In this document: positions 1-56,870 of the stretch, piece by piece
Numbering within the stretch: the stretch's first letter is position 1
Layout: the number at the start of each line of letters is the position of its first letter
Origin: a virus
Lineage: Duplodnaviria > Caudoviricetes
Direction: 5' to 3' (one strand)
Length of the DNA: 56,870 nucleotides
IMG/VR virus record: IMGVR_UViG_3300037470_000663
Location: 1 to 56,870 of that record
Notes under the pieces: generated by a model
What the model saw: the letters and a program-made list of their open reading frames with translations, nothing else
The model's database searches: none
Told to the model about the DNA's origin: nothing
Position numbers and translations under genes: made by a program

Positions 1-94
1 CCGACTGTTCTGCCACTGAACTATGGTCCCAAATGGGTTGTAAAATTAAGTGGTGGAGCTAATAGCTGGAGGTAACAAATAAGCTTGGAAGGCT
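1..94. repeat. 94-bp exact direct repeat, copy 1 (copy 2 at 56310..56403)
   Basis: ccgactgttc...aagcttggaaggct is identical in both places and diverges at 95 (t) versus 56404 (a). It may extend left of the window. Confidence 0.97.
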
Positions 95-100
95 TATTTG
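76..100. other. attP: attP core: CAAATAAGC-TTGGAAG-GCTTATTTG
   Basis: Perfect 9-bp inverted repeat around a 7-bp spacer equal to the tRNA-Gly anticodon loop (CTTCCAA on -); 50 bp from the integrase stop. This is typical tyrosine-recombinase core geometry. Confidence 0.88.
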
Positions 101-150
101 ATAGCCCGTCCGCTGACCTCTGGATTTTTCAAGCTAACGGCCGTTTCTTT

Positions 151-1122
151 TCACTCTTCATCACCGCGCGCAAACAATCGCTTGATCGCCCGGTCCTCCA
201 CCCGCCCCGACTCCTCACCAAAATAAAATTCCTGAAGGTCTTGTTGCTGCAAGCGGACATAATTTTCAGACGTCGTTTTGATGTCGCTGTGGCCCAGCAG
301 CTTGCTGACCACGTTGAGCGGCATTCCGTCCTTCAGACGGGTTATGGCGAAAGCGTGGCGGGCAGCGTGGGCGTTGGCTGGTTCGTTTTGGGGGATTTTG
401 GCAGCCTGCTTTAACTTCCAGAAGATCCCGCTGATGTACTCGGTAGAGATTGGCTTGCCGGTCAGTGTGTTCACAAACAGCATGTCATGATCCGGCACCT
501 TCAGGACATGCAGCAGGTTGGCCCGAATTTCCAGCCAGCTGCACAGCAGCAGCCCGGTCGAGTGTAGGCCGTAGTAAATTTGTTCCTTTTTGTGCCTGCG
601 TCCCTTCTCCCAGGCCCGCGCCGCCACGTGCAGTTCGCCATCTTCAGTCAGCCAGCAGTGCGTGGTAGAGATACGCATCGAGTTCAAGCCCCCCACCCTG
701 GCCCCGCCTTCGTAAACCCATTTCACTAAAAGGGCATCGCGCACACCAGTGGCGGCCATGAGCTTGTGATGATTGCTATCGCTCACTCGCTTCACGCCCT
801 TCGTTTCCTCTTCGTAATCAAAGTTGACCGGCGGTACCTGGTGGCCCATCGCCTCTAGACGGGAGAAGACACCGGCCACCCCGCGTTTGTAGTTGTTGCG
901 GGTGGCCGGGCTCAGCGTCACCAGGTCCTCAATTTCATCTTGAAAATGGTCCAGGTGAGCGGCCGTCACCACGTCCAGCCGCATATCGCCAACAATTTCG
1001 GCCAGGCGGTGCATTGAATTTTCGTACCATTTTTTTGTAGACGCGACGACTCGCGGCCGTTTTTTAGAGATACGGCCGCTGGCAATGACGGCGCATTCAG
1101 AGAGGAGTAGAGATTCACGCAT
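151..1122 (-). CDS. int: Tyrosine integrase (XerC/D-like)
   Basis: Catalytic motifs GARVG, HAARH, LLGHSD and ENY; adjacent to attP. Start set at the ATG after GGAG (the ORF track extends it to 1281). Confidence 0.93.
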   Translation of the reverse strand: MRESLLLSECAVIASGRISKKRPRVVASTKKWYENSMHRLAEIVGDMRLDVVTAAHLDHFQDEIEDLVTLSPATRNNYKRGVAGVFSRLEAMGHQVPPVNFDYEEETKGVKRVSDSNHHKLMAATGVRDALLVKWVYEGGARVGGLNSMRISTTHCWLTEDGELHVAARAWEKGRRHKKEQIYYGLHSTGLLLCSWLEIRANLLHVLKVPDHDMLFVNTLTGKPISTEYISGIFWKLKQAAKIPQNEPANAHAARHAFAITRLKDGMPLNVVSKLLGHSDIKTTSENYVRLQQQDLQEFYFGEESGRVEDRAIKRLFARGDEE

Positions 1123-1284
1123 AGGACATCGCTCCATGATCGAGTATTTGGTTAATTGCTCACCTAGTGACTTTCCGGCCGGTGCTTTTGGCCGTAAGGG
1201 ATTGCGCCGTTGGTCTGGCGGCCCGGCGCATCCTGATTTTATCCAACTACCGCCAACGTGCAAACAGCATAGCAGAATCAAAAT

Positions 1285-1602
1285 ATGATCACACTTTCGG
1301 AGCTAAACGGGATGAATTTCGGAGCGATTGCGGTAACGGCCGTTCTCCTCTTCCTTTTCGGCCTGGCCTTCAACCAGCTCATTAACTACCTGCACCGGCG
1401 CGGCCTGAATGATGGCTTTGTCTGGCTGGAGGTGGTGGTGGGTGATGGCGTGGTCATTATCGCCGCTGGCTTCACCCTGGGCTGGGGCGCGGCGCTGCTG
1501 CTGTTTATTTATTTTGCCGCTGCCGGGTTCTGGATGGCGGCCGGGGACATCTGGCGGCACGTCCGGGCGCGGCAGATGGAAGCGCAGGAGCGGGAATTGT
1601 AA
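1285..1602 (+). CDS. Small multi-pass membrane protein
   Basis: About three hydrophobic segments; abuts the next ORF. Confidence 0.7.
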   Translation: MITLSELNGMNFGAIAVTAVLLFLFGLAFNQLINYLHRRGLNDGFVWLEVVVGDGVVIIAAGFTLGWGAALLLFIYFAAAGFWMAAGDIWRHVRARQMEAQEREL

Positions 1603-1827
1603 ATGACCGCACCCCGCGAATGGCCGAACAATCAGCGAATTTACCGTGACCGGGCCGCTGAGGAGACGGCAGCGGCGGAGCGGTACCTACGGAAATTATT
1701 AGCCAGGGTACAGGCGGGGCAGTATACCCGTCATGGCTTGGAGATAGATCTGTTGACATCATGCAATCATTTATTGGCAGCGCTGCGGCATCTGGAAAAA
1801 GCCGGGGCGCAAACGGAACCGGAATGA
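1603..1827 (+). CDS. Hypothetical protein
   Basis: Starts directly after the upstream stop; ATGA overlap with the next ORF. Confidence 0.6.
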   Translation: MTAPREWPNNQRIYRDRAAEETAAAERYLRKLLARVQAGQYTRHGLEIDLLTSCNHLLAALRHLEKAGAQTEPE

Positions 1828-1952
1828 CACCGCTTATGTACTGGATCGCGCTGGCTGTACTGATGGTGCTGGCGGGCGCGCTGGTCGTGGCGGCCTTGGT
1901 GATGTCTGGCCGGATGAGTGCGGCCGAGGAAACGCGCGAGTGTGAGGATTGA
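1824..1952 (+). CDS. Small single-TM peptide (MTPLMYWIALAVL...)
   Basis: ATGA coupling; hydrophobic helix. Confidence 0.5.
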   Translation: MTPLMYWIALAVLMVLAGALVVAALVMSGRMSAAEETRECED

Positions 1953-2069
1953 CCCGCAAGCGTATTTACTACTGCGCCCACCACCCTGCCCGCCGCGCCG
2001 CAATCTGGTATCGCTGGAAACGGCCGTATCGCTGGCTCTGCTGGGAATGTTTTTATCGGAGATATCACT

Positions 2070-2327
2070 ATGACAAGCAACGCAAAACCAGGCACGAGAG
2101 CAGTACCCATTGTACAGAACGGGCAACCCGCCAAATGGACCGAGCATAAGCTATGGGCCGAAATGCGGGCCGTCGGCTGGCAGGCGTTGGGCCAGGGCGT
2201 ATGGACGCATCCTGATTGCCCTGGCTACCAGCTGCAATTGTTTGCTTATGACGCGGCGAACGGCCGTGAGCTGTGGCACCGGTATGCGGAGGAGCGGGCG
2301 GTGCCGAGGGCGGAGGATTTTATTTAG
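2070..2327 (+). CDS. Hypothetical protein
   Basis: GGAG RBS before ATG; normal composition. Confidence 0.6.
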   Translation: MTSNAKPGTRAVPIVQNGQPAKWTEHKLWAEMRAVGWQALGQGVWTHPDCPGYQLQLFAYDAANGRELWHRYAEERAVPRAEDFI

Positions 2328-2336
2328 GTGTTGGGG

Positions 2337-2525
2337 CTATCGCTTTGGCGGGCGGCCTGGGTTGCGTCGGTTTCTCTTGAAGGCTTCCAGGTCCGAGCGG
2401 GTGATGATCCAATCTCGCCCCAGCTTCTGGCCCAAATAACCTTCTTGGCAGTGCTGGCGGAGTGTGGTGACGGCAATACCTAATTCTTTGGCGGCTGTCT
2501 TAATGTCCATAATATCGTTACTCAT
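2337..2525 (-). CDS. Small HTH DNA-binding protein (excisionase/MerR-like HTH_17)
   Basis: AAKELGIAVTTLRQHC...GQKLGRDWIITRSDL winged-HTH pattern; basic GRPPK tail. Confidence 0.8.
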   Translation of the reverse strand: MSNDIMDIKTAAKELGIAVTTLRQHCQEGYLGQKLGRDWIITRSDLEAFKRNRRNPGRPPKR

Positions 2526-2563
2526 GACGTAATTTTAGGGGCTATGATGAATAAAATAAATAG

Positions 2564-2745
2564 TTGCATGCGACGTAAATATATGCTAAGATGTTCTTGT
2601 CGGCTGGCTACCGATGAATTAGGCAATTAGGGTAACGACACAATGAGACACTTGTCCATTAGACTGGCGATTTGTAGAGCAGTTTAGCCACTGTTAAATA
2701 AATCGTTACCCGCCAAATCGCCAGTTTAATGCACAGGTGTTTTTG
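2564..2745 (+). promoter_or_regulatory. Sigma70-like promoter plus structured antisense/attenuator leader of the HNH gene
   Basis: TTGCAT-17-TAAGAT with TGn. TGGCTA (2605) and GGGTAACGA (2630) are complementary to TAGCCA (2685) and TCGTTACCC (2703) inside the long hairpin 2648..2740, which is followed by a T run. Confidence 0.7.
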
Positions 2746-2761
2746 CTTCTCTGGAGACAAC

Positions 2762-3115
2762 ATGGTAGACACGGCGTTTTTGTGCAGGCAGTGCGGTGGG
2801 AAAATTCAGGCAAAGAACGAGATGGCTTACAAGCATCTTCTGAACGGTAACATAACCCTCTGTGATACATGCCGCAGAGGGGGAAACGTCCGTCACTGGA
2901 CGAAGGACGTTTATCAAGAGTATCTCGCTTCCAGCCAGTGGAGAACACGGCGGGAGCGGGCGCTGAAACTGGCGGGGCATCGCTGCCAGGTATGCAGCGG
3001 GAACGGCCGTATGCATGTTCACCACAACACTTACGAGCGGTTGGGCCATGAGCTTGACCGCGATTTGCTGGTAGTGTGCGAGGCTCATCACAGAATGATT
3101 CATAGTATCAAGTGA
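2762..3115 (+). CDS. HNH endonuclease with N-terminal Zn finger
   Basis: CRQC/CDTC, then YLASSQW...CQVC...HVHHNTY...CEAHHRMIH; GGAG RBS. Confidence 0.85.
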   Translation: MVDTAFLCRQCGGKIQAKNEMAYKHLLNGNITLCDTCRRGGNVRHWTKDVYQEYLASSQWRTRRERALKLAGHRCQVCSGNGRMHVHHNTYERLGHELDRDLLVVCEAHHRMIHSIK

Positions 3116-3121
3116 GCACCT

Positions 3122-4033
3122 ATGAAAGTTAGACCTTTTTCGGGGCAAGGCGGGTACACCGTCTTCGACAACATTATCTTAGATTACATTATGCCTGAAT
3201 TGTCGCCTGCGGCGTGGAAGGTTCTTTGCTACATCATTCGCAAAACAATAGGGTGGCACCAGGAGAGTGATAAGTTGAGCTACAGCAGGATCATGGCGGG
3301 GACGGGCATCAAATCACGTCCGACAATCAGTAAGGTTTTGGGCGAGCTTGAGGAGCACGGCTTTGTTGTTGTCACTCGCCCCGAAACGGGTGACTTCGAG
3401 ACCGCCAATAGCTATCAGCTCAACACGTCGCTGGAGCTTGAGATTGATGGGGGTAGTATAAAAAATACACTACCCCCTAGTGCAGAAAATATACCGGGGG
3501 GTAGTTTAGAAAATGAACACAATAAAATAAACCATATAAACAAAATACCCCCCCGCGTGCGCATGATTAACGCACTTGTTGACGCTACAGGCATGAGCGG
3601 AGTTTTGAATTACGCGGTTCTCTCTGAGCTGGCTGATGAGCTAATAGGCGCCAGCTACAGCCATGAGGATGTTGTTGTTGCCTTCTGTAGCCCAAACGGA
3701 TATTGGCGCAAGGCCGATTGGCGCGGGCAGCGTGGCGACTTTCCAGACCCGAAACACATCCGTGAATGTATTCGCCGTGGCCTGGAGTGGGAGAGACGGA
3801 AGTCGGCACCGTCACCGGAAACAAAATTGGACCGAGGTGACACGGCCGTATGGGGAACCGCCCTCACCCACGCCCGCCGGGGCGATTCCAACTTCGCAGA
3901 CCCGGCTCTAAAAGCGGCCGTACGTGTCTTTGGGTGGCCCAAACTCCAGGCCATAAAACCAGGGGATGAAAACTTTTACCGTAAGGAATTTTTAAGGATA
4001 TACAATGACCAACTCGAACCAGCTTCCACCTAA
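3122..4033 (+). CDS. Phage replication initiator (lambda O-like, N-terminal wHTH)
   Basis: LSPAAWKVLCYIIRKTIGW...LSYSRI..GTGIKSR.TISKVL.ELE motif; contains iterons; overlaps DnaB. Confidence 0.85.
   Translation: MKVRPFSGQGGYTVFDNIILDYIMPELSPAAWKVLCYIIRKTIGWHQESDKLSYSRIMAGTGIKSRPTISKVLGELEEHGFVVVTRPETGDFETANSYQLNTSLELEIDGGSIKNTLPPSAENIPGGSLENEHNKINHINKIPPRVRMINALVDATGMSGVLNYAVLSELADELIGASYSHEDVVVAFCSPNGYWRKADWRGQRGDFPDPKHIRECIRRGLEWERRKSAPSPETKLDRGDTAVWGTALTHARRGDSNFADPALKAAVRVFGWPKLQAIKPGDENFYRKEFLRIYNDQLEPAST
3449..3547. other. Putative replication origin (three iterons plus AT-rich tract)
   Basis: TAGTnnARAAAATnnAC at 3454, 3478 and 3502 (24-bp period), followed by AATAAAATAAACCATATAAACAAAATA inside the initiator gene. 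Confidence 0.7.
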
Positions 4034-5342
4034 CAGCGTCGAATCCGAGCAGGCCGTCATTGGCTCGCTGCTCATTGACCCCGACGCGCTGCATATGATT
4101 AGTGATTTCCTGAAGCCAGAAGATTTTTACATTGGCAAAAACGGCCTGGTTTACCGGGTGATTCAGGACATGAGTGCCGAGGGGCTGCGGCCCGATGTTG
4201 TTTCCCTGGCTGCGCGGTTGGCGGCCGAAACGAAACGGCCGGAGCTTGACGAATCCGGCGATCTGGTGAACCTGATCAACACCGTTCCTACGGCCATCAG
4301 CATTAGGGAATATGCCCGCACGGTGGAAGCGGCCAGCATCCGCCGGAAGATGATCCAGGTGGGCGGCAAAATCGCCACGCTGGGCTATGACGAAAAAGAG
4401 GATTTGGGCGCGCAGCTAGACCAGGCCGAAACGATGATTTTCGAGGTGCGAGGCGAACGCAATAAAGACGGCGTAAGAAAGCCGCGCCAATACACCGGGG
4501 ATTACCTGGACTGGTTTACGAACGCTGCTCACGAGCCAAAGGCCACGGGATTACCTACTGGCCTAAAAGACCTCGACCATCTGTTAGGGGGCCTAGAAGC
4601 GCCCTGGCAGTACGTTTTAGCGGCACGTCCGGGCATGGGTAAATCCGCACTGGCTGGTAATGTGGCTTTGAATCTGGCATTGAGCCACGGCAAACGGGTT
4701 CTGTTTTTCGCGCTAGAGATGAGCAAGCGCCAGATTATGAATCGGCTGTGCGCTAACCTGGCGCGAATTAACAGCCGAAAAATAAAAACGCCGTGGCTGC
4801 TATCTGAAAGCGAGCAGATGGTGATCCATCAATCTATCGGCAGCATCTCCGACAGTCGCCTGTTTATTGACGACACGGAAAACATTTCACCGGCAGAGAT
4901 ACGCGCCAAAACCATGCGCGTGTACGCCGAGCACGGCGTTGACCTGGTAATTGTGGACCATCTTCACATCATGCGACCAGACCGGCGGCTGAACCGACCG
5001 GACCAGGAATACGGCGAGATGACAAAGGCACTGGCGGGGTTGGGCAAGCAAATCAACGCGCCGATCCTGACGCTGGCTCAGCTCAATCGCTCGGTGGAAT
5101 CACGCCAGAACAAACGGCCGCAAATGAGCGACCTGCGCGAATCGGGCGCGATTGAAGAAAACGCTTACGCGGTGATGTTCCTTTACCGTGATGCCTACTA
5201 TGACGAGATGTGCGACCAGCCCAACACGGCCGAGCTTATTGTGGCAAAACACCGCGATGGCGATACGGGCACGGTTAAATTATTCTGGGCTCCGCAGACA
5301 GCTAAGTTTTCAAATCTGTCTACGGTCCCAATGGAGTTATAG
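4005..5342 (+). CDS. dnaB: Replicative DNA helicase DnaB
   Basis: PPNSVESEQAVIGSLL N-terminus, Walker A AARPGMGKS, IVDHL, QLNR, DLRESGAIE, AKHRDG. Confidence 0.97.
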   Translation: MTNSNQLPPNSVESEQAVIGSLLIDPDALHMISDFLKPEDFYIGKNGLVYRVIQDMSAEGLRPDVVSLAARLAAETKRPELDESGDLVNLINTVPTAISIREYARTVEAASIRRKMIQVGGKIATLGYDEKEDLGAQLDQAETMIFEVRGERNKDGVRKPRQYTGDYLDWFTNAAHEPKATGLPTGLKDLDHLLGGLEAPWQYVLAARPGMGKSALAGNVALNLALSHGKRVLFFALEMSKRQIMNRLCANLARINSRKIKTPWLLSESEQMVIHQSIGSISDSRLFIDDTENISPAEIRAKTMRVYAEHGVDLVIVDHLHIMRPDRRLNRPDQEYGEMTKALAGLGKQINAPILTLAQLNRSVESRQNKRPQMSDLRESGAIEENAYAVMFLYRDAYYDEMCDQPNTAELIVAKHRDGDTGTVKLFWAPQTAKFSNLSTVPMEL

Positions 5343-5488
5343 CGAATGGCAACGGAATTGAGCCGCTACATCGGCAAGCGGGTAGCCGACCGGCTGCTGC
5401 AAATGGCCCCGGCTGTGCCGGGTACGGGTGACAGCTTTATTGTCGATATGTTTGGTGTGCCGTCCTACCGACGGCGGCAAGGGGGGCG

Positions 5489-5863
5489 GTGATGACCGAC
5501 TGGCTAACCTCCCGCGAAACGGCCGTTCTCCTCGGCATCTCATCACGAAGAAACCTGAGCCAGGTCACCGGCTTTGAGACCATCAAACGCAAGCCGGGCG
5601 CACCGTACAACGGCTACTACTACCGGCGGGCCGATGTGGAGCGCGTGGCCCAGTACCGCAGCAGCGGCCAGGCGTGGCAGGACAGCTACGCCAATCGGCA
5701 GAAGCGCACCCGCAAGCCATCGAAGGCCCAGCAGGTGAAGCGCGGCGGGCGCACGGTTGACCCGCTGACCTACCTCCGCAACCGTGCCAAGATTCGGCAG
5801 CAGGAAACGGCCGTGCGGCGTGGGGAGTTGGAGCCGGTTTATTTGCCGGGAAAACATTCGTAA
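5489..5863 (+). CDS. HTH DNA-binding protein
   Basis: WLTSRETAVLLGIS...YYRRADVE pattern of MerR/Xis-type HTH; basic C-terminus. Confidence 0.65.
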   Translation: MMTDWLTSRETAVLLGISSRRNLSQVTGFETIKRKPGAPYNGYYYRRADVERVAQYRSSGQAWQDSYANRQKRTRKPSKAQQVKRGGRTVDPLTYLRNRAKIRQQETAVRRGELEPVYLPGKHS

Positions 5864-5890
5864 TCAAAGCAAAATAAAAAAGGAGCAATT

Positions 5891-6298
5891 GTGATGACTG
5901 AGCAAAATAACAATTTGGAAATGTGGGCAGTAGTAGAACTGATGGGGCACGGCCGTACCGCCGGGATTATTCGCACCTCAGATCTGGGCGGGCTGATTCG
6001 GGTTGATGTTCCCGTTGATGACGGCTACCGCACAGAATATTTTGGTGAAGCGGCGATTTATGCGATTAAGGTGGTAAGTGAGGAAATCGCCCGCGCTTAC
6101 GCTTTGCCGGATCGTGACATCCTGGCCTATGATGAGCCAATTGTACCGCGTGCCGACTACGAGAAGGCTTTGCAGATTGCCCGCAATAATGCTCATGATA
6201 TGCAACGGCAAATTGATACCCTTCAACGGCGGTTGACGGCCGTTTCCGCGTTGCCTGAATGGGCGGAGAATACAGACAGCGCAGAGAATGATTTTTAG
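5891..6298 (+). CDS. Conserved phage hypothetical protein (WAVVELMGH type)
   Basis: Strong AAAGGAG RBS; beta-rich N-terminus, coiled-coil C-terminus. Confidence 0.7.
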   Translation: MMTEQNNNLEMWAVVELMGHGRTAGIIRTSDLGGLIRVDVPVDDGYRTEYFGEAAIYAIKVVSEEIARAYALPDRDILAYDEPIVPRADYEKALQIARNNAHDMQRQIDTLQRRLTAVSALPEWAENTDSAENDF

Positions 6299-6405
6299 TA
6301 ACAACTACCCACAACAAAAAAGGGGCTGGTGAGCAACCACCAGCCCCACCGGGAAAGGAGCAACCCGAACCCGGCTTATTTTATTGTAGCAAAAAAGGAG
6401 CAACG

Positions 6406-6885
6406 ATGAACATAGTAAAAAGCGTTTTACCCCTTCTGTCTATCTTCAGCCTCGCCACCGGCCAGGAAACGGCCGTTGAAACCCGCCCCGCCCTGCCTGA
6501 CTGGCTGCCAGCTGGCGGCGACCTGGTGCCTGTGCCTGGCCAGCAGATTGACCGCATCATCCGCCGTGTGAAACAAGATCGCAATGTAACCATCTACGAG
6601 GAAGAGGTGATTTTTATCAAGGAGCCAGCGCCGGAACCGGTACAGGAACCAGCGCCCCAGCCAGAGCAGCCTTACGTATTCTGGACCGATTACGGCCCGC
6701 CAATTTTGCCCCTTCACGAGACTGCTCAAATTGTGGCAGATTGGCACGCGGGCAGAGCAAAATGGATTGCCGGTCCACCCGATCCGGATGAAGCACTCCG
6801 CGCTCAGCTTGGCTACGGTCGAAGTCACTACATAGCCCCGCGGCCGGCGCAGGTCAGAAACGGCCGTATCGTTTTATCAGAATAA
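6406..6885 (+). CDS. Hypothetical protein
   Basis: AAAGGAG RBS; Pro/Glu-rich linker. Confidence 0.65.
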   Translation: MNIVKSVLPLLSIFSLATGQETAVETRPALPDWLPAGGDLVPVPGQQIDRIIRRVKQDRNVTIYEEEVIFIKEPAPEPVQEPAPQPEQPYVFWTDYGPPILPLHETAQIVADWHAGRAKWIAGPPDPDEALRAQLGYGRSHYIAPRPAQVRNGRIVLSE

Positions 6886-6908
6886 TCAATTTCAAAAGGA
6901 GCAACATT

Positions 6909-7352
6909 ATGATCAAAAACTTTTTAGCAGGTGTTGGCATGATCGGACTGGTTATCGGACTGGTAGGATGTGCCCTGCTCTTCATGTTTATCGGCACGCT
7001 GGCCAGCGACATCAGCGCCGCTCCGGTTATTCTGGAGCGGGGGCTGGCTACCATCGACGCGGCCGCGCCTGGCAGCGAGGCAACCTTCATCGAAACGGCC
7101 GTTTCCCAGCCAACCAGCACGCCGATCATCGTGGAGGTTGTGAGCACAGTCGAACCGCTGCCGACCTACACCCCCCTACCCACCTACACGCCGGTCAAGC
7201 TGATTGATGATCGCGGCCTGCCCCCGATGGGGCCGTACTCGTTGGCGGAAATCGACCTGTGCGAGTCAATCATCAACGAGGGGAACCTGGACACGATGCC
7301 CAGCCCACAGCGCGGCTTATGCGAGCAGTACGTAGCCATGAGAAACAAATAG
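6909..7352 (+). CDS. Membrane-anchored protein with PT-rich linker
   Basis: AAAGGAG RBS; N-terminal TM; LPTYTP repeats. Confidence 0.7.
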   Translation: MIKNFLAGVGMIGLVIGLVGCALLFMFIGTLASDISAAPVILERGLATIDAAAPGSEATFIETAVSQPTSTPIIVEVVSTVEPLPTYTPLPTYTPVKLIDDRGLPPMGPYSLAEIDLCESIINEGNLDTMPSPQRGLCEQYVAMRNK

Positions 7353-7479
7353 AGGTCAGCCACTGGCGCTTCTTGCGAACGCTGGCTGACCTCAACTTGA
7401 ACCGTCAACTATGCAGGAAACGGCCGTCAACATTGTAACCGATGAAACGGCCGTTTCCAACCAAAAAAGGAAACGAAAA

Positions 7480-8349
7480 ATGAACCCAGTAAAAGAACAG
7501 AAAACAATTTTTAACCAGGCGCAGGAATCCATGCGCACCGAGGAAGCCGCCAGCAGCAACGGAAAAGCCGAAACCGGTATCATGCTGGGCCTGGCTCTCT
7601 CCTCCCTATTCACCATCATTTACATGGTGGTGGCCCTGGGTGGCAGCTTGCTAGACCTGGGCTGGACTGAGGTATTGGCGTATATGATTGGTGGCTTGCT
7701 GGGCCTCGCGGCCATTATGCCCGGCGAGGCGGCCGTGTGGATCTGGAAAACCAAGCTGCAAAGCGATTACGAGATCAACGGCACTCAGGTAACTGTGGCC
7801 TGGATTGCGGGATTGGCATCTGCCGTGAGCGCAGCCATTAGCACCGTGAGCTTTTTCGCCTACCTGCTCCAGGGCTTGATGCCTGGCTGGTACGATGCAG
7901 ACACGGCCGCAGGTGTCAACGTGGCCAACATTGCTGTTGGCTGGGCCGTCTTCGGGCTTGCCGTATTTATCTACTATGCAGCTGGGGATAGCTCAAAACG
8001 CAACCGCAACCGCGCCAAGGCGCTGCACGTGGCCCGCACCGCTCAGGATCAGATGATTGCCGGTATCGCCCAGGGCACGAAAGACAAGATCGAGGAGCTG
8101 ATCCAAGGCATGGGGGAAAACAACATCTTTGTCGATGATGCTCTGGAGCAAGTGGCGCGGGCGATGGGCCTAAACGATGAACGCACCCAGCAAGTTCGGA
8201 ACATGGCGAAAAGCGCCCCTCCCAGCCAGCCAGCACCACAACCGCCCCAGGAGGCGCCAGCCGCCCGCCCTACGCACGCGCCGCGCCAGGCGCAGAACAA
8301 CGGCCGCAGCAGCTACCCAGTCGGCAGAGACGGGCACAACGAGTATTAG
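7480..8349 (+). CDS. Multi-pass membrane protein with Pro/Gln-rich tail
   Basis: About four TM segments; AAAGGAAA RBS before ATG 7480. Confidence 0.75.
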   Translation: MNPVKEQKTIFNQAQESMRTEEAASSNGKAETGIMLGLALSSLFTIIYMVVALGGSLLDLGWTEVLAYMIGGLLGLAAIMPGEAAVWIWKTKLQSDYEINGTQVTVAWIAGLASAVSAAISTVSFFAYLLQGLMPGWYDADTAAGVNVANIAVGWAVFGLAVFIYYAAGDSSKRNRNRAKALHVARTAQDQMIAGIAQGTKDKIEELIQGMGENNIFVDDALEQVARAMGLNDERTQQVRNMAKSAPPSQPAPQPPQEAPAARPTHAPRQAQNNGRSSYPVGRDGHNEY

Positions 8350-8372
8350 GCGATTCTGACGCATATGACACA

Positions 8373-8819
8373 ATGCGTCATGGAACGGCTGTTCTAGAGA
8401 GTGAGGGTGAGGATGAGGGGGAGACGGCCGTTTCTGGTGGGTACACTAAGCCAACAATTGTGAAAAGACCTCCTGAAAACCAGGAGGGGCAAGCGGTGAA
8501 ACTAGGAGGGGCAAGCGGTGAAACTAGGAGGGGCAACTCGACTAAAAAACAGGTTGCCCCTCCTAATTCAAATTTTGCCCCTCCTAGAAAACGAGAAAAG
8601 TCTAAAAAGTGGATAGAATTTAAACCAGGGACAAAACGCAAAGACGGCAGCCGCATGTATTACCCAAAGTGGCGCAGGTGGCTACCAGGCAATGAGAAAA
8701 AAGAATGGCTTGGCCCGGTGCTAGATTTAGACCCCATGACCGAGCAGGAGAAAAACAATTATGTCAAGCAACAGCGTGAAGGTAACAAACGACGTGACAA
8801 GCGTAGAAGGGGTGGTTGA
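8373..8819 (+). CDS. Basic hypothetical protein, possible DNA binding; start uncertain
   Basis: K/R/W-rich C-terminal half; the N-terminal half runs through a DNA repeat array. Confidence 0.5.
   Translation: MRHGTAVLESEGEDEGETAVSGGYTKPTIVKRPPENQEGQAVKLGGASGETRRGNSTKKQVAPPNSNFAPPRKREKSKKWIEFKPGTKRKDGSRMYYPKWRRWLPGNEKKEWLGPVLDLDPMTEQEKNNYVKQQREGNKRRDKRRRGG
8482..8585. repeat. Iteron-like array: AGGAGGGGCAA x3 direct, x2 inverted
   Basis: Direct copies at 8482, 8504, 8526 (22-bp period); inverted copies TTGCCCCTCCT at 8554 and 8575. Confidence 0.9.
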
Positions 8820-9021
8820 TTTTTTGGCAGAAAGCAACCTGCCGATTAAATCAATGACCATCATTCACAACGTGATCGCTGGTGTCATCCTGGGTGAAGT
8901 TGATGAGGTCGATCACGAAATGGATTTAGCGGCCGGGGTCTCCTATTTAGTGATAGGGCTGGGCAAGCTGCCGACTGAGTATGAGCGCGGTATTGACCTG
9001 GTAAATTTCAAAGATAGGTGA
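8761..9021 (+). CDS. Acidic hypothetical protein
   Basis: GGAG RBS; normal composition. Confidence 0.6.
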   Translation: MSSNSVKVTNDVTSVEGVVDFLAESNLPIKSMTIIHNVIAGVILGEVDEVDHEMDLAAGVSYLVIGLGKLPTEYERGIDLVNFKDR

Positions 9022-9039
9022 TCCAAAACGGCCGTTTCG

Positions 9040-9185
9040 TGGTATACTATTGGGGCTTAGGTTGCATCATTTTAGGGCAGTTTTTGTTTCTCAAAAGAAT
9101 ACTTGTGGTCAGAGACCACGCCGTTTACTTTTCTGGACTGCCCAGATGTGACCTAAGCAATCACAAGTAAACGGCGTGGTTTTTG
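9040..9185 (+). promoter_or_regulatory. Extended -10 promoter plus antisense/attenuator leader
   Basis: TGgTATACT at 9040. GCTTAGGTTGCATC (9055) and GGGCAGT (9075) pair with GATGTGACCTAAGC (9145) and ACTGCCC (9137) in the loop of the 16-bp stem 9115..9180, which is followed by a T run. Confidence 0.72.
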
Positions 9186-9198
9186 CTTTCTGGAGGTA

Positions 9199-9708
9199 GT
9201 GATGTCCGTATATTTTATTCAATCAGGCGAGTTTGTGAAGATAGGTAAAACACGCGATCCGAAGTCCAGATTGCGGGAGCTTCAGGTGGGAAACCCGGAG
9301 CGGCTGCGGATCCTCTGTGTCATTCCCGGCGGTGAAGAAGTTGAAAAAGAGTTTCACCGCAAGTTTAACCATTTGCGGCGGGGTGGGGAGTGGTTTATCT
9401 ATACCCAAGAGATAGACGACTTGATCGCGCTTCTTTCGGTTGCCTTTGATGGATATGCCCCGCCTGTGCGGGTTGAAGTAGAGACGCGGGTAAAGCGCAA
9501 ACAGGGCAAGAGAAACAGAGTTGTTTACACCGATAAAAACGGCCGCCGATTAGAGGTTAATTCAAACGGTCGTTATCGCTGGCGCTGGCAGATAAAAGAT
9601 ATCAATGGGAATCCGATTATTACGCCATCGGGGAATTACAAGCGGGGAAGTGAATACGTAGGCAGCTTAACGGATCAGGAGCTGGCAATTATTACCAGAG
9701 CAGATTAA
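9199..9708 (+). CDS. T5orf172/GIY-YIG-family protein
   Basis: VYFIQ...VKIGKT.DP..RL..LQ.GNP...E...H..F...R..GEWF signature. Confidence 0.88.
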   Translation: MMSVYFIQSGEFVKIGKTRDPKSRLRELQVGNPERLRILCVIPGGEEVEKEFHRKFNHLRRGGEWFIYTQEIDDLIALLSVAFDGYAPPVRVEVETRVKRKQGKRNRVVYTDKNGRRLEVNSNGRYRWRWQIKDINGNPIITPSGNYKRGSEYVGSLTDQELAIITRAD

Positions 9709-9794
9709 CCACGGCCGCACGGCCGTCCCCCGCACCTCACACAACAGGGCAGGGGGAAACGGCCGTCTTACCAAAGGAAACCAAAGGAGACAAA

Positions 9795-10199
9795 ATGACC
9801 GAACCAAAACCAACCTACCAAACCTGCGAACACAGCGCCGCCGTAGTCATGGCGGACCACGGCCCCGTCACGCTGCTAGAATGCGACTGGGGCTGCGGCC
9901 AGACACTCATCAACGTGACCGATGAAAACGGCATCAGCTACCAGTTTACGGCCGCTGAGCTGCTGACGATTGCGAGCCAGGCGGGAACGTTTAAGGGTCA
10001 GGTGATTGAGTATGAAAATACATGGCTTGCAATCAACAGAGAGATCGCATTACTTGAGGACTTCATGGAAAAAGATGACACTTGGGAGAATGCGGACCTG
10101 GAAGATTTATACCAGTTTGACCCGTGGGCTTGTTTGCGTAAATCGCTGGAGTTTATGAAAGAGGCGCGGCGATTGAACGCGCAGAGAGGCGAAAAATGA
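9795..10199 (+). CDS. Hypothetical protein
   Basis: AAAGGAG RBS; Cys/His near the N-terminus. Confidence 0.65.
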   Translation: MTEPKPTYQTCEHSAAVVMADHGPVTLLECDWGCGQTLINVTDENGISYQFTAAELLTIASQAGTFKGQVIEYENTWLAINREIALLEDFMEKDDTWENADLEDLYQFDPWACLRKSLEFMKEARRLNAQRGEK

Positions 10200-10356
10200 C
10201 CATTTGCGAAGATTGCGGAGACGATTGCCGCCGCCGCAAGCGCTGCCCCAGCTGCGGGTGCTTGATTTGCTCTTGGTGTTGGCACCATACGCATAAAATA
10301 TATGTCGAAGAAGAAAGGCGACGGGAGCGGGAAACGGCCGTTTCCCAGGAGGCGAC

Positions 10357-10680
10357 ATGAAGGAATCAAGAATAACGCCAAGTGTAATAAAAAGTCGCCT
10401 AGCTTCGTGGCAATATGTAGCAAAAGCCATTATTGATGGCTTGAACGGAGAACCGTTCTCCTGGGGCGGCGGGGAGTTTCAGGCATATCGGCTCAAAGCT
10501 GAAGCGATGGGCATCACTTTAGTGACAAAAACCGCAATCGAAAAGCGGGGAAGGCGCCTGAAGCGCGGTGTGAAACCCGTAGGCGAGGGATATTTCTACG
10601 CTCCCATCTCCAGACGTGCCAAGCTGTATGTACTAGAGTGCCAAACGGCCGTTTCCCAGGAGGCCACCGATGCGAATTAA
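10357..10680 (+). CDS. Hypothetical protein
   Basis: AGGAGG RBS. Confidence 0.65.
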   Translation: MKESRITPSVIKSRLASWQYVAKAIIDGLNGEPFSWGGGEFQAYRLKAEAMGITLVTKTAIEKRGRRLKRGVKPVGEGYFYAPISRRAKLYVLECQTAVSQEATDAN

Positions 10681-11140
10681 GGCCATCACCCTCTGGAACC
10701 CCTGGGCGCTGCTCATGGCGGCCGGCGCTAAAACCATCGAAACCCGCTCCTGGGCCACCGGCTACAAAGGCCCGCTGGCCATTCACGCTGCCAAAAAGAA
10801 GGACACAGACATCCTCAACTACTGGACACAACCCGCCTATCGCGACGTCCTGGAAGCGGCCGGATTCGGCGAGCCGGATGACCAGTTCTTTGGCTGCATT
10901 GTGGCCGTGGTCAACCTGCAAGGCTGTTGGCCCAGCGAGAAGCTGCGCGCCCGGCTGGAGGAAACCGGTCGGCAAGAAGAGATACTATTTGGCAACTATG
11001 CCCCCGGCCGTTACGGCTGGGTGACAAACGAGCTGAGAAAGCTAAAACGGCAGATCCCCGCCAAAGGTGCGCAGGGTCTCTGGTACTGGACGGTGCCGCA
11101 CAATCTGGTACGGCCGTTGGGTTTGCAGGAGGCATCATGA
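10670..11140 (+). CDS. ASCH-domain protein
   Basis: AITLWNPWALLMAAGAKTIETRSW..YKGPLAIHAAK...GRYGW...KGAQGLW. Confidence 0.92.
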   Translation: MRIKAITLWNPWALLMAAGAKTIETRSWATGYKGPLAIHAAKKKDTDILNYWTQPAYRDVLEAAGFGEPDDQFFGCIVAVVNLQGCWPSEKLRARLEETGRQEEILFGNYAPGRYGWVTNELRKLKRQIPAKGAQGLWYWTVPHNLVRPLGLQEAS

Positions 11141-11715
11141 GCACCGCCACCAAAACCCCGCTCGCCGCCGCCCAGCAAACGGCCGGGCACATTCTCGAAG
11201 CGCTGAACCCATTCTGCCACCGCATTGCCGTAGCTGGCAGCATCCGCCGCCAACGGCCGCAAATTGGCGACATTGAAATCGTGGCCCTGCCCCAGCGCCA
11301 AACCGACTTGCTGGGCATCACTGTGCCCGGCCTCATGCCCATCGAGGCGTTTCTGCAGGAACGGGGCGTGAATATCATCAAAGGCGGCTACGACCCAAAG
11401 AAAAAGACGCTCCAGAAATATATCCAGTTTCAATACGGCCGTTACGCCGTCGATCTCTTCATGCCCGAATCGCCAGCCCACTGGGGCAGCGTCTTTACCA
11501 TTCGCACCGGCAGCCATGACTTTAATATGTGGCTCATGAACACCCGCGCCCCGGCGGTGAGCATCAAGTTTATCGGCGGCCTGCTCTACACCTGGCAGCG
11601 CCAGCTCATCCCTACGCCAGAGGAGGGGGATGTGTTTGAGGCACTGCAAATGGAGTTTGTGCCGCCAGGGGCGCGGGATAATAATAAGTGGTTGGGGTAT
11701 GTGCGCGAAGCGTGA
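11137..11715 (+). CDS. Minimal family X DNA polymerase / Pol beta-like nucleotidyltransferase
   Basis: VAGSIRR...GDIEIV, VDLF, TIRTGSHDFN, EE.DVF..L...FVPP..R; ATGA coupling to ASCH. Confidence 0.85.
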   Translation: MSTATKTPLAAAQQTAGHILEALNPFCHRIAVAGSIRRQRPQIGDIEIVALPQRQTDLLGITVPGLMPIEAFLQERGVNIIKGGYDPKKKTLQKYIQFQYGRYAVDLFMPESPAHWGSVFTIRTGSHDFNMWLMNTRAPAVSIKFIGGLLYTWQRQLIPTPEEGDVFEALQMEFVPPGARDNNKWLGYVREA

Positions 11716-11886
11716 AACGGCCGTTGAGACCTGTCTGAGCAAGCATATCTACCGCAGCGCCAGGGAGGCTCGGCGCATGGCGGCAAAAAACACCCGATTG
11801 CGAGGCATTGTGTTCACCGCCTACCGCTGCCCGGTTTGCTATTGGTGGCACCTGACCAGCGGCGGCTATGTCAAGTAAGGATAAAA

Positions 11887-12153
11887 ATGAGCGGAGAATA
11901 TTTAGTCACCACCGGCTACGGCGCAAAAGCAAAAGAGCCGTATGTCGAAGTCGAAGCACCCCAGCTGCGCGTCCAGATGACCCCAGAGAATGCCCGCGCT
12001 CTGGCGCTCAATTTGTTGCAAGCGGCCGAAGCTGCCTACAGCGATGCCTTCCTGGTCGAATTCACGGTCTATGCCGCCGGCGGTAGCATGAATGAGGCGG
12101 CGGGCTTGCTGATTGAGTACCGGAAATGGCGCGAGCAAAAGCAGAGCTGGTGA
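11887..12153 (+). CDS. Hypothetical protein
   Basis: AAGGA RBS before ATG 11887. Confidence 0.55.
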   Translation: MSGEYLVTTGYGAKAKEPYVEVEAPQLRVQMTPENARALALNLLQAAEAAYSDAFLVEFTVYAAGGSMNEAAGLLIEYRKWREQKQSW

Positions 12154-12283
12154 ATTAAAACGGCCGTTCTAATTCTGGTTGACACTTTGGCGGAGGCGGT
12201 TGACAGTTCTACCTTGTGCATTTGTACCAATACGGTACAATTACCCTAATTCAGTAATCAATAAGCGGCACGGAGAAATGAAA

Positions 12284-12706
12284 ATGAACGGTCGAGAAAC
12301 AGCCAACAAATTGCAAGAAAAATACCCCACAATGGAAATTGATTTTAATAAAGTTCGTAATCAAATCAATGTGTACGGATTCCATACCCTGGAAGATGCC
12401 ACACAAGCACGTGCCGAAATGGAAGCATTGGGATTCGAGCTAGGTCCTAATGGTGGACGGTTGAAAATTGAAGAAAAAGAAGAAGAAATCGAAATCCCTC
12501 ACGGCGTCACGGTACAGGATGCGGCATGGTTGGAAATGACGCCAGAGCAACGGCGTGATTCAATCGCCAATGATAAAAATATCGCGCTGGCACAGGATAA
12601 TGCTCAGATGCGATACGAAAGCGGTAATCTGTCAGATGAGGCAGTAATCGCCAGAATGTGGAGGCCTCGCTACGAAGCCGCAATGAAATATTTAGCAAGT
12701 CAATAA
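12284..12706 (+). CDS. Hypothetical protein (AT-richer island)
   Basis: GGAG RBS; promoter-like TACAAT at 12236. Confidence 0.7.
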   Translation: MNGRETANKLQEKYPTMEIDFNKVRNQINVYGFHTLEDATQARAEMEALGFELGPNGGRLKIEEKEEEIEIPHGVTVQDAAWLEMTPEQRRDSIANDKNIALAQDNAQMRYESGNLSDEAVIARMWRPRYEAAMKYLASQ

Positions 12707-12734
12707 AATCAGCCGAAAGGCAAAGGAGATTAAA

Positions 12735-12965
12735 ATGTTTAATTGGGTGAAAGACAAATCTGCACAAGAGGCACAAGATAGTACGGTTGTTAGAGCAGCA
12801 GTCGATGTCGTTTTCTCGGAAAAATACGGCGCAGATACTCAGCGCGACGGTAATCTAGAGTATGCACAAATGAGAGAGGCAGCGGCAAAGGCGGCGCAGC
12901 CGGTAATTAGTGACAAGTGGTCATCCCACGATGACATTTATCAAGCAGCAAAGAAAGCAATTTAG
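12735..12965 (+). CDS. Hypothetical protein
   Basis: AAAGGAG RBS. Confidence 0.7.
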   Translation: MFNWVKDKSAQEAQDSTVVRAAVDVVFSEKYGADTQRDGNLEYAQMREAAAKAAQPVISDKWSSHDDIYQAAKKAI

Positions 12966-13060
12966 TAATTGAAAATCCCCGCACGCGCCTTCGGGAAAAT
13001 CGCCACAGCGCAGAAAGACGGCGGGGCCAGAATCGCCATTTGCGATTGACAAGGAATCAT

Positions 13061-13303
13061 ATGAGCAAGCAAATCAGATACGGCACAGGTGACAAGGAAA
13101 AGTCCAGAGTAGCAAGCGTCACCCAGCGGCAAATTGTAGAGCTTGCCGCTCACCTAGACCTTACCCAAGCCAGCGTAATGCAAGAGGCCGTCAGCCGCCT
13201 ATGGATGCAAGAGATTTACGGCCAGCAAGAAAAGAAGCTGGCTGATTTACAAAAAGCATACGACGAGCTTTACGCCCATCATTGCGAAGTAATCAATCAA
13301 TAA
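13061..13303 (+). CDS. Ribbon-helix-helix-like small regulator
   Basis: QIVELAAHLDLTQASVMQEAVSRL helix-turn-helix after a short strand; coiled-coil tail. Confidence 0.55.
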   Translation: MSKQIRYGTGDKEKSRVASVTQRQIVELAAHLDLTQASVMQEAVSRLWMQEIYGQQEKKLADLQKAYDELYAHHCEVINQ

Positions 13304-13353
13304 TCAGCCCGACCAGCCCTCGCAGTCGGTGAAAGGGGTAAAAGGAAATTGAA

Positions 13354-13551
13354 GTGTATAAATTCCAAGATGCAAATACAAGATTTGAATGTGATGACTG
13401 CGGGATGGTTGTTTCCCAATCCCGCCTCACCCCCGTCCAGTGGGCCACGGGGTCTACTGGTGCAGTATGCGAAAGCTGCGCTAAAAATTACGGCCCAACA
13501 GTGACAAGCGCAGACGGAATGGCGCAGGCCAGATGGCCAAAAGAGAAATAG
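13354..13551 (+). CDS. Small zinc-ribbon protein
   Basis: CDDC...CESC; AAAGGA RBS. Confidence 0.65.
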   Translation: MYKFQDANTRFECDDCGMVVSQSRLTPVQWATGSTGAVCESCAKNYGPTVTSADGMAQARWPKEK

Positions 13552-13557
13552 CAGCAC

Positions 13558-13585
13558 AGCCCGGCCTAACCCGCCGGGCTTTTTT
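13558..13585 (+). terminator. Intrinsic terminator ending the rightward early region
   Basis: AGCCCGGC-7 nt-GCCGGGCT followed by a T run, at the convergence point. Confidence 0.8.
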
Positions 13586-13975
13586 CTTGCCAAATCAACG
13601 CCCGGGCCACCTCCCCCAAAAACGGCCGTTCCCCCCACTTCTCGCAGCCACACCGCACAATCCACCGCGCCAGATTGCGCTGGTGGGAGGGCGGCAATAG
13701 CGGCTGTTCATCCCCCAGTACATCGGCCGCCAACTGGGCCAGGTCGGGCAGGGCGGCCGATTCCAGCCGGATAAAATCGCCCAGATGGTGTTCCGGTTCG
13801 GCGTCGGTGAGCACACGGCCGTAACCGCTGCCTCTGTGGTAGATTTTGAGGACGCGCAAGGTACGCTTTCTCCTTCGGTTGTCCGGTTGTCCGGTTGCCC
13901 GGTTGTTGATACGGCCGTATGCGCCCCGCTGCTTTGTTGCCAGGCGCACCCCTCACGGCCGGTAGGGCTATGCTA

Positions 13976-16324
13976 CTACCCCAGACACCCAATCACCTCC
14001 CGCTTGATATCCGGCCGCTGCCCCGGCCCGTGCTCCTCGCTAATCTGTGAGCTGCCCCACTGCGAGATCCATTTCACACGGCCGTATCCCGCACACCAGA
14101 ACTGCCGTTCGCTGTTCTCCTGCACCTCCAGTACGTTTGCCAAAATAATGCCGTTGGCAAACGTCATAGATTCATGGAGCGCTACGATGGTGGTCACGTT
14201 CTCAGCGGCCCCGCTGTTCTCAGCGTGCGGCTGGCAGTTGTCCTTGCGGTAAAACTGCACCGTATGCCCACCATCTCGGAACGTTTCACCGATGGCCATG
14301 AACCGCTTGTATTTCGGTGCCATGCCTGAATTCTTGCGGATTTTATAATAGCGCGCTGTGCCGTCGCTGGCGTCGGCCGGTGATGTGTCTGTGTCCAGGC
14401 AGATGACATCCTCGATCGCCCCGTCCACCACCATTTTTACCAGCCGCCATAGCTCATAATGGCCTTCGTTTTCGCCTTTGGCGATGTACCAGGCGTTGGC
14501 ATCCGTCGCGTGAGCCTGGGCCTGGTTGCGCTCCTGACCGCCGCCCCCGTGCTGCATCTCGAAGATACGGCCGTCGCCGCGCAGGAAGGTGAGCATGTCT
14601 AATTTTTGTGGTTCTGGTTTTGGATCAGGCTCGGGTTCTGCAATCTCGCCACCCACCACATACGGCAGCCACGCCGTCCACGTGTTGCCGGGGCATTGCG
14701 TTTGCGCCCCGGGAAACTGGCGGTGGCCTGCTGCCTCATCAATCGTTGGGACTAGTTGTTTCAGGTGGCTGACCAGCCGTCGGGCTGAATCAAGCATCGC
14801 CTGCGCAGGCGGCTGATCGGTAAAATTTCCGCGCAGTGCCACGCCAATGGATCGCGTGTTGTTGTTGGCGACGTGCGTACCCAGCTTGTCGAGCGGAATG
14901 GTTTGGTAAATTTCGCCGCCGTGGTCAACGACGAAATGATAACCAATTCCCGGCCAGCCAAGCGACAAATGATAATCATGCACCTGCTGGATCGTGCTGT
15001 TGCTGGCAAAATGATGAATAGCAATGGCGTCGATTTGGTCGAGTGTTCGACTGTAGCGGGCGAAGGCCAGTGGTAAATTGTTGACGATGTTAATTATTTC
15101 AATCTGGGGTGGCTTCCCTTCAAAATAACCAATGCTGTATTTGTAGCCCCGACTAGCAAAGTAATCCACCACGTCATCGGGGAATCGCTCAGGCTCCCAG
15201 ATGCGCACCTCGGACACCTTTTTGCCCTCTGGATTCTCCCCACGGCCGTGGGCCACAATCAATTCGGCGTCATCGTGTGAAAACACAAAGGAATTTTTGG
15301 CCGCATTGAACTGCCGGGCAACGGCCGCTATTTCGTCGTCTGTTGTATCCTGCGGCAGCAGGTGGACAAAGCGTCCCAGGTCTAAATATAAATCGCATTC
15401 TTTTGGTTCCATTGGCTCTTCCACCTCCGGTGGTGTCCAGCGTGGCAGCGTGGCCTGTTCTAAATAGGGAACAAGTGCCTTCATGTGCTGGGTGTAATCT
15501 GAATTAAAATCCTTGTAGGTGCCCATCTGCCACCAGCACAGCCCGATCGCCATGTCGGCATAAGGCAGCAGCAGCTGTTCCAACCGCTTTACTTGCTTTT
15601 CAAAAAACGGGTAATCGGCCACACCGTAGCCACCAAACAGCCCGGCCTCGGTCAACACCACGCCGCCGCCGTAGCCCTGCGACCGCAGGTATTCCAGCTC
15701 AGCCAGCACCCGCGCCGTCTGGCCAGGGTTCACCGCGCCGGCGTCATTGACAAACCAGTCGGCGTACAGGTGACGGCCGTAAATATTGCCGCCCGATTCC
15801 CACGCCTCCACAATGAACGGCGCGCAGATTTGCTTCCACAACTCAAAGCTGCCAGGGCTACCCCCGGCCAGATTCAGGATGCAGCATTTACGGCCGTCGG
15901 CGTTGGCAGCCTGCATGATGGCTCGCTCGATGTCTACCAGCCGCTGCAATTTAACGGGCACGTCGGCCCCTTCGCCGCCGCCCTGCTCGTTGCAAATCTG
16001 GTAATAGTCGGCGGGGTTCACCGCCCACGCCTCCTTGTGATTGCGCCAGCCCAGACTGCCGTCTGGCAGTTCGGATTGTTTGGTGCGTTCGCTGTACCAG
16101 TAACGGCCGTAAATTTCCCAGGTCACGGAGGTCGACGGTACAAACGAGTCAAAGTCCGGCGGCGCTTCGCCGTTGGGGAAAACGCGGGTGTCGCGCACAA
16201 TCCGGATTGTGTCCGGGTGCTGCTCGCCCGTGCCCAAGCCCGCGCCGTTGAGGTACAGCCCGGCCCGGCTGGGGATCTGTTTGACGCCGCCGGTGCGGGT
16301 GTGAATGCCAATCAGTGATGCCAT
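13976..16324 (-). CDS. Modular endolysin: N-terminal glycoside-hydrolase-like domain, Amidase_2 domain, C-terminal domain
   Basis: IAIHH...GIGYHFVV...GTHVANNNTRSIGVALRGNF...GHR...TQCPG amidase motifs; ICNE and LTEAG suggest a clan GH-A barrel. Confidence 0.85.
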   Translation of the reverse strand: MASLIGIHTRTGGVKQIPSRAGLYLNGAGLGTGEQHPDTIRIVRDTRVFPNGEAPPDFDSFVPSTSVTWEIYGRYWYSERTKQSELPDGSLGWRNHKEAWAVNPADYYQICNEQGGGEGADVPVKLQRLVDIERAIMQAANADGRKCCILNLAGGSPGSFELWKQICAPFIVEAWESGGNIYGRHLYADWFVNDAGAVNPGQTARVLAELEYLRSQGYGGGVVLTEAGLFGGYGVADYPFFEKQVKRLEQLLLPYADMAIGLCWWQMGTYKDFNSDYTQHMKALVPYLEQATLPRWTPPEVEEPMEPKECDLYLDLGRFVHLLPQDTTDDEIAAVARQFNAAKNSFVFSHDDAELIVAHGRGENPEGKKVSEVRIWEPERFPDDVVDYFASRGYKYSIGYFEGKPPQIEIINIVNNLPLAFARYSRTLDQIDAIAIHHFASNSTIQQVHDYHLSLGWPGIGYHFVVDHGGEIYQTIPLDKLGTHVANNNTRSIGVALRGNFTDQPPAQAMLDSARRLVSHLKQLVPTIDEAAGHRQFPGAQTQCPGNTWTAWLPYVVGGEIAEPEPDPKPEPQKLDMLTFLRGDGRIFEMQHGGGGQERNQAQAHATDANAWYIAKGENEGHYELWRLVKMVVDGAIEDVICLDTDTSPADASDGTARYYKIRKNSGMAPKYKRFMAIGETFRDGGHTVQFYRKDNCQPHAENSGAAENVTTIVALHESMTFANGIILANVLEVQENSERQFWCAGYGRVKWISQWGSSQISEEHGPGQRPDIKREVIGCLG

Positions 16325-16813
16325 TTAATCAATCTCCTCAATGCGTGTCATGTCGATGGCCCAGTCCCACACCAGGCCATACACCGGTTCGCCTGTCAAA
16401 ATATCAACGGGGATGATCCAAAGCCCGTACCGCTCATGGAAAAACGGCCGTCTGTAATCCTCATCCCCAAAATTATCAAAGCAAGCCACCGCCCGCGCCT
16501 CGCCCTGCCAAGTGAACGATACGGCCGTTGTCCAGCTATCCCACCCCTCATACAATTTTGTCCAATCCTGAATGCAGCCAGCCACGCGCCATTCATGATC
16601 GGCGCTGGTGGGGTAGAGATTGGCATAGCGTTCCGGCTCGCCGTTGGCCTGGCCGCCGTAGGGCAGGGGGTTGCCGTCGCTGTCGAAAAACCAATAGTTC
16701 GTCAGGCTCAGCGGCATTTGGCTGATAGGCGGTGGAACCGTTACCGCCTCCACTGAACCGGACAGCAGCATGATGGCACATACGGCCGCCGTTTCACAGA
16801 GTGTCAATATCAT
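16325..16813 (-). CDS. Secreted hypothetical protein in the lysis region
   Basis: Signal-peptide-like N-terminus; abuts the endolysin start. Confidence 0.65.
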   Translation of the reverse strand: MILTLCETAAVCAIMLLSGSVEAVTVPPPISQMPLSLTNYWFFDSDGNPLPYGGQANGEPERYANLYPTSADHEWRVAGCIQDWTKLYEGWDSWTTAVSFTWQGEARAVACFDNFGDEDYRRPFFHERYGLWIIPVDILTGEPVYGLVWDWAIDMTRIEEID

Positions 16814-16943
16814 TTGCGCCTCGTTGCCAGCGTGACAATGATGCCAGCGCCCAGCAGCAGCAAAAGGACGATGCCAATCGGCGGGCAGATGTCCGCTAGG
16901 ATATTCAGTAGTTCGATTTGCTGACCGGTTTGTGCGATCATCA

Positions 16944-17288
16944 TTACCCTTGCTCGCCGTCTGGCGTCAAACGCCACACATATTTGGGCCGGTCGCCTTC
17001 CAGAAAACTAGCGAACCCGTTCGGTCCATCTAGTGTTTTTTGCCGATAAAAACCCAGAACCAATGAGCGAATCTTGGCCTGCTTTGTATCTCCGCTGAGG
17101 GATTCATAATCAATCCCGATGTCAAAGCAAAACTGAGCCAGTTCATCTTCGTTGTATGCACGCTTCATCGTAGCCGCTACGTGTCTAGCCAACTCTTTTT
17201 GCTGCTCCTCACGCAGCCGACCGGTGTCTGTTTCCCGCCGAGGAATGATAAAAATGCCGCTTTCGGACTCAGAAACAACGGCCGTCAC
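16944..17288 (-). CDS. Stand-alone effector-associated domain (EAD7-like) protein
   Basis: YNEDELAQFCFDIGIDYESLSGDTKQAKIRSLV...RP..W resembles the EAD7 pattern as recalled. Confidence 0.7.
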   Translation of the reverse strand: MTAVVSESESGIFIIPRRETDTGRLREEQQKELARHVAATMKRAYNEDELAQFCFDIGIDYESLSGDTKQAKIRSLVLGFYRQKTLDGPNGFASFLEGDRPKYVWRLTPDGEQG

Positions 17289-17602
17289 CTCTCTTGCGAC
17301 TGCTGTATCGTGTTCCAGCGCTGTAAAACGCTCCTCGTATGATTCAAATCTGCGACCGAGGCGGATAGCCAGCTTTTGAATCCAGTCGGCAAGGCGGGCA
17401 ACTTTTTTTTTGTACCCTCGCTACGGCTAAGAACCACGGCCAGCCCGCCGCCAATTTCATCCACCTGGCGCTCGACGGTTTCCAGCCGGTCGCTTATTTC
17501 CTTCTCGAACGCCTGGAAACGACTATCAATACGTTTATCAAGCCGCATCACGGTGAGCGACAACCGCTCGACGGCCCGGATTAATTCCTCGCCGTCACTC
17601 AT
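17285..17602 (-). CDS. Coiled-coil hypothetical protein
   Basis: Heptad pattern; coupled to its neighbours. Confidence 0.65.
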   Translation of the reverse strand: MSDGEELIRAVERLSLTVMRLDKRIDSRFQAFEKEISDRLETVERQVDEIGGGLAVVLSRSEGTKKKLPALPTGFKSWLSASVADLNHTRSVLQRWNTIQQSQER

Positions 17603-17921
17603 CAGTCGCCTTCTCCAGATTGTCAATTACCGATTGCATCATGGCTACCTGCGCGAGCAGCTGATACTTCTCTTCCTTCAGGTGGTCACACGCCTGCTCT
17701 AGCTGTGCCGCCTTTTCGGCCCGCAAAGTCGCCACTTCCCGCTGTGTGCGGGCGATGGTTTCCGCATCTGCCAGCCTGTATTTCGCCTTCTCCAGCTCCC
17801 GGCGCAACTGAATAGCCGTCGCCATGTCCAGACGTGACAGTGCTTTTTCAACGGCCACATCCACAATCTGGATAAGTCGTTTTTCGGTGATTACTAAAAT
17901 CTGCTCTTCGCCGTTTGCCAT
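17595..17921 (-). CDS. Coiled-coil hypothetical protein
   Basis: Heptad pattern; GGAG RBS. Confidence 0.65.
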   Translation of the reverse strand: MANGEEQILVITEKRLIQIVDVAVEKALSRLDMATAIQLRRELEKAKYRLADAETIARTQREVATLRAEKAAQLEQACDHLKEEKYQLLAQVAMMQSVIDNLEKATDE

Positions 17922-18011
17922 GCGAGCTCCGATGTACGGCCGTTTACTCCATTGCCGCTTCTATTTTCAATAGTTGATAAAATGCCTTGCACATGTTTGC
18001 GCGCGAACGTA

Positions 18012-18815
18012 TTACGCCACTGCCTCCAGGTAATTCACGTGCTCCTGGTCCGGCAGCTCGGCAATCGTAAATGCCTGATTGTTGATGGTGAGCGTGTACA
18101 CGCCGCCGCCCACGTGGGCCACGTCGCGCCGCACGTAAAAGAAAAAGAAGCCGTCGGCATCGGTCTGGGCAGATTCGGTGGTTTTTAGAATCCCCTCGCC
18201 GGTGTCCTGCCCGTAGTCGTCAGCCTCATTGATCGCCAGCTGCACCGCGATGTTCTCCTCTGGGTTGCCTTGAATATCTTCCATCACACCCCACAGCGTG
18301 ATGAGGTTGTTGGTGGGGGGCAGGGGAGGATTCACGGCCGTGGCCTCGGCCGCCACGCTCGCATCGCTGCCCTGCACCCGCGTCACCCGATAGCGGATGA
18401 CGTAGCGTTCGGCGGCGTAGGTGGGCGTGTCGGCGTGGGACTCGTGCACTGCGTACACGGCCGCGCCGGTGAGGTGGGCCTGGGGGATGGTGCCGCCCAC
18501 GCCGCGCGTCACGCCGCTGAAGGTATTGGATGCTTTGCCCGCCAGCAGAATCATTTCCTTGTCGACAATGATGTAATCGCCATCGGCAAAGTTGGTGGCG
18601 TCGGTCATCGTCAGGCTGGTGGCCTCGGCCGTCAACGCCCCGTCCAGCGTCGTTTCGTACGGCACATAGCTACCGTCGCCCCGGTCGGTGCTGTTCAGCG
18701 GCGAGGCCGCCAGCTCGGCAAAGGTACCACTGGTGGTTTCATCGCTGTCGATTTGGTAGTCGGTGCTGGCATCGGCGTCGGTTGCCGCTGGCCAGCGAAT
18801 CGTTACGTCAGTCAT
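18012..18815 (-). CDS. Putative virion protein (beta-rich, tail-associated)
   Basis: TTLDGALTAEATSLT...VTRGVGGT...H..GA.V motif common in tail proteins; position in tail operon. Confidence 0.6.
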   Translation of the reverse strand: MTDVTIRWPAATDADASTDYQIDSDETTSGTFAELAASPLNSTDRGDGSYVPYETTLDGALTAEATSLTMTDATNFADGDYIIVDKEMILLAGKASNTFSGVTRGVGGTIPQAHLTGAAVYAVHESHADTPTYAAERYVIRYRVTRVQGSDASVAAEATAVNPPLPPTNNLITLWGVMEDIQGNPEENIAVQLAINEADDYGQDTGEGILKTTESAQTDADGFFFFYVRRDVAHVGGGVYTLTINNQAFTIAELPDQEHVNYLEAVA

Positions 18816-19111
18816 CTGTCACCCCCTGCGGTGGCTGAGCTTGCCGAAGCCAGCTGCTCGAAGCGGGCGCGGGCCTGGTTGGGCACCGTCACCGCGTAGC
18901 TCTGCTTGCCAGGAAACAAAAACCGGTACTCGCCGGGGATGAGGTTGGCAATGAAGATGCCGTCAGCGGCCGTTTCAACGACCACCATTTCGCCCGACTG
19001 CACGGCCGCCGCCGTCACCTGCCCGCCCGACGGCCGTATCTCAATGCGCGCCCCACCGATGGGACGGCCGTTGGCGTTGGTGTATTTGCCTAAAATTCTG
19101 CATCGCATCAT
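18812..19111 (-). CDS. Small beta-sandwich (carboxypeptidase-regulatory-like) protein
   Basis: G.PI.GA.I.I...TAADG.F...L.PG.Y. Confidence 0.6.
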   Translation of the reverse strand: MMRCRILGKYTNANGRPIGGARIEIRPSGGQVTAAAVQSGEMVVVETAADGIFIANLIPGEYRFLFPGKQSYAVTVPNQARARFEQLASASSATAGGDR

Positions 19112-19120
19112 GTCACCTCG

Positions 19121-19414
19121 CTAAGCGGCCGCCAGGTACGGCCCGATCTCTCTGGTTGGCAGTGTGCCCACGGCCACGATTGGCCCCACAATCGGCGCGT
19201 CGAGCGTGGCAGCGGCCAGGATTGGTCCAATTTCCGGCCCAGTCAAAACACCCGCGCTCAGCGCTGGAGCTACCTCCGGCAGGGCAGTCACCATACCGGC
19301 TGCCAGCAGCACGTCGCGCTGGAGCTGGGCTGCCGCCGCTGTGGCCGTCTTGGCCGTAAATGACTGCGTTTGCCCTGGAATACCCAGGATGGTGTACGTC
19401 GTTTTTTGTGCCAT
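19121..19414 (-). CDS. Hypothetical protein
   Basis: TAATG coupling to the upstream gene. Confidence 0.55.
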   Translation of the reverse strand: MAQKTTYTILGIPGQTQSFTAKTATAAAAQLQRDVLLAAGMVTALPEVAPALSAGVLTGPEIGPILAAATLDAPIVGPIVAVGTLPTREIGPYLAAA

Positions 19415-20445
19415 TAAACAATCACAAACCTATCGCCATTGCTCGGCGCTTCAGTAAGCGCCGTCATGGTGATGAGCTTCGTTGCGCCGGTGTAGTCGGT
19501 GATGTCCGTCGCCTGGCCCGCCAGAACACCGGTAAGGAAGACGACTATACGGCCGTTAAAATGATCGTCGGTACTCTCCGTCAGGTTGGTAGTCATCTGC
19601 GTGGTACTTAGCGTGCCCGTGGCCGCCTGGCCATTGAACACGCCCTGGAACGATTCGCCGAATGTGCCGGCCGTGGCGTGCCCGCTGCGGGCCTCGTCCC
19701 AAACGGCGTCGGCAACGACGGTGGCCGTTGGGTCATTGAGCGCGGCAATCAGGCCGGGTATGCCGTCAGTTTGCAATTCGTTGGTATCGGCCACAATCGC
19801 CGCCAGTTGGGTGCTGTTGCTGTCCATCTCGGCCCGGTTCTCTGCGGCCGTGGGCAGCGCGTCCAGCTGCGTATCTAAATCGGCGCTGGCCAGTCCCACG
19901 GCCGTGCGCACCCCGGCCGCGTCTAATGTGCTGAGGCCGCTTTGAATTTCGCTTACCGCGTCGGCCGCCAGTTCGCTGGCTCCGATGGCGTCAGTCGCTA
20001 TCTTTGCCGCTGTAATTGCATCACTGGCAATCTTGGCAGCGGTGATGGCGTTGTCGGCCAGGGCCGTGGCGGTGATGAGTCCGGCCGTGATTTCGGCCGC
20101 ATGCACCTGGAGCAGGTCCGCGCCAAACAGTGAATCCCAGACGTTAGCCGGCACGACCATAAAATCTTGCCAAACCGGCAGCGCGCCGCTTTCGCTGATT
20201 AGCACCCGCAGTGTGCCCAGGGTGGCCGTGTCCGTGGTATCCAGTGGCACGTCGTAATAGCCCAGTTCGTCATGAGTAGCCCCGGCCGCGTTGTTGCTCT
20301 GGGCAATGTTGCCGCCGTTTTTGGATAGGCGAATGTCAGCCTGGCTGATGGTTAGGCCAGTTTCGGCCGTTGCCCCGTCTGTGGAATCGAGAAACGGCCC
20401 CATTTTCACGGTGGTTGCCGTTGATTGTTTTAGCCATAGCGTCAT
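19414..20445 (-). CDS. Putative virion/tail fibre-like protein
   Basis: Ala/Thr-rich with AITAAKIA repeats; ADAVWDE motif. Confidence 0.65.
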   Translation of the reverse strand: MTLWLKQSTATTVKMGPFLDSTDGATAETGLTISQADIRLSKNGGNIAQSNNAAGATHDELGYYDVPLDTTDTATLGTLRVLISESGALPVWQDFMVVPANVWDSLFGADLLQVHAAEITAGLITATALADNAITAAKIASDAITAAKIATDAIGASELAADAVSEIQSGLSTLDAAGVRTAVGLASADLDTQLDALPTAAENRAEMDSNSTQLAAIVADTNELQTDGIPGLIAALNDPTATVVADAVWDEARSGHATAGTFGESFQGVFNGQAATGTLSTTQMTTNLTESTDDHFNGRIVVFLTGVLAGQATDITDYTGATKLITMTALTEAPSNGDRFVIV

Positions 20446-20446
20446 A

Positions 20447-21010
20447 TCAGTTGCTCCTCATGTGCACCTGGTGCATCGTGCGCGGTGGTTGCCCGCCACC
20501 ACCGCCGCCCTCGGTGTAATCCACCGTAATCGTTACGTGATCCACTTGCGCATCCCGAGTACCAGAGGCCGTAGCGCTGGCACCGATGACCACGCCGAAA
20601 TTGCTGGCGTTGATGTCCGCCACCGACCATGTTTCCGACCACAAATCGGCCACGCCGCCATAATTAAGGCTGGCTTCGGTGGTAGGCCAGGCCGCGCCAT
20701 CGGCCTTGTTTTCGCTGCCAATCACACCGCCCTTAACGATCTTCACCTCGTTTGTGTTTACCCGGCTGGCCTGCGTTGCCGACCGCTCCAGCGCGACGGT
20801 GATGCCGTCGATGGTGGCTCCGCCAGGGATAGAAAAGCCAAAATTGGTAACTAATAAATATTCCGAGGTGGTATTGGCAGCTCCCAGTCCTGCGGCCACC
20901 GCCCGGCTATCATCAGACGCGGCGGCATTGCCTGGATCGGTCCAGACCTGTGTGCCAATGGTCGCATCAGAGACGATTGTCCCTGGTGAATTGGGGCCAG
21001 CTGTGGTCAT
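20447..21010 (-). CDS. Putative virion protein
   Basis: NFGFSIPGGATIDGI.V...YGG..DLW beta-sandwich-like sequence. Confidence 0.6.
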   Translation of the reverse strand: MTTAGPNSPGTIVSDATIGTQVWTDPGNAAASDDSRAVAAGLGAANTTSEYLLVTNFGFSIPGGATIDGITVALERSATQASRVNTNEVKIVKGGVIGSENKADGAAWPTTEASLNYGGVADLWSETWSVADINASNFGVVIGASATASGTRDAQVDHVTITVDYTEGGGGGGQPPRTMHQVHMRSN

Positions 21011-22132
21011 CTAATCGGCCTCCTCGCAAATCACAAATTGGTCGTCAATGATCAACGTCCCGGCGCATTGCAGTTCGTAAGCGCCAGGGGAGAGGATGAG
21101 GGGAAGATAGACGGCCGTTGGCGTAAGCGTTGGCGTCTCGGTCGGGGTAGGCGTCGCCGTCGGTGTTTGCGTTGGCGTGGCCGTAGATGTAGCTGTGGGT
21201 GTTTCCGTGGCCGTTGCTGTTGGGGTAGATGTGGGCGGTGGTGCATCCAAATACCACGACGCGGTGTAGCTCCAGGTACTCAGCGCATCGTGCCATATTT
21301 GACCGCTCTCCTGCTGCCCCGCGCCAGCCAGGTGCAGGCCGTCTGCGGCGTAATATTCGGGGTGTGATGCCCAGCTGGGTATCCACTCATCAGCCAGCCA
21401 GGCGATGTGTGTACCGCAATTTGCGGTACAGTCGATGCGATTCTCGATCAGCCATTTCCACGAAAAGCCCTCTTCGTATGCCCACGGCTCGGGGTGTTTC
21501 GATGTGGACGACAAAGCATAATGCCGATTCGTCACCAGAATAAGCTGGGTGTTGGGGTACTTATCAGCGATGGTGCCCATCGTGCCAGTGATGGAATTTA
21601 GCATGTTAGTGGCGTGGTCTGGAAACGGTAGTGAGGACGGCCCGCTCCAGGCGTTGCCGTAAATGACAACATCTACTTCAGCCTCGGTCTTGCCAACGGA
21701 CGCCAGTGCCTGCGTCCCTCGGTCCCAGACAGCATTTTCCGGATCCGCCCAACGCTGCTGATTGGAGCCAATGGCACCGTTGACCACAATCATATTTGGA
21801 TTCATGCCCGGTCCGCTGGCATAAGGCATCCATCCAGACATAGCATTCTGCATCATGCTCATGCCCAGACCCAGCACGACAAGCTCCTCATCCACCGACA
21901 GGCTGATCGCCAGCTGATCAAGCTCTGATTTGTAAGCAGTAGGCGGCTCATTCAGTCCGCCCGGATATAGCCCGCCTTGCTGACCCAGATAGGTGTCAGC
22001 ACCTAAATCAGCGAGAGGGATCGGCGTGGTGTAGTCTACGGCCGTGACCGGTTCACCCACCAGCAGCAGGGCCACACCCAGCAAAACAAGGATGGCGAGA
22101 AACGGCCGTTTACTTTTCATCGACCTGCCCAT
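21011..22132 (-). CDS. Secreted SGNH/GDSL-like hydrolase with PT linker and YLPLI motif
   Basis: Signal peptide; GLGMS, NGAIGS, GN and DGLH blocks; TPTAT repeats; VYLPLIL. Confidence 0.65.
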   Translation of the reverse strand: MGRSMKSKRPFLAILVLLGVALLLVGEPVTAVDYTTPIPLADLGADTYLGQQGGLYPGGLNEPPTAYKSELDQLAISLSVDEELVVLGLGMSMMQNAMSGWMPYASGPGMNPNMIVVNGAIGSNQQRWADPENAVWDRGTQALASVGKTEAEVDVVIYGNAWSGPSSLPFPDHATNMLNSITGTMGTIADKYPNTQLILVTNRHYALSSTSKHPEPWAYEEGFSWKWLIENRIDCTANCGTHIAWLADEWIPSWASHPEYYAADGLHLAGAGQQESGQIWHDALSTWSYTASWYLDAPPPTSTPTATATETPTATSTATPTQTPTATPTPTETPTLTPTAVYLPLILSPGAYELQCAGTLIIDDQFVICEEAD

Positions 22133-22331
22133 TCGCTGGTAACTGCGCTCTGACTTCCTGATAGCCGTTCAGCCAGATTTGCAGCGCCTCAGGTGTGCCC
22201 TGCGGCGTGAAACGACCGGCAGCGGCCGTGGCCACGCACACCTGCAAGAAGGCCAGGCCGACGGGGGTCAGTTCTATGGTTACTGTGTTTTGTTTCGGTG
22301 CTTGCTTGTTCGGTTTTTCTTCTTTTGCCAC
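22110..22331 (-). CDS. Hypothetical protein
   Basis: AGGAG RBS; operon position. Confidence 0.6.
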   Translation of the reverse strand: MAKEEKPNKQAPKQNTVTIELTPVGLAFLQVCVATAAAGRFTPQGTPEALQIWLNGYQEVRAQLPANGQVDEK

Positions 22332-22339
22332 GATGTCTC

Positions 22340-24664
22340 CTAGTTGTTCAGGCTGGCTTCAACGGCCGTCAGCCTGTCGAGTATTTTGCTGATATGAACG
22401 GCCTGGACTTCATCCGTTTCCATCAAGCGATTGAGTAAATCGCCAATCGGGAAATTACCCGCTGCTTCCCACTCGGCCTCAGAGTGGAACGCTGGCAGGT
22501 GCCCGTCACGCTGCCACTTCGCTGCGTACTGCACCGGGTCCAGCTCCTCCTCCATGTTGGCCGCAAAACGTCGGGCCGGTCCGTGAATGCGCTCCTCAAT
22601 ACCCTCTGGTTCGATCTCTTCCTCGTATTCCGGCTCAATAATTTCCACCCGGTCGGGCAGGCGTTCTCTGGTTTTGGGATTGATGCCACCTTTTACGGTT
22701 TTTGTTTTGGCGGGGACGGTGCGCATTTTGGCGGGGATGGTGCGGTTGGGTACCTTGGCGTCGAGGGCGGGCATGTTGATTGCGCCGGTAACGGCCGCTT
22801 CCAGGACGTAGGGGGTCAGCAGGGTGCCGTCGTCGTAAACCCCTTGGGCATTGAGAGTACCTGTGCCCTTGTAGCCGTCGGTTGGCGCTCCCACCTGAAC
22901 AGCTCCATCGCTGCGCCTAATCCTCACGACGCTGGCAAGGAACGTCCCTGAATCATCGTAACTATTTATATTAAATGTAGACCCAGCATTTGAGCCGCTT
23001 TCCGCCTCGCTATTCGCGCCAACCACCCAACGCAAGCTTCCACCCGAAAGGATTTGAACGTTCCTAACGCTACCGGCCGCGCCGTTCATATTGATTCTGA
23101 TGGCCCCGCTGCCATCACCGAGCACCGCTACCGTCCCGCTTGCCTCCACCAACAAATCACCCGCCACATGCAGCGCGGCCGTGGGTGTCAACTCATTAAT
23201 CCCCACCTTGTCCTCAACGACGTTCAGCACAAAAGCATCATTCCCGTCTTTCTGGGTGAGCACGCGAAACGCAGTGTCCTGCAACCCCGTGGCCACATTG
23301 GTCATCTGGAAATACAAATCGACACACTGAGAGGCATTACCCGCTGCATTGATGCCAAAAGCCCGAATCATCCCGGCCACGTCGCCATTGGCCGGGGTAC
23401 CGCCCACCAGCGACGGTTTGTTCTGGAGGTAAATCGTTCCCCCGGTTACATCCTCATCTCCCTGACCTTCCACTTTCAGGACGCCATCATAAACGTGTAG
23501 TTTCTCGGCCGCACCGTCGATCCCAATCCCCACGGCCGTAGTCCCACCGCCGCTGCCCTCGGCCGTCATCACAATCTCACTGCCCATCGCAAAACGGCCG
23601 CCCTGTGTGCCCAGCCCCAGGCTCAAGAATGATTGATTAGCCGTATTCTCACCCCACTGTAAATCGGCCGTGCCGCCGCCGTTCAGTGTGGTGCGCAGGA
23701 TGTACGTGTTTTTGGTGCCCTGGTCGTAGAAGAAAAGGTCATCATTTGAATTGGTCGAGACGGTGAATAGATAGCCAGAAGCGGCCGTGTTCAAAAAGCC
23801 GAAAACCTTCTGGTTATTGAGCTGAATGGAATCGGTAGCCCGCAGGCTGAAGCCCCGTACCTGGCTGTCGGAGAAGATATTACCCACCACGTCCAAAGAC
23901 TCGGCAGGGGTCAGCTTGTTGATGCCGACCTTGTCTTCCACAAGGTTCATAAGAAACACGTCGGCACCCGCTAACTGAGTCAGGAATCTAAGTGCGCTGG
24001 ATTGCGCTCCATCAGCTACGTCAGTCATCTGGAAATAAATATCGGCACACTGGGCCGCATCGCCCACAGCATTCAGGCCCATAGCGCGAACCATGCCCGC
24101 AACGTCATCGTTGACACCTAGCCCCGAAAGACTGGTATTCTGCAAAATGATCGTGCCGCCCGTATCAGGGTGCGTGGCATCACCATCCCCCTCAACTTTC
24201 AGACCCCCGCCATAAACATGGAACAAGTCAGCCGGACCGGCAATGCCAACCCCTACCCAGGCATCCATCAGGCTAATAAAGTCGTTGGCCTGATCATCAA
24301 AAACAATACGCCCGGCAGCCGCACCAAGCCCAATCCACGTGTCATCCGCCATTGTGATGGCATTGGCTCCAGCTGCTGCGCCGATCCCCAAACCGCGTAT
24401 TTGCAAACGGCCGTTCGAGTCTGTCTTCAGCAGCACAGAGGTAGCCGAACTCACCGCCGCGCTGGGCGTCAGAATCCCCAGCGTGTCAGTCGCCGACAGC
24501 CCGATCACGTCCAGAGCCGCGCCGGTGACGGTGTGGTCGCTGCCCACAATGCCGTGCACCTGGTCATGAGCGGCCACGCCACCGGCCGCCAGAAACGGCC
24601 GCAACCGCCGCGCATCCAAAGCAATATCTTTACCACTGGTACGGCCGTACGTGCCTCTACTCAT
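22340..24664 (-). CDS. Tail fibre/spike with internal duplication and chaperone-like C-terminus
   Basis: VGI...P...LHV.G repeats; two related 119-aa modules; GHLP...coiled-coil end. Confidence 0.8.
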   Translation of the reverse strand: MSRGTYGRTSGKDIALDARRLRPFLAAGGVAAHDQVHGIVGSDHTVTGAALDVIGLSATDTLGILTPSAAVSSATSVLLKTDSNGRLQIRGLGIGAAAGANAITMADDTWIGLGAAAGRIVFDDQANDFISLMDAWVGVGIAGPADLFHVYGGGLKVEGDGDATHPDTGGTIILQNTSLSGLGVNDDVAGMVRAMGLNAVGDAAQCADIYFQMTDVADGAQSSALRFLTQLAGADVFLMNLVEDKVGINKLTPAESLDVVGNIFSDSQVRGFSLRATDSIQLNNQKVFGFLNTAASGYLFTVSTNSNDDLFFYDQGTKNTYILRTTLNGGGTADLQWGENTANQSFLSLGLGTQGGRFAMGSEIVMTAEGSGGGTTAVGIGIDGAAEKLHVYDGVLKVEGQGDEDVTGGTIYLQNKPSLVGGTPANGDVAGMIRAFGINAAGNASQCVDLYFQMTNVATGLQDTAFRVLTQKDGNDAFVLNVVEDKVGINELTPTAALHVAGDLLVEASGTVAVLGDGSGAIRINMNGAAGSVRNVQILSGGSLRWVVGANSEAESGSNAGSTFNINSYDDSGTFLASVVRIRRSDGAVQVGAPTDGYKGTGTLNAQGVYDDGTLLTPYVLEAAVTGAINMPALDAKVPNRTIPAKMRTVPAKTKTVKGGINPKTRERLPDRVEIIEPEYEEEIEPEGIEERIHGPARRFAANMEEELDPVQYAAKWQRDGHLPAFHSEAEWEAAGNFPIGDLLNRLMETDEVQAVHISKILDRLTAVEASLNN

Positions 24665-25809
24665 GAGCCAACCCCGGCAGCAGCCGCTTCCTCGGCCGCC
24701 TGCTCCAGCCAGCGTTTATTACGTTCCACGGCCCGCTCGATGTCCGAGGGGTCGAAGCCGTCAGGGATCAGGCTGGCCTCATCCTGCCCATCGGCCATCT
24801 GGATTTCAGCCACCCACTCGTCACGGCCGTCGGTCAAAAAACTGCCCGGCACTGGCTTGCTTGACGGCCGGGTCAAGTCACGCACCACGCCCGGCCGCAG
24901 GCCCCAGGCCGAGCCGCCGCCCAGCCGGGTGGTCAGGCCACCGCCGGACTTGCCGCGCCACTCATACAGCGGCGTGGCATCGGCCTGGTGATAGTGGCAG
25001 TAGCCGTCGGCATCGACGTAAATCACAAACGGGATGGCGCCATCGCCCAAGTCGGTCAAATCCACCAGCGCATCCCAGGCGCGAATGGGCCCGTCGAAGC
25101 CCTGCACCACTTGCAGCGTGTTTTCCTGAATCCGGCCGACCTTCAAAAAGTCGCAATCAGTCTCAATGATTTCCTGAATGTAGGCGCTGACGTTGCCGTC
25201 GGTGCCATCCCCGGCCGTGACATAGCGATTGTTGGCGGTGAATGCCAGCCCTGCGGCCGTGACGTTCAGGCCGTCGCGGATGTGCCCGCCCAGACCAATC
25301 GTCTCGGCCGGAGGGTAGGCGGATTTGACCAGCTCGTCTTGCGCTTTGGCTTCAGCCACGGCCGTGGCCACATTGTCCAGGGGGATGATCAGCTCCCGAC
25401 GGCCGTATTGGGCAATGCTGGCGTCGTTGGTATACCAGCTGGTGTTCTGCTCGTTGCCGTCGGTGTCAATGTAGAGCACTTTGGTGGCGTTGAAAATACG
25501 GCCGTAGTCGCGCCGCGCTTTACGGCCGTCCTGGGCAAATTCCATCTCCCAGATAATCCCGGCGTAGGTAATCGCCCCGCCCAGCCGGTCTTGAAAGCCG
25601 AAGCCCAGCCGGTTCTCAAACCACTGCGTCAGGTAGGAGAGGGGGGTTTGCTGGCTGGGGGCCATCTCAAAACCAGCGTCCCAGAAACCGGCAATGCGCC
25701 GGATGTTGCGGTGGTAGCGGCGCGCGCCCTGGTTGAGCTGGTCGATGTCGACGACGGCCGTGCCTTGCAGCGGCGGGATGAGGCAGTACAGCGTCACGTC
25801 TCTACTCAT
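24661..25809 (-). CDS. Tail tip/hub (Tal-like) protein
   Basis: SIAQYGRRE motif; second gene after the tape measure. Confidence 0.65.
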   Translation of the reverse strand: MSRDVTLYCLIPPLQGTAVVDIDQLNQGARRYHRNIRRIAGFWDAGFEMAPSQQTPLSYLTQWFENRLGFGFQDRLGGAITYAGIIWEMEFAQDGRKARRDYGRIFNATKVLYIDTDGNEQNTSWYTNDASIAQYGRRELIIPLDNVATAVAEAKAQDELVKSAYPPAETIGLGGHIRDGLNVTAAGLAFTANNRYVTAGDGTDGNVSAYIQEIIETDCDFLKVGRIQENTLQVVQGFDGPIRAWDALVDLTDLGDGAIPFVIYVDADGYCHYHQADATPLYEWRGKSGGGLTTRLGGGSAWGLRPGVVRDLTRPSSKPVPGSFLTDGRDEWVAEIQMADGQDEASLIPDGFDPSDIERAVERNKRWLEQAAEEAAAAGVGS

Positions 25810-25819
25810 CGAGCCCCCA

Positions 25820-27244
25820 TTAGGTACGGTAGCTTTGCCATCTGCGCTTCACCTCAATTTCCAAATCGACGCTCTCAGCAGCATCCTGGGTTCCATCGCT
25901 GCGCTCGGCCGCCAGCACCAACACGCCACCGTTACCGAGCGCGATCCGATTGCGAGGGTAGGCCCAGTTACGGCCGCCCAGCTCACCGTAGCCATACGCC
26001 TGCCCCTCTTTGGTAGTACCCGATTCGCCAGTCGGTGCGCCGGCCACATAGCCGTCCACGCCGTTGTCGGGATGGGTCATAATCCACGCCTCGGTGTCCG
26101 GCGATCCGCTCTTGCCGAATGTTGCACCATCCCAGGTGATGTAATGGTCAGAGGGGATAAGAATTATTGAATCGGCACCCAAAACGGCCGTACCCGAAGC
26201 CCGCCCCGTTTCCAGGTTGAGCCGAAACGTTTGCAGGTCCAGGGCGCTGTGGCCCCGGCTGCCCGGTATCTCCACCTCGCCTAATTCGATCAGTTTCCAG
26301 GCGGCATTTGTCAAGTACTGCGTCGCACCCAGAGCAACGGGCGCGCTGTAGGTGGGTGAGGTAAATGAAGTGCTGATCCGCGCCAGGCAAACGCCGCTGC
26401 CGCTGGTGATTTTGCAGCGCAGCAGAACCAGGTAGCGGCCGACGAAGGCGCCGACGCTGCTGGACAAGCTGTAACTAAATTTGAAGGCCAAATCGGTACC
26501 ACCCGAAAAGTCATCGCTCATATGCTGGCCGTCAACCGTGTTGGATTCGCTTGTGGAATTGCTAACTCCCGTCACGCCCAGGCTATGTTGCGTCTTCAGA
26601 TCGAGTGTTGGATTAAAAAAGAAACTGGTACCCGAGGCACCGATACCGGCTCGCAGCGGCCGGATCCCAACCCACATTTTAGCCAGATTGCTGGACGCAC
26701 TGCGCGGCGTCACCTTCAATACTCGGATACGGCCGTCGGTATCACCACCAATTATCGTACCGGACAAGTCCCACATGCCGCCAACGGTGCTGATATTGTT
26801 CCGGGTGGCCTGCTGCGGCTCACGTTCTTCGTAAGCTGCAGCACGGGTAAACGTAAATAGATACCGACCGGCCCCGCTCTCCAGGTGAATGTCATCCACA
26901 TCATGATCTATTGGTTCCAGGGCGTAGCTGAACACCAGCGCCCGCTTCAGGCCCTCGCCAGTTGTTTGCCAGCGATACCACAGAGAGTAGGGATTGGTGT
27001 TGTCGGCCGCATACTCGACGGCCATATTGAGAAAATCTCGCAGCTGGTTAACGGCCGTGCGAATGTCAGCAGCATCATCTGCTTTGAATAGTGTGCAGGT
27101 AGCAACAATCCGGTCGCCATGCGGTGTCTCGCGCCAGCTACCCATCCCCACGCCCAGTGCGTCGGCCAATAGATCGTAGTAATTGTCAGCCTCAACCGAC
27201 TCACCGTGATCAATGCTCAGCTCAAACCGATAAACGTCAGGCAC
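25820..27244 (-). CDS. Distal tail (Dit-like) protein
   Basis: Directly follows the tape measure; beta-rich. Confidence 0.6.
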   Translation of the reverse strand: MPDVYRFELSIDHGESVEADNYYDLLADALGVGMGSWRETPHGDRIVATCTLFKADDAADIRTAVNQLRDFLNMAVEYAADNTNPYSLWYRWQTTGEGLKRALVFSYALEPIDHDVDDIHLESGAGRYLFTFTRAAAYEEREPQQATRNNISTVGGMWDLSGTIIGGDTDGRIRVLKVTPRSASSNLAKMWVGIRPLRAGIGASGTSFFFNPTLDLKTQHSLGVTGVSNSTSESNTVDGQHMSDDFSGGTDLAFKFSYSLSSSVGAFVGRYLVLLRCKITSGSGVCLARISTSFTSPTYSAPVALGATQYLTNAAWKLIELGEVEIPGSRGHSALDLQTFRLNLETGRASGTAVLGADSIILIPSDHYITWDGATFGKSGSPDTEAWIMTHPDNGVDGYVAGAPTGESGTTKEGQAYGYGELGGRNWAYPRNRIALGNGGVLVLAAERSDGTQDAAESVDLEIEVKRRWQSYRT

Positions 27245-29499
27245 TAGCCCACCCCCATGTAACTATCCAGCCGCGCCCGCCGCCGCTCCTGCACCAGAGC
27301 GTTGGTCGTAGCGGCCGCTTCCAGGTTGTTGTTCACAATGCTGATCTGGCTGTTGTCGGTAAAGCCGCCGCCCAACAGCCCCTGTGCCTGACTGTTAGAA
27401 AAAGTCTGACCCCGCTCGCCGGGAATCATAAAGAGTTTGCCGCTGGACTGAATCATGCCAATCTCTGGCAGGTTGCCCTCGCCCACGCGGTAAAGACGGC
27501 CGCTGCCAAAAGTACCGCCCGTTGCCTGGGCTACGGCCGTTTGCCCGCTGCCGGGGGCGGTGGGCAGGGTGGGCAGCTGGCCTTCGGTCGTCATTTTGAT
27601 GACAAAATCGTGATGGGTGGGTAAACGGCCGAGTGTGTCAATCAGCGCGGCCGCTTCAGCGTTGGTGGTGCTCACGGCGCCGGTCTGCTCGTTGAAACTG
27701 ACCGTCATTTCGTTGATGTCGGTCACCGCCTGCTGCGCGGCATTCATGTAGCCTTGCAGGGACAGATCGCCTTTGGCGTACTGCTCACCCAGGTTTTTGA
27801 GTGTTTGCTCCAAGGCGACGCTCTTAATGACCGCTTCAGCCTGCACCGGTGTCAGTTCGCCGGTGGCTACTTTGAGGATGGCCAGCTGGGCGGCATCGGC
27901 CCCGGCGGCATCGGCCGCGCTAATCATGGCGCTGTTGACGGCGTCCTGGTTGATGGACAGCTGATTATTGACCGATACCAGCTCGCCGCTGATGCCCAGC
28001 AGCGGGGCCATGGTCTCTTGCAGGCGGGCCATCTCCTCTTGCTGGTCGGCAATCTTTTCGGCCCGCTCTTCATCGGTGAGGTTGGCCCCCTTCAGGCCAA
28101 TTTCGTAATCACGAACGGCCCGTGCCGACTTGTCGTAAGCGCTTTGCAGCCGTTCCAGGTCTTCGTTTTGTTCGGCCGTACGGCCGCCCACCGTTGCATA
28201 CTGCTGTTCCAGGCTAGCCAGGTCTTCGTTGTAAAATTTCAGCGCGCCGTCCGCCTCGCTAATGGCGGTGAAGATGTCGCCGGTTTGGGCGGCGAGGATG
28301 GCGCGCTGGGCGGCGGCTTCGGCATTGAGGCGGCTGGATTCGGCCAGCCGTTCGTTGGAATTGGTCAGCGCTTCGTTCCAGCGGCCCTGGGCAGTCGTGA
28401 CGTTCTGGGTGGAATCGAATAGCTTGTCTTCAAAGGCCGCCAGGTCGCCGCTGGCGTAGGCCATCTCTTCAAGTTCCTGCGTTGTCGGCCCCAGATTACC
28501 GCCCAGTTCCAGTATTCGCCGGTTGACGTTGCGCAGGGTGTCATCCTGCGCCAGGAACGCGGCGGCGGCCTCCGTTACTCGGGGTTCGACTTCTTGGTAT
28601 TGGGCGTTTAGGTCCCTGGTGTGTTCTGTCAGCGCGACCGTTCTATCCTCTACCCGCTGCAACACATCAGCGTACGCCTCGTTTGTTTCCGCATTCAGGC
28701 CACCCTCGCGCCGCGACTGAACGCTAAGATCGCGCCATTCGCGCCAGGTGATAATCCCGGCCTCGTAAGCGGCCGTCAGCTGCTTTTGCGCCTGGATGTC
28801 GCCAACGATTGCGCTTACAACCGGCCCGGCTATCTCCGCCGCGCCCTCTTTCATCATATTGACTAAATTAGTCCACTCAGACTCCAAAATTTGCATCTGC
28901 CCGGCCGTTGTCTGGCTGGCGTCCCCCAGCAGCGTCATTTTCTCCTCAAGGCCAATGATCACCGCCTCGTCAAAGGCATCGCCTTTGAACCCCTGCGCCT
29001 CCAATTCGGCCGCTTTCTGCGTGACGCCTTCAACAGACAGCCCCAGCGAGTCAAGCCGGGCCTTGCTGTTGTTCGCGAACGTCAATATCACCTGCTGCAT
29101 GTCCAGGCCAAGGGTGGAAACGGCCGTTGCCAGCCGCACGGTATCGGTTTCGTTTTGCGCCAGGCCGAGGGAAATAATGTCAGACGCACCAGCGATCAGC
29201 GCGGCATCAGATACCATGCCCTTGGTGGCGGCTTTCAATTTGCCCAGCAGGGCATCGCCCGTCGTGTTTATCGTGCTGGTGAGGTTGTCGAAACGGCCGC
29301 GGGCCGCTTCTAGCTCCGCCCCGGCCTTGATGTTGTCGTAAGCAATCTTGGCTCCGGCTGCGACGGTTTCAAACGCCTGTTTAGCCAGGCTAACTTTGCT
29401 GGCCAGTTCAGTCCACTTAAAGCCGGAATCCGGCGGTGGGGATGGGTCATCGCCAGTTTTTTTGGTGCGGATGAGGATTTCTAGATCGTAGGTTGTCAT
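27244..29499 (-). CDS. Tape measure protein
   Basis: 751-aa Ala-rich helical protein; C-terminal ATGG...YRVGE...PE motif. Confidence 0.88.
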   Translation of the reverse strand: MTTYDLEILIRTKKTGDDPSPPPDSGFKWTELASKVSLAKQAFETVAAGAKIAYDNIKAGAELEAARGRFDNLTSTINTTGDALLGKLKAATKGMVSDAALIAGASDIISLGLAQNETDTVRLATAVSTLGLDMQQVILTFANNSKARLDSLGLSVEGVTQKAAELEAQGFKGDAFDEAVIIGLEEKMTLLGDASQTTAGQMQILESEWTNLVNMMKEGAAEIAGPVVSAIVGDIQAQKQLTAAYEAGIITWREWRDLSVQSRREGGLNAETNEAYADVLQRVEDRTVALTEHTRDLNAQYQEVEPRVTEAAAAFLAQDDTLRNVNRRILELGGNLGPTTQELEEMAYASGDLAAFEDKLFDSTQNVTTAQGRWNEALTNSNERLAESSRLNAEAAAQRAILAAQTGDIFTAISEADGALKFYNEDLASLEQQYATVGGRTAEQNEDLERLQSAYDKSARAVRDYEIGLKGANLTDEERAEKIADQQEEMARLQETMAPLLGISGELVSVNNQLSINQDAVNSAMISAADAAGADAAQLAILKVATGELTPVQAEAVIKSVALEQTLKNLGEQYAKGDLSLQGYMNAAQQAVTDINEMTVSFNEQTGAVSTTNAEAAALIDTLGRLPTHHDFVIKMTTEGQLPTLPTAPGSGQTAVAQATGGTFGSGRLYRVGEGNLPEIGMIQSSGKLFMIPGERGQTFSNSQAQGLLGGGFTDNSQISIVNNNLEAAATTNALVQERRRARLDSYMGVG

Positions 29500-29930
29500 G
29501 GTATTAAACCCTCATAAATTTCAGTCATAAGGTCGTCGGCCTCTTTCTTGGCCTCTTTTTTACGCTTCTCCTCTGGCACTCTGAAGAGACGATCTGCTTT
29601 GGACACATAACTCATGGCCACCTGCGGGAATAAATTCCACCGCTTGTCGGCCAGTGGATCGGCGGCGAACGCCGCGAACGCAAACGGCCGTCTGAACTGC
29701 ATGTAACCCGCTGCGGCCGTTTCTGCTGGCTTGTGCAGCCAATCCGCTAAATGCCAGGCCCAGGGCAGCTCCGGCTCATCCGGATCGGGCCAGGCGGCGT
29801 CGGGCTGGCTGTAGTAGGCGGCCGTCAATAATTCATCGGGCGAATAGCGCACCCAGGAGGGAATCAACTCTCCGGGGTCGGTTCGTCCTTCCCGTTCCCG
29901 CTGGTGGACGTATTGGTAGTATTCGGCCAC
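29496..29930 (-). CDS. Tail assembly chaperone, frameshift extension (lambda T-like)
   Basis: In the -1 frame of the upstream ORF after the slippery site CCCAAAC. Confidence 0.7.
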   Translation of the reverse strand: MAEYYQYVHQREREGRTDPGELIPSWVRYSPDELLTAAYYSQPDAAWPDPDEPELPWAWHLADWLHKPAETAAAGYMQFRRPFAFAAFAADPLADKRWNLFPQVAMSYVSKADRLFRVPEEKRKKEAKKEADDLMTEIYEGLIP

Positions 29931-30355
29931 CAGCCAGCCAAGTTTGGGAGGTTCAGCGCCCTTGCCGTCGCGGGCGACGTGGCCTGAATGACGAGCCAGG
30001 CCAGCTCCACAGCCGGGAGCGACCGGCCGCTTTCATCGGCCACGTGCGCTTCATTGACGCCCTGCACATGCCACTGCTTTACCAGGTGTTGGCGGGCGGC
30101 GTAGTTCCACAGGTGCAGCATCCGCTCTTCTTGCCCGGCCGGGGCATTGAGCGTCATTTCCCAGAACTTCACAAATTGCGGCGAACTGAGATTCGTCACG
30201 ACGTAAATGCAGCCGGGATAGTCGGCGAGTGGACTGTCTACCCGGTCGCACCACTGCCCCTCGATGCGCTTGCGCTTCGGATATTCTTTGTCGTCGATGC
30301 TGGTTTCGTTGACGGCCGTTTCTTCAATAACGGCCGCGCCTTTCTTTTTAGTCAT
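29864..30355 (-). CDS. Tail assembly chaperone (lambda G-like)
   Basis: Between major tail and tape measure genes; contains the slippery heptamer. Confidence 0.72.
   Translation of the reverse strand: MTKKKGAAVIEETAVNETSIDDKEYPKRKRIEGQWCDRVDSPLADYPGCIYVVTNLSSPQFVKFWEMTLNAPAGQEERMLHLWNYAARQHLVKQWHVQGVNEAHVADESGRSLPAVELAWLVIQATSPATARALNLPNLAGWWPNTTNTSTSGNGKDEPTPES
29942..29948 (-). other. -1 ribosomal frameshift site C CCA AAC
   Basis: In-frame X XXY YYZ heptamer; a -1 slip reads KLGWLVAEYYQ into the downstream ORF. Confidence 0.75.
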
Positions 30356-30358
30356 GTT

Positions 30359-30883
30359 TTACCCGTGCGCCGCCCTTGAATGGCCGGAGCAGGCAAAGTA
30401 AACCTTCATCACCTCTGGGTCCACGGAATCGGCATCCACCTTGGGCAGGTCGTAGCCCAGCAGGCGGGGGGTGACCAGGGTGATTTCGATATGCGCCGCC
30501 GTACCGCCGGCCGGGGTACATTTCAACCCGCCAGGATCCTCATCATTATCCGAAAGAAGCATAAAGATTTCCACAGCTGCCAGGGTGTCGGTACCCCATT
30601 CGCCAGCCGCGCCACTGAAATAGTCATCGACCAGCGTCATCTCCCATAACTCCTCCTCTTGCACACGGCCGCTGCGGGTCACAATTGGCGTGACATCGCC
30701 GGTGACATTCATCCGGCTGACTGCCTTCTTTGGCGTGTTGGTGCGCATAAAATTGCGCACCGCGCCGTCGATAATGATAGATTCGGCCGTGGTCAGGCCG
30801 GTGACGGCCGTCACGTTGTCGGACGAGATGGTGACTTCAACTTCACCTAGATCACTTACATAAGCGTTGGCTGTTTTGGCCAT
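30359..30883 (-). CDS. Major tail (tube) protein
   Basis: Position upstream of the chaperones; size and composition fit. Confidence 0.65.
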   Translation of the reverse strand: MAKTANAYVSDLGEVEVTISSDNVTAVTGLTTAESIIIDGAVRNFMRTNTPKKAVSRMNVTGDVTPIVTRSGRVQEEELWEMTLVDDYFSGAAGEWGTDTLAAVEIFMLLSDNDEDPGGLKCTPAGGTAAHIEITLVTPRLLGYDLPKVDADSVDPEVMKVYFACSGHSRAAHG

Positions 30884-31212
30884 CAGGATTTACCCCCTTT
30901 TTTGCCTGGTTTGCCGTCGTCCGATTCTTCGCCGGGCGGCGGCACGATCTCGATCTTTTCAGGCTTAACGGCCGTTTCCGCAGCCTTAATTTCTTCTGGC
31001 GTGGCCAGGCGGATGTGACGGCCGTCGCGCAAATCTTTGTACTGCCGCCAATCCTCGATGTGCTCAAAGGTCACCACCTCGCCAGTGCCGGGGTCAATGT
31101 AGCGCTCGCCGGGCAGGCGGGAACGGTACTTAGTGCGCCGCAAAACCACGTGCGGCTGGGCCTTTTCTTCATTCAGTTTGGCCACGCCCTTGGGGATCGT
31201 GTTGTCGGTCAT
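30883..31212 (-). CDS. Hypothetical virion-region protein
   Basis: AAGGAG RBS; coupled to the next gene. Confidence 0.6.
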   Translation of the reverse strand: MTDNTIPKGVAKLNEEKAQPHVVLRRTKYRSRLPGERYIDPGTGEVVTFEHIEDWRQYKDLRDGRHIRLATPEEIKAAETAVKPEKIEIVPPPGEESDDGKPGKKGGKS

Positions 31213-31224
31213 CGTTATGTCTCC

Positions 31225-31698
31225 TTATTCTTCGTCGGGCATTGCGCCCAGAATCAAGCGAAAGGGCACATTGGCCCAGCGCAAATTCGGAATCTCAAAA
31301 GGGGAGGGCGGCCGTGTCGTCGGCGGCAGGTTTTTACGGTCTACCTTCAGCCAATAATCGGTACGGTAGGCCGCGCCCTCTTTGGAAATTAGATCAACGA
31401 GCTGATTTTCCAACGTGTTGAGCAGCTGCTCCGCATCACGCAGGGCATCCTCTGGGTCGGTGTTGCTTTCATCCACCTGCGCCCCAATGACGGCCGTGAT
31501 GTCGTAAGCGCCATACTGCCCGCCCAGAGTGCTGCCTGAGTCGTGCTGACCCTGGTAGCTCAGCGCCACCTCGACGGTCAGCTTATTTGGTAGCGTGCGG
31601 TAGTCGTAGACCTTTTTGGCGTAGGTGCTCACCAGGGCCGTATCCATGAGGCTCTTCAGCTGCGTCAGGCATTGGTTAATCGTCGCCACGGTGGCCAT
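31225..31698 (-). CDS. Tail terminator-like protein
   Basis: Position and size. Confidence 0.55.
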   Translation of the reverse strand: MATVATINQCLTQLKSLMDTALVSTYAKKVYDYRTLPNKLTVEVALSYQGQHDSGSTLGGQYGAYDITAVIGAQVDESNTDPEDALRDAEQLLNTLENQLVDLISKEGAAYRTDYWLKVDRKNLPPTTRPPSPFEIPNLRWANVPFRLILGAMPDEE

Positions 31699-32117
31699 TA
31701 GCCCAGCTCCTTGCGGTATTCGTCGTCAATCTCGCCAAAGAAACGCTCGCCGGCCGTGCTCAAAATCTGCGGTGCGTCCTGGCTGAATACAGCGTCAACC
31801 CAGGGATTGCGGCTGTGAACCGTGGGGCCGTAGTCGGCCGGGCTGCCGCCAAACACGGGATTTATTACAGACGGGTCGATGTCCACCCTACCCTGCTCGG
31901 CAAATACCTGCTCCCGCGTGGCGGCCGCCAATGTGCCGGTGAGCCGCGGGGCGCGCTGCTCCCAGCGCTGACCCAATTCGGTGGTGACAAAAGCCACCAT
32001 GCGGGTGGCGGCCGTATCACCGCTAAAGACCATCTGCCGGGTAGCGTTGTGATGCGCCCGGCGCAGGGCCTCCAGCTTTTTAAGCGATTTGGGATCAATC
32101 TCGACGTCGTAGGTCAT
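31698..32117 (-). CDS. Tail completion/neck protein (HK97 gp10-like)
   Basis: APRLTGTL motif; position. Confidence 0.6.
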   Translation of the reverse strand: MTYDVEIDPKSLKKLEALRRAHHNATRQMVFSGDTAATRMVAFVTTELGQRWEQRAPRLTGTLAAATREQVFAEQGRVDIDPSVINPVFGGSPADYGPTVHSRNPWVDAVFSQDAPQILSTAGERFFGEIDDEYRKELG

Positions 32118-32464
32118 CCGACCACCCCTTCATCTTCCAGCAGGAACTCGTAAAACTGCGGGCTGTCGGCCGGCACCTTCGTAATGCCGCGGATCCGGTA
32201 ATCGACGCCGCCGGTGACAAACCGATGTTGTCCCGTCACGGCGCTGCCAGGCACGGCCGTCATGGAGCGAAAGCCCTTGGTCGTGCTGGCCATGCCCGCC
32301 CGCTCCTTCTCTTCGGCGTCTAGCGCCTGGGGCGTGGTGCAAACCAGCGAGCTAATCACCGTCGTGCGGGCCGTGGGGTCGGTGCCGCTGGGAATGGCCT
32401 TGATTACGGCCGTGCTGTCCAGCAGGTGGCCCAGAGTTACGGGGGGGAAGAGGAAACTCATCAT
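32114..32464 (-). CDS. Head closure/head-tail adaptor
   Basis: GGVDYRIRGI motif; position. Confidence 0.6.
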   Translation of the reverse strand: MMSFLFPPVTLGHLLDSTAVIKAIPSGTDPTARTTVISSLVCTTPQALDAEEKERAGMASTTKGFRSMTAVPGSAVTGQHRFVTGGVDYRIRGITKVPADSPQFYEFLLEDEGVVG

Positions 32465-32883
32465 AGCCCGCGCCGCCCTTTAGCCACGGCAAACATGGTA
32501 GGTCTATGGGCATCCGTGCTGGCCGGTTCCAGCAGTCCAGCGATCTCATCTTCAGCCTGAGCCCGCAAATCCCGCGCCCGCTGTTCCCAGTCCATTCCTT
32601 TGCGCTGCCAATTAAGAAACTGGCCGCGCCCGGCCGTCAAAGCTGGTAGGGAGGGGGCCAGAAACGAGGCGGTGAGGAAGACGGCCGCATTGGTTACGGC
32701 CGTTTCGTCGTCACCGGTCAGCGTCGTGGCATCCGTCACCCGCGCCTCAACTTCACGCATCGCCTTGCCGCTGAAAATATCCAGGGCAATGGTGGCGTCG
32801 GGCAGGGAGTTGCTGTCCAGCGTCACGTCAAGCGCAGCGCGCACGGCGGGCCAGTCAGAGGAAGAGAGTAGGGGATCGGCCAT
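32461..32883 (-). CDS. Head-tail connector (adaptor) protein
   Basis: Helical, 140 aa; position. Confidence 0.55.
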   Translation of the reverse strand: MADPLLSSSDWPAVRAALDVTLDSNSLPDATIALDIFSGKAMREVEARVTDATTLTGDDETAVTNAAVFLTASFLAPSLPALTAGRGQFLNWQRKGMDWEQRARDLRAQAEDEIAGLLEPASTDAHRPTMFAVAKGRRGL

Positions 32884-32892
32884 TAATATTCC

Positions 32893-33435
32893 TTACGGCG
32901 TCCCAGCCACCCAGTAGTCGACGATGGTGCTATTGGTTGCATCGGTCACCCAATCGTCCTGTTCCACCGTCACGGTCAGCGTTTCGCTGGCAAACTCCAC
33001 CCAGCACAGCGCGCCATCGCCTGCACCGGTGGCCGGGGATTCACCCAGGGTGCAGCCAGCGGCCGTGATTGCCGTCAGACCGTGGGCGCTAGAGGTAATG
33101 ACCTCGGTGCCGGTAAAGGTGCTCTGGGTCACATAGATGGCCTCGGAGCTGTCGTCGATGAGCAGCGGGTACAAATCACCGCTGCCGAACGTCGTGGCCC
33201 CGGTCACGTCCATGGAGCCACCAACGACCAGGTCGTCGGAGAGCGTCAGGCTGTCGAAGTTGGTCACGCCGCGGGCGGTGGGCTCGTTGTCGTCGGCGGG
33301 CGCGGAGATGTAGCCCAGGGAAAGCAGGATCAAGGCTACGGCCGTGCCGATGGCGGTGAAGATTTGGATCACGCGCTCGGTGGTTGTCTGAGTGCTGATT
33401 AGCTCAGCGGTAAGTTCGGTTTCGTTTTCATTCAT
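32893..33435 (-). CDS. Membrane-anchored beta-rich protein
   Basis: TM segment IFTAIGTAVALILLSLGYI followed by an acidic beta-rich region. Confidence 0.6.
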   Translation of the reverse strand: MNENETELTAELISTQTTTERVIQIFTAIGTAVALILLSLGYISAPADDNEPTARGVTNFDSLTLSDDLVVGGSMDVTGATTFGSGDLYPLLIDDSSEAIYVTQSTFTGTEVITSSAHGLTAITAAGCTLGESPATGAGDGALCWVEFASETLTVTVEQDDWVTDATNSTIVDYWVAGTP

Positions 33436-34013
33436 TGCTTTTTGTCCTCATTCGGTAACAGGCACACAAACGATTTCAGCGTGGCCCTGTCATCGTCATC
33501 AAGCGGGAAGCTCATCAGCCGCAGCGTATCTTTGGCTCGCTCTAGCGCTTGGCCCGGGTCGTTGATACGGCCGTAATAGTGACGAAACAACCACATCAGC
33601 CGGTCGGCCTCGCCGTCCCACAGGGTGGGGCGGATACGGCCGTACGCTTCAGTCGTGGAGCCGATAAACGCTTTAGCCCCGTTGGCTAGAAACGTCCGGG
33701 CAATAAGCCCGCCGTCGTCGGCTGCCGAGAAACAAACCTCGGCAAAAACAACGGTGTCGGTCCAGTCGTGGGCGCTGACCTGCTCGGCCGTTAGCGCCGT
33801 GGGGCCAATCTTCTTGTCCCGCTGGCCGTAGTAGTGCGGCTGGTCCGGATAGCCGTGCAGATTCAGGTACACGATGTCGGCCTGCGCAGCCTGCACCAGG
33901 TGCGGCGTCATGTTTTCCGCCTCTTTCGACGGGCAGAGCAGCGGCTTCACGCCGCCGGCCGCTCTGGTCGCCATCACCCAATCGGCCGCGCAGTAGGCCC
34001 ACACCGTTGTCAT
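33432..34013 (-). CDS. Caspase/CHAT/gingipain-like (clan CD) peptidase-fold protein
   Basis: IVYLNLHG, VVFAEVCFSA, FLANGAKAFIGS, GQALERAK. Confidence 0.65.
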   Translation of the reverse strand: MTTVWAYCAADWVMATRAAGGVKPLLCPSKEAENMTPHLVQAAQADIVYLNLHGYPDQPHYYGQRDKKIGPTALTAEQVSAHDWTDTVVFAEVCFSAADDGGLIARTFLANGAKAFIGSTTEAYGRIRPTLWDGEADRLMWLFRHYYGRINDPGQALERAKDTLRLMSFPLDDDDRATLKSFVCLLPNEDKKQ

Positions 34014-34238
34014 TTACTTGCTGTCTTTACTGGCCGCTGCCGATTTCTTAGCCTCGACCTTCACCAGCCTACCTTCAGCAATCGCCTGCATGACACGGGA
34101 GGTTTCGGCCGCTTCGACCTCGGCGTCACCGGCCACATAAATTTCATCGTCAGGATGCTTGGGGTGCTTTTCCCACAGGGCTACGTCGTTGTTGCCCAAA
34201 CCGCTGGTCACAGTAATTGTTTTTGGTTTGTCAGCCAT
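34014..34238 (-). CDS. Small head-associated protein
   Basis: AAAGGA RBS; follows the capsid gene; AIAEGRLV motif. Confidence 0.6.
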   Translation of the reverse strand: MADKPKTITVTSGLGNNDVALWEKHPKHPDDEIYVAGDAEVEAAETSRVMQAIAEGRLVKVEAKKSAAASKDSK

Positions 34239-34262
34239 TGTTTATTTCCTTTTTTAGCCAGG

Positions 34263-34300
34263 TGCGTTCGCATGTGTTGGCGGAGCCAACAACAACGCCG
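34263..34300. repeat. 38-bp direct repeat, copy 1 (downstream of capsid gene)
   Basis: TGCGTTCGCATGTGTTGGCGGAGCCAACAACAACGCCG, identical to 35627..35664. Confidence 0.95.
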
Positions 34301-34356
34301 GCCGCTGGTGGGAATTTCGCACTAGACGTCCGTTTACCGGGCTTGATTAGCTAATC

Positions 34357-35571
34357 TTAAGAAGATACGTCCAGGATATGGGCCGCACCGGCGTCCATAA
34401 TGGCGTAGCCCTCTGTTTCGGTCATCGTCAGGCTTTGGATTTGTGACTTTGTGAACCGTTCCACCTCGGCAATATCCGCACCGATTTCAAAGACTCGCTC
34501 TACTGTCACCCGCGGGTCCCAGCCAACGATCTTGTCGGCTGGCGCGTCGCTGGTCCAGCCCAGCGGCACAGGGCCAGAGAATTCCTGGTTAATTGGCGTT
34601 ACGCCGCCGATGGGCATGTTGCCAAACGAAACAATGGGGTGATTGGCTGTGCCAGCTGACAACAACATGACCTGTAAGGCGATGGCTTTGGTGGCCAGGG
34701 CCACACCCAACATGTACGGGTTTTCAAACTCCATTTGGAAAGCAAGCCACCCCTCCAAGGTCAATGTTCCGGCCGTTGCGCCGGTGTCCAGCGTGGTCAG
34801 ATCATGGCTCTCAGCGCTGGTGTTGGCGTTGCCGTCACCGTTGACCACAATGTCAATCACGGTGGCGACTTTGTCCACCTCAGCCTGGATGGCCATCATT
34901 TGGATGAAAAGCGCGATCTTGTCCATGCGCTGGCGGCGCAGGACTTCATACGATGCATCCATAGAACGCCCGTACTTATACAGATTGACCGTGCGATCTG
35001 CGGTTGTCACTTTCATCGTTGGGATTAGCGCACTTTCACCTATGCGCACCATGCGGAAATTGGACTCGTTACCCGTTTGGTCAATGTAAGCGGCGCGGTA
35101 GGTGTCGCCATCGATGGGGGTGGTCAGGCCGACTAGTGCGGCCAGAGGAATGGCCGCCTGTAACTTCTTTTGCGCCCGCAGCATATCGGCCATAGCATAC
35201 GGCCGTTCCCATCCGCCGACGGTGTAGTCGTCGCTCAGAAAAGTGGCTCGCTGTTGCGGCGTCTGGTGCGCGGCCTTGCGGTACTGGCGTGCCCACCATT
35301 CGGGCAGCAGGGCGCGTTTGGCTTCGTTTTCATAAAAGCTCTCGAAGCGGTCGGCGTAACGGCCGTAAACCGGCTGTGAGACAGTCACGATATCGGCCGC
35401 TTGCAGCAGCCGTTCGTAACTATCCAGGTCGTCATCAAAGTCGGTTTCCATCACCGTGTCGAGGTAGGCACTCAGGCTCATGCCGCGTTTGTACGCCTCG
35501 CGGTACAGCTCCGGCCCGGCCTCGCCGAACCGTTCAAATAGTTCGTCGGGACGTAATTTTGTTTCGCTCAT
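34357..35571 (-). CDS. Major capsid protein (HK97 fold)
   Basis: IGESALIP...V.LYKYGR....SYEVLRR; 404 aa; follows protease and decoration genes. Confidence 0.88.
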   Translation of the reverse strand: MSETKLRPDELFERFGEAGPELYREAYKRGMSLSAYLDTVMETDFDDDLDSYERLLQAADIVTVSQPVYGRYADRFESFYENEAKRALLPEWWARQYRKAAHQTPQQRATFLSDDYTVGGWERPYAMADMLRAQKKLQAAIPLAALVGLTTPIDGDTYRAAYIDQTGNESNFRMVRIGESALIPTMKVTTADRTVNLYKYGRSMDASYEVLRRQRMDKIALFIQMMAIQAEVDKVATVIDIVVNGDGNANTSAESHDLTTLDTGATAGTLTLEGWLAFQMEFENPYMLGVALATKAIALQVMLLSAGTANHPIVSFGNMPIGGVTPINQEFSGPVPLGWTSDAPADKIVGWDPRVTVERVFEIGADIAEVERFTKSQIQSLTMTETEGYAIMDAGAAHILDVSS

Positions 35572-35626
35572 TGGTTTGTCTCCTTAATCGGGCCTGGTGC
35601 CAGAAGCGCCAACGGCCGTTTTCGTT

Positions 35627-35664
35627 TGCGTTCGCATGTGTTGGCGGAGCCAACAACAACGCCG
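35627..35664. repeat. 38-bp direct repeat, copy 2 (upstream of capsid gene)
   Basis: Identical to 34263..34300. Confidence 0.95.
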
Positions 35665-35670
35665 TTGCCT

Positions 35671-36102
35671 CTAGGGCAGGTTAACCACAACGGCCGTTGC
35701 GGTAGATGGATCAATAATGCTGCTGCCACCCATCACGCCCAGTTCGGCGGCGGTGGCGGTGGCCACTTCGCGGATGTAGCCCTCGGCGCTGACCAGCAGG
35801 TCGCCGACAATCGCCTTGCCACGGGTGAGGGTGGCACTGGTGCCACCGGGCAGCACGACGCCGTAGCCGCGCTCGATAACACACACGCCGTCGGCCTCTA
35901 CTTTGAGCAGCTTGCCGAAGACGTATTCGCCATCGGCGACCAGGGCGACCTCATCGTCAGTGGTCAACGTAACGGCCAGTCCAACCGAAGCGGAGCCATT
36001 GGCCTCTGTAGCGCTGTAGGTAATGGTGCTGTTATCGTAGGGCTTTGATACGTTGTAGGTTCGGATACCCTCATCTAATGTAATTGCTCTTGGATTTGCC
36101 AT
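35671..36102 (-). CDS. Capsid decoration/cement protein
   Basis: Gly/Val/Ala-rich, 143 aa, between scaffold and capsid genes. Confidence 0.7.
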   Translation of the reverse strand: MANPRAITLDEGIRTYNVSKPYDNSTITYSATEANGSASVGLAVTLTTDDEVALVADGEYVFGKLLKVEADGVCVIERGYGVVLPGGTSATLTRGKAIVGDLLVSAEGYIREVATATAAELGVMGGSSIIDPSTATAVVVNLP

Positions 36103-36164
36103 TTGAAATATCTCCTGTTGATACGGCCGCTTAACGCACGTTTGCGCGCAAACTGGCCAAACGT

Positions 36165-37550
36165 TTACGCCTTGTGGGCAGCGGCGGGCAGTTCTACACC
36201 ACGGCCGTCTTTGTGTGCCCCGTTGGGCTGCTCTTGATTCTCGTCTTCATCGGTGGTCTGGCGGCCGCCGGGGAACTTGGCCTTACCAATCGTTCGCCAG
36301 CTTTCAGTCATGGCTTTAATTTCCGCCAGTGAAGACCGTTCCAGGATGCCTTTATAGGTTTCCTGCTGGAAATCGTTACCAAGTGCCCGCGTGCCTTCCA
36401 GCAACGCCGCCTCAACGAGGTCGGCGCGGTAGGTGCGGCCGTCGTCGGCCAGCGGCCGTAGGCGCTCCAGGTCGGTGGCAATCTTCGCCACACGGGTGGC
36501 CAGGTCATCGCCTTCCACGGATTCGGGCACGGCCGTGCGGGCCGATTCCAGCTCGCTGCGGGCATCACTGCCGCGCTTGATGAGCTGACGAATGCCACCG
36601 GCAACGGGTGTGCTGTCGTCAATACCAGCCTCGGTCAGGGCCGCCCGCGCCTCTTTCACAATCTCTTCGTAATTCATAGACCTATCTCCTATGGGGGAAT
36701 TGGGGGCGGGAATTTCTTTGCCCCGACCGGCCGTGTTCTCGTTGGTGGATCTGACCGGCTTGTCTTCTAAATCCGACACGGGGAATGATTTCCGCGTCGG
36801 TAACTGAACTTTGTAACGCAGCTCGATGGCAGCTACGGTTTCGGGCTCTAGCTCGCCGTGGCGGGCCAGCTCCTCAGCTTTGCGCATCATGGCTCCCGGC
36901 GTTGCCCCGTCGTAGACCACGCTGTGCTCCGCCAGATGAGCGCCATCAATGCTGACGGTACAAACCACAATGCGGTCGCCCTGTTCGCCCAAGGCGTACT
37001 CGATGCCGGCAAAATGGGGGCATTCGTTGTAGCGACGGTAATTGCCGCCGCAGATGTCACAGGTCCAACGGCCGCCATAAAAACCCACACTGATGTCGCG
37101 GGCCAGTTTGGCGCGGGCGGCGCGAATGAAATCATCGGTGCTGGCATAAGTGAGGCCGCCACCGAATTGAATGCCGGGGATGGTGTAGGTACCCAGCACC
37201 GCCCGCTTGACCACGTCGTCGGGGGTGAAGGCGAGCTGGGCGTTGGGGTTGTCCAGCTTGTACTGGGGGCGCTGGCTGTTGTCGATTTCAAAACGGCCAT
37301 CGAAGGTACGGCCGTATCCCAGATTCATGCTGTTGTGGCTGTCGAGGAACTGCACGCCCTCGGCCGCTTCAGCGGCGAAATTCCGCAGCGTGCTCTCCAG
37401 CATGTGAGTGAAGTAAAAATCCAGGTTGTTGTTGCTGGATACGGTTTCAAAGATGAAGGGGTCTGGCAGGTCATCGGGCAGGCCAGCGACCTGCCGCAGG
37501 TCTACGGCCGTGATGCGGGCGCGAATGGTATGCTCGGCTTGTTGGGTCAT
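36165..37550 (-). CDS. Prohead protease-scaffold fusion
   Basis: LDSH, DISVGF, CDICG...CPH, EHSVVYDGA.PGA; coiled-coil C-terminus. Confidence 0.82.
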   Translation of the reverse strand: MTQQAEHTIRARITAVDLRQVAGLPDDLPDPFIFETVSSNNNLDFYFTHMLESTLRNFAAEAAEGVQFLDSHNSMNLGYGRTFDGRFEIDNSQRPQYKLDNPNAQLAFTPDDVVKRAVLGTYTIPGIQFGGGLTYASTDDFIRAARAKLARDISVGFYGGRWTCDICGGNYRRYNECPHFAGIEYALGEQGDRIVVCTVSIDGAHLAEHSVVYDGATPGAMMRKAEELARHGELEPETVAAIELRYKVQLPTRKSFPVSDLEDKPVRSTNENTAGRGKEIPAPNSPIGDRSMNYEEIVKEARAALTEAGIDDSTPVAGGIRQLIKRGSDARSELESARTAVPESVEGDDLATRVAKIATDLERLRPLADDGRTYRADLVEAALLEGTRALGNDFQQETYKGILERSSLAEIKAMTESWRTIGKAKFPGGRQTTDEDENQEQPNGAHKDGRGVELPAAAHKA

Positions 37551-37572
37551 ATTTCCCTCTTGGCAAATGACC

Positions 37573-37617
37573 AAAAAAAACGGCGCAAGAAACCTTTGAA
37601 GGTTTTCTTACGCCGTT
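37573..37617 (-). terminator. Intrinsic terminator-like hairpin just upstream of the protease RBS
   Basis: CGGCG..AGAAAACCT/AGGTTTCTT..CGCCG stem followed by T8 on the - strand. Confidence 0.7.
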
Positions 37618-37689
37618 ATCGTTTCGGATCAGGGCTAAAACTATTCAGTTGCGCTTCAGGAGCGCAGTTTCCTGCGCCGTCTTGTTGAC

Positions 37690-37718
37690 ATATTACATCA
37701 ATCGAACATCCGTGTCAA
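37690..37718 (-). promoter_or_regulatory. Sigma70-like promoter facing the head genes
   Basis: TTGACA-17-TAATAT on the - strand. Confidence 0.55.
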
Positions 37719-37779
37719 TTACCGGGTTCGAGTTTGGCTCACTCCCCGCGCCCGTTTTTGTCACATTTTTACCTGGTGC

Positions 37780-38356
37780 CCTCGCCACATCCAACGATGC
37801 GGACGTCTAACTTGACACCATCGCCAGAATCGGCGATACTTACCGGCGCCCATCGTCACAAACAACGATGAGATCCCATCGTCACAAATGACGAGCATCG
37901 AGCATCGTCAAAACCGGCGATAGGATCCGGAAAAGGAAACAATCATGATAGAACTCGGCAGATACAACGGCGGAAAAGGCAACGTATTCCGGCAGATCAT
38001 CAATGAGATGCCGCCCCACAAAACGTATGTTGAAGCGTTTGTTGGTGGCGGCTCCGTGGCCCTCAACAAACTTCCGGCTCAACGCAACATCCTGATAGAC
38101 AAAGACCCGGAAGTGATCGAGACTTGGCTGAGCCACCTCGCCACAAATGACGCTGCTGCAGCAACGTCACAAATGACGATGCGATATCCCCTCGTCACAA
38201 ACGGCGATAACCTCGACGACCTCGCCAATTTCAACGATGCTGCACCATCATCAAATCTAACGATGCCAGCTGTCACCGCCATTCCCAGCGATAGCACCCG
38301 GGCAACTATCGTCAAAAATGACGATGCCTCCGGGCACATCGTCACCTTCGACGATG
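37780..38356. repeat. Array of 13 imperfect 20-bp palindromes (consensus CMTCGYCA-N4-YRRCGATR)
   Basis: Starts at 37780, 37819, 37851, 37877, 37903 (upstream of gene) and 38136, 38162, 38190, 38220, 38246, 38274, 38307, 38337 (inside gene). Confidence 0.93.
37812..37840 (+). promoter_or_regulatory. Sigma70 promoter of the methyltransferase, overlapped by repeat 2
   Basis: TTGACA (37812)-17-GATACT (37835). Confidence 0.7.
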
Positions 38357-38850
38357 ACACCAGGTACGAACTTTACTGCGCCGATGCCCTGCAACTCCTG
38401 CCCCATTTGGGCCTGGGTCACGATGCCCTGGTCTATGCCGACCCGCCTTACCTTCTCAGCACCCGAACTGAGAAACGGCCGTTGTATCGCTACGAAATGG
38501 GCGAAGAGTGGGAACATGAGATGATGATAGGTGCTTTTGACAAGCTGCCCTGCAAGATTATGATTTCCGGCTACTGGTCCGGCCTCTACGCTGGTTTGAT
38601 GAAAGACGGTTGGCGCAATTTTGATTACACCGCCTACGACCGGCAGAACCGGCCCCGGCAAGAATACGTTTGGTGCAACTTCCCCGAACCTTCCCGCCTG
38701 CATGATTACACATTCATTGGTGACAACTTCCGCGAACGCGAACGGATAAAAAGAAAAGCGGCCCGTTGGGTGGGCCGCTTTGAAAATCTGCCAGCATTAG
38801 AACGCCGGGCGATCCTTGAGCAGCTAGACGCTGCTGGGGTGCTAGATTAG
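37945..38850 (+). CDS. Dam/D12-class N6-adenine DNA methyltransferase with repeat-encoded insertion
   Basis: YNGGKG, YVEAFVGGGSV (motif I), YADPPY (motif IV), MISGY, QEYVWCNF; opposite strand to its neighbours. Confidence 0.9.
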   Translation: MIELGRYNGGKGNVFRQIINEMPPHKTYVEAFVGGGSVALNKLPAQRNILIDKDPEVIETWLSHLATNDAAAATSQMTMRYPLVTNGDNLDDLANFNDAAPSSNLTMPAVTAIPSDSTRATIVKNDDASGHIVTFDDDTRYELYCADALQLLPHLGLGHDALVYADPPYLLSTRTEKRPLYRYEMGEEWEHEMMIGAFDKLPCKIMISGYWSGLYAGLMKDGWRNFDYTAYDRQNRPRQEYVWCNFPEPSRLHDYTFIGDNFRERERIKRKAARWVGRFENLPALERRAILEQLDAAGVLD

Positions 38851-38858
38851 TCAACCTC

Positions 38859-39086
38859 CTATACACCATCACGGCCGTTGGCGTCACCTGGCGCTGCCCG
38901 CCGCTCCTCCCGGCTAAACACGGACCGCTCTTCTGGCTTCAGCAGCCCCATGTCTACCAATTCGCGCTCCAGGTCAATCATACTGGCGCGCAGATTGCGG
39001 TAGGTAGCCAGCAGCCGGCGGCCGCTCGGCTGGGCGGTTGATTGCGACTGCGATGCTTGACGGATGACGCGGGATTGTAGGGTCAA
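38859..39086 (-). CDS. Hypothetical protein
   Basis: Coupled overlap with the upstream gene. Confidence 0.55.
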   Translation of the reverse strand: MTLQSRVIRQASQSQSTAQPSGRRLLATYRNLRASMIDLERELVDMGLLKPEERSVFSREERRAAPGDANGRDGV

Positions 39087-39376
39087 TGCGGCCGTTGCTC
39101 CTCTGTAAATGTCGCCTTTCGGAGAGGGAAGGAGGGTTCAACAAGTACCGGACCGTGACCAGTCGCAACGGCGACAACTTCATTCCTTATCATGTCAAGT
39201 ACAACAATATCGCCGGTGCTCAAATCGGCCTCCGTGCGAAAAACGTATTCATCAGGGTCGCCTTCTCTGCGGGCGCGCAATGTTGCATTCTCAGCGTCCA
39301 AATAAACAAGATCGCCTTTATATTTTCTCATAACGGCCGTTTCTCCTCGCCAGCGGTCGCGGCTGCCGCTGTCCAC
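39083..39376 (-). CDS. Hypothetical protein (start probably near 39331)
   Basis: Operon packing. Confidence 0.55.
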   Translation of the reverse strand: MDSGSRDRWRGETAVMRKYKGDLVYLDAENATLRARREGDPDEYVFRTEADLSTGDIVVLDMIRNEVVAVATGHGPVLVEPSFPLRKATFTEEQRPH

Positions 39377-39549
39377 AATTCTGACAGCTCATCCACGGAG
39401 AGCGGCCGTAGTTCTACCGACGGCCGTTCAAACAACAGGCGGTAATTCTCACAGTTGGCATTTGGGCAAAACACAACAGCGTCCTTCCGCCACTGCATGA
39501 CACAACCGCACGCGGGGCATTCCACGTTCAGGTGAAGGGTTGCTCTCAT
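39328..39549 (-). CDS. Zinc-ribbon protein
   Basis: CPACG...CPNANC; GAGGAG RBS. Confidence 0.65.
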   Translation of the reverse strand: MRATLHLNVECPACGCVMQWRKDAVVFCPNANCENYRLLFERPSVELRPLSVDELSELWTAAAATAGEEKRPL

Positions 39550-39714
39550 AACGGCCGTTGCTCCTCATTCCCACGCGGCTTCTGTTCACGGCCGTCGCCG
39601 GGCTTCTGTTCGCGGGGTGGGGCGGGTGGCACGTCCTCAATATGGCCGCAAAGCAGACACATGCGGGCGTCCACAAATTCATTCAGTCGTCCCCGCCGTT
39701 TGACGGCCGTCCAA

Positions 39715-40053
39715 TCATGATCGCATTTTGTCACCAGATGCCTCCTCCGGCCGTAGCCGCTCCATCTCATTCTGCAGCGCCGCAATCCAGACACGCCCCG
39801 CCACTTCCAGCAGCTGCGGCCACAATACTGGCTGTTTGACGGCCGCCTTAGCCAGCGGGACCAGCGTCACAAACTCGCTGCCGTCGCTGAAATAGGTGCG
39901 GCAAACAAAGCCGACGGTGTGCGCTCCTGGCAGGCGAAAGCCCAACTTGTCGGCGTCGGCGTTGTTCCAGACCAGCGTGCAGGCCACGTCATAGGTCTGC
40001 TCGATCTGCTGGGCCACGGCAACGGCCGCTTCACGCAGGGACAAAACGCTCAT
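39715..40053 (-). CDS. Hypothetical protein
   Basis: ATGA coupling to the glycosyltransferase gene. Confidence 0.6.
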   Translation of the reverse strand: MSVLSLREAAVAVAQQIEQTYDVACTLVWNNADADKLGFRLPGAHTVGFVCRTYFSDGSEFVTLVPLAKAAVKQPVLWPQLLEVAGRVWIAALQNEMERLRPEEASGDKMRS

Positions 40054-40718
40054 TGGGTCACCTTTTGCGCCTGCACATGTCGCCAGCCCAGCGAAATGGC
40101 GGCAATGTGGTCAATGTGCACGGCCGTATCCACCGCCAGTGTAAAGCCCAGCTGCCGCGCCCGGCGGCAAAAGGGCGTATCGTCGGTTTCCCGGCCGTAG
40201 CCGTAGTTGAAAAAGTACGTCTCATCAATCCCGCCAGGTGCCAGCATCCGCTCAAACACCCGCCGCCGGATGAGGGTAAAGGCCAGGCCAACGGTATCCA
40301 CCGGAATGACCCGCCCCAAATGAAAGCGGGTAATGCGGTCAAACTTCTCGCACCCGTTGCCCGGCTGCTCTTCGGCCAGACGCAGCAGCACCGGCACCGG
40401 CGGCAGCTCGCGGGTGGTGCAGAGGGCGAAAACGATGTCGTAGCCAAAGCTGGCCTCGTTTGCGCGCAAACGTTCCAGGGCGTCGGTCGGAAATTCCATG
40501 TCGTCGTCAATCATCAGCAGCGTGTCGCACTCCGATTTGAGGAATTGGCGCGCCAGGAAATCGGCCGCCCAGTGTGCCGGGCTGTAGGCGCTGGGAGCCA
40601 GCACCACGTCACCATCGCGCAGGGCCTCGACGATGAGGCCCGTCCAGGCAGCAAAGAAAGCTGGTTCCGGGTGCTTGTTGAGGCGGCAGCCGACGGCGAT
40701 ACGGCCGAAGTCAGTCAC
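40050..40718 (-). CDS. GT-A fold (family 2-like) glycosyltransferase
   Basis: LLMIDDDM (DxD), VGLAFTLIRRRVFE, TDDTPFCRRA...G..L.VD....H. Confidence 0.82.
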   Translation of the reverse strand: MTDFGRIAVGCRLNKHPEPAFFAAWTGLIVEALRDGDVVLAPSAYSPAHWAADFLARQFLKSECDTLLMIDDDMEFPTDALERLRANEASFGYDIVFALCTTRELPPVPVLLRLAEEQPGNGCEKFDRITRFHLGRVIPVDTVGLAFTLIRRRVFERMLAPGGIDETYFFNYGYGRETDDTPFCRRARQLGFTLAVDTAVHIDHIAAISLGWRHVQAQKVTQ

Positions 40719-40934
40719 TGACCGATACCTCGCCGCATTGACAACGCTGCTGACCATTGGCAACAAAATGATCGTTGTCGGCGCATCCAAAAAGGGCAAG
40801 TCTGGGGAGTTTCTGCGCGCGCTCGGCTATCTCCCGCGTGAGCTTCAGTAGCGTATCGGGGTCCATCTCCTTTAATACCTCGCCCAGCTCGGTGATGTCA
40901 ATCGGCCTAAACTCGATCTTAATGTCACTCTTTT

Positions 40935-41894
40935 TCATCCCGCCCAAACCTCCTCTGGTAATTCCCACCCGGCTACGTCCGGCAAATAATAACAGTTGCA
41001 ATTAGGGTGCTGCGGCAACAGATCGAACCAGACACGGCCGTTGCTCGCCCGCATCCGCTGCCCCTCGTACGGTGCACAGATGGGGCAGGGGGCACCGGCC
41101 GTCTTGTAAATCATGTACTCGACATCGTTGCGGGCGTAGGTGGTGCCCAGCCCCTTGCGGCTCCAGCTCACCACCTCGGCGGCGGCGATGTTGCCCGTCC
41201 GCTGCAAAACACGGCCGCTGATGTAAATATTCAGCAGCCCATTCAGCGCCCCTTCGGTCAAGCCGTCAGCCCGGCCGCCCGCAATCTGCCGCGCCAGGTC
41301 ATTGGCCGTGGTGTTGGTCAGGCTGACGCGGGCAAAGGGATCGGTGTAGGAAACGGCCGTTTCCGCAATCGTTTCCAGCAGCGCCTCATCCCGCAGATTA
41401 AACGCCAGGCCGCTGCCCGCCCCGGCTGAGCTTGCCGAAGTCAGCAGCTCCAGCGCCAGCGTGCCGCCGACGTTGAACGCCTGGGTAAAATGCCGCTCCA
41501 GCGTGTCGGCCAGGCTGCCGGTTCGGGCGATACCGGCGGGGGTGGTGAACTCGCCCCGGATCCACTCGGCCAGCGCGTCACGGTCCAGCTCGGGCACGGC
41601 CGTCAGGCCATCGCGCAATGGCCAGCGGTAGGTGTCGTAGATGGGCACGCGCAGGGCGTTGGTGAAAGCGGATTCAGCGCGCAGCTCTTGGATGGTCTGT
41701 CCACCGTCGCCCAGTTGGCGCGTTCCGGCCAGGGGTAGGGCGGCCGTGAGGGAGTGGTGCAGCTGTTCCAGGTGGGTGAAGGGGAAGATACGGCCGTTTG
41801 TGCCCACAAACAGTTCCTTGCTGCCTGAGTGCATTCGGACCATCCTCCCGGCGTTGACTGGGCCGCCGCTTTTGCGGCCGTTTTGGTCAGTCAT
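40935..41894 (-). CDS. Mu gpF/SPP1 gp7-like minor head protein
   Basis: CPICAPYEG...LPQHPNCNC; downstream of portal. Confidence 0.85.
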   Translation of the reverse strand: MTDQNGRKSGGPVNAGRMVRMHSGSKELFVGTNGRIFPFTHLEQLHHSLTAALPLAGTRQLGDGGQTIQELRAESAFTNALRVPIYDTYRWPLRDGLTAVPELDRDALAEWIRGEFTTPAGIARTGSLADTLERHFTQAFNVGGTLALELLTSASSAGAGSGLAFNLRDEALLETIAETAVSYTDPFARVSLTNTTANDLARQIAGGRADGLTEGALNGLLNIYISGRVLQRTGNIAAAEVVSWSRKGLGTTYARNDVEYMIYKTAGAPCPICAPYEGQRMRASNGRVWFDLLPQHPNCNCYYLPDVAGWELPEEVWAG

Positions 41895-42145
41895 GATTCA
41901 CTATTCCCACCATGCTCTTGCCGCACGTGTTCAAGCGCCCGCGCCGCCTGTTCGGCCGTCAACAGTCCGGCCGTTTGCAGCTCACCGCCGGCCCATTTTG
42001 CAATGTCCACCTCGCTGGCACCGGCCTGGCGCATGGCGTTTGAGGTTACGGCCAGGCGTTTAAGCACGGCCGTTATCTGGGCGGTCCGCGCATTGACCTG
42101 GGCGGTGATGAGGTCGTTAAAGGAACGGCCGTTTGGGTCAGTCAT
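41891..42145 (-). CDS. Hypothetical protein
   Basis: Coupled; AAGGAG RBS. Confidence 0.6.
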   Translation of the reverse strand: MTDPNGRSFNDLITAQVNARTAQITAVLKRLAVTSNAMRQAGASEVDIAKWAGGELQTAGLLTAEQAARALEHVRQEHGGNSES

Positions 42146-42401
42146 TAATCAGCTCCTTCAGTCGCGCTTTGATTTCCTCATCACTCAGCGCCGGGCACGG
42201 CCGCGCCCTCACGTTTTCTTTTGGCGGGTGGGTAACTATCCAAATTACTTCGTAAAGTGCCCGGCGCATGGCGGCGTGTTCTATTTGCTGCCTGTACTCG
42301 CTATCGAATCCACTGACGTGCTGGGACAGGTCAATATCATCCACTTTTATTGCCCCAGACATCCCCTCTAAATCTATTACCACGCATCTCGCCACACTCA
42401 T
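42138..42401 (-). CDS. Hypothetical protein
   Basis: ATGA coupling to portal. Confidence 0.55.
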   Translation of the reverse strand: MSVARCVVIDLEGMSGAIKVDDIDLSQHVSGFDSEYRQQIEHAAMRRALYEVIWIVTHPPKENVRARPCPALSDEEIKARLKELIND

Positions 42402-44098
42402 CTCTTACCATTCCCATTCGATCCCATCTCGCCAACGGCCGCCCGCATGTCGCGCAGCACATCGCCATCATAAAGCTCGTCCAGGTGCATCTCCGTTTCC
42501 ATCAATCGTCGATTGACACCATCCAGATGGCGCAAAAAGGCGTCGCCAGTAACGGCCGTTTCCACCGCCCGCCGCGCCTCCCGGATTTCTTTTAATAAAA
42601 CACCGCGCTCGTTGCCATCACCGTCATCTTGCACAATATCGGCCGCGCCCGTCAGCTCTAGCACTCGCGGCGCTGGCTGGTCGGCATCGTGACCGGTGAT
42701 CTCTTGTGAGGCCGCGTCCTGGCTAATCCATCCCGCATTGTATTTGGTGCGAGCGTTGGCAATCAGCATCTGCTCAGTCATCGCATCGCGCAGCATCTCG
42801 GCCGCCCGCAGCTCGGCGAATCTAAATTTGACCGTCGCCTGAATCCCCTGAGCTTGCAGCGCCAGGCCCAGCAGATGCTCCAACATCGTCTCGCATAGGT
42901 GTTGGACGCTCTTGATACCGGCCGCCTGGATCTCCCACTGTCGATTCGAGCTCTGCTCCGTGCCGGAACTGTCGATGCCCAACAGCAGCGGCATTTGTTT
43001 CATCGCCCGCGCCGCCATACGCTCCAGTTTGGTGATGAGTGTGTCTATCATTCCCAATGCCTGCGCCCCCAGCGCGCCGACGGTGTCATTGACCTTGATC
43101 GTGTTGGCGTGCACGTAGGCGTCATCTGGCTCCAGGCTGGCGTACACTCTGTCGATTTCGCTGATAACGGCCGTCACCCAATCCTCGAATCCCTCCGTGC
43201 CCGGCTGGGCGTCATCGGGGGCCATGGCTGCCAGCGCCTCAAAATCCACTTCCAGATCAAGGCGTGGCCAACCCTGTTGAGCGACCACCCGCCGTAGGTC
43301 ATGGAGGATGCCGATTAAAAACAGACTTGTGTGCAGGGCAGGGGAGACGATGGCCCGGCCGTAGGGTTTGCCAGGGGCGGGGTCGATGGGCACATAGCGT
43401 ACCGTCGGCCGGTCTAGCGGCGTCCACTGCGATCCCTGGTACTGACCCAGCTGCCAGACCGTGCCTAGCTGGGCGTGTTTGATTCTGGCAAAGCGGGCGG
43501 AGTAGGGGTCGGGCGTGGCGATGTTGAGGGGGAGACGGCCGTTTTCGTCCAATACCAGCTCAGCCATAAACGCCCCGCGCAGGAACGCGCCGGCGAACAG
43601 GGTATTGATGACCGTGTCGAACGGCACCGCCAGCGGTTCGGCGTAAATGCCGGGTAGGGCGGTCAGGAATTGTTTCAGCACGGCCGTGGCCCGCTCGTCC
43701 GGCTCGTCGCGGCCGGGACGGACGGCCGTCACTTCCCAGCCCGGATTGCACAGCCGCAGCCAGTTCCACAGCCCGGCGCTGACCTCTGGCGATAAATCTA
43801 CCAGCAGCTCCAGCAGGCGCGCCGGTGACATATGGCTGAGGGTTTTGCTGTCGAGGTTCAGCGTGCGCCAGGCGGTATCTGCGTCAGGCGGTGCCTCGAT
43901 GGTGGTGGTGACGGCCTGGAAATCGTACAGGCGGTCTACGGAAATGCGGCCGCCAGCCATGGCCCGGAGTGCGGCCGTGTTGGGGGTTTGTTTACGGCCG
44001 TTTGCGGCCGTGTCAGTGCTGGGGTGTGTGCGTACGGCCGTTTGCGGCGGCCGGGGTTGCAGCCAGGCTCCTTGTCGAATGGTGTCAAATAGTCCCAT
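42398..44098 (-). CDS. Portal protein
   Basis: 566 aa directly after the large terminase; PYGR, P.LLG, GWIS..A motifs. Confidence 0.85.
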   Translation of the reverse strand: MGLFDTIRQGAWLQPRPPQTAVRTHPSTDTAANGRKQTPNTAALRAMAGGRISVDRLYDFQAVTTTIEAPPDADTAWRTLNLDSKTLSHMSPARLLELLVDLSPEVSAGLWNWLRLCNPGWEVTAVRPGRDEPDERATAVLKQFLTALPGIYAEPLAVPFDTVINTLFAGAFLRGAFMAELVLDENGRLPLNIATPDPYSARFARIKHAQLGTVWQLGQYQGSQWTPLDRPTVRYVPIDPAPGKPYGRAIVSPALHTSLFLIGILHDLRRVVAQQGWPRLDLEVDFEALAAMAPDDAQPGTEGFEDWVTAVISEIDRVYASLEPDDAYVHANTIKVNDTVGALGAQALGMIDTLITKLERMAARAMKQMPLLLGIDSSGTEQSSNRQWEIQAAGIKSVQHLCETMLEHLLGLALQAQGIQATVKFRFAELRAAEMLRDAMTEQMLIANARTKYNAGWISQDAASQEITGHDADQPAPRVLELTGAADIVQDDGDGNERGVLLKEIREARRAVETAVTGDAFLRHLDGVNRRLMETEMHLDELYDGDVLRDMRAAVGEMGSNGNGKR

Positions 44099-44109
44099 GA
44101 TTACCTTCC

Positions 44110-45504
44110 TTATCCTCTGGGCTGCCAGCCCTTTGTCTTGCCCTGGGCAAATGTGCCCACCTTGCGGGTTTCGGTCAGTTCGCCAAATCCGCCGCTACAA
44201 CAATCGCGCACATCCCACAGGCCATCCGGTGTATTGTGCATGATAGATAAAAAACGATCATTCCAATCGGCACGCAGCAGCCAGACGTTGCGCGCCTTCA
44301 CCTGCGAGGCAAACGGCCGGAAACGGTCCAGCTTGTCTCCCGTCGGCCGCACCCCGGCGCAGTTCAGCCCGGCCATCTTCTTGGCCAGCGATGCCGAGGT
44401 GCGCTTGCCGCTGCTACCGCCCTCCTCCTCCCAGCGCTGTTTGATTGCACGGCCGTCCTGTCGAGCAATAGATACGGCGTGGTCATCCACCTGTGCCGGG
44501 CCGATCCAATCTTCAGTCATGTCAATTATACCGTACCCACCGCTGGCATCCTTGCATATCTTGACTGAAGCCGTGGCCGCGCCGAGCCTGACCTTTTTCT
44601 CGCTGGCGGCAAAGTCCCAGAAGCGTACGACCTCAGTGATTTGCGGTAGCTGGTCAATGACATAAAACCAGCTGCGGTCGATGACGTTGCCCGCTTGCGG
44701 CCGTATCTTATGGTTGCCGCGCAGCAGCCGCTCCTGCTCTACCAGGTTCAGGCCGTGCAGCTTGGCCAGGTAGGTGGGATCGGTTTGCAGGAGGATTTGA
44801 TTATCCTCCACAAATGAGGGGATGAAGGTAAAAGAGAGTGGGGGGATGCCGGGCCAGGCGGCCAGGGCCTCTTCTTTACTGTCGTACCAGTGCAGTTTGT
44901 CGCGCACGTTGACGAACCAGCGGATAATGCCCGCTTTCGTCAGGTCAGGGTACTCGCCATTTTCATCCAGATACCAGTCGACAAATTCATGCAGCCAGCC
45001 GCCAACGGGATCGTCAGACGGCACGGGGTTGTAGCTGAGGCGGATGTAGGGTGCGATGCCGCAGGTGGAGCGCGAACGGCTGAACATGTAAAAAATCTGT
45101 GACCGGGTAAACGTTTCACCCTGGTCGTAGAGCTGCAAGGGGATCTGCGCGCCCAGCCAGTTTTCTTTGCTCTTTTCGTGCTGCATGTGGGAGAAGCTGA
45201 TGGTATTGCCGTATGGCGGGAACTTGAAGTCCAGGTTAGGCGACTGCCGGTTTTTGGCTCCGAGTGGCGTGTACAGCGAAACGGCCGTATCCCATGGCCC
45301 GCCCTCTGTGGTGATTTGGGGCGATTCGCGCCGGAAAAACACCGCGCCGAAACCTTTGGTGGTCATGATATGGCGCAGCGGCTCCATGAGCAGGGCGTAG
45401 GTTTTACCGCCGCCAGCTGCGCCGCCGAAAAACACGACGTCGGCCGATGAGGAATGGAACGCCTCCTGCGGGCCGAGCTGCGGGCAGATGTCGGTGCGTA
45501 TCAT
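44110..45504 (-). CDS. terL: Terminase large subunit
   Basis: Walker A GGAAGGGKT, SRSRS, NP, RFWDFA nuclease motif, EEEGGSSGK, DVRD. Confidence 0.93.
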   Translation of the reverse strand: MIRTDICPQLGPQEAFHSSSADVVFFGGAAGGGKTYALLMEPLRHIMTTKGFGAVFFRRESPQITTEGGPWDTAVSLYTPLGAKNRQSPNLDFKFPPYGNTISFSHMQHEKSKENWLGAQIPLQLYDQGETFTRSQIFYMFSRSRSTCGIAPYIRLSYNPVPSDDPVGGWLHEFVDWYLDENGEYPDLTKAGIIRWFVNVRDKLHWYDSKEEALAAWPGIPPLSFTFIPSFVEDNQILLQTDPTYLAKLHGLNLVEQERLLRGNHKIRPQAGNVIDRSWFYVIDQLPQITEVVRFWDFAASEKKVRLGAATASVKICKDASGGYGIIDMTEDWIGPAQVDDHAVSIARQDGRAIKQRWEEEGGSSGKRTSASLAKKMAGLNCAGVRPTGDKLDRFRPFASQVKARNVWLLRADWNDRFLSIMHNTPDGLWDVRDCCSGGFGELTETRKVGTFAQGKTKGWQPRG

Positions 45505-46157
45505 TCGTCAGCCTCGCCGTTGTCGCGGCCGTTGTCGGGCATGTAGATGTTGGGCACAATACGCTCGCCACCACTGGTTAGGTCGGTTTTGTCGGTAAAG
45601 AGGCTGCGGAAACGGCCGACGTGGACCAGGGCGCTTTGCGAATCATGCAGCTCGACCTCAATCCATTCTGTTGTCGTCTCCTCGTCATCCTTATTGACAA
45701 AGGTAGTTCGCTTTTGCTTGAACTTCTTCAGCAGGTGCATCTTGCCTTCACGCTCGGCTTTGGCCAGATCGAGCGCCGGATCACGGCCGTCGCCAATATC
45801 CAGAAAATCACCCAGCGAGCCGCGCGCCTGGTCTGAAAGGCGGGCCACGACCTCGGCCGCGCTCATCTCCTGGGCGTGGAAATATTCGTCAACGGCCGCC
45901 TGAATTTTTTCTTTATGCCGCCACTGCCAGCCCAGCTTGCGCGCATTGTTGCCGGTGTAGCCGGGATTGGCACGTAGGTAGGCGTCCTTCAGGCTATCGC
46001 CCATGAGGAAGGCCGCGACAAATCGCCGGTCTTTGGCGGTGAGCGTTGAAACGACGGATAGCGCGCCTTCGACGTCTGCGCGGCGCTGCTGTAAACGCGC
46101 TTCAGCTGCTGCGTCGCGTTCGGTCTCTTCTGTTGTGGCTTCGGTTTTGTCTATCAT
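45501..46157 (-). CDS. terS: Terminase small subunit
   Basis: LT.KDRRFV...AY..A.Y...A..LG; ELHD.Q.AL; DLTSGGE; coupled to terL. Confidence 0.88.
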   Translation of the reverse strand: MIDKTEATTEETERDAAAEARLQQRRADVEGALSVVSTLTAKDRRFVAAFLMGDSLKDAYLRANPGYTGNNARKLGWQWRHKEKIQAAVDEYFHAQEMSAAEVVARLSDQARGSLGDFLDIGDGRDPALDLAKAEREGKMHLLKKFKQKRTTFVNKDDEETTTEWIEVELHDSQSALVHVGRFRSLFTDKTDLTSGGERIVPNIYMPDNGRDNGEADE

Positions 46158-46248
46158 TGTCTATGGTTTTTAGTACTGCCTTATTGGCTCTCTGTTATCA
46201 CTATCCGAAACAGTGCATGCTCTAAAATTACCAATTGCCTCTGGAGAA

Positions 46249-46372
46249 TGGTATAATACTTGCAGCTTCGCCAGAGCTAATTGTATACTTATCCACGCCC
46301 CGCGTGATTTGGTTTTCCTTCTGGCGAAGCTCACCAAGTTACCGGGGCATTTTATTTTAAGGAGCTTCGCCA
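46249..46372 (+). promoter_or_regulatory. Extended -10 promoter plus antisense/attenuator leader
   Basis: TGgTATAAT at 46249. Hairpin 46297..46348 has loop TCTGGCGAAGCTC, complementary to both 46264..46275 and the RBS region 46362..46372. Confidence 0.72.
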
Positions 46373-46801
46373 ATGTCTACTAAACTATGCCCCATTTGCA
46401 AACGTTCATTTGAAACAAATCATGGCCGTCAGGTCTATTGCCACACCTGTCTAGCTTTTCCCGAAACCGGTAAGGCTGTTGTGTACGCCCTTTGCCAACT
46501 TGGTAAGTCTGACGTTAGGTATATCGGTTCAACAACCAATCCTGTTAAACGATTCATGGATCACCGCCAAAACGCACACGGCCCAGAAATCAAACAATGG
46601 GTTAAGTCGATCAAGGGCAATATCGACATGACCATTCTTAAGATTGTTCCAAAGTCCAAGGCCCGTAAGTCTGAAGAGGTTCAGATTCAATACTATGAAA
46701 GGCTGGGACATAAGTTATTAAATAAGCGTGCCGCCGGTAAAATGTTCACCTCGCAAGAGGCAAATGATTACATTGCAAGATGGTTCAAAAATAGCAAGTA
46801 G
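46373..46801 (+). CDS. GIY-YIG endonuclease with N-terminal Zn finger
   Basis: CPIC...YC..C; VVYAL...RYIGST.NP..RF..H; E...I..Y....LLN; opposite strand, AT-richer. Confidence 0.85.
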   Translation: MSTKLCPICKRSFETNHGRQVYCHTCLAFPETGKAVVYALCQLGKSDVRYIGSTTNPVKRFMDHRQNAHGPEIKQWVKSIKGNIDMTILKIVPKSKARKSEEVQIQYYERLGHKLLNKRAAGKMFTSQEANDYIARWFKNSK

Positions 46802-46813
46802 CATGGGCATATT

Positions 46814-47089
46814 CTACCCGCCTGCCCTTACGGCCGTTGTTTCGCGCCGCTCCCTCATCATGGTCACTAATTCTTGAGGTGTAATTTCCACTGCGCCATT
46901 TTGAATAGCCAGCGCCTTTTTTGACTTGGAAATATCGTAATGAGGGAAATCTTTCTTATTCTGGAACCATCGCCGCTGAATGCCTATTGCCTCCGCCATT
47001 TGGTGCAACTCTTCCAGGGTATCAGCCATCATATGACACATGATCATACGGCCGTATGGGATGTTGATATTGTCTACGTAAACAGTCGT
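46814..47089 (-). CDS. DUF4031-like protein (expected start codon reads ACG)
   Basis: TVYVD...GRM.MCHM.ADT.EELH.MA..IG..RRWFQ...HYDI...K..LA...GA. Confidence 0.75.
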   Translation of the reverse strand, partial: TTVYVDNINIPYGRMIMCHMMADTLEELHQMAEAIGIQRRWFQNKKDFPHYDISKSKKALAIQNGAVEITPQELVTMMRERRETTAVRAGG

Positions 47090-47092
47090 GCC

Positions 47093-47338
47093 TCACCCCT
47101 GCTTTGGCCAGCGATACGAATCGAAAGTTTGACCCCTGTCATTCATAAAATAAACTTCCGTGCCATCCTTTGGTAGATGAAAGTTTTTGTACTTGCCGCC
47201 CACCATAACATTGACAAATACATTTTTTTCGTCATTCATCGGTTGGCTTATCTGCACATGATCACTCTCTATCAATTCATCCATTACATGCGACGGCGAT
47301 TGATCGCCGTCACCCTTCCAAACTATCCTTACAAACAT
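47093..47338 (-). CDS. Hypothetical protein
   Basis: GGAAGG RBS; YFMNDRGQTF motif. Confidence 0.65.
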   Translation of the reverse strand: MFVRIVWKGDGDQSPSHVMDELIESDHVQISQPMNDEKNVFVNVMVGGKYKNFHLPKDGTEVYFMNDRGQTFDSYRWPKQG

Positions 47339-47546
47339 TTTTACCTTCCTTTCTATCTAGCTATCTCTTCCTGCTCAAATAACGCGGCCGCACCGGCCGC
47401 AGCTTGCTCACCTGATTAAACTCCACCTGGCGCGACGGCCGTTTCCTCGGTTTGCTGGTCACAGCCAGCGCTTCAGGCTGCCACATATAACCAAAGGCCA
47501 AATATCGGTCCGCCCATCTGCTGGCGACGGTTGTTGAGTTGCAGCC

Positions 47547-48452
47547 TTACCGTGAGCCATCATGCCCCCTTTCGGCCGATGTCGCCGGGTCTGATTCGCC
47601 GGTCAGTTCCTTCAACCACCCCACGGCCGTTTCCACCGCCGCCGCGTCGTCATCCACACCCACGGCCGTGCGGCCCAACTGCACCGCCTCCACCAGCGTC
47701 GTACCCGCGCCGCAAAAGGGATCGACTACTGCATCACCCGGCCTCGTATGCTGCTGGACAAAGCGCCGGGGCAGCAGCCGGGGGAAACTGCCGCCTTCGA
47801 CACGCGGCCGTCCCTGGTCGCCGCTGCTGCTGAAGCGCAGCACGTTGCCCTGGCGCGCGCCGTCTGGGTGCAGCCGGGCATGGCCGTTGGTGTGCTTGCC
47901 CAGCAAGTCGGCCTGGCGCGGGTTACCGTTTTTGTTTTTGGCGATGGTTTTGGGGGAGTACGGCCGTCTGGCTGGCCGGTAAAAATAGTGATGGCTGCGG
48001 GCAAACACGGCCGCAATTTCCCATTCATCCCGGTCGTGGCGCTTGTGGTTTCCGGCCGGTGGTGCGTTGAGCTTGTCCCAAATGTAAAAATCGACCGGCA
48101 GCAGGCCGTGCCGTTCGCCGATTTCGTGAATGAGCAGCAGCTGATCCACGTCAAACCAACCGTCTGCGGTACGGCCGTATTTGTAAACCAGCACAATGAC
48201 ACCGGTTTCGGGATCGATTTTAGGCACCCAGGCTGCCAGGCGCTTATGCAGCCAGACGTGGTAAGCCGCGCCGCTGAGCTCAAAGCCGTGCAGGCCGGGG
48301 TACGGTGGCGAGGTGAGGAGGAGCTGGAAGATGCCATCGCCATAATAGCCAGCGACGGACAAACAATCATCATGCCAGACGGCGTATTTTTCGTCGTGGT
48401 GTAACTTTCGATCGAGAGGCGGCTGCGTTAGCTGCGGTTGGGGCACGGTCAC
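47547..48452 (-). CDS. Beta-class N4-cytosine/N6-adenine DNA methyltransferase
   Basis: LTSPPY before VVDPFCGAGTT; GTG start coupled to the upstream stop. Confidence 0.88.
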   Translation of the reverse strand: MTVPQPQLTQPPLDRKLHHDEKYAVWHDDCLSVAGYYGDGIFQLLLTSPPYPGLHGFELSGAAYHVWLHKRLAAWVPKIDPETGVIVLVYKYGRTADGWFDVDQLLLIHEIGERHGLLPVDFYIWDKLNAPPAGNHKRHDRDEWEIAAVFARSHHYFYRPARRPYSPKTIAKNKNGNPRQADLLGKHTNGHARLHPDGARQGNVLRFSSSGDQGRPRVEGGSFPRLLPRRFVQQHTRPGDAVVDPFCGAGTTLVEAVQLGRTAVGVDDDAAAVETAVGWLKELTGESDPATSAERGHDGSR

Positions 48453-48886
48453 ACTCTGGCCAGGCGACGCCACAAGGGTGCGTGCCGGCGTAGCAAGCGG
48501 CCGGCCACGTCGCCAAACAAAGAAGCCAGCGAGGGCGTCTGCTCCGCTGGCTCCAAAACTTGAATATCTATGCTTGCTTTGATGGGGTATGAGACACGGC
48601 CGTTGAGTTCGGCCAGTTTGTGGGCATAGTCTGTCCGGTACTTGCGGGACAGGTACCCGGCAAACCGGGCGATCTGGGCGTCGGTCAGCTGGCTGAGTGC
48701 CAGATCGTAGACCAGGACGGGGAACGCCCCACCCTGCTCTTCCCAGCGCGGCTCGGCGGCCAGCACCGGCAGCGTGTCGCGGCCGAACAGATACAGCCAA
48801 CGCTCGCGGCGTTTTTCGTCGCTGGTGGTGATGTGCGCCTGGGGCGCGTTAGAACGGCCGTTCGTGCTCATGTGATCATTATACAT
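48449..48886 (-). CDS. Hypothetical protein
   Basis: Normal composition; coupled to the methyltransferase. Confidence 0.65.
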   Translation of the reverse strand: MYNDHMSTNGRSNAPQAHITTSDEKRRERWLYLFGRDTLPVLAAEPRWEEQGGAFPVLVYDLALSQLTDAQIARFAGYLSRKYRTDYAHKLAELNGRVSYPIKASIDIQVLEPAEQTPSLASLFGDVAGRLLRRHAPLWRRLARV

Positions 48887-48966
48887 AAAAGCGGGCCATG
48901 TGTCTATTTGCGTGGTGTCAGCTGTAAGTTCTAATTTGGTTGTTTACTATCTTGTGGTGGCGGTTG

Positions 48967-49461
48967 CTAAAATAACTTACTCTGAATCCAGCGTATCAAC
49001 CCACCTTTTGGCCTGTAGTCAATGGTTTTTGTTCCCTTTCTGCTATTGCAAGACTTGCAAAGGCCTTGAAGATTATCCGGCCAATTCGTGCCGCCCGCAG
49101 CCAGCGGGACAATGTGATCTACTGTCAAGTTTTTCTTTTTGCCGCAAGCTAGACAGCGGCCGTTTTGAGCGTCTATGATTGCGTCCCAATCTGCGGCGTT
49201 GTAATGCCCTTTGGCCTCCGCTTTTCGGGCACGTCGCCTGTGTCTTTTTACGCCTTTTTTTACGGGGTTCTCTCTCGCCCATTCAAGCGCCCGCTCTCGC
49301 TCCATGTCAGCATTTGATCTGTATCGCTCGCGTCTGTACTCGCGATCTTTGCCAGGGTTTGCCTCGCGCCACTTGCGATAATATTCACGTTGACAGGGCG
49401 CACATTGTCCGCCGCTATACCTCTCTGCACTGCCACACCTTGCGCACGGTTCGTTTGTCAA
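48967..49461 (-). CDS. HNH endonuclease
   Basis: CLACG...LTVDHIVPLAAGGTNWPDNLQGLCKSCNSRKG; N-terminal CxxC pair; TTG start after GAGGTG. Confidence 0.92.
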   Translation of the reverse strand: MTNEPCARCGSAERYSGGQCAPCQREYYRKWREANPGKDREYRRERYRSNADMERERALEWARENPVKKGVKRHRRRARKAEAKGHYNAADWDAIIDAQNGRCLACGKKKNLTVDHIVPLAAGGTNWPDNLQGLCKSCNSRKGTKTIDYRPKGGLIRWIQSKLF

Positions 49462-49478
49462 AAACCACCTCAAATATA

Positions 49479-49608
49479 AAGCGCCCTGATTGTGGTGAAG
49501 GTGGCTAAGGTGGGCCGACACAATCAGGGCGCTTCTTTACTTGATCGTCTCGCCGTCACCTTCACGTGACAAAATAAAGTCTTGGCGAGACCTGCTGTTA
49601 TTATACCA
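49479..49608 (-). promoter_or_regulatory. Extended -10 promoter plus antisense/attenuator leader
   Basis: TGgTATAAT at 49608..49600. GTGAAGGTG (49565..49557) is complementary to CACCTTCAC in the loop of the 16-bp stem 49479..49534. Confidence 0.7.
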
Positions 49609-49736
49609 TACACTTGTGGCAAGTAGCGTCACAATACCAGAGGTAGTTAACGCGAAAAGACCCGTTTTGGGGGCGGGTCTTTTCTAGTCGCGTTTCTCTC
49701 GTGCCAGTTGGGGGGAGGTAAGAGCTGAATTGTACC

Positions 49737-50081
49737 TTAGCTTTCGCCCGGCTCCAAATCCAGATCGGCCGGGTCGCAGATGAACCCAACCCAACACGCG
49801 CCAACCACCGACTGAATCTCGGCCTCGTCCAGGCCCAGGTAGCTTGCCACGTCGAAGAGCAGGAACGCCTCGATACGGCCGTACTGCCCGTCCAGCTCCA
49901 GTTCGGCACGCAGGGCGCGCAGCTGGTCCACGGCCTCCTCGCGGCTGAGCCAGGCGGAGACCGCGGCCGGTTCTGGGTGTTCGGCGGTCGCTGTTTCGGT
50001 ACGGCCGTGTAGCCGATAACCAAAGAGAACGAGCAGGACGGCCGTTGTTAGGGCAAAGAAGATGGGGATTATCGGGTTCAT
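49737..50081 (-). CDS. Membrane-anchored hypothetical protein
   Basis: N-terminal TM; GGAGGAG RBS. Confidence 0.65.
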   Translation of the reverse strand: MNPIIPIFFALTTAVLLVLFGYRLHGRTETATAEHPEPAAVSAWLSREEAVDQLRALRAELELDGQYGRIEAFLLFDVASYLGLDEAEIQSVVGACWVGFICDPADLDLEPGES

Positions 50082-50329
50082 ACGGTCTCCTCCTCCACCT
50101 GGACATTAACGCTGGCCATCCAGCTCCAACCGCTGCCGATGGGTCGCTGGCTGGTCTGCACGGCCGGGTCATCGTCGTTTAATTTCATGATGTCGGCGGC
50201 GCGCTGGGCGCTGATGGGCTTGGCGTCGATGACGATACGGCCGTTTTCCCGCCGGTTGTAGAAGTGCAGGGTGCCATCATAGGCGATGTGCAGATGGATG
50301 GTTACGGTGTGGTAAAATGGTTCTGTCAT
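50078..50329 (-). CDS. Hypothetical protein
   Basis: AAGGA RBS. Confidence 0.65.
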   Translation of the reverse strand: MTEPFYHTVTIHLHIAYDGTLHFYNRRENGRIVIDAKPISAQRAADIMKLNDDDPAVQTSQRPIGSGWSWMASVNVQVEEETV

Positions 50330-50396
50330 GGGTTTATCCTTGTGATACGGCCGTTTCCTGTCTTTGACGAGGTGGGGAAACGGCCGTTTTTGTTAC

Positions 50397-50879
50397 TTAG
50401 CCGAAAATAACGGTTAGGTTTTCTTTATCAGAATGAACCTGCAAGAAATTGATAAATCCGATTACGTCACGGATGCGGCCACGAAATGCCTGAAATTCCT
50501 TGTAGGGTTCATCCTCAAGCGCCCGACCGATTTCTTTACTTTGAGCAAGCCAGGGAATAAGCGTTTGATCACGAAAAGACAATACATTTTCAAGCGTGCC
50601 GTTTTCCATCATCAATTCTTCTCCATTGGAGCCTTCCCAATCAGGAAAGAAATCGTACGGATTTGGCGCGCCAAGTTTTTCTGCCATTTCGGTAACGGCG
50701 CGAAGACTGCCCCATGATTCGCGGAGGTAACCACTTTCGGGAACACTCTCGAATCCAGTAATGGAATTTTCGTAGTAATTGTTCCACTGCCCGCCCTCTT
50801 CTTGCCACCCGATAAAATACTTGTAGCCATCTTCGTTTTTTTTAACGGTTCCCCATCTGCAATAAATATCGAGTCCCAT
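50397..50879 (-). CDS. Hypothetical protein (MGLD-start type), cassette gene
   Basis: AT-richer; bounded by junction repeats. Confidence 0.7.
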   Translation of the reverse strand: MGLDIYCRWGTVKKNEDGYKYFIGWQEEGGQWNNYYENSITGFESVPESGYLRESWGSLRAVTEMAEKLGAPNPYDFFPDWEGSNGEELMMENGTLENVLSFRDQTLIPWLAQSKEIGRALEDEPYKEFQAFRGRIRDVIGFINFLQVHSDKENLTVIFG

Positions 50880-50905
50880 TTTGTTGCCTTTTCCTTCGCC
50901 GTCCA

Positions 50906-50936
50906 CTGCGGCCTGGTGGCCGGGTTACGGCCGTTT
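50906..50936. repeat. Junction repeat A, 31 bp (identical copy 51776..51806)
   Basis: CTGCGGCCTGGTGGCCGGGTTACGGCCGTTT. Confidence 0.92.
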
Positions 50937-50941
50937 TTGTT

Positions 50942-51367
50942 CTACAATAGCCAATTAACTTTGTTGCCAATCAAATCGCTGCCGTCGAGCTCCCTGCCTT
51001 CAAAGCCCCTCGGGGTGTAATGCCCCTTAGCAAATGTGACCCCCTTCCGATAATCCTTCGTCATCCCCTTTGTTTCCAGGTGATAGCGCGGCCAGTGACC
51101 ATCACTGTCGATGTGTGTCACGACATAGATGAGGCTGTAGTAGTCCCCATCCCAATCGTTGACGCTGTGCAAGCCCGTTGGCTTTTTGATGACCCAATCT
51201 GAATCACCATCAAACCAACCGAAACGGCCGTAATTATCAGGGTCAACCACAACCAATTGACCAACGGACACAATTGGTTCATCAACTCCGGCTTGTTCGC
51301 AGTCAATCGCAGCCTGTTCGCCGTCGAAAATCCGACCGCAAATTGAACACTCGTATTTAATTCGCAT
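50942..51367 (-). CDS. Hypothetical protein with N-terminal Zn-finger-like motif, cassette gene
   Basis: YECSICG...A..CE; AAAGGA RBS. Confidence 0.7.
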   Translation of the reverse strand: MRIKYECSICGRIFDGEQAAIDCEQAGVDEPIVSVGQLVVVDPDNYGRFGWFDGDSDWVIKKPTGLHSVNDWDGDYYSLIYVVTHIDSDGHWPRYHLETKGMTKDYRKGVTFAKGHYTPRGFEGRELDGSDLIGNKVNWLL

Positions 51368-51379
51368 ATGATTGTTCGT

Positions 51380-51403
51380 TTCCTTTGGCCAAACGGCCGT
51401 TTT
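51380..51403. repeat. Junction repeat B, 24 bp (copy 52008..52031, one mismatch)
   Basis: TTCCTTTGGCCAWACGGCCGTTTT. Confidence 0.9.
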
Positions 51404-51404
51404 G

Positions 51405-51755
51405 TTACGCGCCTAAGACGCGCTCCAGGTGAGCGAAGCGGCCGGCTGTCTTTTTATCAAATTCTTCAATCTCTGAATAGTCCACGTCCGGGTCGTTGTG
51501 GTCCAGTCCTCTGTGGAGGACGTTCCAGCGCTCCATCAGTTCATCGAATTCGTTTGCGGCTTCGTAATATTCCCGTATGGATAGCGGCTCATCGTCATAA
51601 TAAGCACTGTAATGGTTTCGGTAACCAGCGTATTGTTCGTCGAAACTTTCCAATAGCTGATCACGCTGGTTTTCCAAGTCGGCGATAGCGCTGTCCAGTC
51701 GTGACAACTTTGCCCCAAACTCGACTACAACCTTTTCCTGTTCTGGCTTAAGCAT
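51405..51755 (-). CDS. Acidic coiled-coil hypothetical protein, cassette gene
   Basis: AAAGGAG RBS. Confidence 0.7.
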   Translation of the reverse strand: MLKPEQEKVVVEFGAKLSRLDSAIADLENQRDQLLESFDEQYAGYRNHYSAYYDDEPLSIREYYEAANEFDELMERWNVLHRGLDHNDPDVDYSEIEEFDKKTAGRFAHLERVLGA

Positions 51756-51810
51756 GATTGCTCCTTTGCCGCCTGCTGCGGCCTGGTGGCCGGGTTACGG
51801 CCGTTTATCC

Positions 51811-52002
51811 TTAGTATTTGAAGTCTTTCTGCTTTTCCAGTTTTTCGATCCTCTCTTCCAGCTTGCGGATTCTTTCCGTGAGCACATCCTCAATGGCTTC
51901 GACGGCGGATTCGATTTCTACCTGGTTATCGCTGTCCCAATTCCACCCACCCCCGGATGCACTTCTGAAATAATGGACAAAAATTCTTTTTGCGTAATTC
52001 AT
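51811..52002 (-). CDS. Hypothetical protein, cassette gene
   Basis: AAAGGAA RBS before ATG 52002. Confidence 0.65.
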   Translation of the reverse strand: MNYAKRIFVHYFRSASGGGWNWDSDNQVEIESAVEAIEDVLTERIRKLEERIEKLEKQKDFKY

Positions 52003-52067
52003 TTCAGTTCCTTTGGCCATACGGCCGTTTTTGCTGGGAGCGCTGCTCATTTACGAGCCACTCACTA

Positions 52068-52268
52068 TTAAAAAATCTCCGCCGCCTGCGCCATACTGCT
52101 GCGGATTTCATCGTAGGTAAATCCGACGCGCCTGCCGTCGGGGAATTGTAGCTCCAGGCCCACGGCACGGCCGTTTTTCAGGTAGTAGCCGGTTTTGGTG
52201 GCCTCGACGGGTACGTGGTCCTCTGGATGCATGACCCAGACTGTTTTATTGGATTGTTCGTTGATCAT
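52068..52268 (-). CDS. Hypothetical protein
   Basis: ATGA coupling. Confidence 0.6.
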   Translation of the reverse strand: MINEQSNKTVWVMHPEDHVPVEATKTGYYLKNGRAVGLELQFPDGRRVGFTYDEIRSSMAQAAEIF

Positions 52269-52456
52269 GTCGGTTTCTTTCCCTGGAACAATTTCTGAGC
52301 AGCCAGGTCAATTTCAGCCTGGCGCTTGAACCATTCGATTTGCTCCTCTTTTGTCAGGGGCAGCTTCGGTTCCGGATCGGCTGGCGGTTTCTTGTCTTGT
52401 TGAGCTATGGTTTGCATTAGGTCTCCTTTCAGCGTGATCTCGTATGCGCTGCCCAC
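52265..52456 (-). CDS. Hypothetical protein
   Basis: AAAGGAG RBS. Confidence 0.55.
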   Translation of the reverse strand: MGSAYEITLKGDLMQTIAQQDKKPPADPEPKLPLTKEEQIEWFKRQAEIDLAAQKLFQGKKPT

Positions 52457-52501
52457 GGTTGCTCCTTTCCCGGCGCGGCTGTTTGCGCGCGAACCAATAA
52501 G

Positions 52502-52828
52502 CTAATCAATATGCCAGCCTGGGCTGTTCTTGCTGGCGTAGCCCCGGCAATAATGGGTATCGCCGCGTTCATCAACGACGCCGTGGCTGTGCCAACTGTC
52601 GCCCTGCTTTTCGCGCTTACGCATCACCTCATTGTGTTTGGGGCAGATGGGATCACCCTCGGGCGTGTACTTGAAGTCGCGGGCGGCCTCGGCCGTGGGT
52701 GCTGGGGAGTAGCCCCAACCCGACAGCTTGACCAGCGCTTCATCCAGGCGGCCGGGCTCGGGCGTGATTTCAAAGTCAACCGGCCAGCCGTTTGGGCTAA
52801 TGGTGTGGATCGTAATTTTGTCGAACAT
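52502..52828 (-). CDS. Small Zn-binding protein (CPKH...H...YC)
   Basis: GGAGG RBS; P.CP.H...M..R...W.SH...YC.G motif. Confidence 0.7.
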   Translation of the reverse strand: MFDKITIHTISPNGWPVDFEITPEPGRLDEALVKLSGWGYSPAPTAEAARDFKYTPEGDPICPKHNEVMRKREKQGDSWHSHGVVDERGDTHYCRGYASKNSPGWHID

Positions 52829-52898
52829 TGCTACCTCCAGTTTGTAAGTGCTCTTAAAACGATTGCAAAAAACAGAATAACAAAAAATATCTCAAGCA

Positions 52899-53606
52899 TT
52901 AGTCACCCCCTGCCCCAGCTGCGGCCGGTTGACCGTTGGCCCGCTGCCAGATGTCGGGGCGGATGGTGGCTGCACCGTTGGCCATTGCCATGCGGGCGTA
53001 GCGCCGGGCACCTTCGGCCGTGTGGTACTGGGCGCGCCGGGCAGCCTCGAATTTGTTCTCGCCGCGCCGGGCGACGCGCAGCTGCATGGCATCGCGGTTG
53101 GCTTGCCGCCGGGCTTCAACGGCCGCTTCTTTCTCGGCCTCGGTGGTGGGTAGGATGGTCTGAGCCAATGCGCGGGCCATACGGACGGCTAGGTAGTGGC
53201 TGCATGGCGTTTCGTTGAACTGCGACCATTTGCACGTACATTTGCCGTTGACTTCGTAGGTGTCGCTGCTGCCCTGCACTACGGCCGTATCCTCGCCGGT
53301 GAGCCGCACGCGGCCAGCTTCGACCAGGCGGGCGGCTTTTTCGTAGCGGTTAGCCCAGCTGGGCTGTTTGGCGGTGCCCAGGGCGGCCAGGGCGTAAGCG
53401 CGGTGTGTGTCCGGCTGCGCCTGCTGCATTTGCTCGGCCGTCAGGCGTGGGGCGCGGATGTTGAGGTTGGCGGCGTCGAGCCGGCCGTCTTCGTGGTGCA
53501 GGGCCGCAACGGTGTGGCCGATGTCTGGGTGCTGGTCGTCGGCGTCGTACCATTTGGCGTAGTAGGTGCCGTTTTCTAGTTTGGTGAGTGATTGTAGGGT
53601 GATCAT
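52899..53606 (-). CDS. SWIM zinc-finger protein
   Basis: CTCKW...PCSH.LAV. Confidence 0.8.
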   Translation of the reverse strand: MITLQSLTKLENGTYYAKWYDADDQHPDIGHTVAALHHEDGRLDAANLNIRAPRLTAEQMQQAQPDTHRAYALAALGTAKQPSWANRYEKAARLVEAGRVRLTGEDTAVVQGSSDTYEVNGKCTCKWSQFNETPCSHYLAVRMARALAQTILPTTEAEKEAAVEARRQANRDAMQLRVARRGENKFEAARRAQYHTAEGARRYARMAMANGAATIRPDIWQRANGQPAAAGAGGD

Positions 53607-53851
53607 TGGGCCACCTCGTCGATGTGATTGACCAGCGCCGCGCCGCGCAGCTGGTTGAGGGCCACGGTATAGGCGATAGCAAATGAGGGCGCTGTGGCGC
53701 TTACGGGATTGCCGTAAGCGGGCCGCAGGGTGACGGTGGTCATGATGGTGCCACGGCCGTCTGCCGCCATGTCGATGACCGGGCTAAAGGGCAGCTGCCG
53801 CAGCAGGATGCTTAAGTGGGTGATGGGGTCGTGGGCGATGGGGTTGGTCAT
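53603..53851 (-). CDS. Hypothetical protein
   Basis: Coupled on both sides. Confidence 0.6.
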   Translation of the reverse strand: MTNPIAHDPITHLSILLRQLPFSPVIDMAADGRGTIMTTVTLRPAYGNPVSATAPSFAIAYTVALNQLRGAALVNHIDEVAQ

Positions 53852-54090
53852 TATTGCACCGCCTGGGGGAGCAAGGAGCCGGAACGGCCGTTGACGTGGA
53901 AGAGGTCCAGGCTTTTCAGGTAACGATCCACCAGGTAGCTGTACATATCGTCTGATGGGTCGAGGCTGATGAGTTCGGCCAGGGCGCGGTTTAAGCGCTG
54001 CATCTGGGTTACCGGGCAGAATGATTTCTGCTTGTGTCGTTTGATTTCGGAGAGGCTGTGCTTTTTGATTTCTGTCTGCTGTGTTATCAT
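53851..54090 (-). CDS. Hypothetical protein
   Basis: AAAGGA RBS before ATG 54090; the longer ORF in the track overlaps the next gene. Confidence 0.5.
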   Translation of the reverse strand: MITQQTEIKKHSLSEIKRHKQKSFCPVTQMQRLNRALAELISLDPSDDMYSYLVDRYLKSLDLFHVNGRSGSLLPQAVQ

Positions 54091-54158
54091 CACTGTGTCC
54101 TTTGTTGGATATTGGGGCCGCCTTCTTCTTTCTGGGAGTGGGGCGGTCCCTTTTTTAT

Positions 54159-54359
54159 TTAACTCCAAATAATTGACTGCATGACATCTTTCATACCCTG
54201 CATAAAGTGGGGCGACCCTGCGGCGTCCCATTCTTGGGTAGCGACTTGCAGGAATTTTTCCTTGCCCATTGCGTTGATAATGGCCTCTGCCTCGCTGCCA
54301 ATTCTGCCAGTGGCTAAAAGCCATGCTAAGGTTTGTTCTGCTACGCTTAAAGATGTCAT
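54159..54359 (-). CDS. First gene of the leftward operon (Cro position), hypothetical
   Basis: Directly downstream of the leftward promoter; no clear HTH. Confidence 0.55.
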   Translation of the reverse strand: MTSLSVAEQTLAWLLATGRIGSEAEAIINAMGKEKFLQVATQEWDAAGSPHFMQGMKDVMQSIIWS

Positions 54360-54403
54360 TGTCTCTTTTCCTTGCCCGGTGGGGCGGCTTTTTGTATATA
54401 GGA

Positions 54404-54478
54404 ATTGTAAACGATTCTTTACGATTTGTCAACACCTAAAATTTACTCATTGACAAAACGGCAATGAGCGTTTACACT
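54404..54478. promoter_or_regulatory. Back-to-back promoters of the lysis/lysogeny switch
   Basis: - strand TTGACA-17-TACAAT (54432..54404); + strand TTGACA-17-TACACT (54450..54478); both contain CGTTTACA. Confidence 0.8.
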
Positions 54479-54515
54479 GGGTGGAAATTTTTACCAATGA
54501 GGAGGTGAGACGCAA

Positions 54516-54818
54516 GTGGCAGCTTTTCGGACAAACTTTTGGAAACTCTTGAGCGAGAAGGAACAAAGTGAAAGCGAACGATACACCAATATCACAGCCC
54601 TGGCTGACAAAATTGGCACCACCCGCCCCACACTGTATAAGTACGCAGACGAACCCATGACCAGCGTTGACGCGGGTGTAATTTATTCTTTCCTGAAATT
54701 CTTTGACTTGGGGGTAGATGAGATCGGTAAGTTTCTAGTAATAGACCTCTCCCCACAACCAGACGCTCAAGAGATTCGCGTAAGTGGGGCGGCTGAAACG
54801 GCCGTTCCTGCTACGTAA
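54516..54818 (+). CDS. XRE/Cro-C1 HTH repressor
   Basis: ITALADKIGTTRPTLYKY HTH; GAGGAGG RBS; divergent arrangement. Confidence 0.82.
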   Translation: MAAFRTNFWKLLSEKEQSESERYTNITALADKIGTTRPTLYKYADEPMTSVDAGVIYSFLKFFDLGVDEIGKFLVIDLSPQPDAQEIRVSGAAETAVPAT

Positions 54819-54821
54819 AAC

Positions 54822-54858
54822 AAAAGGTCCGAGCCGCTTGCGACTCGAACCCTTTTTT
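54822..54858. terminator. Probable bidirectional terminator
   Basis: A run, imperfect stem, T run, between convergent genes. Confidence 0.55.
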
Positions 54859-54950
54859 GTGTCCCTACCCCGTTCTAGTTTGGCGACCGGACAGGGTAGG
54901 GTTAATTACAGCACCTTTACAATTTTACACTTTCAAGGCACAGGATTAAC

Positions 54951-55418
54951 TTAGTTGCCTACATCGACGCTCCAGTTGTTAAACCGGCTCGCGTTCAGCG
55001 TCGCAGCATCCAGCGCTTCGCCAGCGGCCGTAGCATCGCCATCGTCCAGCGCTCGCATTGCATCACGAAAGTGCCGGGCGGCAAACGCCAGCGTCTCTTG
55101 CTTCAGCGGGTAGGCATCCCGGCACTCAAACCGGTTGATCTTGACCAGCAGGGCAGTAACGGCCGTGTCTGCGGCCGACCTGCTGGAGGCGCTTCTGATG
55201 TCGGTCTCGTCGATAATATCGTTTAGCTCGTTCATTAACGGAGTGGCCTGACTGCGGTAAGTCTGCAAGGTGCAGCTCTCGGAGCCGGTGTCGGTGGCAG
55301 TAGAGCCGCCACCAAGCAGCGAAGGCAGCGCGGCCAGCAGTCCGGCAAAGGCCAGGGCGGCGATAATCAGCCATAGGCCCCAGTTCCTCTTTACGGGTTT
55401 CTCCGGTTCAGCAGTCAT
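54951..55418 (-). CDS. Membrane-anchored helical protein (possible superinfection exclusion)
   Basis: N-terminal TM; AGGAGG RBS; immunity-region position. Function is a guess. Confidence 0.6.
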   Translation of the reverse strand: MTAEPEKPVKRNWGLWLIIAALAFAGLLAALPSLLGGGSTATDTGSESCTLQTYRSQATPLMNELNDIIDETDIRSASSRSAADTAVTALLVKINRFECRDAYPLKQETLAFAARHFRDAMRALDDGDATAAGEALDAATLNASRFNNWSVDVGN

Positions 55419-55740
55419 AAATCCTCCTGTGTCTAATAACATCAGCATCTACGGCCGTCGATAACCAAACGCGTACGGCCGTTTTGCAAACTGGCGGCGG
55501 GTTTTTATTAACCCAACACTTCACCAACAAACTGTGTTTTCCCCGCCGCCTTTTTCTTTGGTTCCTACGGCCGTCTTCCCCGGCTGTGTGAATACCCCTC
55601 TCTTCCAGCCAGCGGCCGTTTGTCCTCTCCGAGAAACGGCCGTTGGCAAACTTTATTCGTGACTTCAGGAGAAGCAATGCATCAAAAAGAGATCGTCATA
55701 ATAAAAAATGGTTTGGTAGACGACAGCGCCAGGCGTTCCA

Positions 55741-56073
55741 TTAACGAAGCGCTACGTCAACACCGGAAACCCAGGCGTCTACGCGGTTTATGGCGACGCG
55801 CAAAAACGGTACTTCGCAAGCCTGGCCAGCCATGTAAATTGATACATCTGTCAGGTTTATTATGCCTTCTCCTTGTTTCTCTGGTGTGTTGGCGAAAATT
55901 CTCGATTCTTCTTCGTCAATATCCAGTCCGACCAAGATATCTTGAATCACGGATGCAGCTGGGGAGACAAGCCCGGTCACTATCTGGCCAGACATAAACA
56001 GTGTAATACGGGCGTTTGGTTTCGAGTCATTATTGGCGACGCGCGCCAATAGGTTCAAAATCTCGTCATTCAA
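55741..56073 (-). CDS. Hypothetical protein (ITL..G..VTG.L...INL.DV...RV.I..VDAW type)
   Basis: GAGGG RBS; Sm-like strand pattern. Confidence 0.65.
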   Translation of the reverse strand: MNDEILNLLARVANNDSKPNARITLFMSGQIVTGLVSPAASVIQDILVGLDIDEEESRIFANTPEKQGEGIINLTDVSIYMAGQACEVPFLRVAINRVDAWVSGVDVALR

Positions 56074-56192
56074 ATTTCAATCCCTCATGGGATTCTATTT
56101 ACAAAATCAGCCCGGCCGAACGGCCGACAAACCACCGGCCGGGCTTGAACGGATGAACCTTAACAATCAAATACTTGATCATTAACGCCAAG

Positions 56193-56263
56193 AGCGGGCA
56201 CCGGGAATCAAACCCGGCTCGCCTGATTGGAAGTCAGGAGCATTATCACTATGCTATGCCCGC
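56193..56263 (-). tRNA. Phage tRNA-Gly(TCC), CCA not encoded
   Basis: GCGGGCA/TGCCCGC acceptor stem, GCAT/ATGC D stem, CCTGA-CTTCCAA-TCAGG anticodon arm, CCGGG/CCCGG T stem, U73. Confidence 0.9.
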
Positions 56264-56264
56264 A

Positions 56265-56339
56265 TGGTGGGACCAGCAGGGATCGAACCTGCGACGAATC
56301 GGTTATGAGCCGACTGTTCTGCCACTGAACTATGGTCCC
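56265..56339 (-). tRNA. Phage tRNA with CAT anticodon (probably Ile2, possibly elongator Met)
   Basis: GGGACCA/TGGTCCC acceptor stem, GTCGG-CTCATAA-CCGAT, TTCGATC, ACCA end; lacks initiator features. Confidence 0.9.
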
Positions 56340-56403
56340 AAATGGGTTGTAAAATTAAGTGGTGGAGCTAATAGCTGGAGGTAACAAATAAGCTTGGAAG
56401 GCT
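56310..56403. repeat. 94-bp direct repeat, copy 2
   Basis: Identical to 1..94. Confidence 0.97.
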
Positions 56404-56409
56404 ATTGTG
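56385..56409. other. Hybrid att site (phage-host junction)
   Basis: Phage arm CAAATAAGC + TTGGAAG + host arm GCTATTGTG. Confidence 0.85.
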
Positions 56410-56430
56410 TTACCCCTACACCACTGCCGC
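56391..56430 (-). pseudogene. 5' half of host tRNA-Gly(TCC), cut at the anticodon arm
   Basis: GCGGCAG-TG-GTGT-AGGGGTA-ACAC-A-ATAGC-CTTCCAA-GCT; no T arm or acceptor partner follows. Confidence 0.85.
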
Positions 56431-56498
56431 ATGCCCGTAATCGGTAATCCGTAATCAAAAAACTGATCACTGGTTACTGTTCACCGATTACCGCACAG

Positions 56499-56572
56499 TC
56501 GGGGCGGCCGGATTCGAACCGACGACCTCTCGGACCCAAACCGAGCGCTCTACCAAGCTGAGCTACGCCCCG
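56499..56572 (-). tRNA. Host tRNA-Pro(TGG)
   Basis: CGGGGCG/CGCCCCG acceptor stem, CTCGG-TTTGGGT-CCGAG, GGTTCGAATCC. Confidence 0.96.
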
Positions 56573-56591
56573 AATTGCGTAACGACACGGT

Positions 56592-56620
56592 AGTATACTG
56601 TTGCTGTTACATGGCGTCAA
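56592..56620 (-). promoter_or_regulatory. Host tRNA operon promoter
   Basis: TTGACG-17-TATACT, about 20 bp upstream of tRNA-Pro. Confidence 0.7.
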
Positions 56621-56637
56621 CCACGAAACAAGGTTTT

Positions 56638-56870
56638 TCAGCTGCCATCATAATGGGTGTAGGGTTTGGGCGAATCATCCTGGCTTTGCCGCCAATGATG
56701 CACGACCATACGAAAAATATCCGATTCCGTGATAATGCCCACAAGTGTCCCGGTGGCATCGACCACGGGCAAACCGCTAATCTTGCGAGCTAGCATAATG
56801 TCGGCCGCTTCTCCAATGGTGGCGTCTGGTGAAACAAATTGGGGCGCTTTGCTCATCACCTGACCAAGAT
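56638..56870 (-). CDS. Host CBS-domain protein (C-terminal part)
   Basis: VSPDATIGEAADIML..KISGLPVVD..G.LVGIITESDIF. Confidence 0.92.
   Translation of the reverse strand, partial: LGQVMSKAPQFVSPDATIGEAADIMLARKISGLPVVDATGTLVGIITESDIFRMVVHHWRQSQDDSPKPYTHYDGS

Follow-up and report, generated by a model that had tools for sequence, protein, structure and literature searches.

A highly iterated palindrome in an integrated Chloroflexota phage and in the genomes of its host lineage

Why should a phage carry a single palindromic octamer about once every 420 bases? The question is raised by a stretch of 56,870 bases, hereafter the window, in which 135 exact copies of ACGGCCGT are spread from 137-144 to 55636-55643, a density of 2.39 per kb of prophage. 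In 100 dinucleotide-preserving shuffles the mean was 1.52 copies and the maximum 4; the observed density of 2,374 per Mb is about 90 times the expectation. The word is the commonest 8-mer of the window, and the runner-up among palindromic 8-mers has 9 copies. An initial annotation had described the word as highly iterated throughout the phage, and the count of 135 copies against 1.5 expected bears this out. All 19 positions listed there for 1..10000 were recovered, with no additional copies in that interval.

The prophage and its surroundings

The window holds a temperate phage inserted at a tRNA-Met gene of an uncultured Chloroflexota host, probably one rich in ACGGCCGT. The integrated state is deduced from the integrase, the 94-bp repeat and a host flank that resembles the word-rich clade. 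The features of the window are as follows.

1..94, plus strand: left att copy, a 94-bp exact direct repeat identical to 56310-56403
137..55643, no strand: word field, with 135 full ACGGCCGT, 99 one-flank 7-mers and 77 bare CGGCCG
151..1281, minus strand: tyrosine integrase (PF00589, E 3e-21)
3122..5342, plus strand: replication initiator (RepO-like) and DnaB helicase
37945..38850, plus strand: second phage methyltransferase, predicted, D12 (Dam-like) class
44110..45504, minus strand: large terminase, with 2 copies of ACGGCCGT (45281 and 44449)
47547..48410, minus strand: predicted beta-class amino-methyltransferase, motif SPPY
56265-56339, minus strand: tRNA-Met
56310..56403, plus strand: right att copy of the 94-bp repeat, covering the 5' 30 nt of tRNA-Met
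56404..56870, no strand: host flank of 467 bases, with tRNA-Pro (56498-56572)

About 130 leading codons of the reading frame at 47547..48410 (up to 48800) are non-coding in appearance. The D12 enzyme is encoded in the orientation opposite to that of the structural genes and shows about 32% identity with the host Dam-like enzyme over two short stretches. HNH and GIY-YIG nucleases are also encoded. No match to DNA polymerase families was obtained among the 40 phage ORFs scanned and, since its own replication genes comprise an initiator and a helicase only, replication of the prophage presumably relies on the enzymes of the host. The host flank contains no copy of ACGGCCGT and is closest to the word-rich Chloroflexota clade. 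Its best identity is 73-84%, the host species itself being absent from the genome collection compared. Included in this collection are 121 genomes from a single order of Chloroflexota, with records under the labels Ardenticatenaceae, Promineifilaceae, Ca. Leptovillus and Ca. Leptofilum. None of them matched the window terminase at E 1e-20, and therefore neither a related prophage nor the direct host is present there. Seven kb of the window gave no blastn match to GenBank phages.

Spread of the word by base substitution

The density of ACGGCCGT is 2.0 per kb at positions 1-13950, 2.4 per kb at 13951-46160 (lysis, structural and terminase genes) and 2.9 per kb at 46161-56403, in agreement with the earlier remark that the structural genes are as dense or denser. 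Called ORFs wholly contain 123 of the 135 copies, and the DNA outside them (3,526 bases) is touched by 12 copies and is at least as dense. REP, MITE or other inserted repeats are ruled out by the 123 copies within ORFs and by the flank letters, which are near background more than four positions from the word. The flank consensus, GGAA-ACGGCCGT-TTCC, is weak. The word had been said to be often extended; it is indeed found as AAACGGCCGT in 29 of the 135 copies and as ACGGCCGTTT in 34, but the full 12-mer accounts for merely 9. A frequent position beside stop codons, also proposed, is a weak tendency (11 copies no more than 15 nt away from the 3' end of a gene vs 5.8 expected, P about 0.03).

Such an excess could arise as a by-product, either from base composition or from codon or amino-acid usage. 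In the 58 confident genes, codon-order shuffling leaves 1.9 copies and synonymous-codon shuffling 13.7±3.2, a difference in favor of this explanation. However, these genes hold 94 copies, while the maximum among 300 synonymous-codon shuffles was 24. The enrichment thus persists after codon correction, and the claim that the pressure acts on DNA holds. The word was also correctly reported to fall in all reading frames, being translated in these genes as TAV (49 cases), [YNDH]GR (37, namely YGR 17, NGR 9, DGR 9 and HGR 2) and xRPx (8, with KRP in 2 of them). In the phage, Thr-Ala-Val occurs 43 times vs 6.2 expected, always encoded by the word, and is sevenfold more frequent than its five permutations. 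A host sample of 392 kb contains this tripeptide 326 times vs 48.6 expected, 310 of them encoded by the word. Phage and host proteins are therefore reshaped alike, at an equal protein cost. The shuffling and the TAV counts refute the by-product explanation, against which the density outside ORFs also speaks, and we give it practically no credence.

Base substitution has introduced the word into every frame and module of the prophage and into its spacers. In alignments of the terminase with its relatives, sites 45281 and 44449 differ by substitutions, without indels. TAV is present in the window and in the related phage L001 where other relatives have EAE, ESM or TAA, and D-G-R is common to the window and L001-L003. 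One-letter variants of the word in the phage are concentrated at the outer letters (99 vs 12.3 expected) and not at the inner ones (16 vs 19.8 expected); in hosts, outer-letter variants number 369 vs 117.

The word in the host order and in other viruses

All five host genomes counted carry ACGGCCGT, with 8,294-14,879 copies each (1.5-2.1 per kb), whereas the reversed word has 50-202. At the level of the order, 50 of the 121 genomes have at least one copy per kb (1.1-2.2 per kb; 1,110-2,180 per Mb), 15 are intermediate and 56 are poor; in a sample of the class, merely 3 of 251 genomes are word-rich. The word is thus a genome-wide signature of one clade of Chloroflexota, the phylum in which a survey had been suggested. 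Host and phage share a preference for GGAA immediately ahead of the word, and in both of them the full 8-mer prevails over the one-flank 7-mer and this over the bare CGGCCG. The host genomes, their equal flank preferences and the flank match of the prophage support the initial idea of a HIP-like motif of the host lineage.

We consider it probable that this lineage has ACGGCCGT as its highly iterated palindrome, a host signature that a host-encoded process imposes. A sequence-specific process acting at the DNA level would create the word, and then maintain it, in DNA that has long been replicated and repaired in these cells. A prophage would be exposed to this process while integrated, and the phage may merely undergo it, rather than have "adopted" the word as had been supposed. 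The density of the prophage equals or exceeds that of the host genomes. Several observations count against the host-process reading. The search for a marking enzyme was negative, with PF00145, the family of C5 methyltransferases, present in 1 of the 5 ACGGCCGT-rich host genomes. The 121 genomes hold no related prophage, and the collection lacks the host species. One-flank and bare CGGCCG sites are 3-5 times more frequent per kb in the phage than in the host sample, a surplus that simple equilibration with the host does not predict. The distribution of the other methyltransferases and the inner transition variants, both described below, also weigh against this reading.

Another explanation is that the word serves the phage itself, for instance as the target of a phage methyltransferase or as a site used in packaging or by a nuclease. 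The two methyltransferases, the HNH and GIY-YIG nucleases and the bare CGGCCG sites, more frequent than in the host sample, agree with such a role. However, host chromosomes of 5-8 Mb are filled with the word and share its flanks, and terminase relatives at no more than 47% identity have 0-1 copies. In addition, four viral records (G411-G414) are dense in ACGGCCGT; for instance, G411, which has an integrase, carries 226 copies in 100 kb, and G412, classed as a provirus, 227 in 65.5 kb, and these two also speak for the host-process reading. The four records are probably not close kin of the window phage, because they are missing from the results of the terminase search. A use by the phage itself is accordingly very unlikely and close to refuted.

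A second palindrome, TGCCGGCA, with core GCCGGC, replaces ACGGCCGT in four sister genomes (G263, G265, G282 and G319) at 0.9-1.8 per kb. Each lineage is depleted about threefold in the core of the other. The phage follows its host in avoiding GCCGGC (20 vs 46±7.5 in the phage; 87 vs 257 in the host). The sister word, the mutual depletion of cores and the sharing by the phage of both enrichment and GCCGGC avoidance are new here. The phage had been regarded as an exception to the avoidance of palindromes by phages; this is not the case in general, since most other 6-base palindromes are avoided as in the host. Among 27 stretches there was no clear TGCCGGCA-rich phage. As a speculation that we hold to be rather improbable, the two words could be dialects of a self-mark: sister lineages would use either ACGGCCGT or TGCCGGCA, at close to two copies per kb, and eliminate the core of the other, a host system without C5 methyltransferase would write and read the mark, resident phages would copy enrichment and avoidance, and a switch of dialect would isolate lineages together with their phages.

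Candidate processes and known systems

Sites are strongly conserved between host species. With G001 as reference, 15 of 16, 19 of 22 and 20 of 27 sites are kept (74-94%), vs 37%, 24% and 22% of control 8-mers. This conservation agrees equally with selection and with repair bias. Selection would be at work if the word were a functional site read by the cells, either a signal for DNA uptake or recombination or a mark of self, which phages would keep because resembling host DNA benefits them. The retention of host sites, three to four times that of controls, is in line with this possibility, as are one terminase site kept in four phages at 63-80% nucleotide identity, the density of the phage (above the maximum of 2.18 per kb among the 121 genomes) and the existence in one order of two mutually exclusive words, each lineage depleting the other's core. 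An uptake-signal role is now proposed for HIP1, the iterated palindrome of cyanobacteria (PMC13756078). However, one site per 420 bases, overriding protein sequence, would be difficult to keep up site by site, and the explanation calls for a hypothetical reader protein.

The uptake sequences of Neisseria and Pasteurellaceae are short, occur about once per kb and constrain proteins; they are non-palindromic and their receptor is known. In Neisseria, core genes contain them at a higher density than phage or island DNA does. ACGGCCGT is likewise short, frequent and a constraint on protein sequence but, in the reverse of the Neisseria pattern, its density in the phage is at or above that of the host. 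Altogether, a functional site is possible but seems unlikely.

With respect to the host-encoded process that we favor, the first candidate is a biased mismatch correction beside a marked CGGCCG core, in a ratchet of the type proposed by Elhai for HIP1; we put it forward tentatively. The initial annotation pointed to a link with methyltransferases. When their presence was compared with word density, none of the types compared tracked the word. PF00145 is found in 2 of 5 TGCCGGCA-rich genomes. Members of PF01555 vary from genome to genome, with the exception of one orphan amino-methyltransferase of 664 aa located beside housekeeping genes, which is present in 44 of the 50 word-rich, 12 of the 15 intermediate and 44 of the 56 poor genomes. 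A SPPY type of about 460 aa occurs in the four TGCCGGCA genomes and in 9 others, and a Dam-like enzyme in 99 of the 121 genomes, poor ones included. These three candidates are thus not co-distributed with the word. NCBIfam and PDB yielded no specificity for these methyltransferases. The NgoMIV/NaeI nuclease families gave no match in 5 genomes, a result of little weight since the control genomes were silent too.

Hosts show no deficit of inner transition variants of the word (observed/expected 0.94-1.44), and therefore there is no trace of repair of the very-short-patch type. In E. coli, this repair is biased and raises the frequency of CCWGG, a methylated word, although with a far smaller effect. 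Besides its undepleted inner transitions, the Chloroflexota system differs from that of E. coli in that the C5 methyltransferase accompanying such repair is missing from 4 of the 5 hosts.

HIP1 proper, GCGATCGC with core CGATCG, is excluded here: the word is a different one, and CGATCG belongs to the palindromes that the phage avoids most (3 vs 13.5 expected). According to the description of HIP1 in PMC4390886, PMC5861425 and PMC13756078, both words are GC-rich palindromes of 8 letters that occur in genes as well as spacers, roughly once per 0.4-1 kb, and are spread by substitution. They also share weak palindromic extensions, site conservation above background and restriction to a lineage, as well as one-letter variants clustered at the first and last letters (PMC4390886). 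ACGGCCGT therefore shows the density, coding and non-coding presence, substitution spread, outer-letter variants, lineage restriction and site conservation of the HIP class. Unlike HIP1, it has the core CGGCCG flanked by A/T instead of G/C, belongs to another phylum, is co-distributed with none of the methyltransferase types compared and is seen inside a prophage; the available text of the three articles does not mention the word "phage". Alternate HIPs of single cyanobacteria are described in Elhai 2015, among them rCCGGy/GCCGGC in Oscillatoria PCC 10802. As there, a Chloroflexota lineage in which the main word is missing carries a different palindrome at similar density, in this case also with core GCCGGC. 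However, the Chloroflexota lineages deplete each other's core, and the methyltransferase match of Elhai 2015 was not found in their genomes. No description of ACGGCCGT was found in the literature searched, although Elhai's supplementary tables may cover other phyla.

In three decades no explanation of HIP1 has been reached, and work on it has been confined to cyanobacteria (PMC13756078). ACGGCCGT provides a second, independent system for asking how iterated words spread. The graded series of 50, 15 and 56 genomes, together with the four genomes of the other word, allows comparative genomics to seek genes that switch with the word, and the C5-methyltransferase negative bears on the link underlying the current cyanobacterial model. 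Phage genomes are small and fast-evolving, and can therefore act as reporters of the process, in which intermediates can be seen, as can altered residues of conserved enzymes. Combined with GCCGGC avoidance, ACGGCCGT is a strong signal for predicting hosts of uncultured phages of these wastewater filament formers.

Comparison of sites between phages is limited to 2.4 kb, the length over which the closest relative aligns; in L001, 3 of 5 sites are kept vs a background of 17-19%, too few to count. The suggestion that recombination breakpoints fall on the word found no support in a weak test, since the six ends of the segments in common with L001 are, as judged by eye, 11-240 bases away from the closest copy. 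The copies nearest to the att repeats are those at 137, which is 43 bases beyond the left repeat, and at 55636, some 670 bases short of the right one. Even spacing was inconsistent across 20 host stretches; in the phage, the copies are spaced a little more evenly than random (CV 0.85 vs 0.99±0.08, P 0.03).

Iteration of ACGGCCGT in an integrated prophage

The palindrome ACGGCCGT (core CGGCCG) is present in 135 copies in the 56,870-base window, while dinucleotide-preserving shuffles contain a mean of 1.52 and a maximum of 4. No other 8-mer is as frequent in the window, and the runner-up among palindromes reaches 9 copies. Exact matching recovered all 19 positions listed in the initial annotation. 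CGGCCG occurs at 311 sites, 135 of them preceded by A and followed by T, 99 with one of these flanks and 77 with neither. Density is 2.0-2.9 copies per kb in every module and spacing is marginally more regular than chance (CV 0.85 vs. 0.99±0.08). The word had been described as often extended. There is a weak palindromic preference outside the 8 letters (GGAA 5', TTCC 3'), but the full 12-mer appears in just 9 copies.

The 58 confident genes contain 94 copies, whereas within-gene shuffling of synonymous codons leaves 13.7±3.2 (maximum 24 in 300 shuffles) and a shuffled codon order 1.9, in agreement with the earlier proposal of a pressure at the DNA level. These copies are read as Thr-Ala-Val (49), [Tyr/Asn/Asp/His]-Gly-Arg (37) or x-Arg-Pro-x (8). 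In a stricter 47-gene set, Thr-Ala-Val is found 43 times against 6.2 expected (its five permutations, 5-11 each), always encoded by ACGGCCGT. The pressure overrides protein sequence. One site of the large terminase reads Thr-Ala-Val where relatives read Glu-Ala-Glu, Glu-Ser-Met or Thr-Ala-Ala, without any indel; at a second, Asp-Gly-Arg is common to four related phages bearing ACGGCCGT.

The virus record consists of the window alone, with nothing beyond its 56,870 bases. It encodes large and small terminases, a capsid protein, an amidase-bearing tail or lysis protein, HNH and GIY-YIG nucleases, DnaB, a RepO-like initiator, a tyrosine integrase and two DNA methyltransferases. DNA polymerase families had no match in 40 scanned ORFs (all those of at least 250 codons except one, plus others). 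The ends contain one repeat:

1-94 = 56310-56403: exact direct repeat (att), right copy overlapping tRNA-Met

The 467 bases past the right repeat carry tRNA-Pro and match the chromosomes of one Chloroflexota clade, similarity beginning, in the best matches, where the repeat ends. The repeat at tRNA-Met and this flank thus define the window as an integrated prophage plus short host flank; the best flank identity, 73-84%, indicates that the prophage's own host species is absent from the genome collection. A tRNA-Gly and the 3' portion of tRNA-Met (56192-56339) are situated on the phage side of the right-hand att repeat, so the phage seems to carry its own copies of the displaced tRNA genes. A Gly-Met-Pro tRNA cluster is likewise present in several host genomes.

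Distribution in Chloroflexota and in other viruses

Three copies of ACGGCCGT within about 100 bases were sought in 185,579 species genomes, giving at least 120 stretches. Among the matches listed, 39 stretches reach both 4 kb and 1.5 copies per kb, and every one is labelled Chloroflexota (Ardenticatenaceae, Promineifilaceae, Ca. Leptovillus, Ca. Leptofilum, Anaerolineae, 'Chloroflexia'), and none of at least 4 kb under other labels exceeds 1.12 per kb. Five such Chloroflexota genomes contain 8,294-14,879 copies (1.5-2.1 per kb) versus 50-202 of the reversed word. In an even sample of 251 genomes from across the class, three lie above 1 per kb.

Density of ACGGCCGT in 121 genomes of the order
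Rich: at least 1 per kb (1.11-2.18, median 1.54); 50 genomes
Intermediate: 0.2-1 per kb; 15 genomes
Poor: below 0.2 per kb; 56 genomes, including the unpublished G279

Five of these genomes supplied 392 kb of host DNA, in which ACGGCCGT reaches 1.72 copies per kb with the same flank preferences as in the phage, and Thr-Ala-Val occurs 326 times vs. 48.6 expected, 310 of them encoded by ACGGCCGT. Host species pairs of 78-85% nucleotide identity retain 74-94% of ACGGCCGT sites vs. 22-37% of control 8-mers. Against this 392-kb sample, which stands in for the phage's own host species and whose hosts vary among themselves in this respect, the phage is higher per kb in full sites (1.4 times), one-flank sites (3 times) and bare cores (5 times).

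Among terminase relatives, density drops as distance grows.

ACGGCCGT in terminase relatives (identity to window; copies)
L001: 86%; 2.65 per kb
L002: 65%; 0.86 per kb
L003: 64%; 0.57 per kb
L005: 58%; 1.85 per kb
19 remaining relatives: at most 47%; 0-1 copies in total each

Four more viral records are rich in the word. They are probably not close kin of the window, as judged from their absence among the matches of the terminase search.

ACGGCCGT in other viral records
G411: 100,373 bases; 226 copies; terminal repeats, integrase
G412: 65,512 bases; 227 copies; classed as provirus
G413: 46,238 bases; 106 copies
G414: 57,020 bases; 89 copies

Two distant terminase relatives of lower GC, L014 and L017, contain TATCGATA 8 and 4 times (0.14 and 0.19 expected), which may be another iterated palindrome of another host group.

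A second word and palindrome avoidance

The word TGCCGGCA (core GCCGGC), itself palindromic, was included as a control for the ACGGCCGT counts. It is hyper-abundant (0.9-1.8 per kb) in four sister genomes of the order (loci L169-L191) nearly devoid of ACGGCCGT.

Copies of TGCCGGCA and ACGGCCGT in four genomes
G263: 4,690; 21
G265: 8,850; 64
G282: 6,775; 110
G319: 4,560; 132

A 74.6-kb sample of the four contains TGCCGGCA 72 times vs. 2.6 expected, and CGGCCG is depleted about threefold in it (9 vs. 30.9); GGCC is depleted about twofold in the TGCCGGCA genomes. Another genome, G325, shows a weak form of the enrichment (924 copies), and two viral contigs of 39-40% GC (L243, L256) contain GCCGGC 28 and 20 times vs. 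0.9 and 0.8 expected.

Conversely, GCCGGC is depleted in ACGGCCGT hosts (87 vs. 257 expected) and in the phage (20 vs. 46.1±7.5, at positions between 6843 and 53485). The terminase relatives L001-L006 nearly lack it: five have 0-2 copies vs. 3-11 expected, L005 being too short to judge (0 vs. 1.1). This avoidance fits restriction activity against GCCGGC in the lineage; no matching nuclease family was found in five genomes searched for the NgoMIV and NaeI families, for which control genomes gave no match either. The high count of the word in the phage had been regarded as the opposite of the usual phage avoidance of palindromes, which holds for the enriched CGGCCG, but phage and host both avoid most other 6-base palindromes (GGCGCC, CCCGGG and CTGCAG, for example). 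CGGCCG is therefore an exception and not the mark of absent palindrome avoidance. GATC is at about 0.6 of expectation in host and phage alike.

Possible origin of the word and methyltransferases

ACGGCCGT shows all the defining sequence-level features of the highly iterated palindrome (HIP) class. It differs from cyanobacterial HIP1 in word, phylum and the missing C5 link. No description of ACGGCCGT, or of HIPs in Chloroflexota, phages or prophages, was found in the papers searched, and the available text of papers on cyanobacterial HIP1 mentions neither 'phage' nor 'Chloroflex' (PMC4390886; PMC5861425; PMC13756078).

One-letter variants of ACGGCCGT are frequent at the outer letters only (phage, 99 vs. 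12.3 expected; hosts, 369 vs. 117), inner ones being at or below expectation, and bare CGGCCG is at roughly chance level in hosts. From the same variant pattern, Elhai proposed for HIP1 a ratchet of biased repair next to a methylated core, as outlined in PMC4390886. Most likely the host encodes a process of this broad type that gives rise to ACGGCCGT, and a prophage would meet it through integration and through copying by host replication enzymes.

The initial annotation had suggested correlating the word with methyltransferase presence. No such link was found among the types surveyed: C5 enzymes are present in one of five ACGGCCGT genomes (and two of five TGCCGGCA genomes), and a 664-aa orphan, conserved across the order (106 of 121 genomes at E 0.001; 100 strong matches, 50-89% identity where listed), has a distribution unrelated to ACGGCCGT. 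No marking enzyme for ACGGCCGT was found among the C5 and three amino-methyltransferase types surveyed in hosts. A Dam-like enzyme is nearly universal in the order, and a ~460-aa SPPY-motif methyltransferase is present in all four TGCCGGCA genomes yet also in nine others. In the reference host genome G001, a 168-codon ORF, possibly encoding a nuclease, lies after the Dam-like gene (L261:2287-2793). The layout of the orphan is unusual: it has its SAM-binding motif close to the N-terminus, and its catalytic region comes past residue 470.

The phage encodes one beta-class methyltransferase with the motif SPPY, usual in N4-cytosine methyltransferases, and one of D12 class, neither orthologous to a host enzyme.

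L192:8467-10461 (G001) and orthologues: 664-aa orphan amino-methyltransferase, adjoined by housekeeping genes
Window 37945-38850, strand opposite to the surrounding structural block: D12-class methyltransferase, resembling an inserted extra gene
Window 47547-48800: beta-class methyltransferase ORF, TTG start

The first ~130 codons of the beta-class ORF resemble non-coding translation, and the enzyme probably starts near 48410.

Follow-up and report, generated by a model that had tools for sequence, protein, structure and literature searches.

In the 56,870-nucleotide stretch of phage DNA analysed here (the window), a gene for a Dam-related N6-adenine methylase carries an array of palindromic repeats over its promoter and inside its coding sequence. 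We consider it probable that this is a mobile, self-contained cassette in which a dimer of the methylase represses its own promoter, and that the arrays are expanded operators tolerated in a disordered loop of the enzyme. Judging by the loci compared, the C-terminal helices of the methylase most likely bind the 18-bp dyad ATCGYCA-N4-TGRCGAT; binding, repression and looping by the methylase are what we infer. Accompaniment by dyads is a family trait and no peculiarity of the window's gene.

Table 1. Features of the methylase cassette, in window coordinates
Feature	Position	Strand	Basis or remark
Whole cassette (upstream operator array, promoter, 5' leader, methylase gene)	37771..38850	+	tblastx against L217
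Dyad unit 1 (CCTCGCCACATCCAACGATG)	37780..37799		between divergent promoter-like sites
Sigma-70-type promoter, TTGACA(37812)-17-GATACT	37812..37840	+	promoter scan, 10/12 matches
Dyad unit 2	37819-37838		fills promoter spacer; its CGAT overlaps the -10
Dyad units 3-5 (starts 37851, 37877, 37903)	37851..37922		5' leader; 6-nt spacers between 20-mers
AAGGA ribosome-binding-like site and ATG start	37933..37947	+	sequence reading, ORF list
301-aa D12/Dam-class N6-adenine methylase gene	37945..38850	+	open ORF; Pfam PF02086, phrog_56
Eight in-ORF dyads (starts 38136, 38162, 38190, 38220, 38246, 38275, 38307, 38337)	38136..38356		encode roughly residues 65-137
C-terminal two-helix module (helices 262-280, 284-296)	38728..38835	+	codons 262-297; pLDDT > 90

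The dyad array and the limits of the cassette

Between 37780 and 38356 there are thirteen dyads of the form (C)ATCGYCA-N4-TGRCGAT(G), of which five precede the methylase ORF and eight fall within it (Table 1), as an earlier, sequence-only reading of this DNA had proposed. The units are 18–20 bp long, are separated by spacers of 6–21 bp and are mutually only ~65–80% alike. The sum given earlier for the in-ORF spacings, 201 nt or 67 codons, was correct; unit 11, which is degenerate, starts one base later than had been assigned, and the spacings become 26, 28, 30, 26, 29, 32 and 30. Most of these unit lengths (26, 28, 29 and 32 nt) are no multiple of three, and translation bore out the proposal that the repeat is read in two frames while the ORF stays open, with LATNDA, LVTNGD, LANFND, IVKNDD and IVTFDD encoded in one frame and TSQMTM and SSNLTM in the other. 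The predicted promoter with a dyad in its spacer was also recovered by the scan. When the window was searched for ATCGTCA-N6-ACGAT with up to two mismatches, 23 strand-matches were found against 2.47 expected and a maximum of 8 in 100 shuffles. Eighteen of the 23 fell within 37781-38355 and five were dispersed through the rest of the window. Because the window is the whole viral record, the earlier claim that the motif occurs nowhere else covers this 56.9-kb contig only. Each dyad unit is able to form a 7-bp stem. The 110-nt leader has a folding energy of -32.8 kcal/mol (z = -3.96), and an Rfam search gave four matches, every one under its gathering score. The array is no CRISPR, in which cas genes accompany repeats of 23–50 bp and the unique spacers are about as long as the repeats.

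In a tblastx comparison with L217, a 61%-identical metagenome relative, the match was confined to 37771-38850 and the flanks were unrelated. On the left the cassette ends near the first dyad, and on the right at the stop codon and not at a dyad. The cassette is probably a self-contained phage accessory ('moron') unit of about 37771-38850, with both limits observed. As the sequence-only reading had noted, the methylase is antisense to its neighbours: the flanking genes, on the minus strand, form a head module of small and large terminase, portal and major head protein, with no nuclease gene among them. No neighbour is conserved across the 92 related loci described below, the largest adjoining gene family occurring in only seven, and no transposase, integrase, cas or initiator gene is conserved beside the cassette in this set. 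In P2-like phages the cassette follows the replication gene. A metagenome scan for near relatives of the cassette returned two loci only, and a search for an empty site through relatives of the neighbouring 469-aa head gene gave 22 pattern matches, none of them confirmed.

The methylase and its C-terminal tail

The predicted protein matched PF02086 with 44.3 bits (cut-off 22; E = 2.4e-11), and 2149 homologues were found, nearly all of those listed carrying the same domain. Motif I (FVGGG, residues 32–36) and DPPY (residues 166–169) stand in the expected D12 order, and G34, D166, P168 and Y169 were invariant in an alignment of 120 sequences. The closest solved structures are DpnM (E = 2.2e-11 in a profile search against the PDB), E. 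coli Dam (E = 7.5e-08, probability 1.00, in Foldseek with the model) and T4 Dam. The dam model TIGR00571 matched residues 6–61 alone, with 40.7 bits against a cut-off of 114.85. Alignment with DpnM confirmed that the repeat block sits where Dam enzymes have their target-recognition domain, and the Dam-type domain itself is absent, the DpnM region at this position having no counterpart in the alignment. Minimal family members have a gap of 1–60 nt at this position, which in the window's gene is occupied by the repeats and is modelled as disordered: residues 70–114 have an AlphaFold2 pLDDT below 50, and residues 121–134 are modelled as strands.

The basic C-terminal helix noticed earlier is indeed an addition to the Dam fold. 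A homodimer model scored 0.51, the best of three controls scoring 0.04, where the score is the model's own confidence from an alignment built in this analysis; 20 of 30 proteins solved as pairs attained the mark applied to it, as did 1 of 23 solved as single chains. Contact agreement between runs was at least 69%, and the partner pLDDT at least 70. The modelled interface comprises residues 268–300 in the tail helices and leaves residues 262–267 free. The tail is family-wide, is modelled as a dimerisation module and likely also holds a reading head, FRERERIKRK.

Dyad placement and operator types across the family

We compared 92 loci sharing the RERIKRK tail with 51 control Dam loci without it, calling a dyad canonical when at least 11 of its 14 arm bases matched. 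The sequence-only reading had suggested looking for arrays beside homologues with this tail, and dyads were ~20-fold enriched directly upstream of the gene in the 92 loci. Their density was 5.87 per kb at -100 to 0, 2.3 per kb at +100 to +300, which is the linker replacing the Dam recognition domain, and 3.5 per kb at +700 to +800, just beyond the stop codon; distant bins gave a background of mostly 0.1–0.6 per kb. The 51 control loci showed no enrichment, with at most 0.4 per kb in every bin. At least one canonical dyad was found inside the gene or within 250 bp of it in 57 of the 92 loci; the canonical form was absent from the other 35, several of which bear variant dyads. With a looser 6-base core, 73 of 120 loci had at least two dyads and 35 at least four, and the density around the gene was 2.02 per kb, compared with 0.58 in the flanks and 0.41 at the Dam control loci; 19 of the 120 had no core dyad near the gene, which we count against self-repression. 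TTGACA-17-GATNNT was present in 33 of the 92 loci, the spacer 18-mer scoring at least 10 of 14 in 17 of these, and many family promoters place the ATG 6 nt past the -10. Promoter and linker dyads were 187–253 bp apart (12 loci).

Elsewhere, arrays reached six upstream units in L081 and six downstream in L103. L217, with an identical promoter layout, has seven upstream and four internal units against the five and eight seen here, so the number of copies varies between close relatives, one of the outcomes for which the earlier reading had proposed a check. By sequence comparison, the window's array appears to be an expansion of three recurrent operator positions of the family, at the promoter, the linker and the stop codon. 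All 87 full-length family ORFs recovered stay open through the linker. A codon-choice test on the peptide IAxNGD, a motif present in just 6 of the 87 loci, gave p-values of ~0.3.

The family has hosts in the Chloroflexota, Acidobacteriota, Planctomycetota and Alpha-, Beta- and Gammaproteobacteria. Across five host genomes, 4.3–11.3 Mb in size, the exact pattern gave 3 to 54 strand matches, forward and reverse together, and the dyad does not show the tens to hundreds of dispersed host copies of a REP or BIME with its RAYT transposase. In the richest of these genomes, A/T-centred sites group at three methylase copies and about eight solo arrays. An 11.3-Mb Chloroflexia genome has dyad pairs and triplets at ~8 places without an adjoining methylase, which shows that such sites occur, and perhaps function, independently of the methylase gene. 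Among the genes adjoining solo arrays, a Pfam search recognised DUF1993 and a group II intron reverse transcriptase and nothing else, and no pattern emerged. In a comparison with iterons, the units were orientation-neutral palindromes and no initiator was conserved beside them.

Operator type followed the residues of the tail. The alignment columns best separating loci of the TAG type from those of the TCG type were 263, 266 and 264. Near the gene in the 67 loci with R263, TCG-N10-CGA occurred at 1.75 per kb (0.68 in the flanks) and TAG-N10-CTA at 0.10, whereas in the 12 loci with T263 TAG-N10-CTA reached 2.46 per kb (0.10 in the flanks). T263 originated in 3–5 separate lineages, and the operator switched along with it in three (L002/L082, L122/L135 and the HYH clade/L117); the lineage L123/L156 was ambiguous (TCG 2, TAG 1). 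In an out-of-sample set of 34 non-duplicate loci, retrieved by the peptide TDRQRIKRK alone, the density near the gene was 2.09 per kb for TAG-N10-CTA (0.12 in the flanks) and 0.24 for TCG-N10-CGA (0.34 in the flanks). A subclade with R262 has the operator GTAG..CTAC, and P2-like phages have the type ACGGTCA. An independent-pairs test on the tree yielded two pairs (four on all branches), too few for significance. These correspondences suggest a natural recognition code in which R263 would go with C:G and T263 with A:T at base 3, and R262 with G at base 1. The dyad thus follows the family across phyla while tail residues 262–266 co-vary with it, and the earlier proposal that the enzyme recognises its own array is, on this comparison, most likely right.

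The spacers and centres of the array have a symmetry of their own. The centres of the dyads are rich in A/T and show no bias in orientation or strand, in keeping with duplex DNA bound by a symmetric dimer. The spacers between dyads show palindromy exactly at their midpoint, a statistically solid pattern that simple repression does not predict. An origin of the symmetric spacers by inverted duplication found no support, since adjacent dyads resembled each other more in direct orientation in 31 pairs and more in inverted orientation in 23, and an origin from a flank consensus is at best partial, since the flanks of 10-nt spacers vary while GGCC and CGCG centres persist. Centre-to-centre spacings of 26–32 bp hold no single helical phase, which we again count against self-repression.

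Proposed self-repression, its alternatives and known systems

We propose that a Dam-related N6-adenine methylase lost its target-recognition domain and gained a C-terminal module of basic helix, loop and helix. Two proteins would pair through their tail helices, in a modelled four-helix bundle, and the first turn of the long helix (F262-R263-E264-R265-E266) would read the outer bases of one dyad half. One putative operator extends over the spacer and half-way into the -10 of the cassette's own promoter, and its occupation by the protein would exclude RNA polymerase, giving negative autoregulation. Further dyads, ~190–250 bp downstream in the linker and just beyond the stop codon, would suit cooperative or looped repression and roadblocking, like lacO2 or galOI. 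In the window's phage the promoter and linker sites would have multiplied, to five and eight copies. The in-gene dyads would be tolerated because they are located in the disordered loop that replaces the recognition domain, and their reading in two frames would follow from conservation of the DNA and not of the peptide. Control would presumably have to be tight, as the loss of the recognition domain may leave the enzyme with a broad specificity.

Co-variation of tail and operator would be equally expected if the tail were a recognition domain and the dyad a methylation target. Such a reading, with the dyad or a nearby adenine as substrate and the promoter under epigenetic control, is compatible with self-repression; we hold it to be rather unlikely. 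Something else must hold the DNA in a family without the Dam recognition domain, and 3 nt beyond the dyad edge adenine is more frequent than any other base (80 of 204 symmetrised flanks), these positions in the promoter being the last -35 base and the partner of the last -10 base. However, no dyad adenine is kept in all operator types, A1 being G in the GTAG clade and A17 being G in the ACGGTCA type of P2-like phages. Moreover, a dimeric target 18 bp long would be of no use in evading restriction enzymes, and constant dyad geometry around a variable centre is the usual mark of a bound dimer. The symmetric spacers would find a place in a cis assembly platform, in which tail-anchored dimers line up, the catalytic domains of neighbours meet over the spacers, and the enzyme, probably of broad specificity in the absence of a recognition domain, is tethered to the DNA that encodes it and acts there first, marking the adenines at the -35 and -10 ends of the promoter dyad; we regard this as quite unlikely. 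A related and very unlikely account makes the array a loading or nucleation platform acting in cis, on which the tail would anchor a low-specificity methylase to its own coding DNA, the phage genome thus being marked over that of the host. The arrays far exceed the need of one promoter (13 units here, six each in L081 and L103), spacer centres are symmetric between neighbouring dimers, the enzyme lacks a recognition domain, and unspecific related phage methylases exist in Hia5 and Hin1523, as excerpts of PMC3299994 describe. Against this, many family members have a single dyad, exactly in the promoter, which points to regulation as the basic role. If true, the assembly platform would amount to a loading site of the parS kind used by an epigenetic enzyme, and a prokaryotic virus would possess a bHLH-like reading head.

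The remaining explanations take the methylase or the duplex out of the recognition step. That the dyad is the operator of another phage or host regulator, with the methylase as mere regulated cargo, would account for the solo arrays beside other genes in the Chloroflexia genome; it is highly unlikely, as operator type follows residues of the methylase itself, 7 of 92 loci is the most that any neighbouring gene family reaches, and hosts from Chloroflexota to Gammaproteobacteria make a single host factor improbable. We consider it extremely improbable that the repeats act as RNA or single-strand hairpins, whether as processed RNAs, translational operators or hairpin-dependent ends of a mobile element. 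The stem available to each unit, the stable leader fold and the movement of the cassette as a unit with its left limit near the first dyad would suit such a role, but the copy with the strongest conservation is that of the promoter spacer, which precedes the transcript, the loops have no preferred strand, no Rfam family reached its gathering score, no transposase, integrase or cas gene is conserved, and the right limit is the stop codon. Finally, the suggestion of the sequence-only reading that gain or loss of units switches the frame, and hence makes methylase activity phase-variable, is hardly credible and found no support. Unit lengths that are mostly indivisible by three and the copy-number differences between relatives speak for it; against it, the linker is open in 87 of 87 full-length ORFs, the split methylase copy in Klebsiella phage 3LV2017 has its break close to where the tail begins and not in the linker, and units only ~65–80% alike would be a poor substrate for slippage.

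By analogy, the nearest known concept to the self-repressing methylase is that of M.SsoII-type methylase-regulators combined with intragenic operators such as lacO2. The operators lacO2 within lacZ and galOI within galE are second sites, ~100–400 bp downstream in the coding sequence, that serve looping. In contrast to these, the repressor here would be the gene's own enzyme, and the sites have grown to arrays of up to eight that add a disordered peptide loop. Controller (C) proteins bind palindromic C-boxes over a promoter and autoregulate the expression of modification genes. A C protein is a separate small helix-turn-helix regulator, whereas no small helix-turn-helix gene is conserved beside the cassette in the 92 loci. 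Excerpts of two reports on M.SsoII and M.Ecl18kI describe a methylase and a transcription-regulating DNA-binding region in one polypeptide, and inhibition of methylation by DNA bearing the regulatory site (PMC3978073, PMC6100179). Enzymes of that type share with the family an inverted-repeat site in their own promoter region (canonical-like in 17 of 33 family promoters), but they are C5 enzymes with an N-terminal helix-turn-helix region of ~70 residues, in restriction-modification operons. The window's enzyme is an orphan D12 N6-adenine methylase in a phage head module, its putative reading head is a C-terminal two-helix module, and its sites are arrayed, some of them in the gene. The catalytic fold and motifs (FxGxG, DPPY) are common to E. 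coli Dam, T4 Dam and DpnM, from which the window's enzyme differs by the missing recognition domain and the added RERIKRK tail. Hia5, Hin1523 and Nma1821 are, in the same excerpts of PMC3299994, prophage-borne Dam-related DPPY enzymes that methylate most adenines and keep a divergent region of ~90 residues at the recognition-domain position, with no tail or operator described there. Likened to the family by description, they are a precedent for broad-specificity phage methylases in need of tight control. M.EcoGII was considered as a member of the family and rejected as a beta-class enzyme, according to excerpts of PMC7544214. A literature search covering main texts returned nothing on the RERIKRK tail or its operator. 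To call the cassette a new system, as the sequence-only reading did, is an overstatement, since methylases that repress their own promoter and intragenic operators are precedents.

To our knowledge, orphan methylases of phages are usually annotated and then ignored, even though relatives with broad specificity can modify most adenines. The family would add a compact, apparently portable circuit of promoter, operator and regulator-enzyme in ~1.1 kb, spread over at least six phyla, and its tail code could yield orthogonal repressor-operator pairs. The analysis also flags a class of Dam relatives without a target-recognition domain (2149 matches) whose specificity is worth measuring. The in-gene array would provide a clear case of selection at the level of DNA writing a peptide loop into an enzyme.

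The methylase locus and its dyad array

The window covers an IMG/VR virus record in full (56,870 bases), and in it the methylase gene stands amid head and packaging genes of the opposite strand (table). Its 301-aa product scored 44.3 bits against Pfam PF02086 (D12 N6-adenine methylase; cut-off 22) and matched phrog_56 with E = 1.2e-32, while its score against the NCBIfam dam subfamily (40.7) was far under the cut-off of 114.85. Motif I (FVGGG) occupies residues 32–36 and DPPY residues 166–169.

The locus holds 13 copies of a 20-mer dyad, (C)ATCGYCA-N4-TGRCGAT(G). The sequence-only reading had described 13 copies, with one copy in a promoter and the in-gene copies read in two frames; this description was accurate except for degenerate unit 11, which is shifted by one base. 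Unit 2 occupies the spacer of a TTGACA-17-GATACT promoter and reaches into the −10 element with its CGAT. Inside the gene, eight units extend over 201 nt (67 codons) and use two reading frames. With up to two mismatches allowed in the dyad core, the window holds 23 strand-matches against 2.47 expected, 18 of them in the methylase block. A 61%-identical metagenome relative (L217) has seven upstream and four internal units and the same promoter; its likeness to the window is confined to 37771–38850, with unrelated flanks, and the cassette appears to travel as one unit. Among database relatives of 261–280 aa, aligned length differences are whole units; unit copy number evidently changes quickly.

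Coordinates of features in the window and in related loci
Feature	Sequence	Coordinates	Strand	Remark
Major head protein	window	34357-35571	minus	head/packaging module
469-aa head gene	window	36165-37574		
Promoter-like TTGACA-17-TAATAT	window	37690-37718	minus	
Five upstream dyads	window	37780-37922		
Methylase promoter −35	window	37812		TTGACA
Methylase promoter −10	window	37840		GATACT
Methylase ORF	window	37945-38850	plus	
Eight in-gene dyads	window	38136-38356		
Spacer	window	38156-38161		gctgcagc
Spacer	window	38182-38189		gcgatatccc
Spacer	window	38266-38274		gccagctgtc
Terminator-like hairpin	window	38755-38781	minus	
Minor-head protein	window	40935-41894	minus	weak match; head/packaging module
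Portal	window	42398-44098	minus	head/packaging module
Large terminase	window	44110-45504	minus	head/packaging module
Small terminase	window	45501-46157	minus	head/packaging module
Methylase copies	G001:C1	2750172-2751002, 4515145-4515975, 6919296-6920123		
P2-like sites	L215 (Salmonella phage SEN5)	2300-2470		
P2-like sites	L216 (Klebsiella phage 3LV2017)	2400-2495, 3070-3200		

Two further signals lie on the minus strand. A terminator-like hairpin, IKRKAARWVGRF, lies inside the methylase tail codons; it has a 10-bp stem with seven G-C pairs followed by a T-run, is identical in L217, and could mark the end of the upstream minus-strand head operon. The promoter-like TTGACA-17-TAATAT site is directed away from the methylase promoter and faces the 469-aa head gene. 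Because unit 1 lies between these diverging promoters, the array might influence late-gene transcription as well.

A tail-bearing methylase family with dyads at its genes

A database search with the methylase returned 2149 matches of 225–351 aa. In alignments, the C-terminal motif LHDYxYLGxNFRERERIKRKxxRWVxRLxxMPxLERxAIL is kept across the family; the segment from about residue 60 to the DPPY block has a hypervariable length, and peptides often met in it, AAIATNGD or TSxMTMG for example, are one DNA dyad in different frames. When 160 fetched loci were sorted by tblastn, 92 had the tail, and 51 ordinary Dam-like loci without it served as controls. The gap between the two conserved blocks was 1–271 nt in the tail loci and about 300–380 nt in the controls, so that minimal members (∼225 aa) have nothing between the blocks. 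The closest solved structures are DpnM, E. coli Dam and T4 Dam, and the DpnM recognition domain aligns exactly onto the family's missing or variable segment.

The AlphaFold2 model of the methylase (mean pLDDT 84) has a disordered stretch at residues 70–114 (pLDDT below 50), and its tail forms two confident helices, 262–280 and 284–296. A two-copy model passed its controls, scoring 0.51 against 0.04 for the best of three. In calibration, 20 of 30 proteins with a solved paired structure and 1 of 23 with a solved single-chain structure reached the mark; because our own alignment was used, these counts apply only roughly. Contact agreement between runs was at least 69%, and partner pLDDT at least 70. 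The modelled interface comprises residues 268–300 plus 248–259 of both copies, with 262–267 outside it. Eukaryotic bHLH factors have a basic region followed by helix-loop-helix and pair by forming a four-helix bundle, a topology that the modelled tail presumably resembles.

For dyads matching at least 11 of 14 arm bases, the 92 tail loci gave densities (positions relative to gene start) of 5.87 per kb at −100 to 0, 2.3 at +100 to +300 and 3.5 at +700 to +800, just beyond the stop, over a background of mostly 0.1–0.6 in distant bins; no bin of the 51 controls exceeded 0.4. The dyad thus appears to be a trait of the tail family and not peculiar to the window phage. That arrays might accompany the tail in homologues and vary in copy number had been raised from the sequence alone, and both were borne out: in 57 of the 92 loci one or more dyads lie in the gene or close to it (upstream in 34, inside in 36, downstream in 25), and copy number varies, with arrays of up to six units upstream (L081) and six downstream (L103). 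Among 87 full ORFs, canonical dyads lie at the promoter in 26 loci, in the linker before the DPPY block in 23 and at the stop codon in 15, with at least two of these positions occupied in 14 and all three in 7; promoter and linker dyads are 187–253 bp apart.

The recurrent layout is cTTGACA-nc-ATCGYCAnnnnTGRCGAT-(ACT/GCT/GAT/AAT). Of the 92 loci, 33 have a strong TTGACA-17-GATNNT promoter, and in many of these an ATG falls 6 nt past the −10 element, which implies a probable leaderless mRNA. Minimal members with this ATG spacing are L091, L111, L116, L119–L121, L130, L132, L149, L151, L152 and L154; in several, the dyad is degenerate except for its outer ATC..GAT. Several loci without the canonical motif have variants of the same geometry (ATAGNCA..CTAT, AACGGTA..TACCGAT, ACGGTCA..TGACCGT). 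A looser count in 120 loci, using a 6-base core covering both main types and taking in the gene plus 300 bp on either side, gave at least two dyads in 73 loci, at least four in 35 and none in 19; densities per kb were 2.02 close to the gene against 0.58 for flanks and 0.41 for Dam controls. In seven loci (L004, L006, L082, L095, L102, L103, L140) a conserved peptide NIGIDxD at about +150 is coded as ATCGGCATCGAYNNCGAT, a near-dyad absent from the window, which may be a chance codon by-product or a further operator.

The spacers between dyads are also patterned. Even lengths outnumber odd (58 to 19), and 33 of the 58 even-length spacers have a self-complementary 4-mer at their exact centre. Random same-length windows gave a mean of 4.1 (maximum 12 in 2000 sets) and shuffled spacers 5.8 (maximum 15 in 2000); registers displaced by 1–3 nt gave only 2–9. 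The pattern was replicated in an independent set with TAG-type dyads (10 of 20; shuffle mean 1.86, maximum 8). The central words vary (GGCC, CGCG, TGCA, TCGA, GATC, ATAT, AGCT). Often the centres are 6-bp palindromes (TGGCCA, CTGCAG, GGATCC, CAGCTG), and palindromic centres are also found in L081, L103, L135, L185, L191 and L201. Inverted duplication does not account for the pattern, and flank consensus accounts for only part of it.

An 11.3-Mb Chloroflexia genome (G001, the one that carries L135) has three methylase copies with dyads at each. All three have a second tandem tail match (profile positions 207–256) in open frames of 349–473 aa, and their tail module appears to be duplicated. About eight solo dyad pairs or triplets (L167–L174 and L177) lie in other, paralogous repeated elements with no methylase gene adjoining; they have the family-typical flanks GCTGGCCA and CTGCAG, and one is upstream of a DUF1993 gene. 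Cultured carriers of the family are the P2-like Salmonella phages SEN4 and SEN5 and Klebsiella phage 3LV2017, all with ACGGTCA-type dyads upstream. In SEN5 and 3LV2017 the gene follows the replication gene, the tail reads YNDRYRIKRK and the upstream dyads are of the ACGGTCA-N4-TGACCGT type. The annotated 3LV2017 gene ends at 191 aa, with the tail coded downstream in another frame.

Co-variation of the tail with the dyad

No neighbour gene family was common to more than 7 of the 92 tail loci, and hosts span Chloroflexota, Acidobacteriota, Planctomycetota and Alpha-, Beta- and Gammaproteobacteria; judged from these loci, the methylase is therefore the dyad's only constant companion. Of all alignment columns, 263, 266 and 264 best separated 7 loci with TAG-type from 27 with TCG-type dyads, the tail starting FTDRQR in the former and FRERER in the latter. 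In 67 loci with R263, TCG-N10-CGA occurred at 1.75 per kb near the gene and 0.68 in flanks, and TAG-N10-CTA at 0.10 and 0.056; in 12 loci with T263 the values were 0.39 and 0.34 for TCG-N10-CGA and 2.46 and 0.10 for TAG-N10-CTA. A tree built without these three columns required 3–5 origins of T263. The operator switched along with T263 in three (L002 beside L082; L122 beside L135; the HYH clade beside L117/L141) and is ambiguous in the L123/L156 lineage; in a formal test, the pairs were too few for significance. In an out-of-sample test on viral loci fetched solely by the back-translated peptide TDRQRIKRK (37 loci, 34 non-duplicate), TAG-N10-CTA reached 2.09 per kb near the gene versus 0.12 in flanks, and TCG-N10-CGA 0.24 versus 0.34. 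Within this set, the R262 subclade has GTAG..CTAC and F262 has ATAG..CTAT. In the usual chemistry of direct readout, Arg pairs with G, and Thr or Gln with A:T.

The co-variation would look the same if the enzyme used its tail for target recognition and methylated the dyad. Inside the dyad, no adenine is retained in every operator type. Three nucleotides outside each dyad edge, adenine is the commonest base (80 of 204 symmetrised flanks). For the promoter dyad, the two positions fall on the last −35 base and on the partner of the last −10 base.

A candidate self-repressing methylase

In the operator reading, a methylase dimer would bind the dyad overlapping the spacer and −10 element and shut off its own promoter, and further dyads in the linker and past the stop codon would provide roadblocks as well as repression by cooperativity or looping. 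In the window phage, the promoter site would have grown to five copies and the linker site to eight. The in-gene copies would be tolerated because the linker forms a disordered loop that can be dispensed with, and their conservation as DNA would explain the two reading frames.

The closest concept to the cassette is the M.SsoII class of methylases; intragenic auxiliary operators such as lacO2 and galOI offer another precedent. As described in PMC3978073 and PMC6100179, the M.SsoII class comprises C5 methylases that regulate transcription via an N-terminal region. In contrast to these precedents, the window enzyme is an orphan N6-adenine methylase in a phage, and its family has a predicted C-terminal two-helix dimer module, has lost the recognition domain, has putative operator arrays that also lie within the gene, and is spread across phyla. 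In the literature searched, supplementary material aside, we found no description of the family's tail or operator. According to PMC3299994, two prophage enzymes related to Dam, Hia5 and Hin1523, methylate broadly. By analogy, an enzyme that lacks a recognition domain may also methylate broadly, which may be why tight control would be needed.

Follow-up and report, generated by a model that had tools for sequence, protein, structure and literature searches.

Probable tRNA-dependent lysogeny in Chloroflexota: a tailed phage that breaks a mid-operon tRNA-Gly(UCC) gene and carries two tRNA genes beside its attachment core

When a phage integrates into a host tRNA gene and does not give back the half that it displaces, what takes the place of the broken tRNA? 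This question is posed by the right end of the window, by which we mean the whole 56,870-bp stretch of viral DNA analysed here. Read on the minus strand, this end carries in succession a host promoter-like site, a tRNA-Pro, the 5′ half of a tRNA-Gly, a spacer, a tRNA-CAU, a second tRNA-Gly and a hairpin. Three complete tRNA genes lie on this strand according to both ARAGORN and Rfam, with scores of 63.7–68.3 bits under the Rfam tRNA model, whose cut-off is 29 bits. The features of the right end are as follows:

56638..56868, minus strand: 3′ end of a CBS-domain protein gene in the host flank (from translation; tblastn, 67–79% amino acid identity upstream of the relatives' tRNA-Pro)
56592..56620, minus strand: promoter-like site of the host tRNA operon, TTGACG-17-TATACT (consensus match; putative function)
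56498..56572, minus strand: host tRNA-Pro(UGG) (ARAGORN; Rfam 65.7 bits; identical to the tRNA-Pro of several relatives)
56391..56430, minus strand: truncated host tRNA-Gly(UCC), nt 1–40, the attR junction (Rfam 20.4 bits; no ARAGORN call)
56391..56403, minus strand: common core AGCCTTCCAAGCT at the host–phage joint; the window has one further exact copy
56340..56390, minus strand: spacer of the phage arm, 51 nt, non-tRNA, between the core and tRNA-CAU
56265..56339, minus strand: phage tRNA with anticodon CAU (typed as Met by ARAGORN; Rfam 68.3 bits; cloverleaf fold)
56192..56263, minus strand: phage tRNA-Gly(UCC), the putative replacement (ARAGORN; Rfam 63.7 bits; cloverleaf fold)
56107..56127, minus strand: terminator-like hairpin plus T run, downstream of the phage tRNA-Gly (consensus match only)

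Which of these parts belong to the host can be read from its relatives. An exact 31-nt pattern of the half gene retrieved 19 loci from species-representative genomes; except for one titled Phormidesmis, these are MAGs of Chloroflexota that bear the titles Anaerolineae, Ardenticatenaceae, Promineifilaceae or Ca. Leptofilum. At 19 of 19 loci the pattern sits in an intact 72-nt tRNA-Gly(UCC) after a tRNA-Pro(UGG), and at 18 of them a tRNA-CAU lies downstream, which defines a canonical operon of the order Pro-Gly-CAU; the exception is L005, an 8-kb locus without a tRNA-CAU call. Positions 56430 to 56391 of the window reproduce the first 40 nt of this intact gene with 100% identity to all 19 relatives, from the 5′ strand of the acceptor stem to three nucleotides beyond the anticodon loop, and are unrelated to it beyond nt 40. 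The half gene is undecayed (40 of 41 positions match the canonical gene), the T arm and the 3′ acceptor strand are absent after nt 40, and the phage arm that follows the core agrees with the canonical 3′ half at 10 of 31 positions. Upstream, the CBS-domain gene, tRNA-Pro and tRNA-Gly are syntenic in the relatives, the best match of the flank being ~80% identical at the DNA level, and a TTGAC-N(16–18)-TATACT-like site recurs at an equal distance from tRNA-Pro in all 25 loci in which a tRNA-Pro anchor string was found; promoter-like and terminator-like sites are consensus matches here, the counts of which do not exceed those in shuffled sequences. Since the half gene matches the relatives up to nt 40 and its flank is syntenic, we take 56404–56870 to be host DNA, and by the same comparison the host tRNA-Gly(UCC) is cut three bases past its anticodon loop.

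The host–phage joint (56403/56404, known from one assembly) coincides with a common core of 13 bp, AGCCTTCCAAGC T, which is all that the attachment region of the phage has in common with the host gene. This core is composed of the anticodon loop CTTCCAA and three base pairs of stem on either side, and it places the joint at nt 28–40 of the host tRNA-Gly(UCC), an attB-type position. The counterpart of the core is found at the opposite end of the window, adjoining the integrase gene:

1..94, minus strand: the phage arm once more, made up of the first 30 nt of tRNA-CAU, the spacer and the core; an attP-type junction, 100% identical to 56310–56403
76..100, minus strand: hairpin at the attP core, formed by a perfect inverted repeat of 9 bp, CAAATAAGC / GCTTATTTG, on either side of CTTCCAA (from sequence and fold)
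151..1281, minus strand: tyrosine integrase (PF00589, E 3.2e-21), its 3′ end 56 nt from the core copy at 82–94

The two copies of the arm, of which the one at window 1–94 had been overlooked in the first-pass annotation, part company at positions 95 and 56404, where the left copy continues into the integrase arm. An inverted repeat around a 7-bp overlap is the layout expected of the core sites of tyrosine recombinases. Because the left copy carries the 5′ end of the phage-type tRNA-CAU and lacks the 3′ half of the host tRNA-Gly, the left end is best read as an attP-type joint, in which integrase arm, core and phage tRNA arm follow one another as in a circular or tandem genome. It follows that the virus record mixes an integrated junction on the right with a circular or tandem form on the left and that the window holds no attL of its own phage. 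When an attL was simulated from the integrase arm of the window, the core and the 3′ half of a relative's gene, no tRNA-Gly was called in any of four trials, made with four relatives, and only the downstream tRNA-CAU was detected.

Sequencing runs bear on the left end to differing degrees. Run X1, which contains 96% of the sampled words of the window, yields a Logan contig that covers window 1–2896 without differences, overhangs position 1 by 685 nt and passes 94/95 unbroken, with neither loose ends nor joints at the left end; this weakly favours the attP-type form as the commoner one in the X1 sample. Run X2 gave no match at the window's left end, and run X3 gave just two short pieces of a relative's genes there. 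Window 1978–2326 is matched with 23 differences by a 21-kb contig of depth 57 from X3, another sediment run, with unrelated flanks, so that a gene related to this segment circulates in another element or organism.

Besides the integrase, the window codes for a helicase of the DnaB type, an amidase, a capsid protein, the large terminase and a DNA methylase. No close relative of the phage arm or the integrase came up in the viral and phage collections and metagenome contigs that we scanned: exact patterns of the phage arm gave 0 matches in viral contigs and 0 in metagenome contigs, the integrase found no relative in viral contigs and none by tblastn in GenBank phages, and 105 pattern matches to the integrase in metagenome contigs left 0 confirmed. 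Among the relatives, the integrase produced weak C-terminal matches only, in five; at class level it matched in 1 of 401 genomes, where the locus (L065) is without a tRNA. The window is also rich in short repeats. A 10-bp palindrome, AACGGCCGTT, is present in 30 copies, where shuffles lead one to expect 0.11 (e.g. at 136–145, 10333–10342 and 55635–55644), and the 8-mer ACGGCCGT occurs 135 times; the palindrome is frequent in loci of the host clade as well (~3.5 per 10 kb) and is thus highly iterated in the phage and its presumed hosts alike. At 37853–38185 there are three direct copies of a ~48-nt unit with TCGTCACAAATGACG-like inverted motifs (family D8), which might serve the phage as operator or origin repeats.

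What, then, does the phage arm bring to the broken operon? The phage encodes two tRNAs only: one has the anticodon of the broken gene, the other that of the gene following it in the host operon. Both lie within 52 nt of the core and are co-oriented with the host operon, tRNA-Gly beginning one nucleotide after tRNA-CAU ends, so that the order of the cassette, CAU-Gly, is inverted relative to the Gly-CAU of the host. Measured against 30 relatives, the phage tRNA-CAU is 70–80% identical to the CAU tRNA of the host operon, with the same anticodon arm, and the phage tRNA-Gly is 61–83% identical to the host tRNA-Gly(UCC) genes. A simple scan detected no sigma-70-like site between the half gene and the cassette, which fits transcription of the cassette from the host promoter without proving it. 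The complete genome of a relative, G001 (6.36 Mb), contains 47 tRNA genes by Rfam and ARAGORN, in which every anticodon is single except CAT (three); because there is thus just one tRNA-Gly(TCC) in G001, dependence of a lysogen on the phage copy for reading GGA is plausible by extrapolation from this relative.

Two details of the tRNAs themselves deserve mention. The phage tRNA-Gly has the D loop AGUGAUA and the T loop UUUGAUU, by which the usual G19–C56 tertiary pair would become A19–U56, possibly a compensated change. In G001 (L034), the CAU tRNA of the operon shares the acceptor stem GGGCCUG/CAGGCCC with tRNA-Ile(GAU), and another CAU tRNA of that genome looks like the initiator (GGG/CCC in the anticodon stem); given the shared acceptor stem, the CAU gene of the operon may encode tRNA-Ile2 instead of tRNA-Met, and so may its phage substitute.

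Much of this arrangement had been anticipated by the first-pass annotation. It had described a host promoter followed by tRNA-Pro and only the 5′ half of a tRNA-Gly(TCC), a phage side without the matching 3′ half, and a replacement whose anticodon stem (CCTGA/TCAGG) differs from that of the host, and on all these points the comparison with the relatives agrees with it. Its complete tRNA-Gly about 130 bp further on is likewise present, starting 128 nt past the half gene; however, 75 nt of what was taken as a gap are a missed tRNA-CAT. Its proposal that the phage supplies a replacement therefore stands for tRNA-Gly but has to be widened, as two tRNAs (CAU and Gly) are replaced and not one.

Taken together, we consider it probable, and hold with good confidence, that this 56.3-kb temperate tailed phage of an Anaerolineae host from the neighbourhood of Promineifilaceae and Ardenticatenaceae uses tRNA-dependent lysogeny. 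In the proposed course of events, the tyrosine integrase would bring about recombination between attP and the anticodon stem-loop of the tRNA-Gly(UCC) gene of the host, the middle gene of the Pro-Gly-CAU operon. Because the core comprises only 13 bp, neither junction would hold a whole tRNA-Gly: the 5′ half of the host gene would remain where it is, downstream of the operon promoter, and its 3′ half together with the downstream tRNA-CAU would be displaced by ~56 kb, parting the latter from its promoter. The phage arm that comes to lie beside the 5′ half would supply, reading in the same direction as the operon, tRNA-CAU and tRNA-Gly(UCC) with a terminator-like hairpin after them, and since the cassette is co-oriented behind the host promoter, that promoter would transcribe tRNA-Pro, the remnant, tRNA-CAU and tRNA-Gly. 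What the sequences show is the anatomy, the truncation, the core and, in homologous prophages, both junctions; from these we infer that the host promoter drives the cassette, that the phage tRNAs are functional and that the lysogen depends on them.

Both junctions of such an integration can be inspected in related prophages, for which we searched 167 genomes of the order of G001, including one unpublished genome (G535) on which no specific claim rests. Genome G487 holds both junctions on one contig (C2). Its first junction consists of tRNA-Pro, a tRNA-Gly 5′ half ending in ...CCTTCCAAG, a 104-nt spacer and a divergent tRNA-Gly(UCC); an interior of ~44.9 kb follows with a large terminase, a Mu-like portal and protease and a GH25 lysozyme; and at the second junction an integrase homologue of 25% identity is followed by the core, after which come the 3′ half of the host's tRNA-Gly and its tRNA-CAU. 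By tblastx this prophage shares only scattered short matches with the window. In G464 the same two junctions are found on two contigs, with a CAU-Gly cassette beside the 5′ half and, beside the host 3′ half at attL, an integrase 34% identical to that of the window (E 4e-51). Read together, the phage arms of G464 form a perfect 11-bp inverted repeat around CTTCCAA; on the flank of its contig C353, PHROGs and Pfam detected nothing beyond an LTD/tail-like domain and an HTH of the Cro/C1 type, a suggestive result but no decisive one.

In neither of these genomes is there a tRNA-Gly at the real joints, and when the host halves are rejoined in silico at the core, ARAGORN calls a tRNA-Gly in both and the Pro-Gly-CAU operon is rebuilt. 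A reconstruction of attB, which the first-pass annotation had put forward for the window phage, thus returns an intact host gene in these two genomes, and the central idea of that annotation, disrupt-and-replace integration through a short core, is supported by the 13-bp core, the intact gene of the relatives and the tRNA-Gly-free junctions of G487 and G464. A further suggestion, namely that the replacement was recoded to avoid self-targeting, does not hold as a general rule, because the phage-borne tRNA-Gly of G487 and that of G464 each include their own core; that of the window phage shares the 7-nt loop only.

Integrase homologues in G428 and G498 were considered as additional support for targeting of the UCC operon and were rejected, as they adjoin lone tRNA-Gly(CCC) 3′ halves. 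At these loci, L093 (G428:C536) and L089 (G498:C137), the homologues are 26% identical and the 3′ halves start at the anticodon loop TTCCCAA; the integrase family may therefore also target the CCC isoacceptor.

How else could the right end of the window have come about? The host might already have possessed a fixed Pro-remnant-CAU-Gly locus from an older event, in which case the phage would be identical to it over 94 nt or more, and perhaps over the entire cassette, the left end would be a true attL and nothing would have been broken. The repeat is indeed 100% identical and reaches the contig edge, the X1 contig extends 685 nt past window position 1, and reordered operons occur in at least five relatives; in G469 and G428, two of these, host-like genes lie within ~3 kb. 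Against this, the repeated copy contains the phage-type tRNA-CAU, which is only 70–80% identical to the CAU tRNAs of all 30 relatives, and the 5′ half shows no decay, 40 of 41 positions being kept; the unbroken passage of the X1 contig over 94/95 speaks weakly against two equally abundant junctions sharing an arm. Even so, such a locus would itself descend from a disrupt-and-replace event, and we regard this history of the window as unlikely. Still less probable is that the phage tRNAs merely serve lytic growth, by supplying codons or by escape from tRNA-cleaving defences, and that the host has another tRNA-Gly(UCC) or tolerates its loss. Many phages carry tRNAs for such reasons (PMC10865867); yet that two tRNAs should match both affected anticodons out of ~45 by chance amounts, by our own arithmetic, to ~1 in 1000, they abut the core in the same direction as the operon, the prophages of G464 and G487 likewise place a tRNA-Gly(UCC) beside the broken half, and tRNA-Gly(UCC) is single-copy in G001.

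That the joint 56403/56404 is an assembly chimera of free phage and host contig would agree with the attP-type joint that is also present in the window and with the X1 contigs, which favour that form. We nevertheless judge it very improbable, for the joint falls exactly at an identity of 13 bp, below the usual word sizes of assemblers, and at an anticodon loop where the hairpin on the integrase side mimics the host stem-loop, and a joint of the same type occurs within one contig of G487 and in G464. Finally, the hybrid at the junction could work as an odd tRNA with a 7-bp stem AGUGGUG/CACCACU and a long anticodon arm; the centroid fold of 56355–56435 on the minus strand is such a three-way junction, but the fold z-score is only −1.88, so that we ascribe the fold to chance, the 20.4 bits obtained with Rfam lie under the cut-off, and the stem is kept neither in the arms of G464 and G487 nor in other remnants, which makes this last reading hardly credible.

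In classical tRNA-restoring integration, as known from mycobacteriophage L5, P4 and HP1, crossover takes place at the anticodon loop within a symmetric stem, the integrase gene lies beside attP, and the block of identity extends to the tRNA's 3′ end, whereby the gene is rebuilt. The window phage resembles these systems in its anticodon-loop crossover, its symmetric stem and the integrase adjoining attP. It differs from them in that the identity stops 3 nt past the loop and that the phage tRNAs are separate, divergent genes. HP1, which integrates at a tRNA-Leu, reportedly duplicates the downstream tRNA genes of the host operon in its attP; the cassette of the window phage is no such duplication, its CAU and Gly genes being 70–80% and 61–83% identical to those of the 30 relatives compared and its gene order inverted.

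A closer parallel is tRNA-dependent lysogeny, described for actinobacteriophages such as Fionnbharth, LeBron, Gaia, OneUp and Mollymur (Guerrero-Bustamante & Hatfull, mBio 2024; PMC10865867). As defined in that paper, a tyrosine integrase uses an attB in an essential tRNA gene through a core of ~10 bp, the tRNA is not rebuilt, and a phage tRNA of the same isotype is required (PMC10865867). The phages treated there and the window phage have in common the tyrosine integrase, an attB inside a host tRNA gene and a short core (8–17 bp there, 13 bp here). The tRNA at attB is essential and single-copy in those hosts, and for the window phage a single tRNA-Gly(TCC) is read from the relative G001. The differences concern several levels: The host phylum is Chloroflexota instead of Actinobacteria, and tRNA-Gly(UCC) is listed as a target in Table 2 of PMC10865867 only with reconstruction, whereas the window phage targets it without. 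The window phage breaks a gene in mid-operon and brings two tRNAs, the second of which matches the downstream gene cut from its promoter, unlike what is described in PMC10865867, in which the terms "operon", "co-transcribed" and "downstream tRNA" do not occur. Its cassette begins no more than 52 nt from the core behind the host promoter and has no promoter-like site of its own in a simple scan, whereas the tRNA gene of Fionnbharth, according to PMC10865867, is located elsewhere and has its own promoter. Moreover, in the systems of PMC10865867 the phage tRNA is required for lysogeny, whereas the window phage is known from its sequence alone.

Outside Actinobacteria, PMC10865867 names Lj965 as a possible case; this prophage of Lactobacillus johnsonii (Ventura et al. 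2003/2004, as cited in PMC10865867 and PMC3714127) reportedly rebuilds no tRNA at a junction and has four potentially complementing tRNA genes, its host being a Firmicute in contrast to the Chloroflexota host of the window phage. In Sinorhizobium meliloti, prophages like Mesorhizobium phage Lo5R7ANS inactivate a tRNA-Leu(UAG) and carry a tRNA-Leu(UAG); they differ from the window phage with its two tRNAs and its operon by a single tRNA, by their alphaproteobacterial host and by an operon context that does not figure in the available portions of the descriptions (PMC11476347, PMC12429752). Every sequence-level feature of tRNA-dependent lysogeny that can be read from the window is present in it, which is why we regard its phage as a further case. 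The mechanism is thus already known; what is new is the Chloroflexota host, the two-tRNA cassette behind the host operon promoter and the occurrence of reordered operons, and the tRNA-Gly(UCC) target and the mid-operon position are further differences.

These reordered operons, in which tRNA-Pro is followed by a remnant, tRNA-CAU and tRNA-Gly, are present in at least five genomes of the order of G001, namely G469, G498, G428, G464 and G442. At the loci L082 (G469), L081 (G498), L083 (G428) and L098 (G442), CAU and Gly are separated by 1–6 nt. The remnants retain the 5′ part of tRNA-Gly and lack the 3′ part: those that we aligned, four in number, match the 5′ half at 38/41, 32/41, 29/39 and 15/25 positions and the 3′ part at 8–13 of 22–31. 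In G469 and G428, host-like genes are located within ~3 kb of the reordered operon (cytochrome genes in G469), so that no whole prophage lies there, and the cassettes are host-like, 81–90% identical to the canonical genes and not derived from the phage of the window. The flanks of the reordered operons show no tblastx or blastn similarity to the window phage. The reordered operons are possibly leftovers of similar prophages that have since been lost; a purely chromosomal rearrangement may also account for them.

On this basis we tentatively propose a broader picture, which we consider possible rather than established: In this order, phages of one integrase family would carry a plug-in tRNA cassette (Gly or CAU plus Gly) that takes over the promoter of the Pro-Gly-CAU operon, the CAU gene offsetting the polar effect of integration. 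The cassettes would sometimes outlast the prophage, leaving host tRNA genes permanently replaced and reordered, and G469, G428, G498 and G442 would bear the scars of such events.

The window phage would extend tRNA-dependent lysogeny beyond cultured Actinobacteria, rhizobia and lactobacilli to uncultured Chloroflexota of sediment and wastewater-type habitats, and it shows that this trait is recognisable in sequence alone. Prophage finders that rely on a repeated tRNA 3′ half will miss such elements or draw their boundaries wrongly. A break in the middle of a tRNA operon orphans the downstream gene as well, and the phage cassette would answer both problems at once. If the reordered operons are indeed leftovers of prophages, phages would drive the turnover of essential tRNA genes, and the order and sequence of tRNA genes in these hosts would record past lysogeny.
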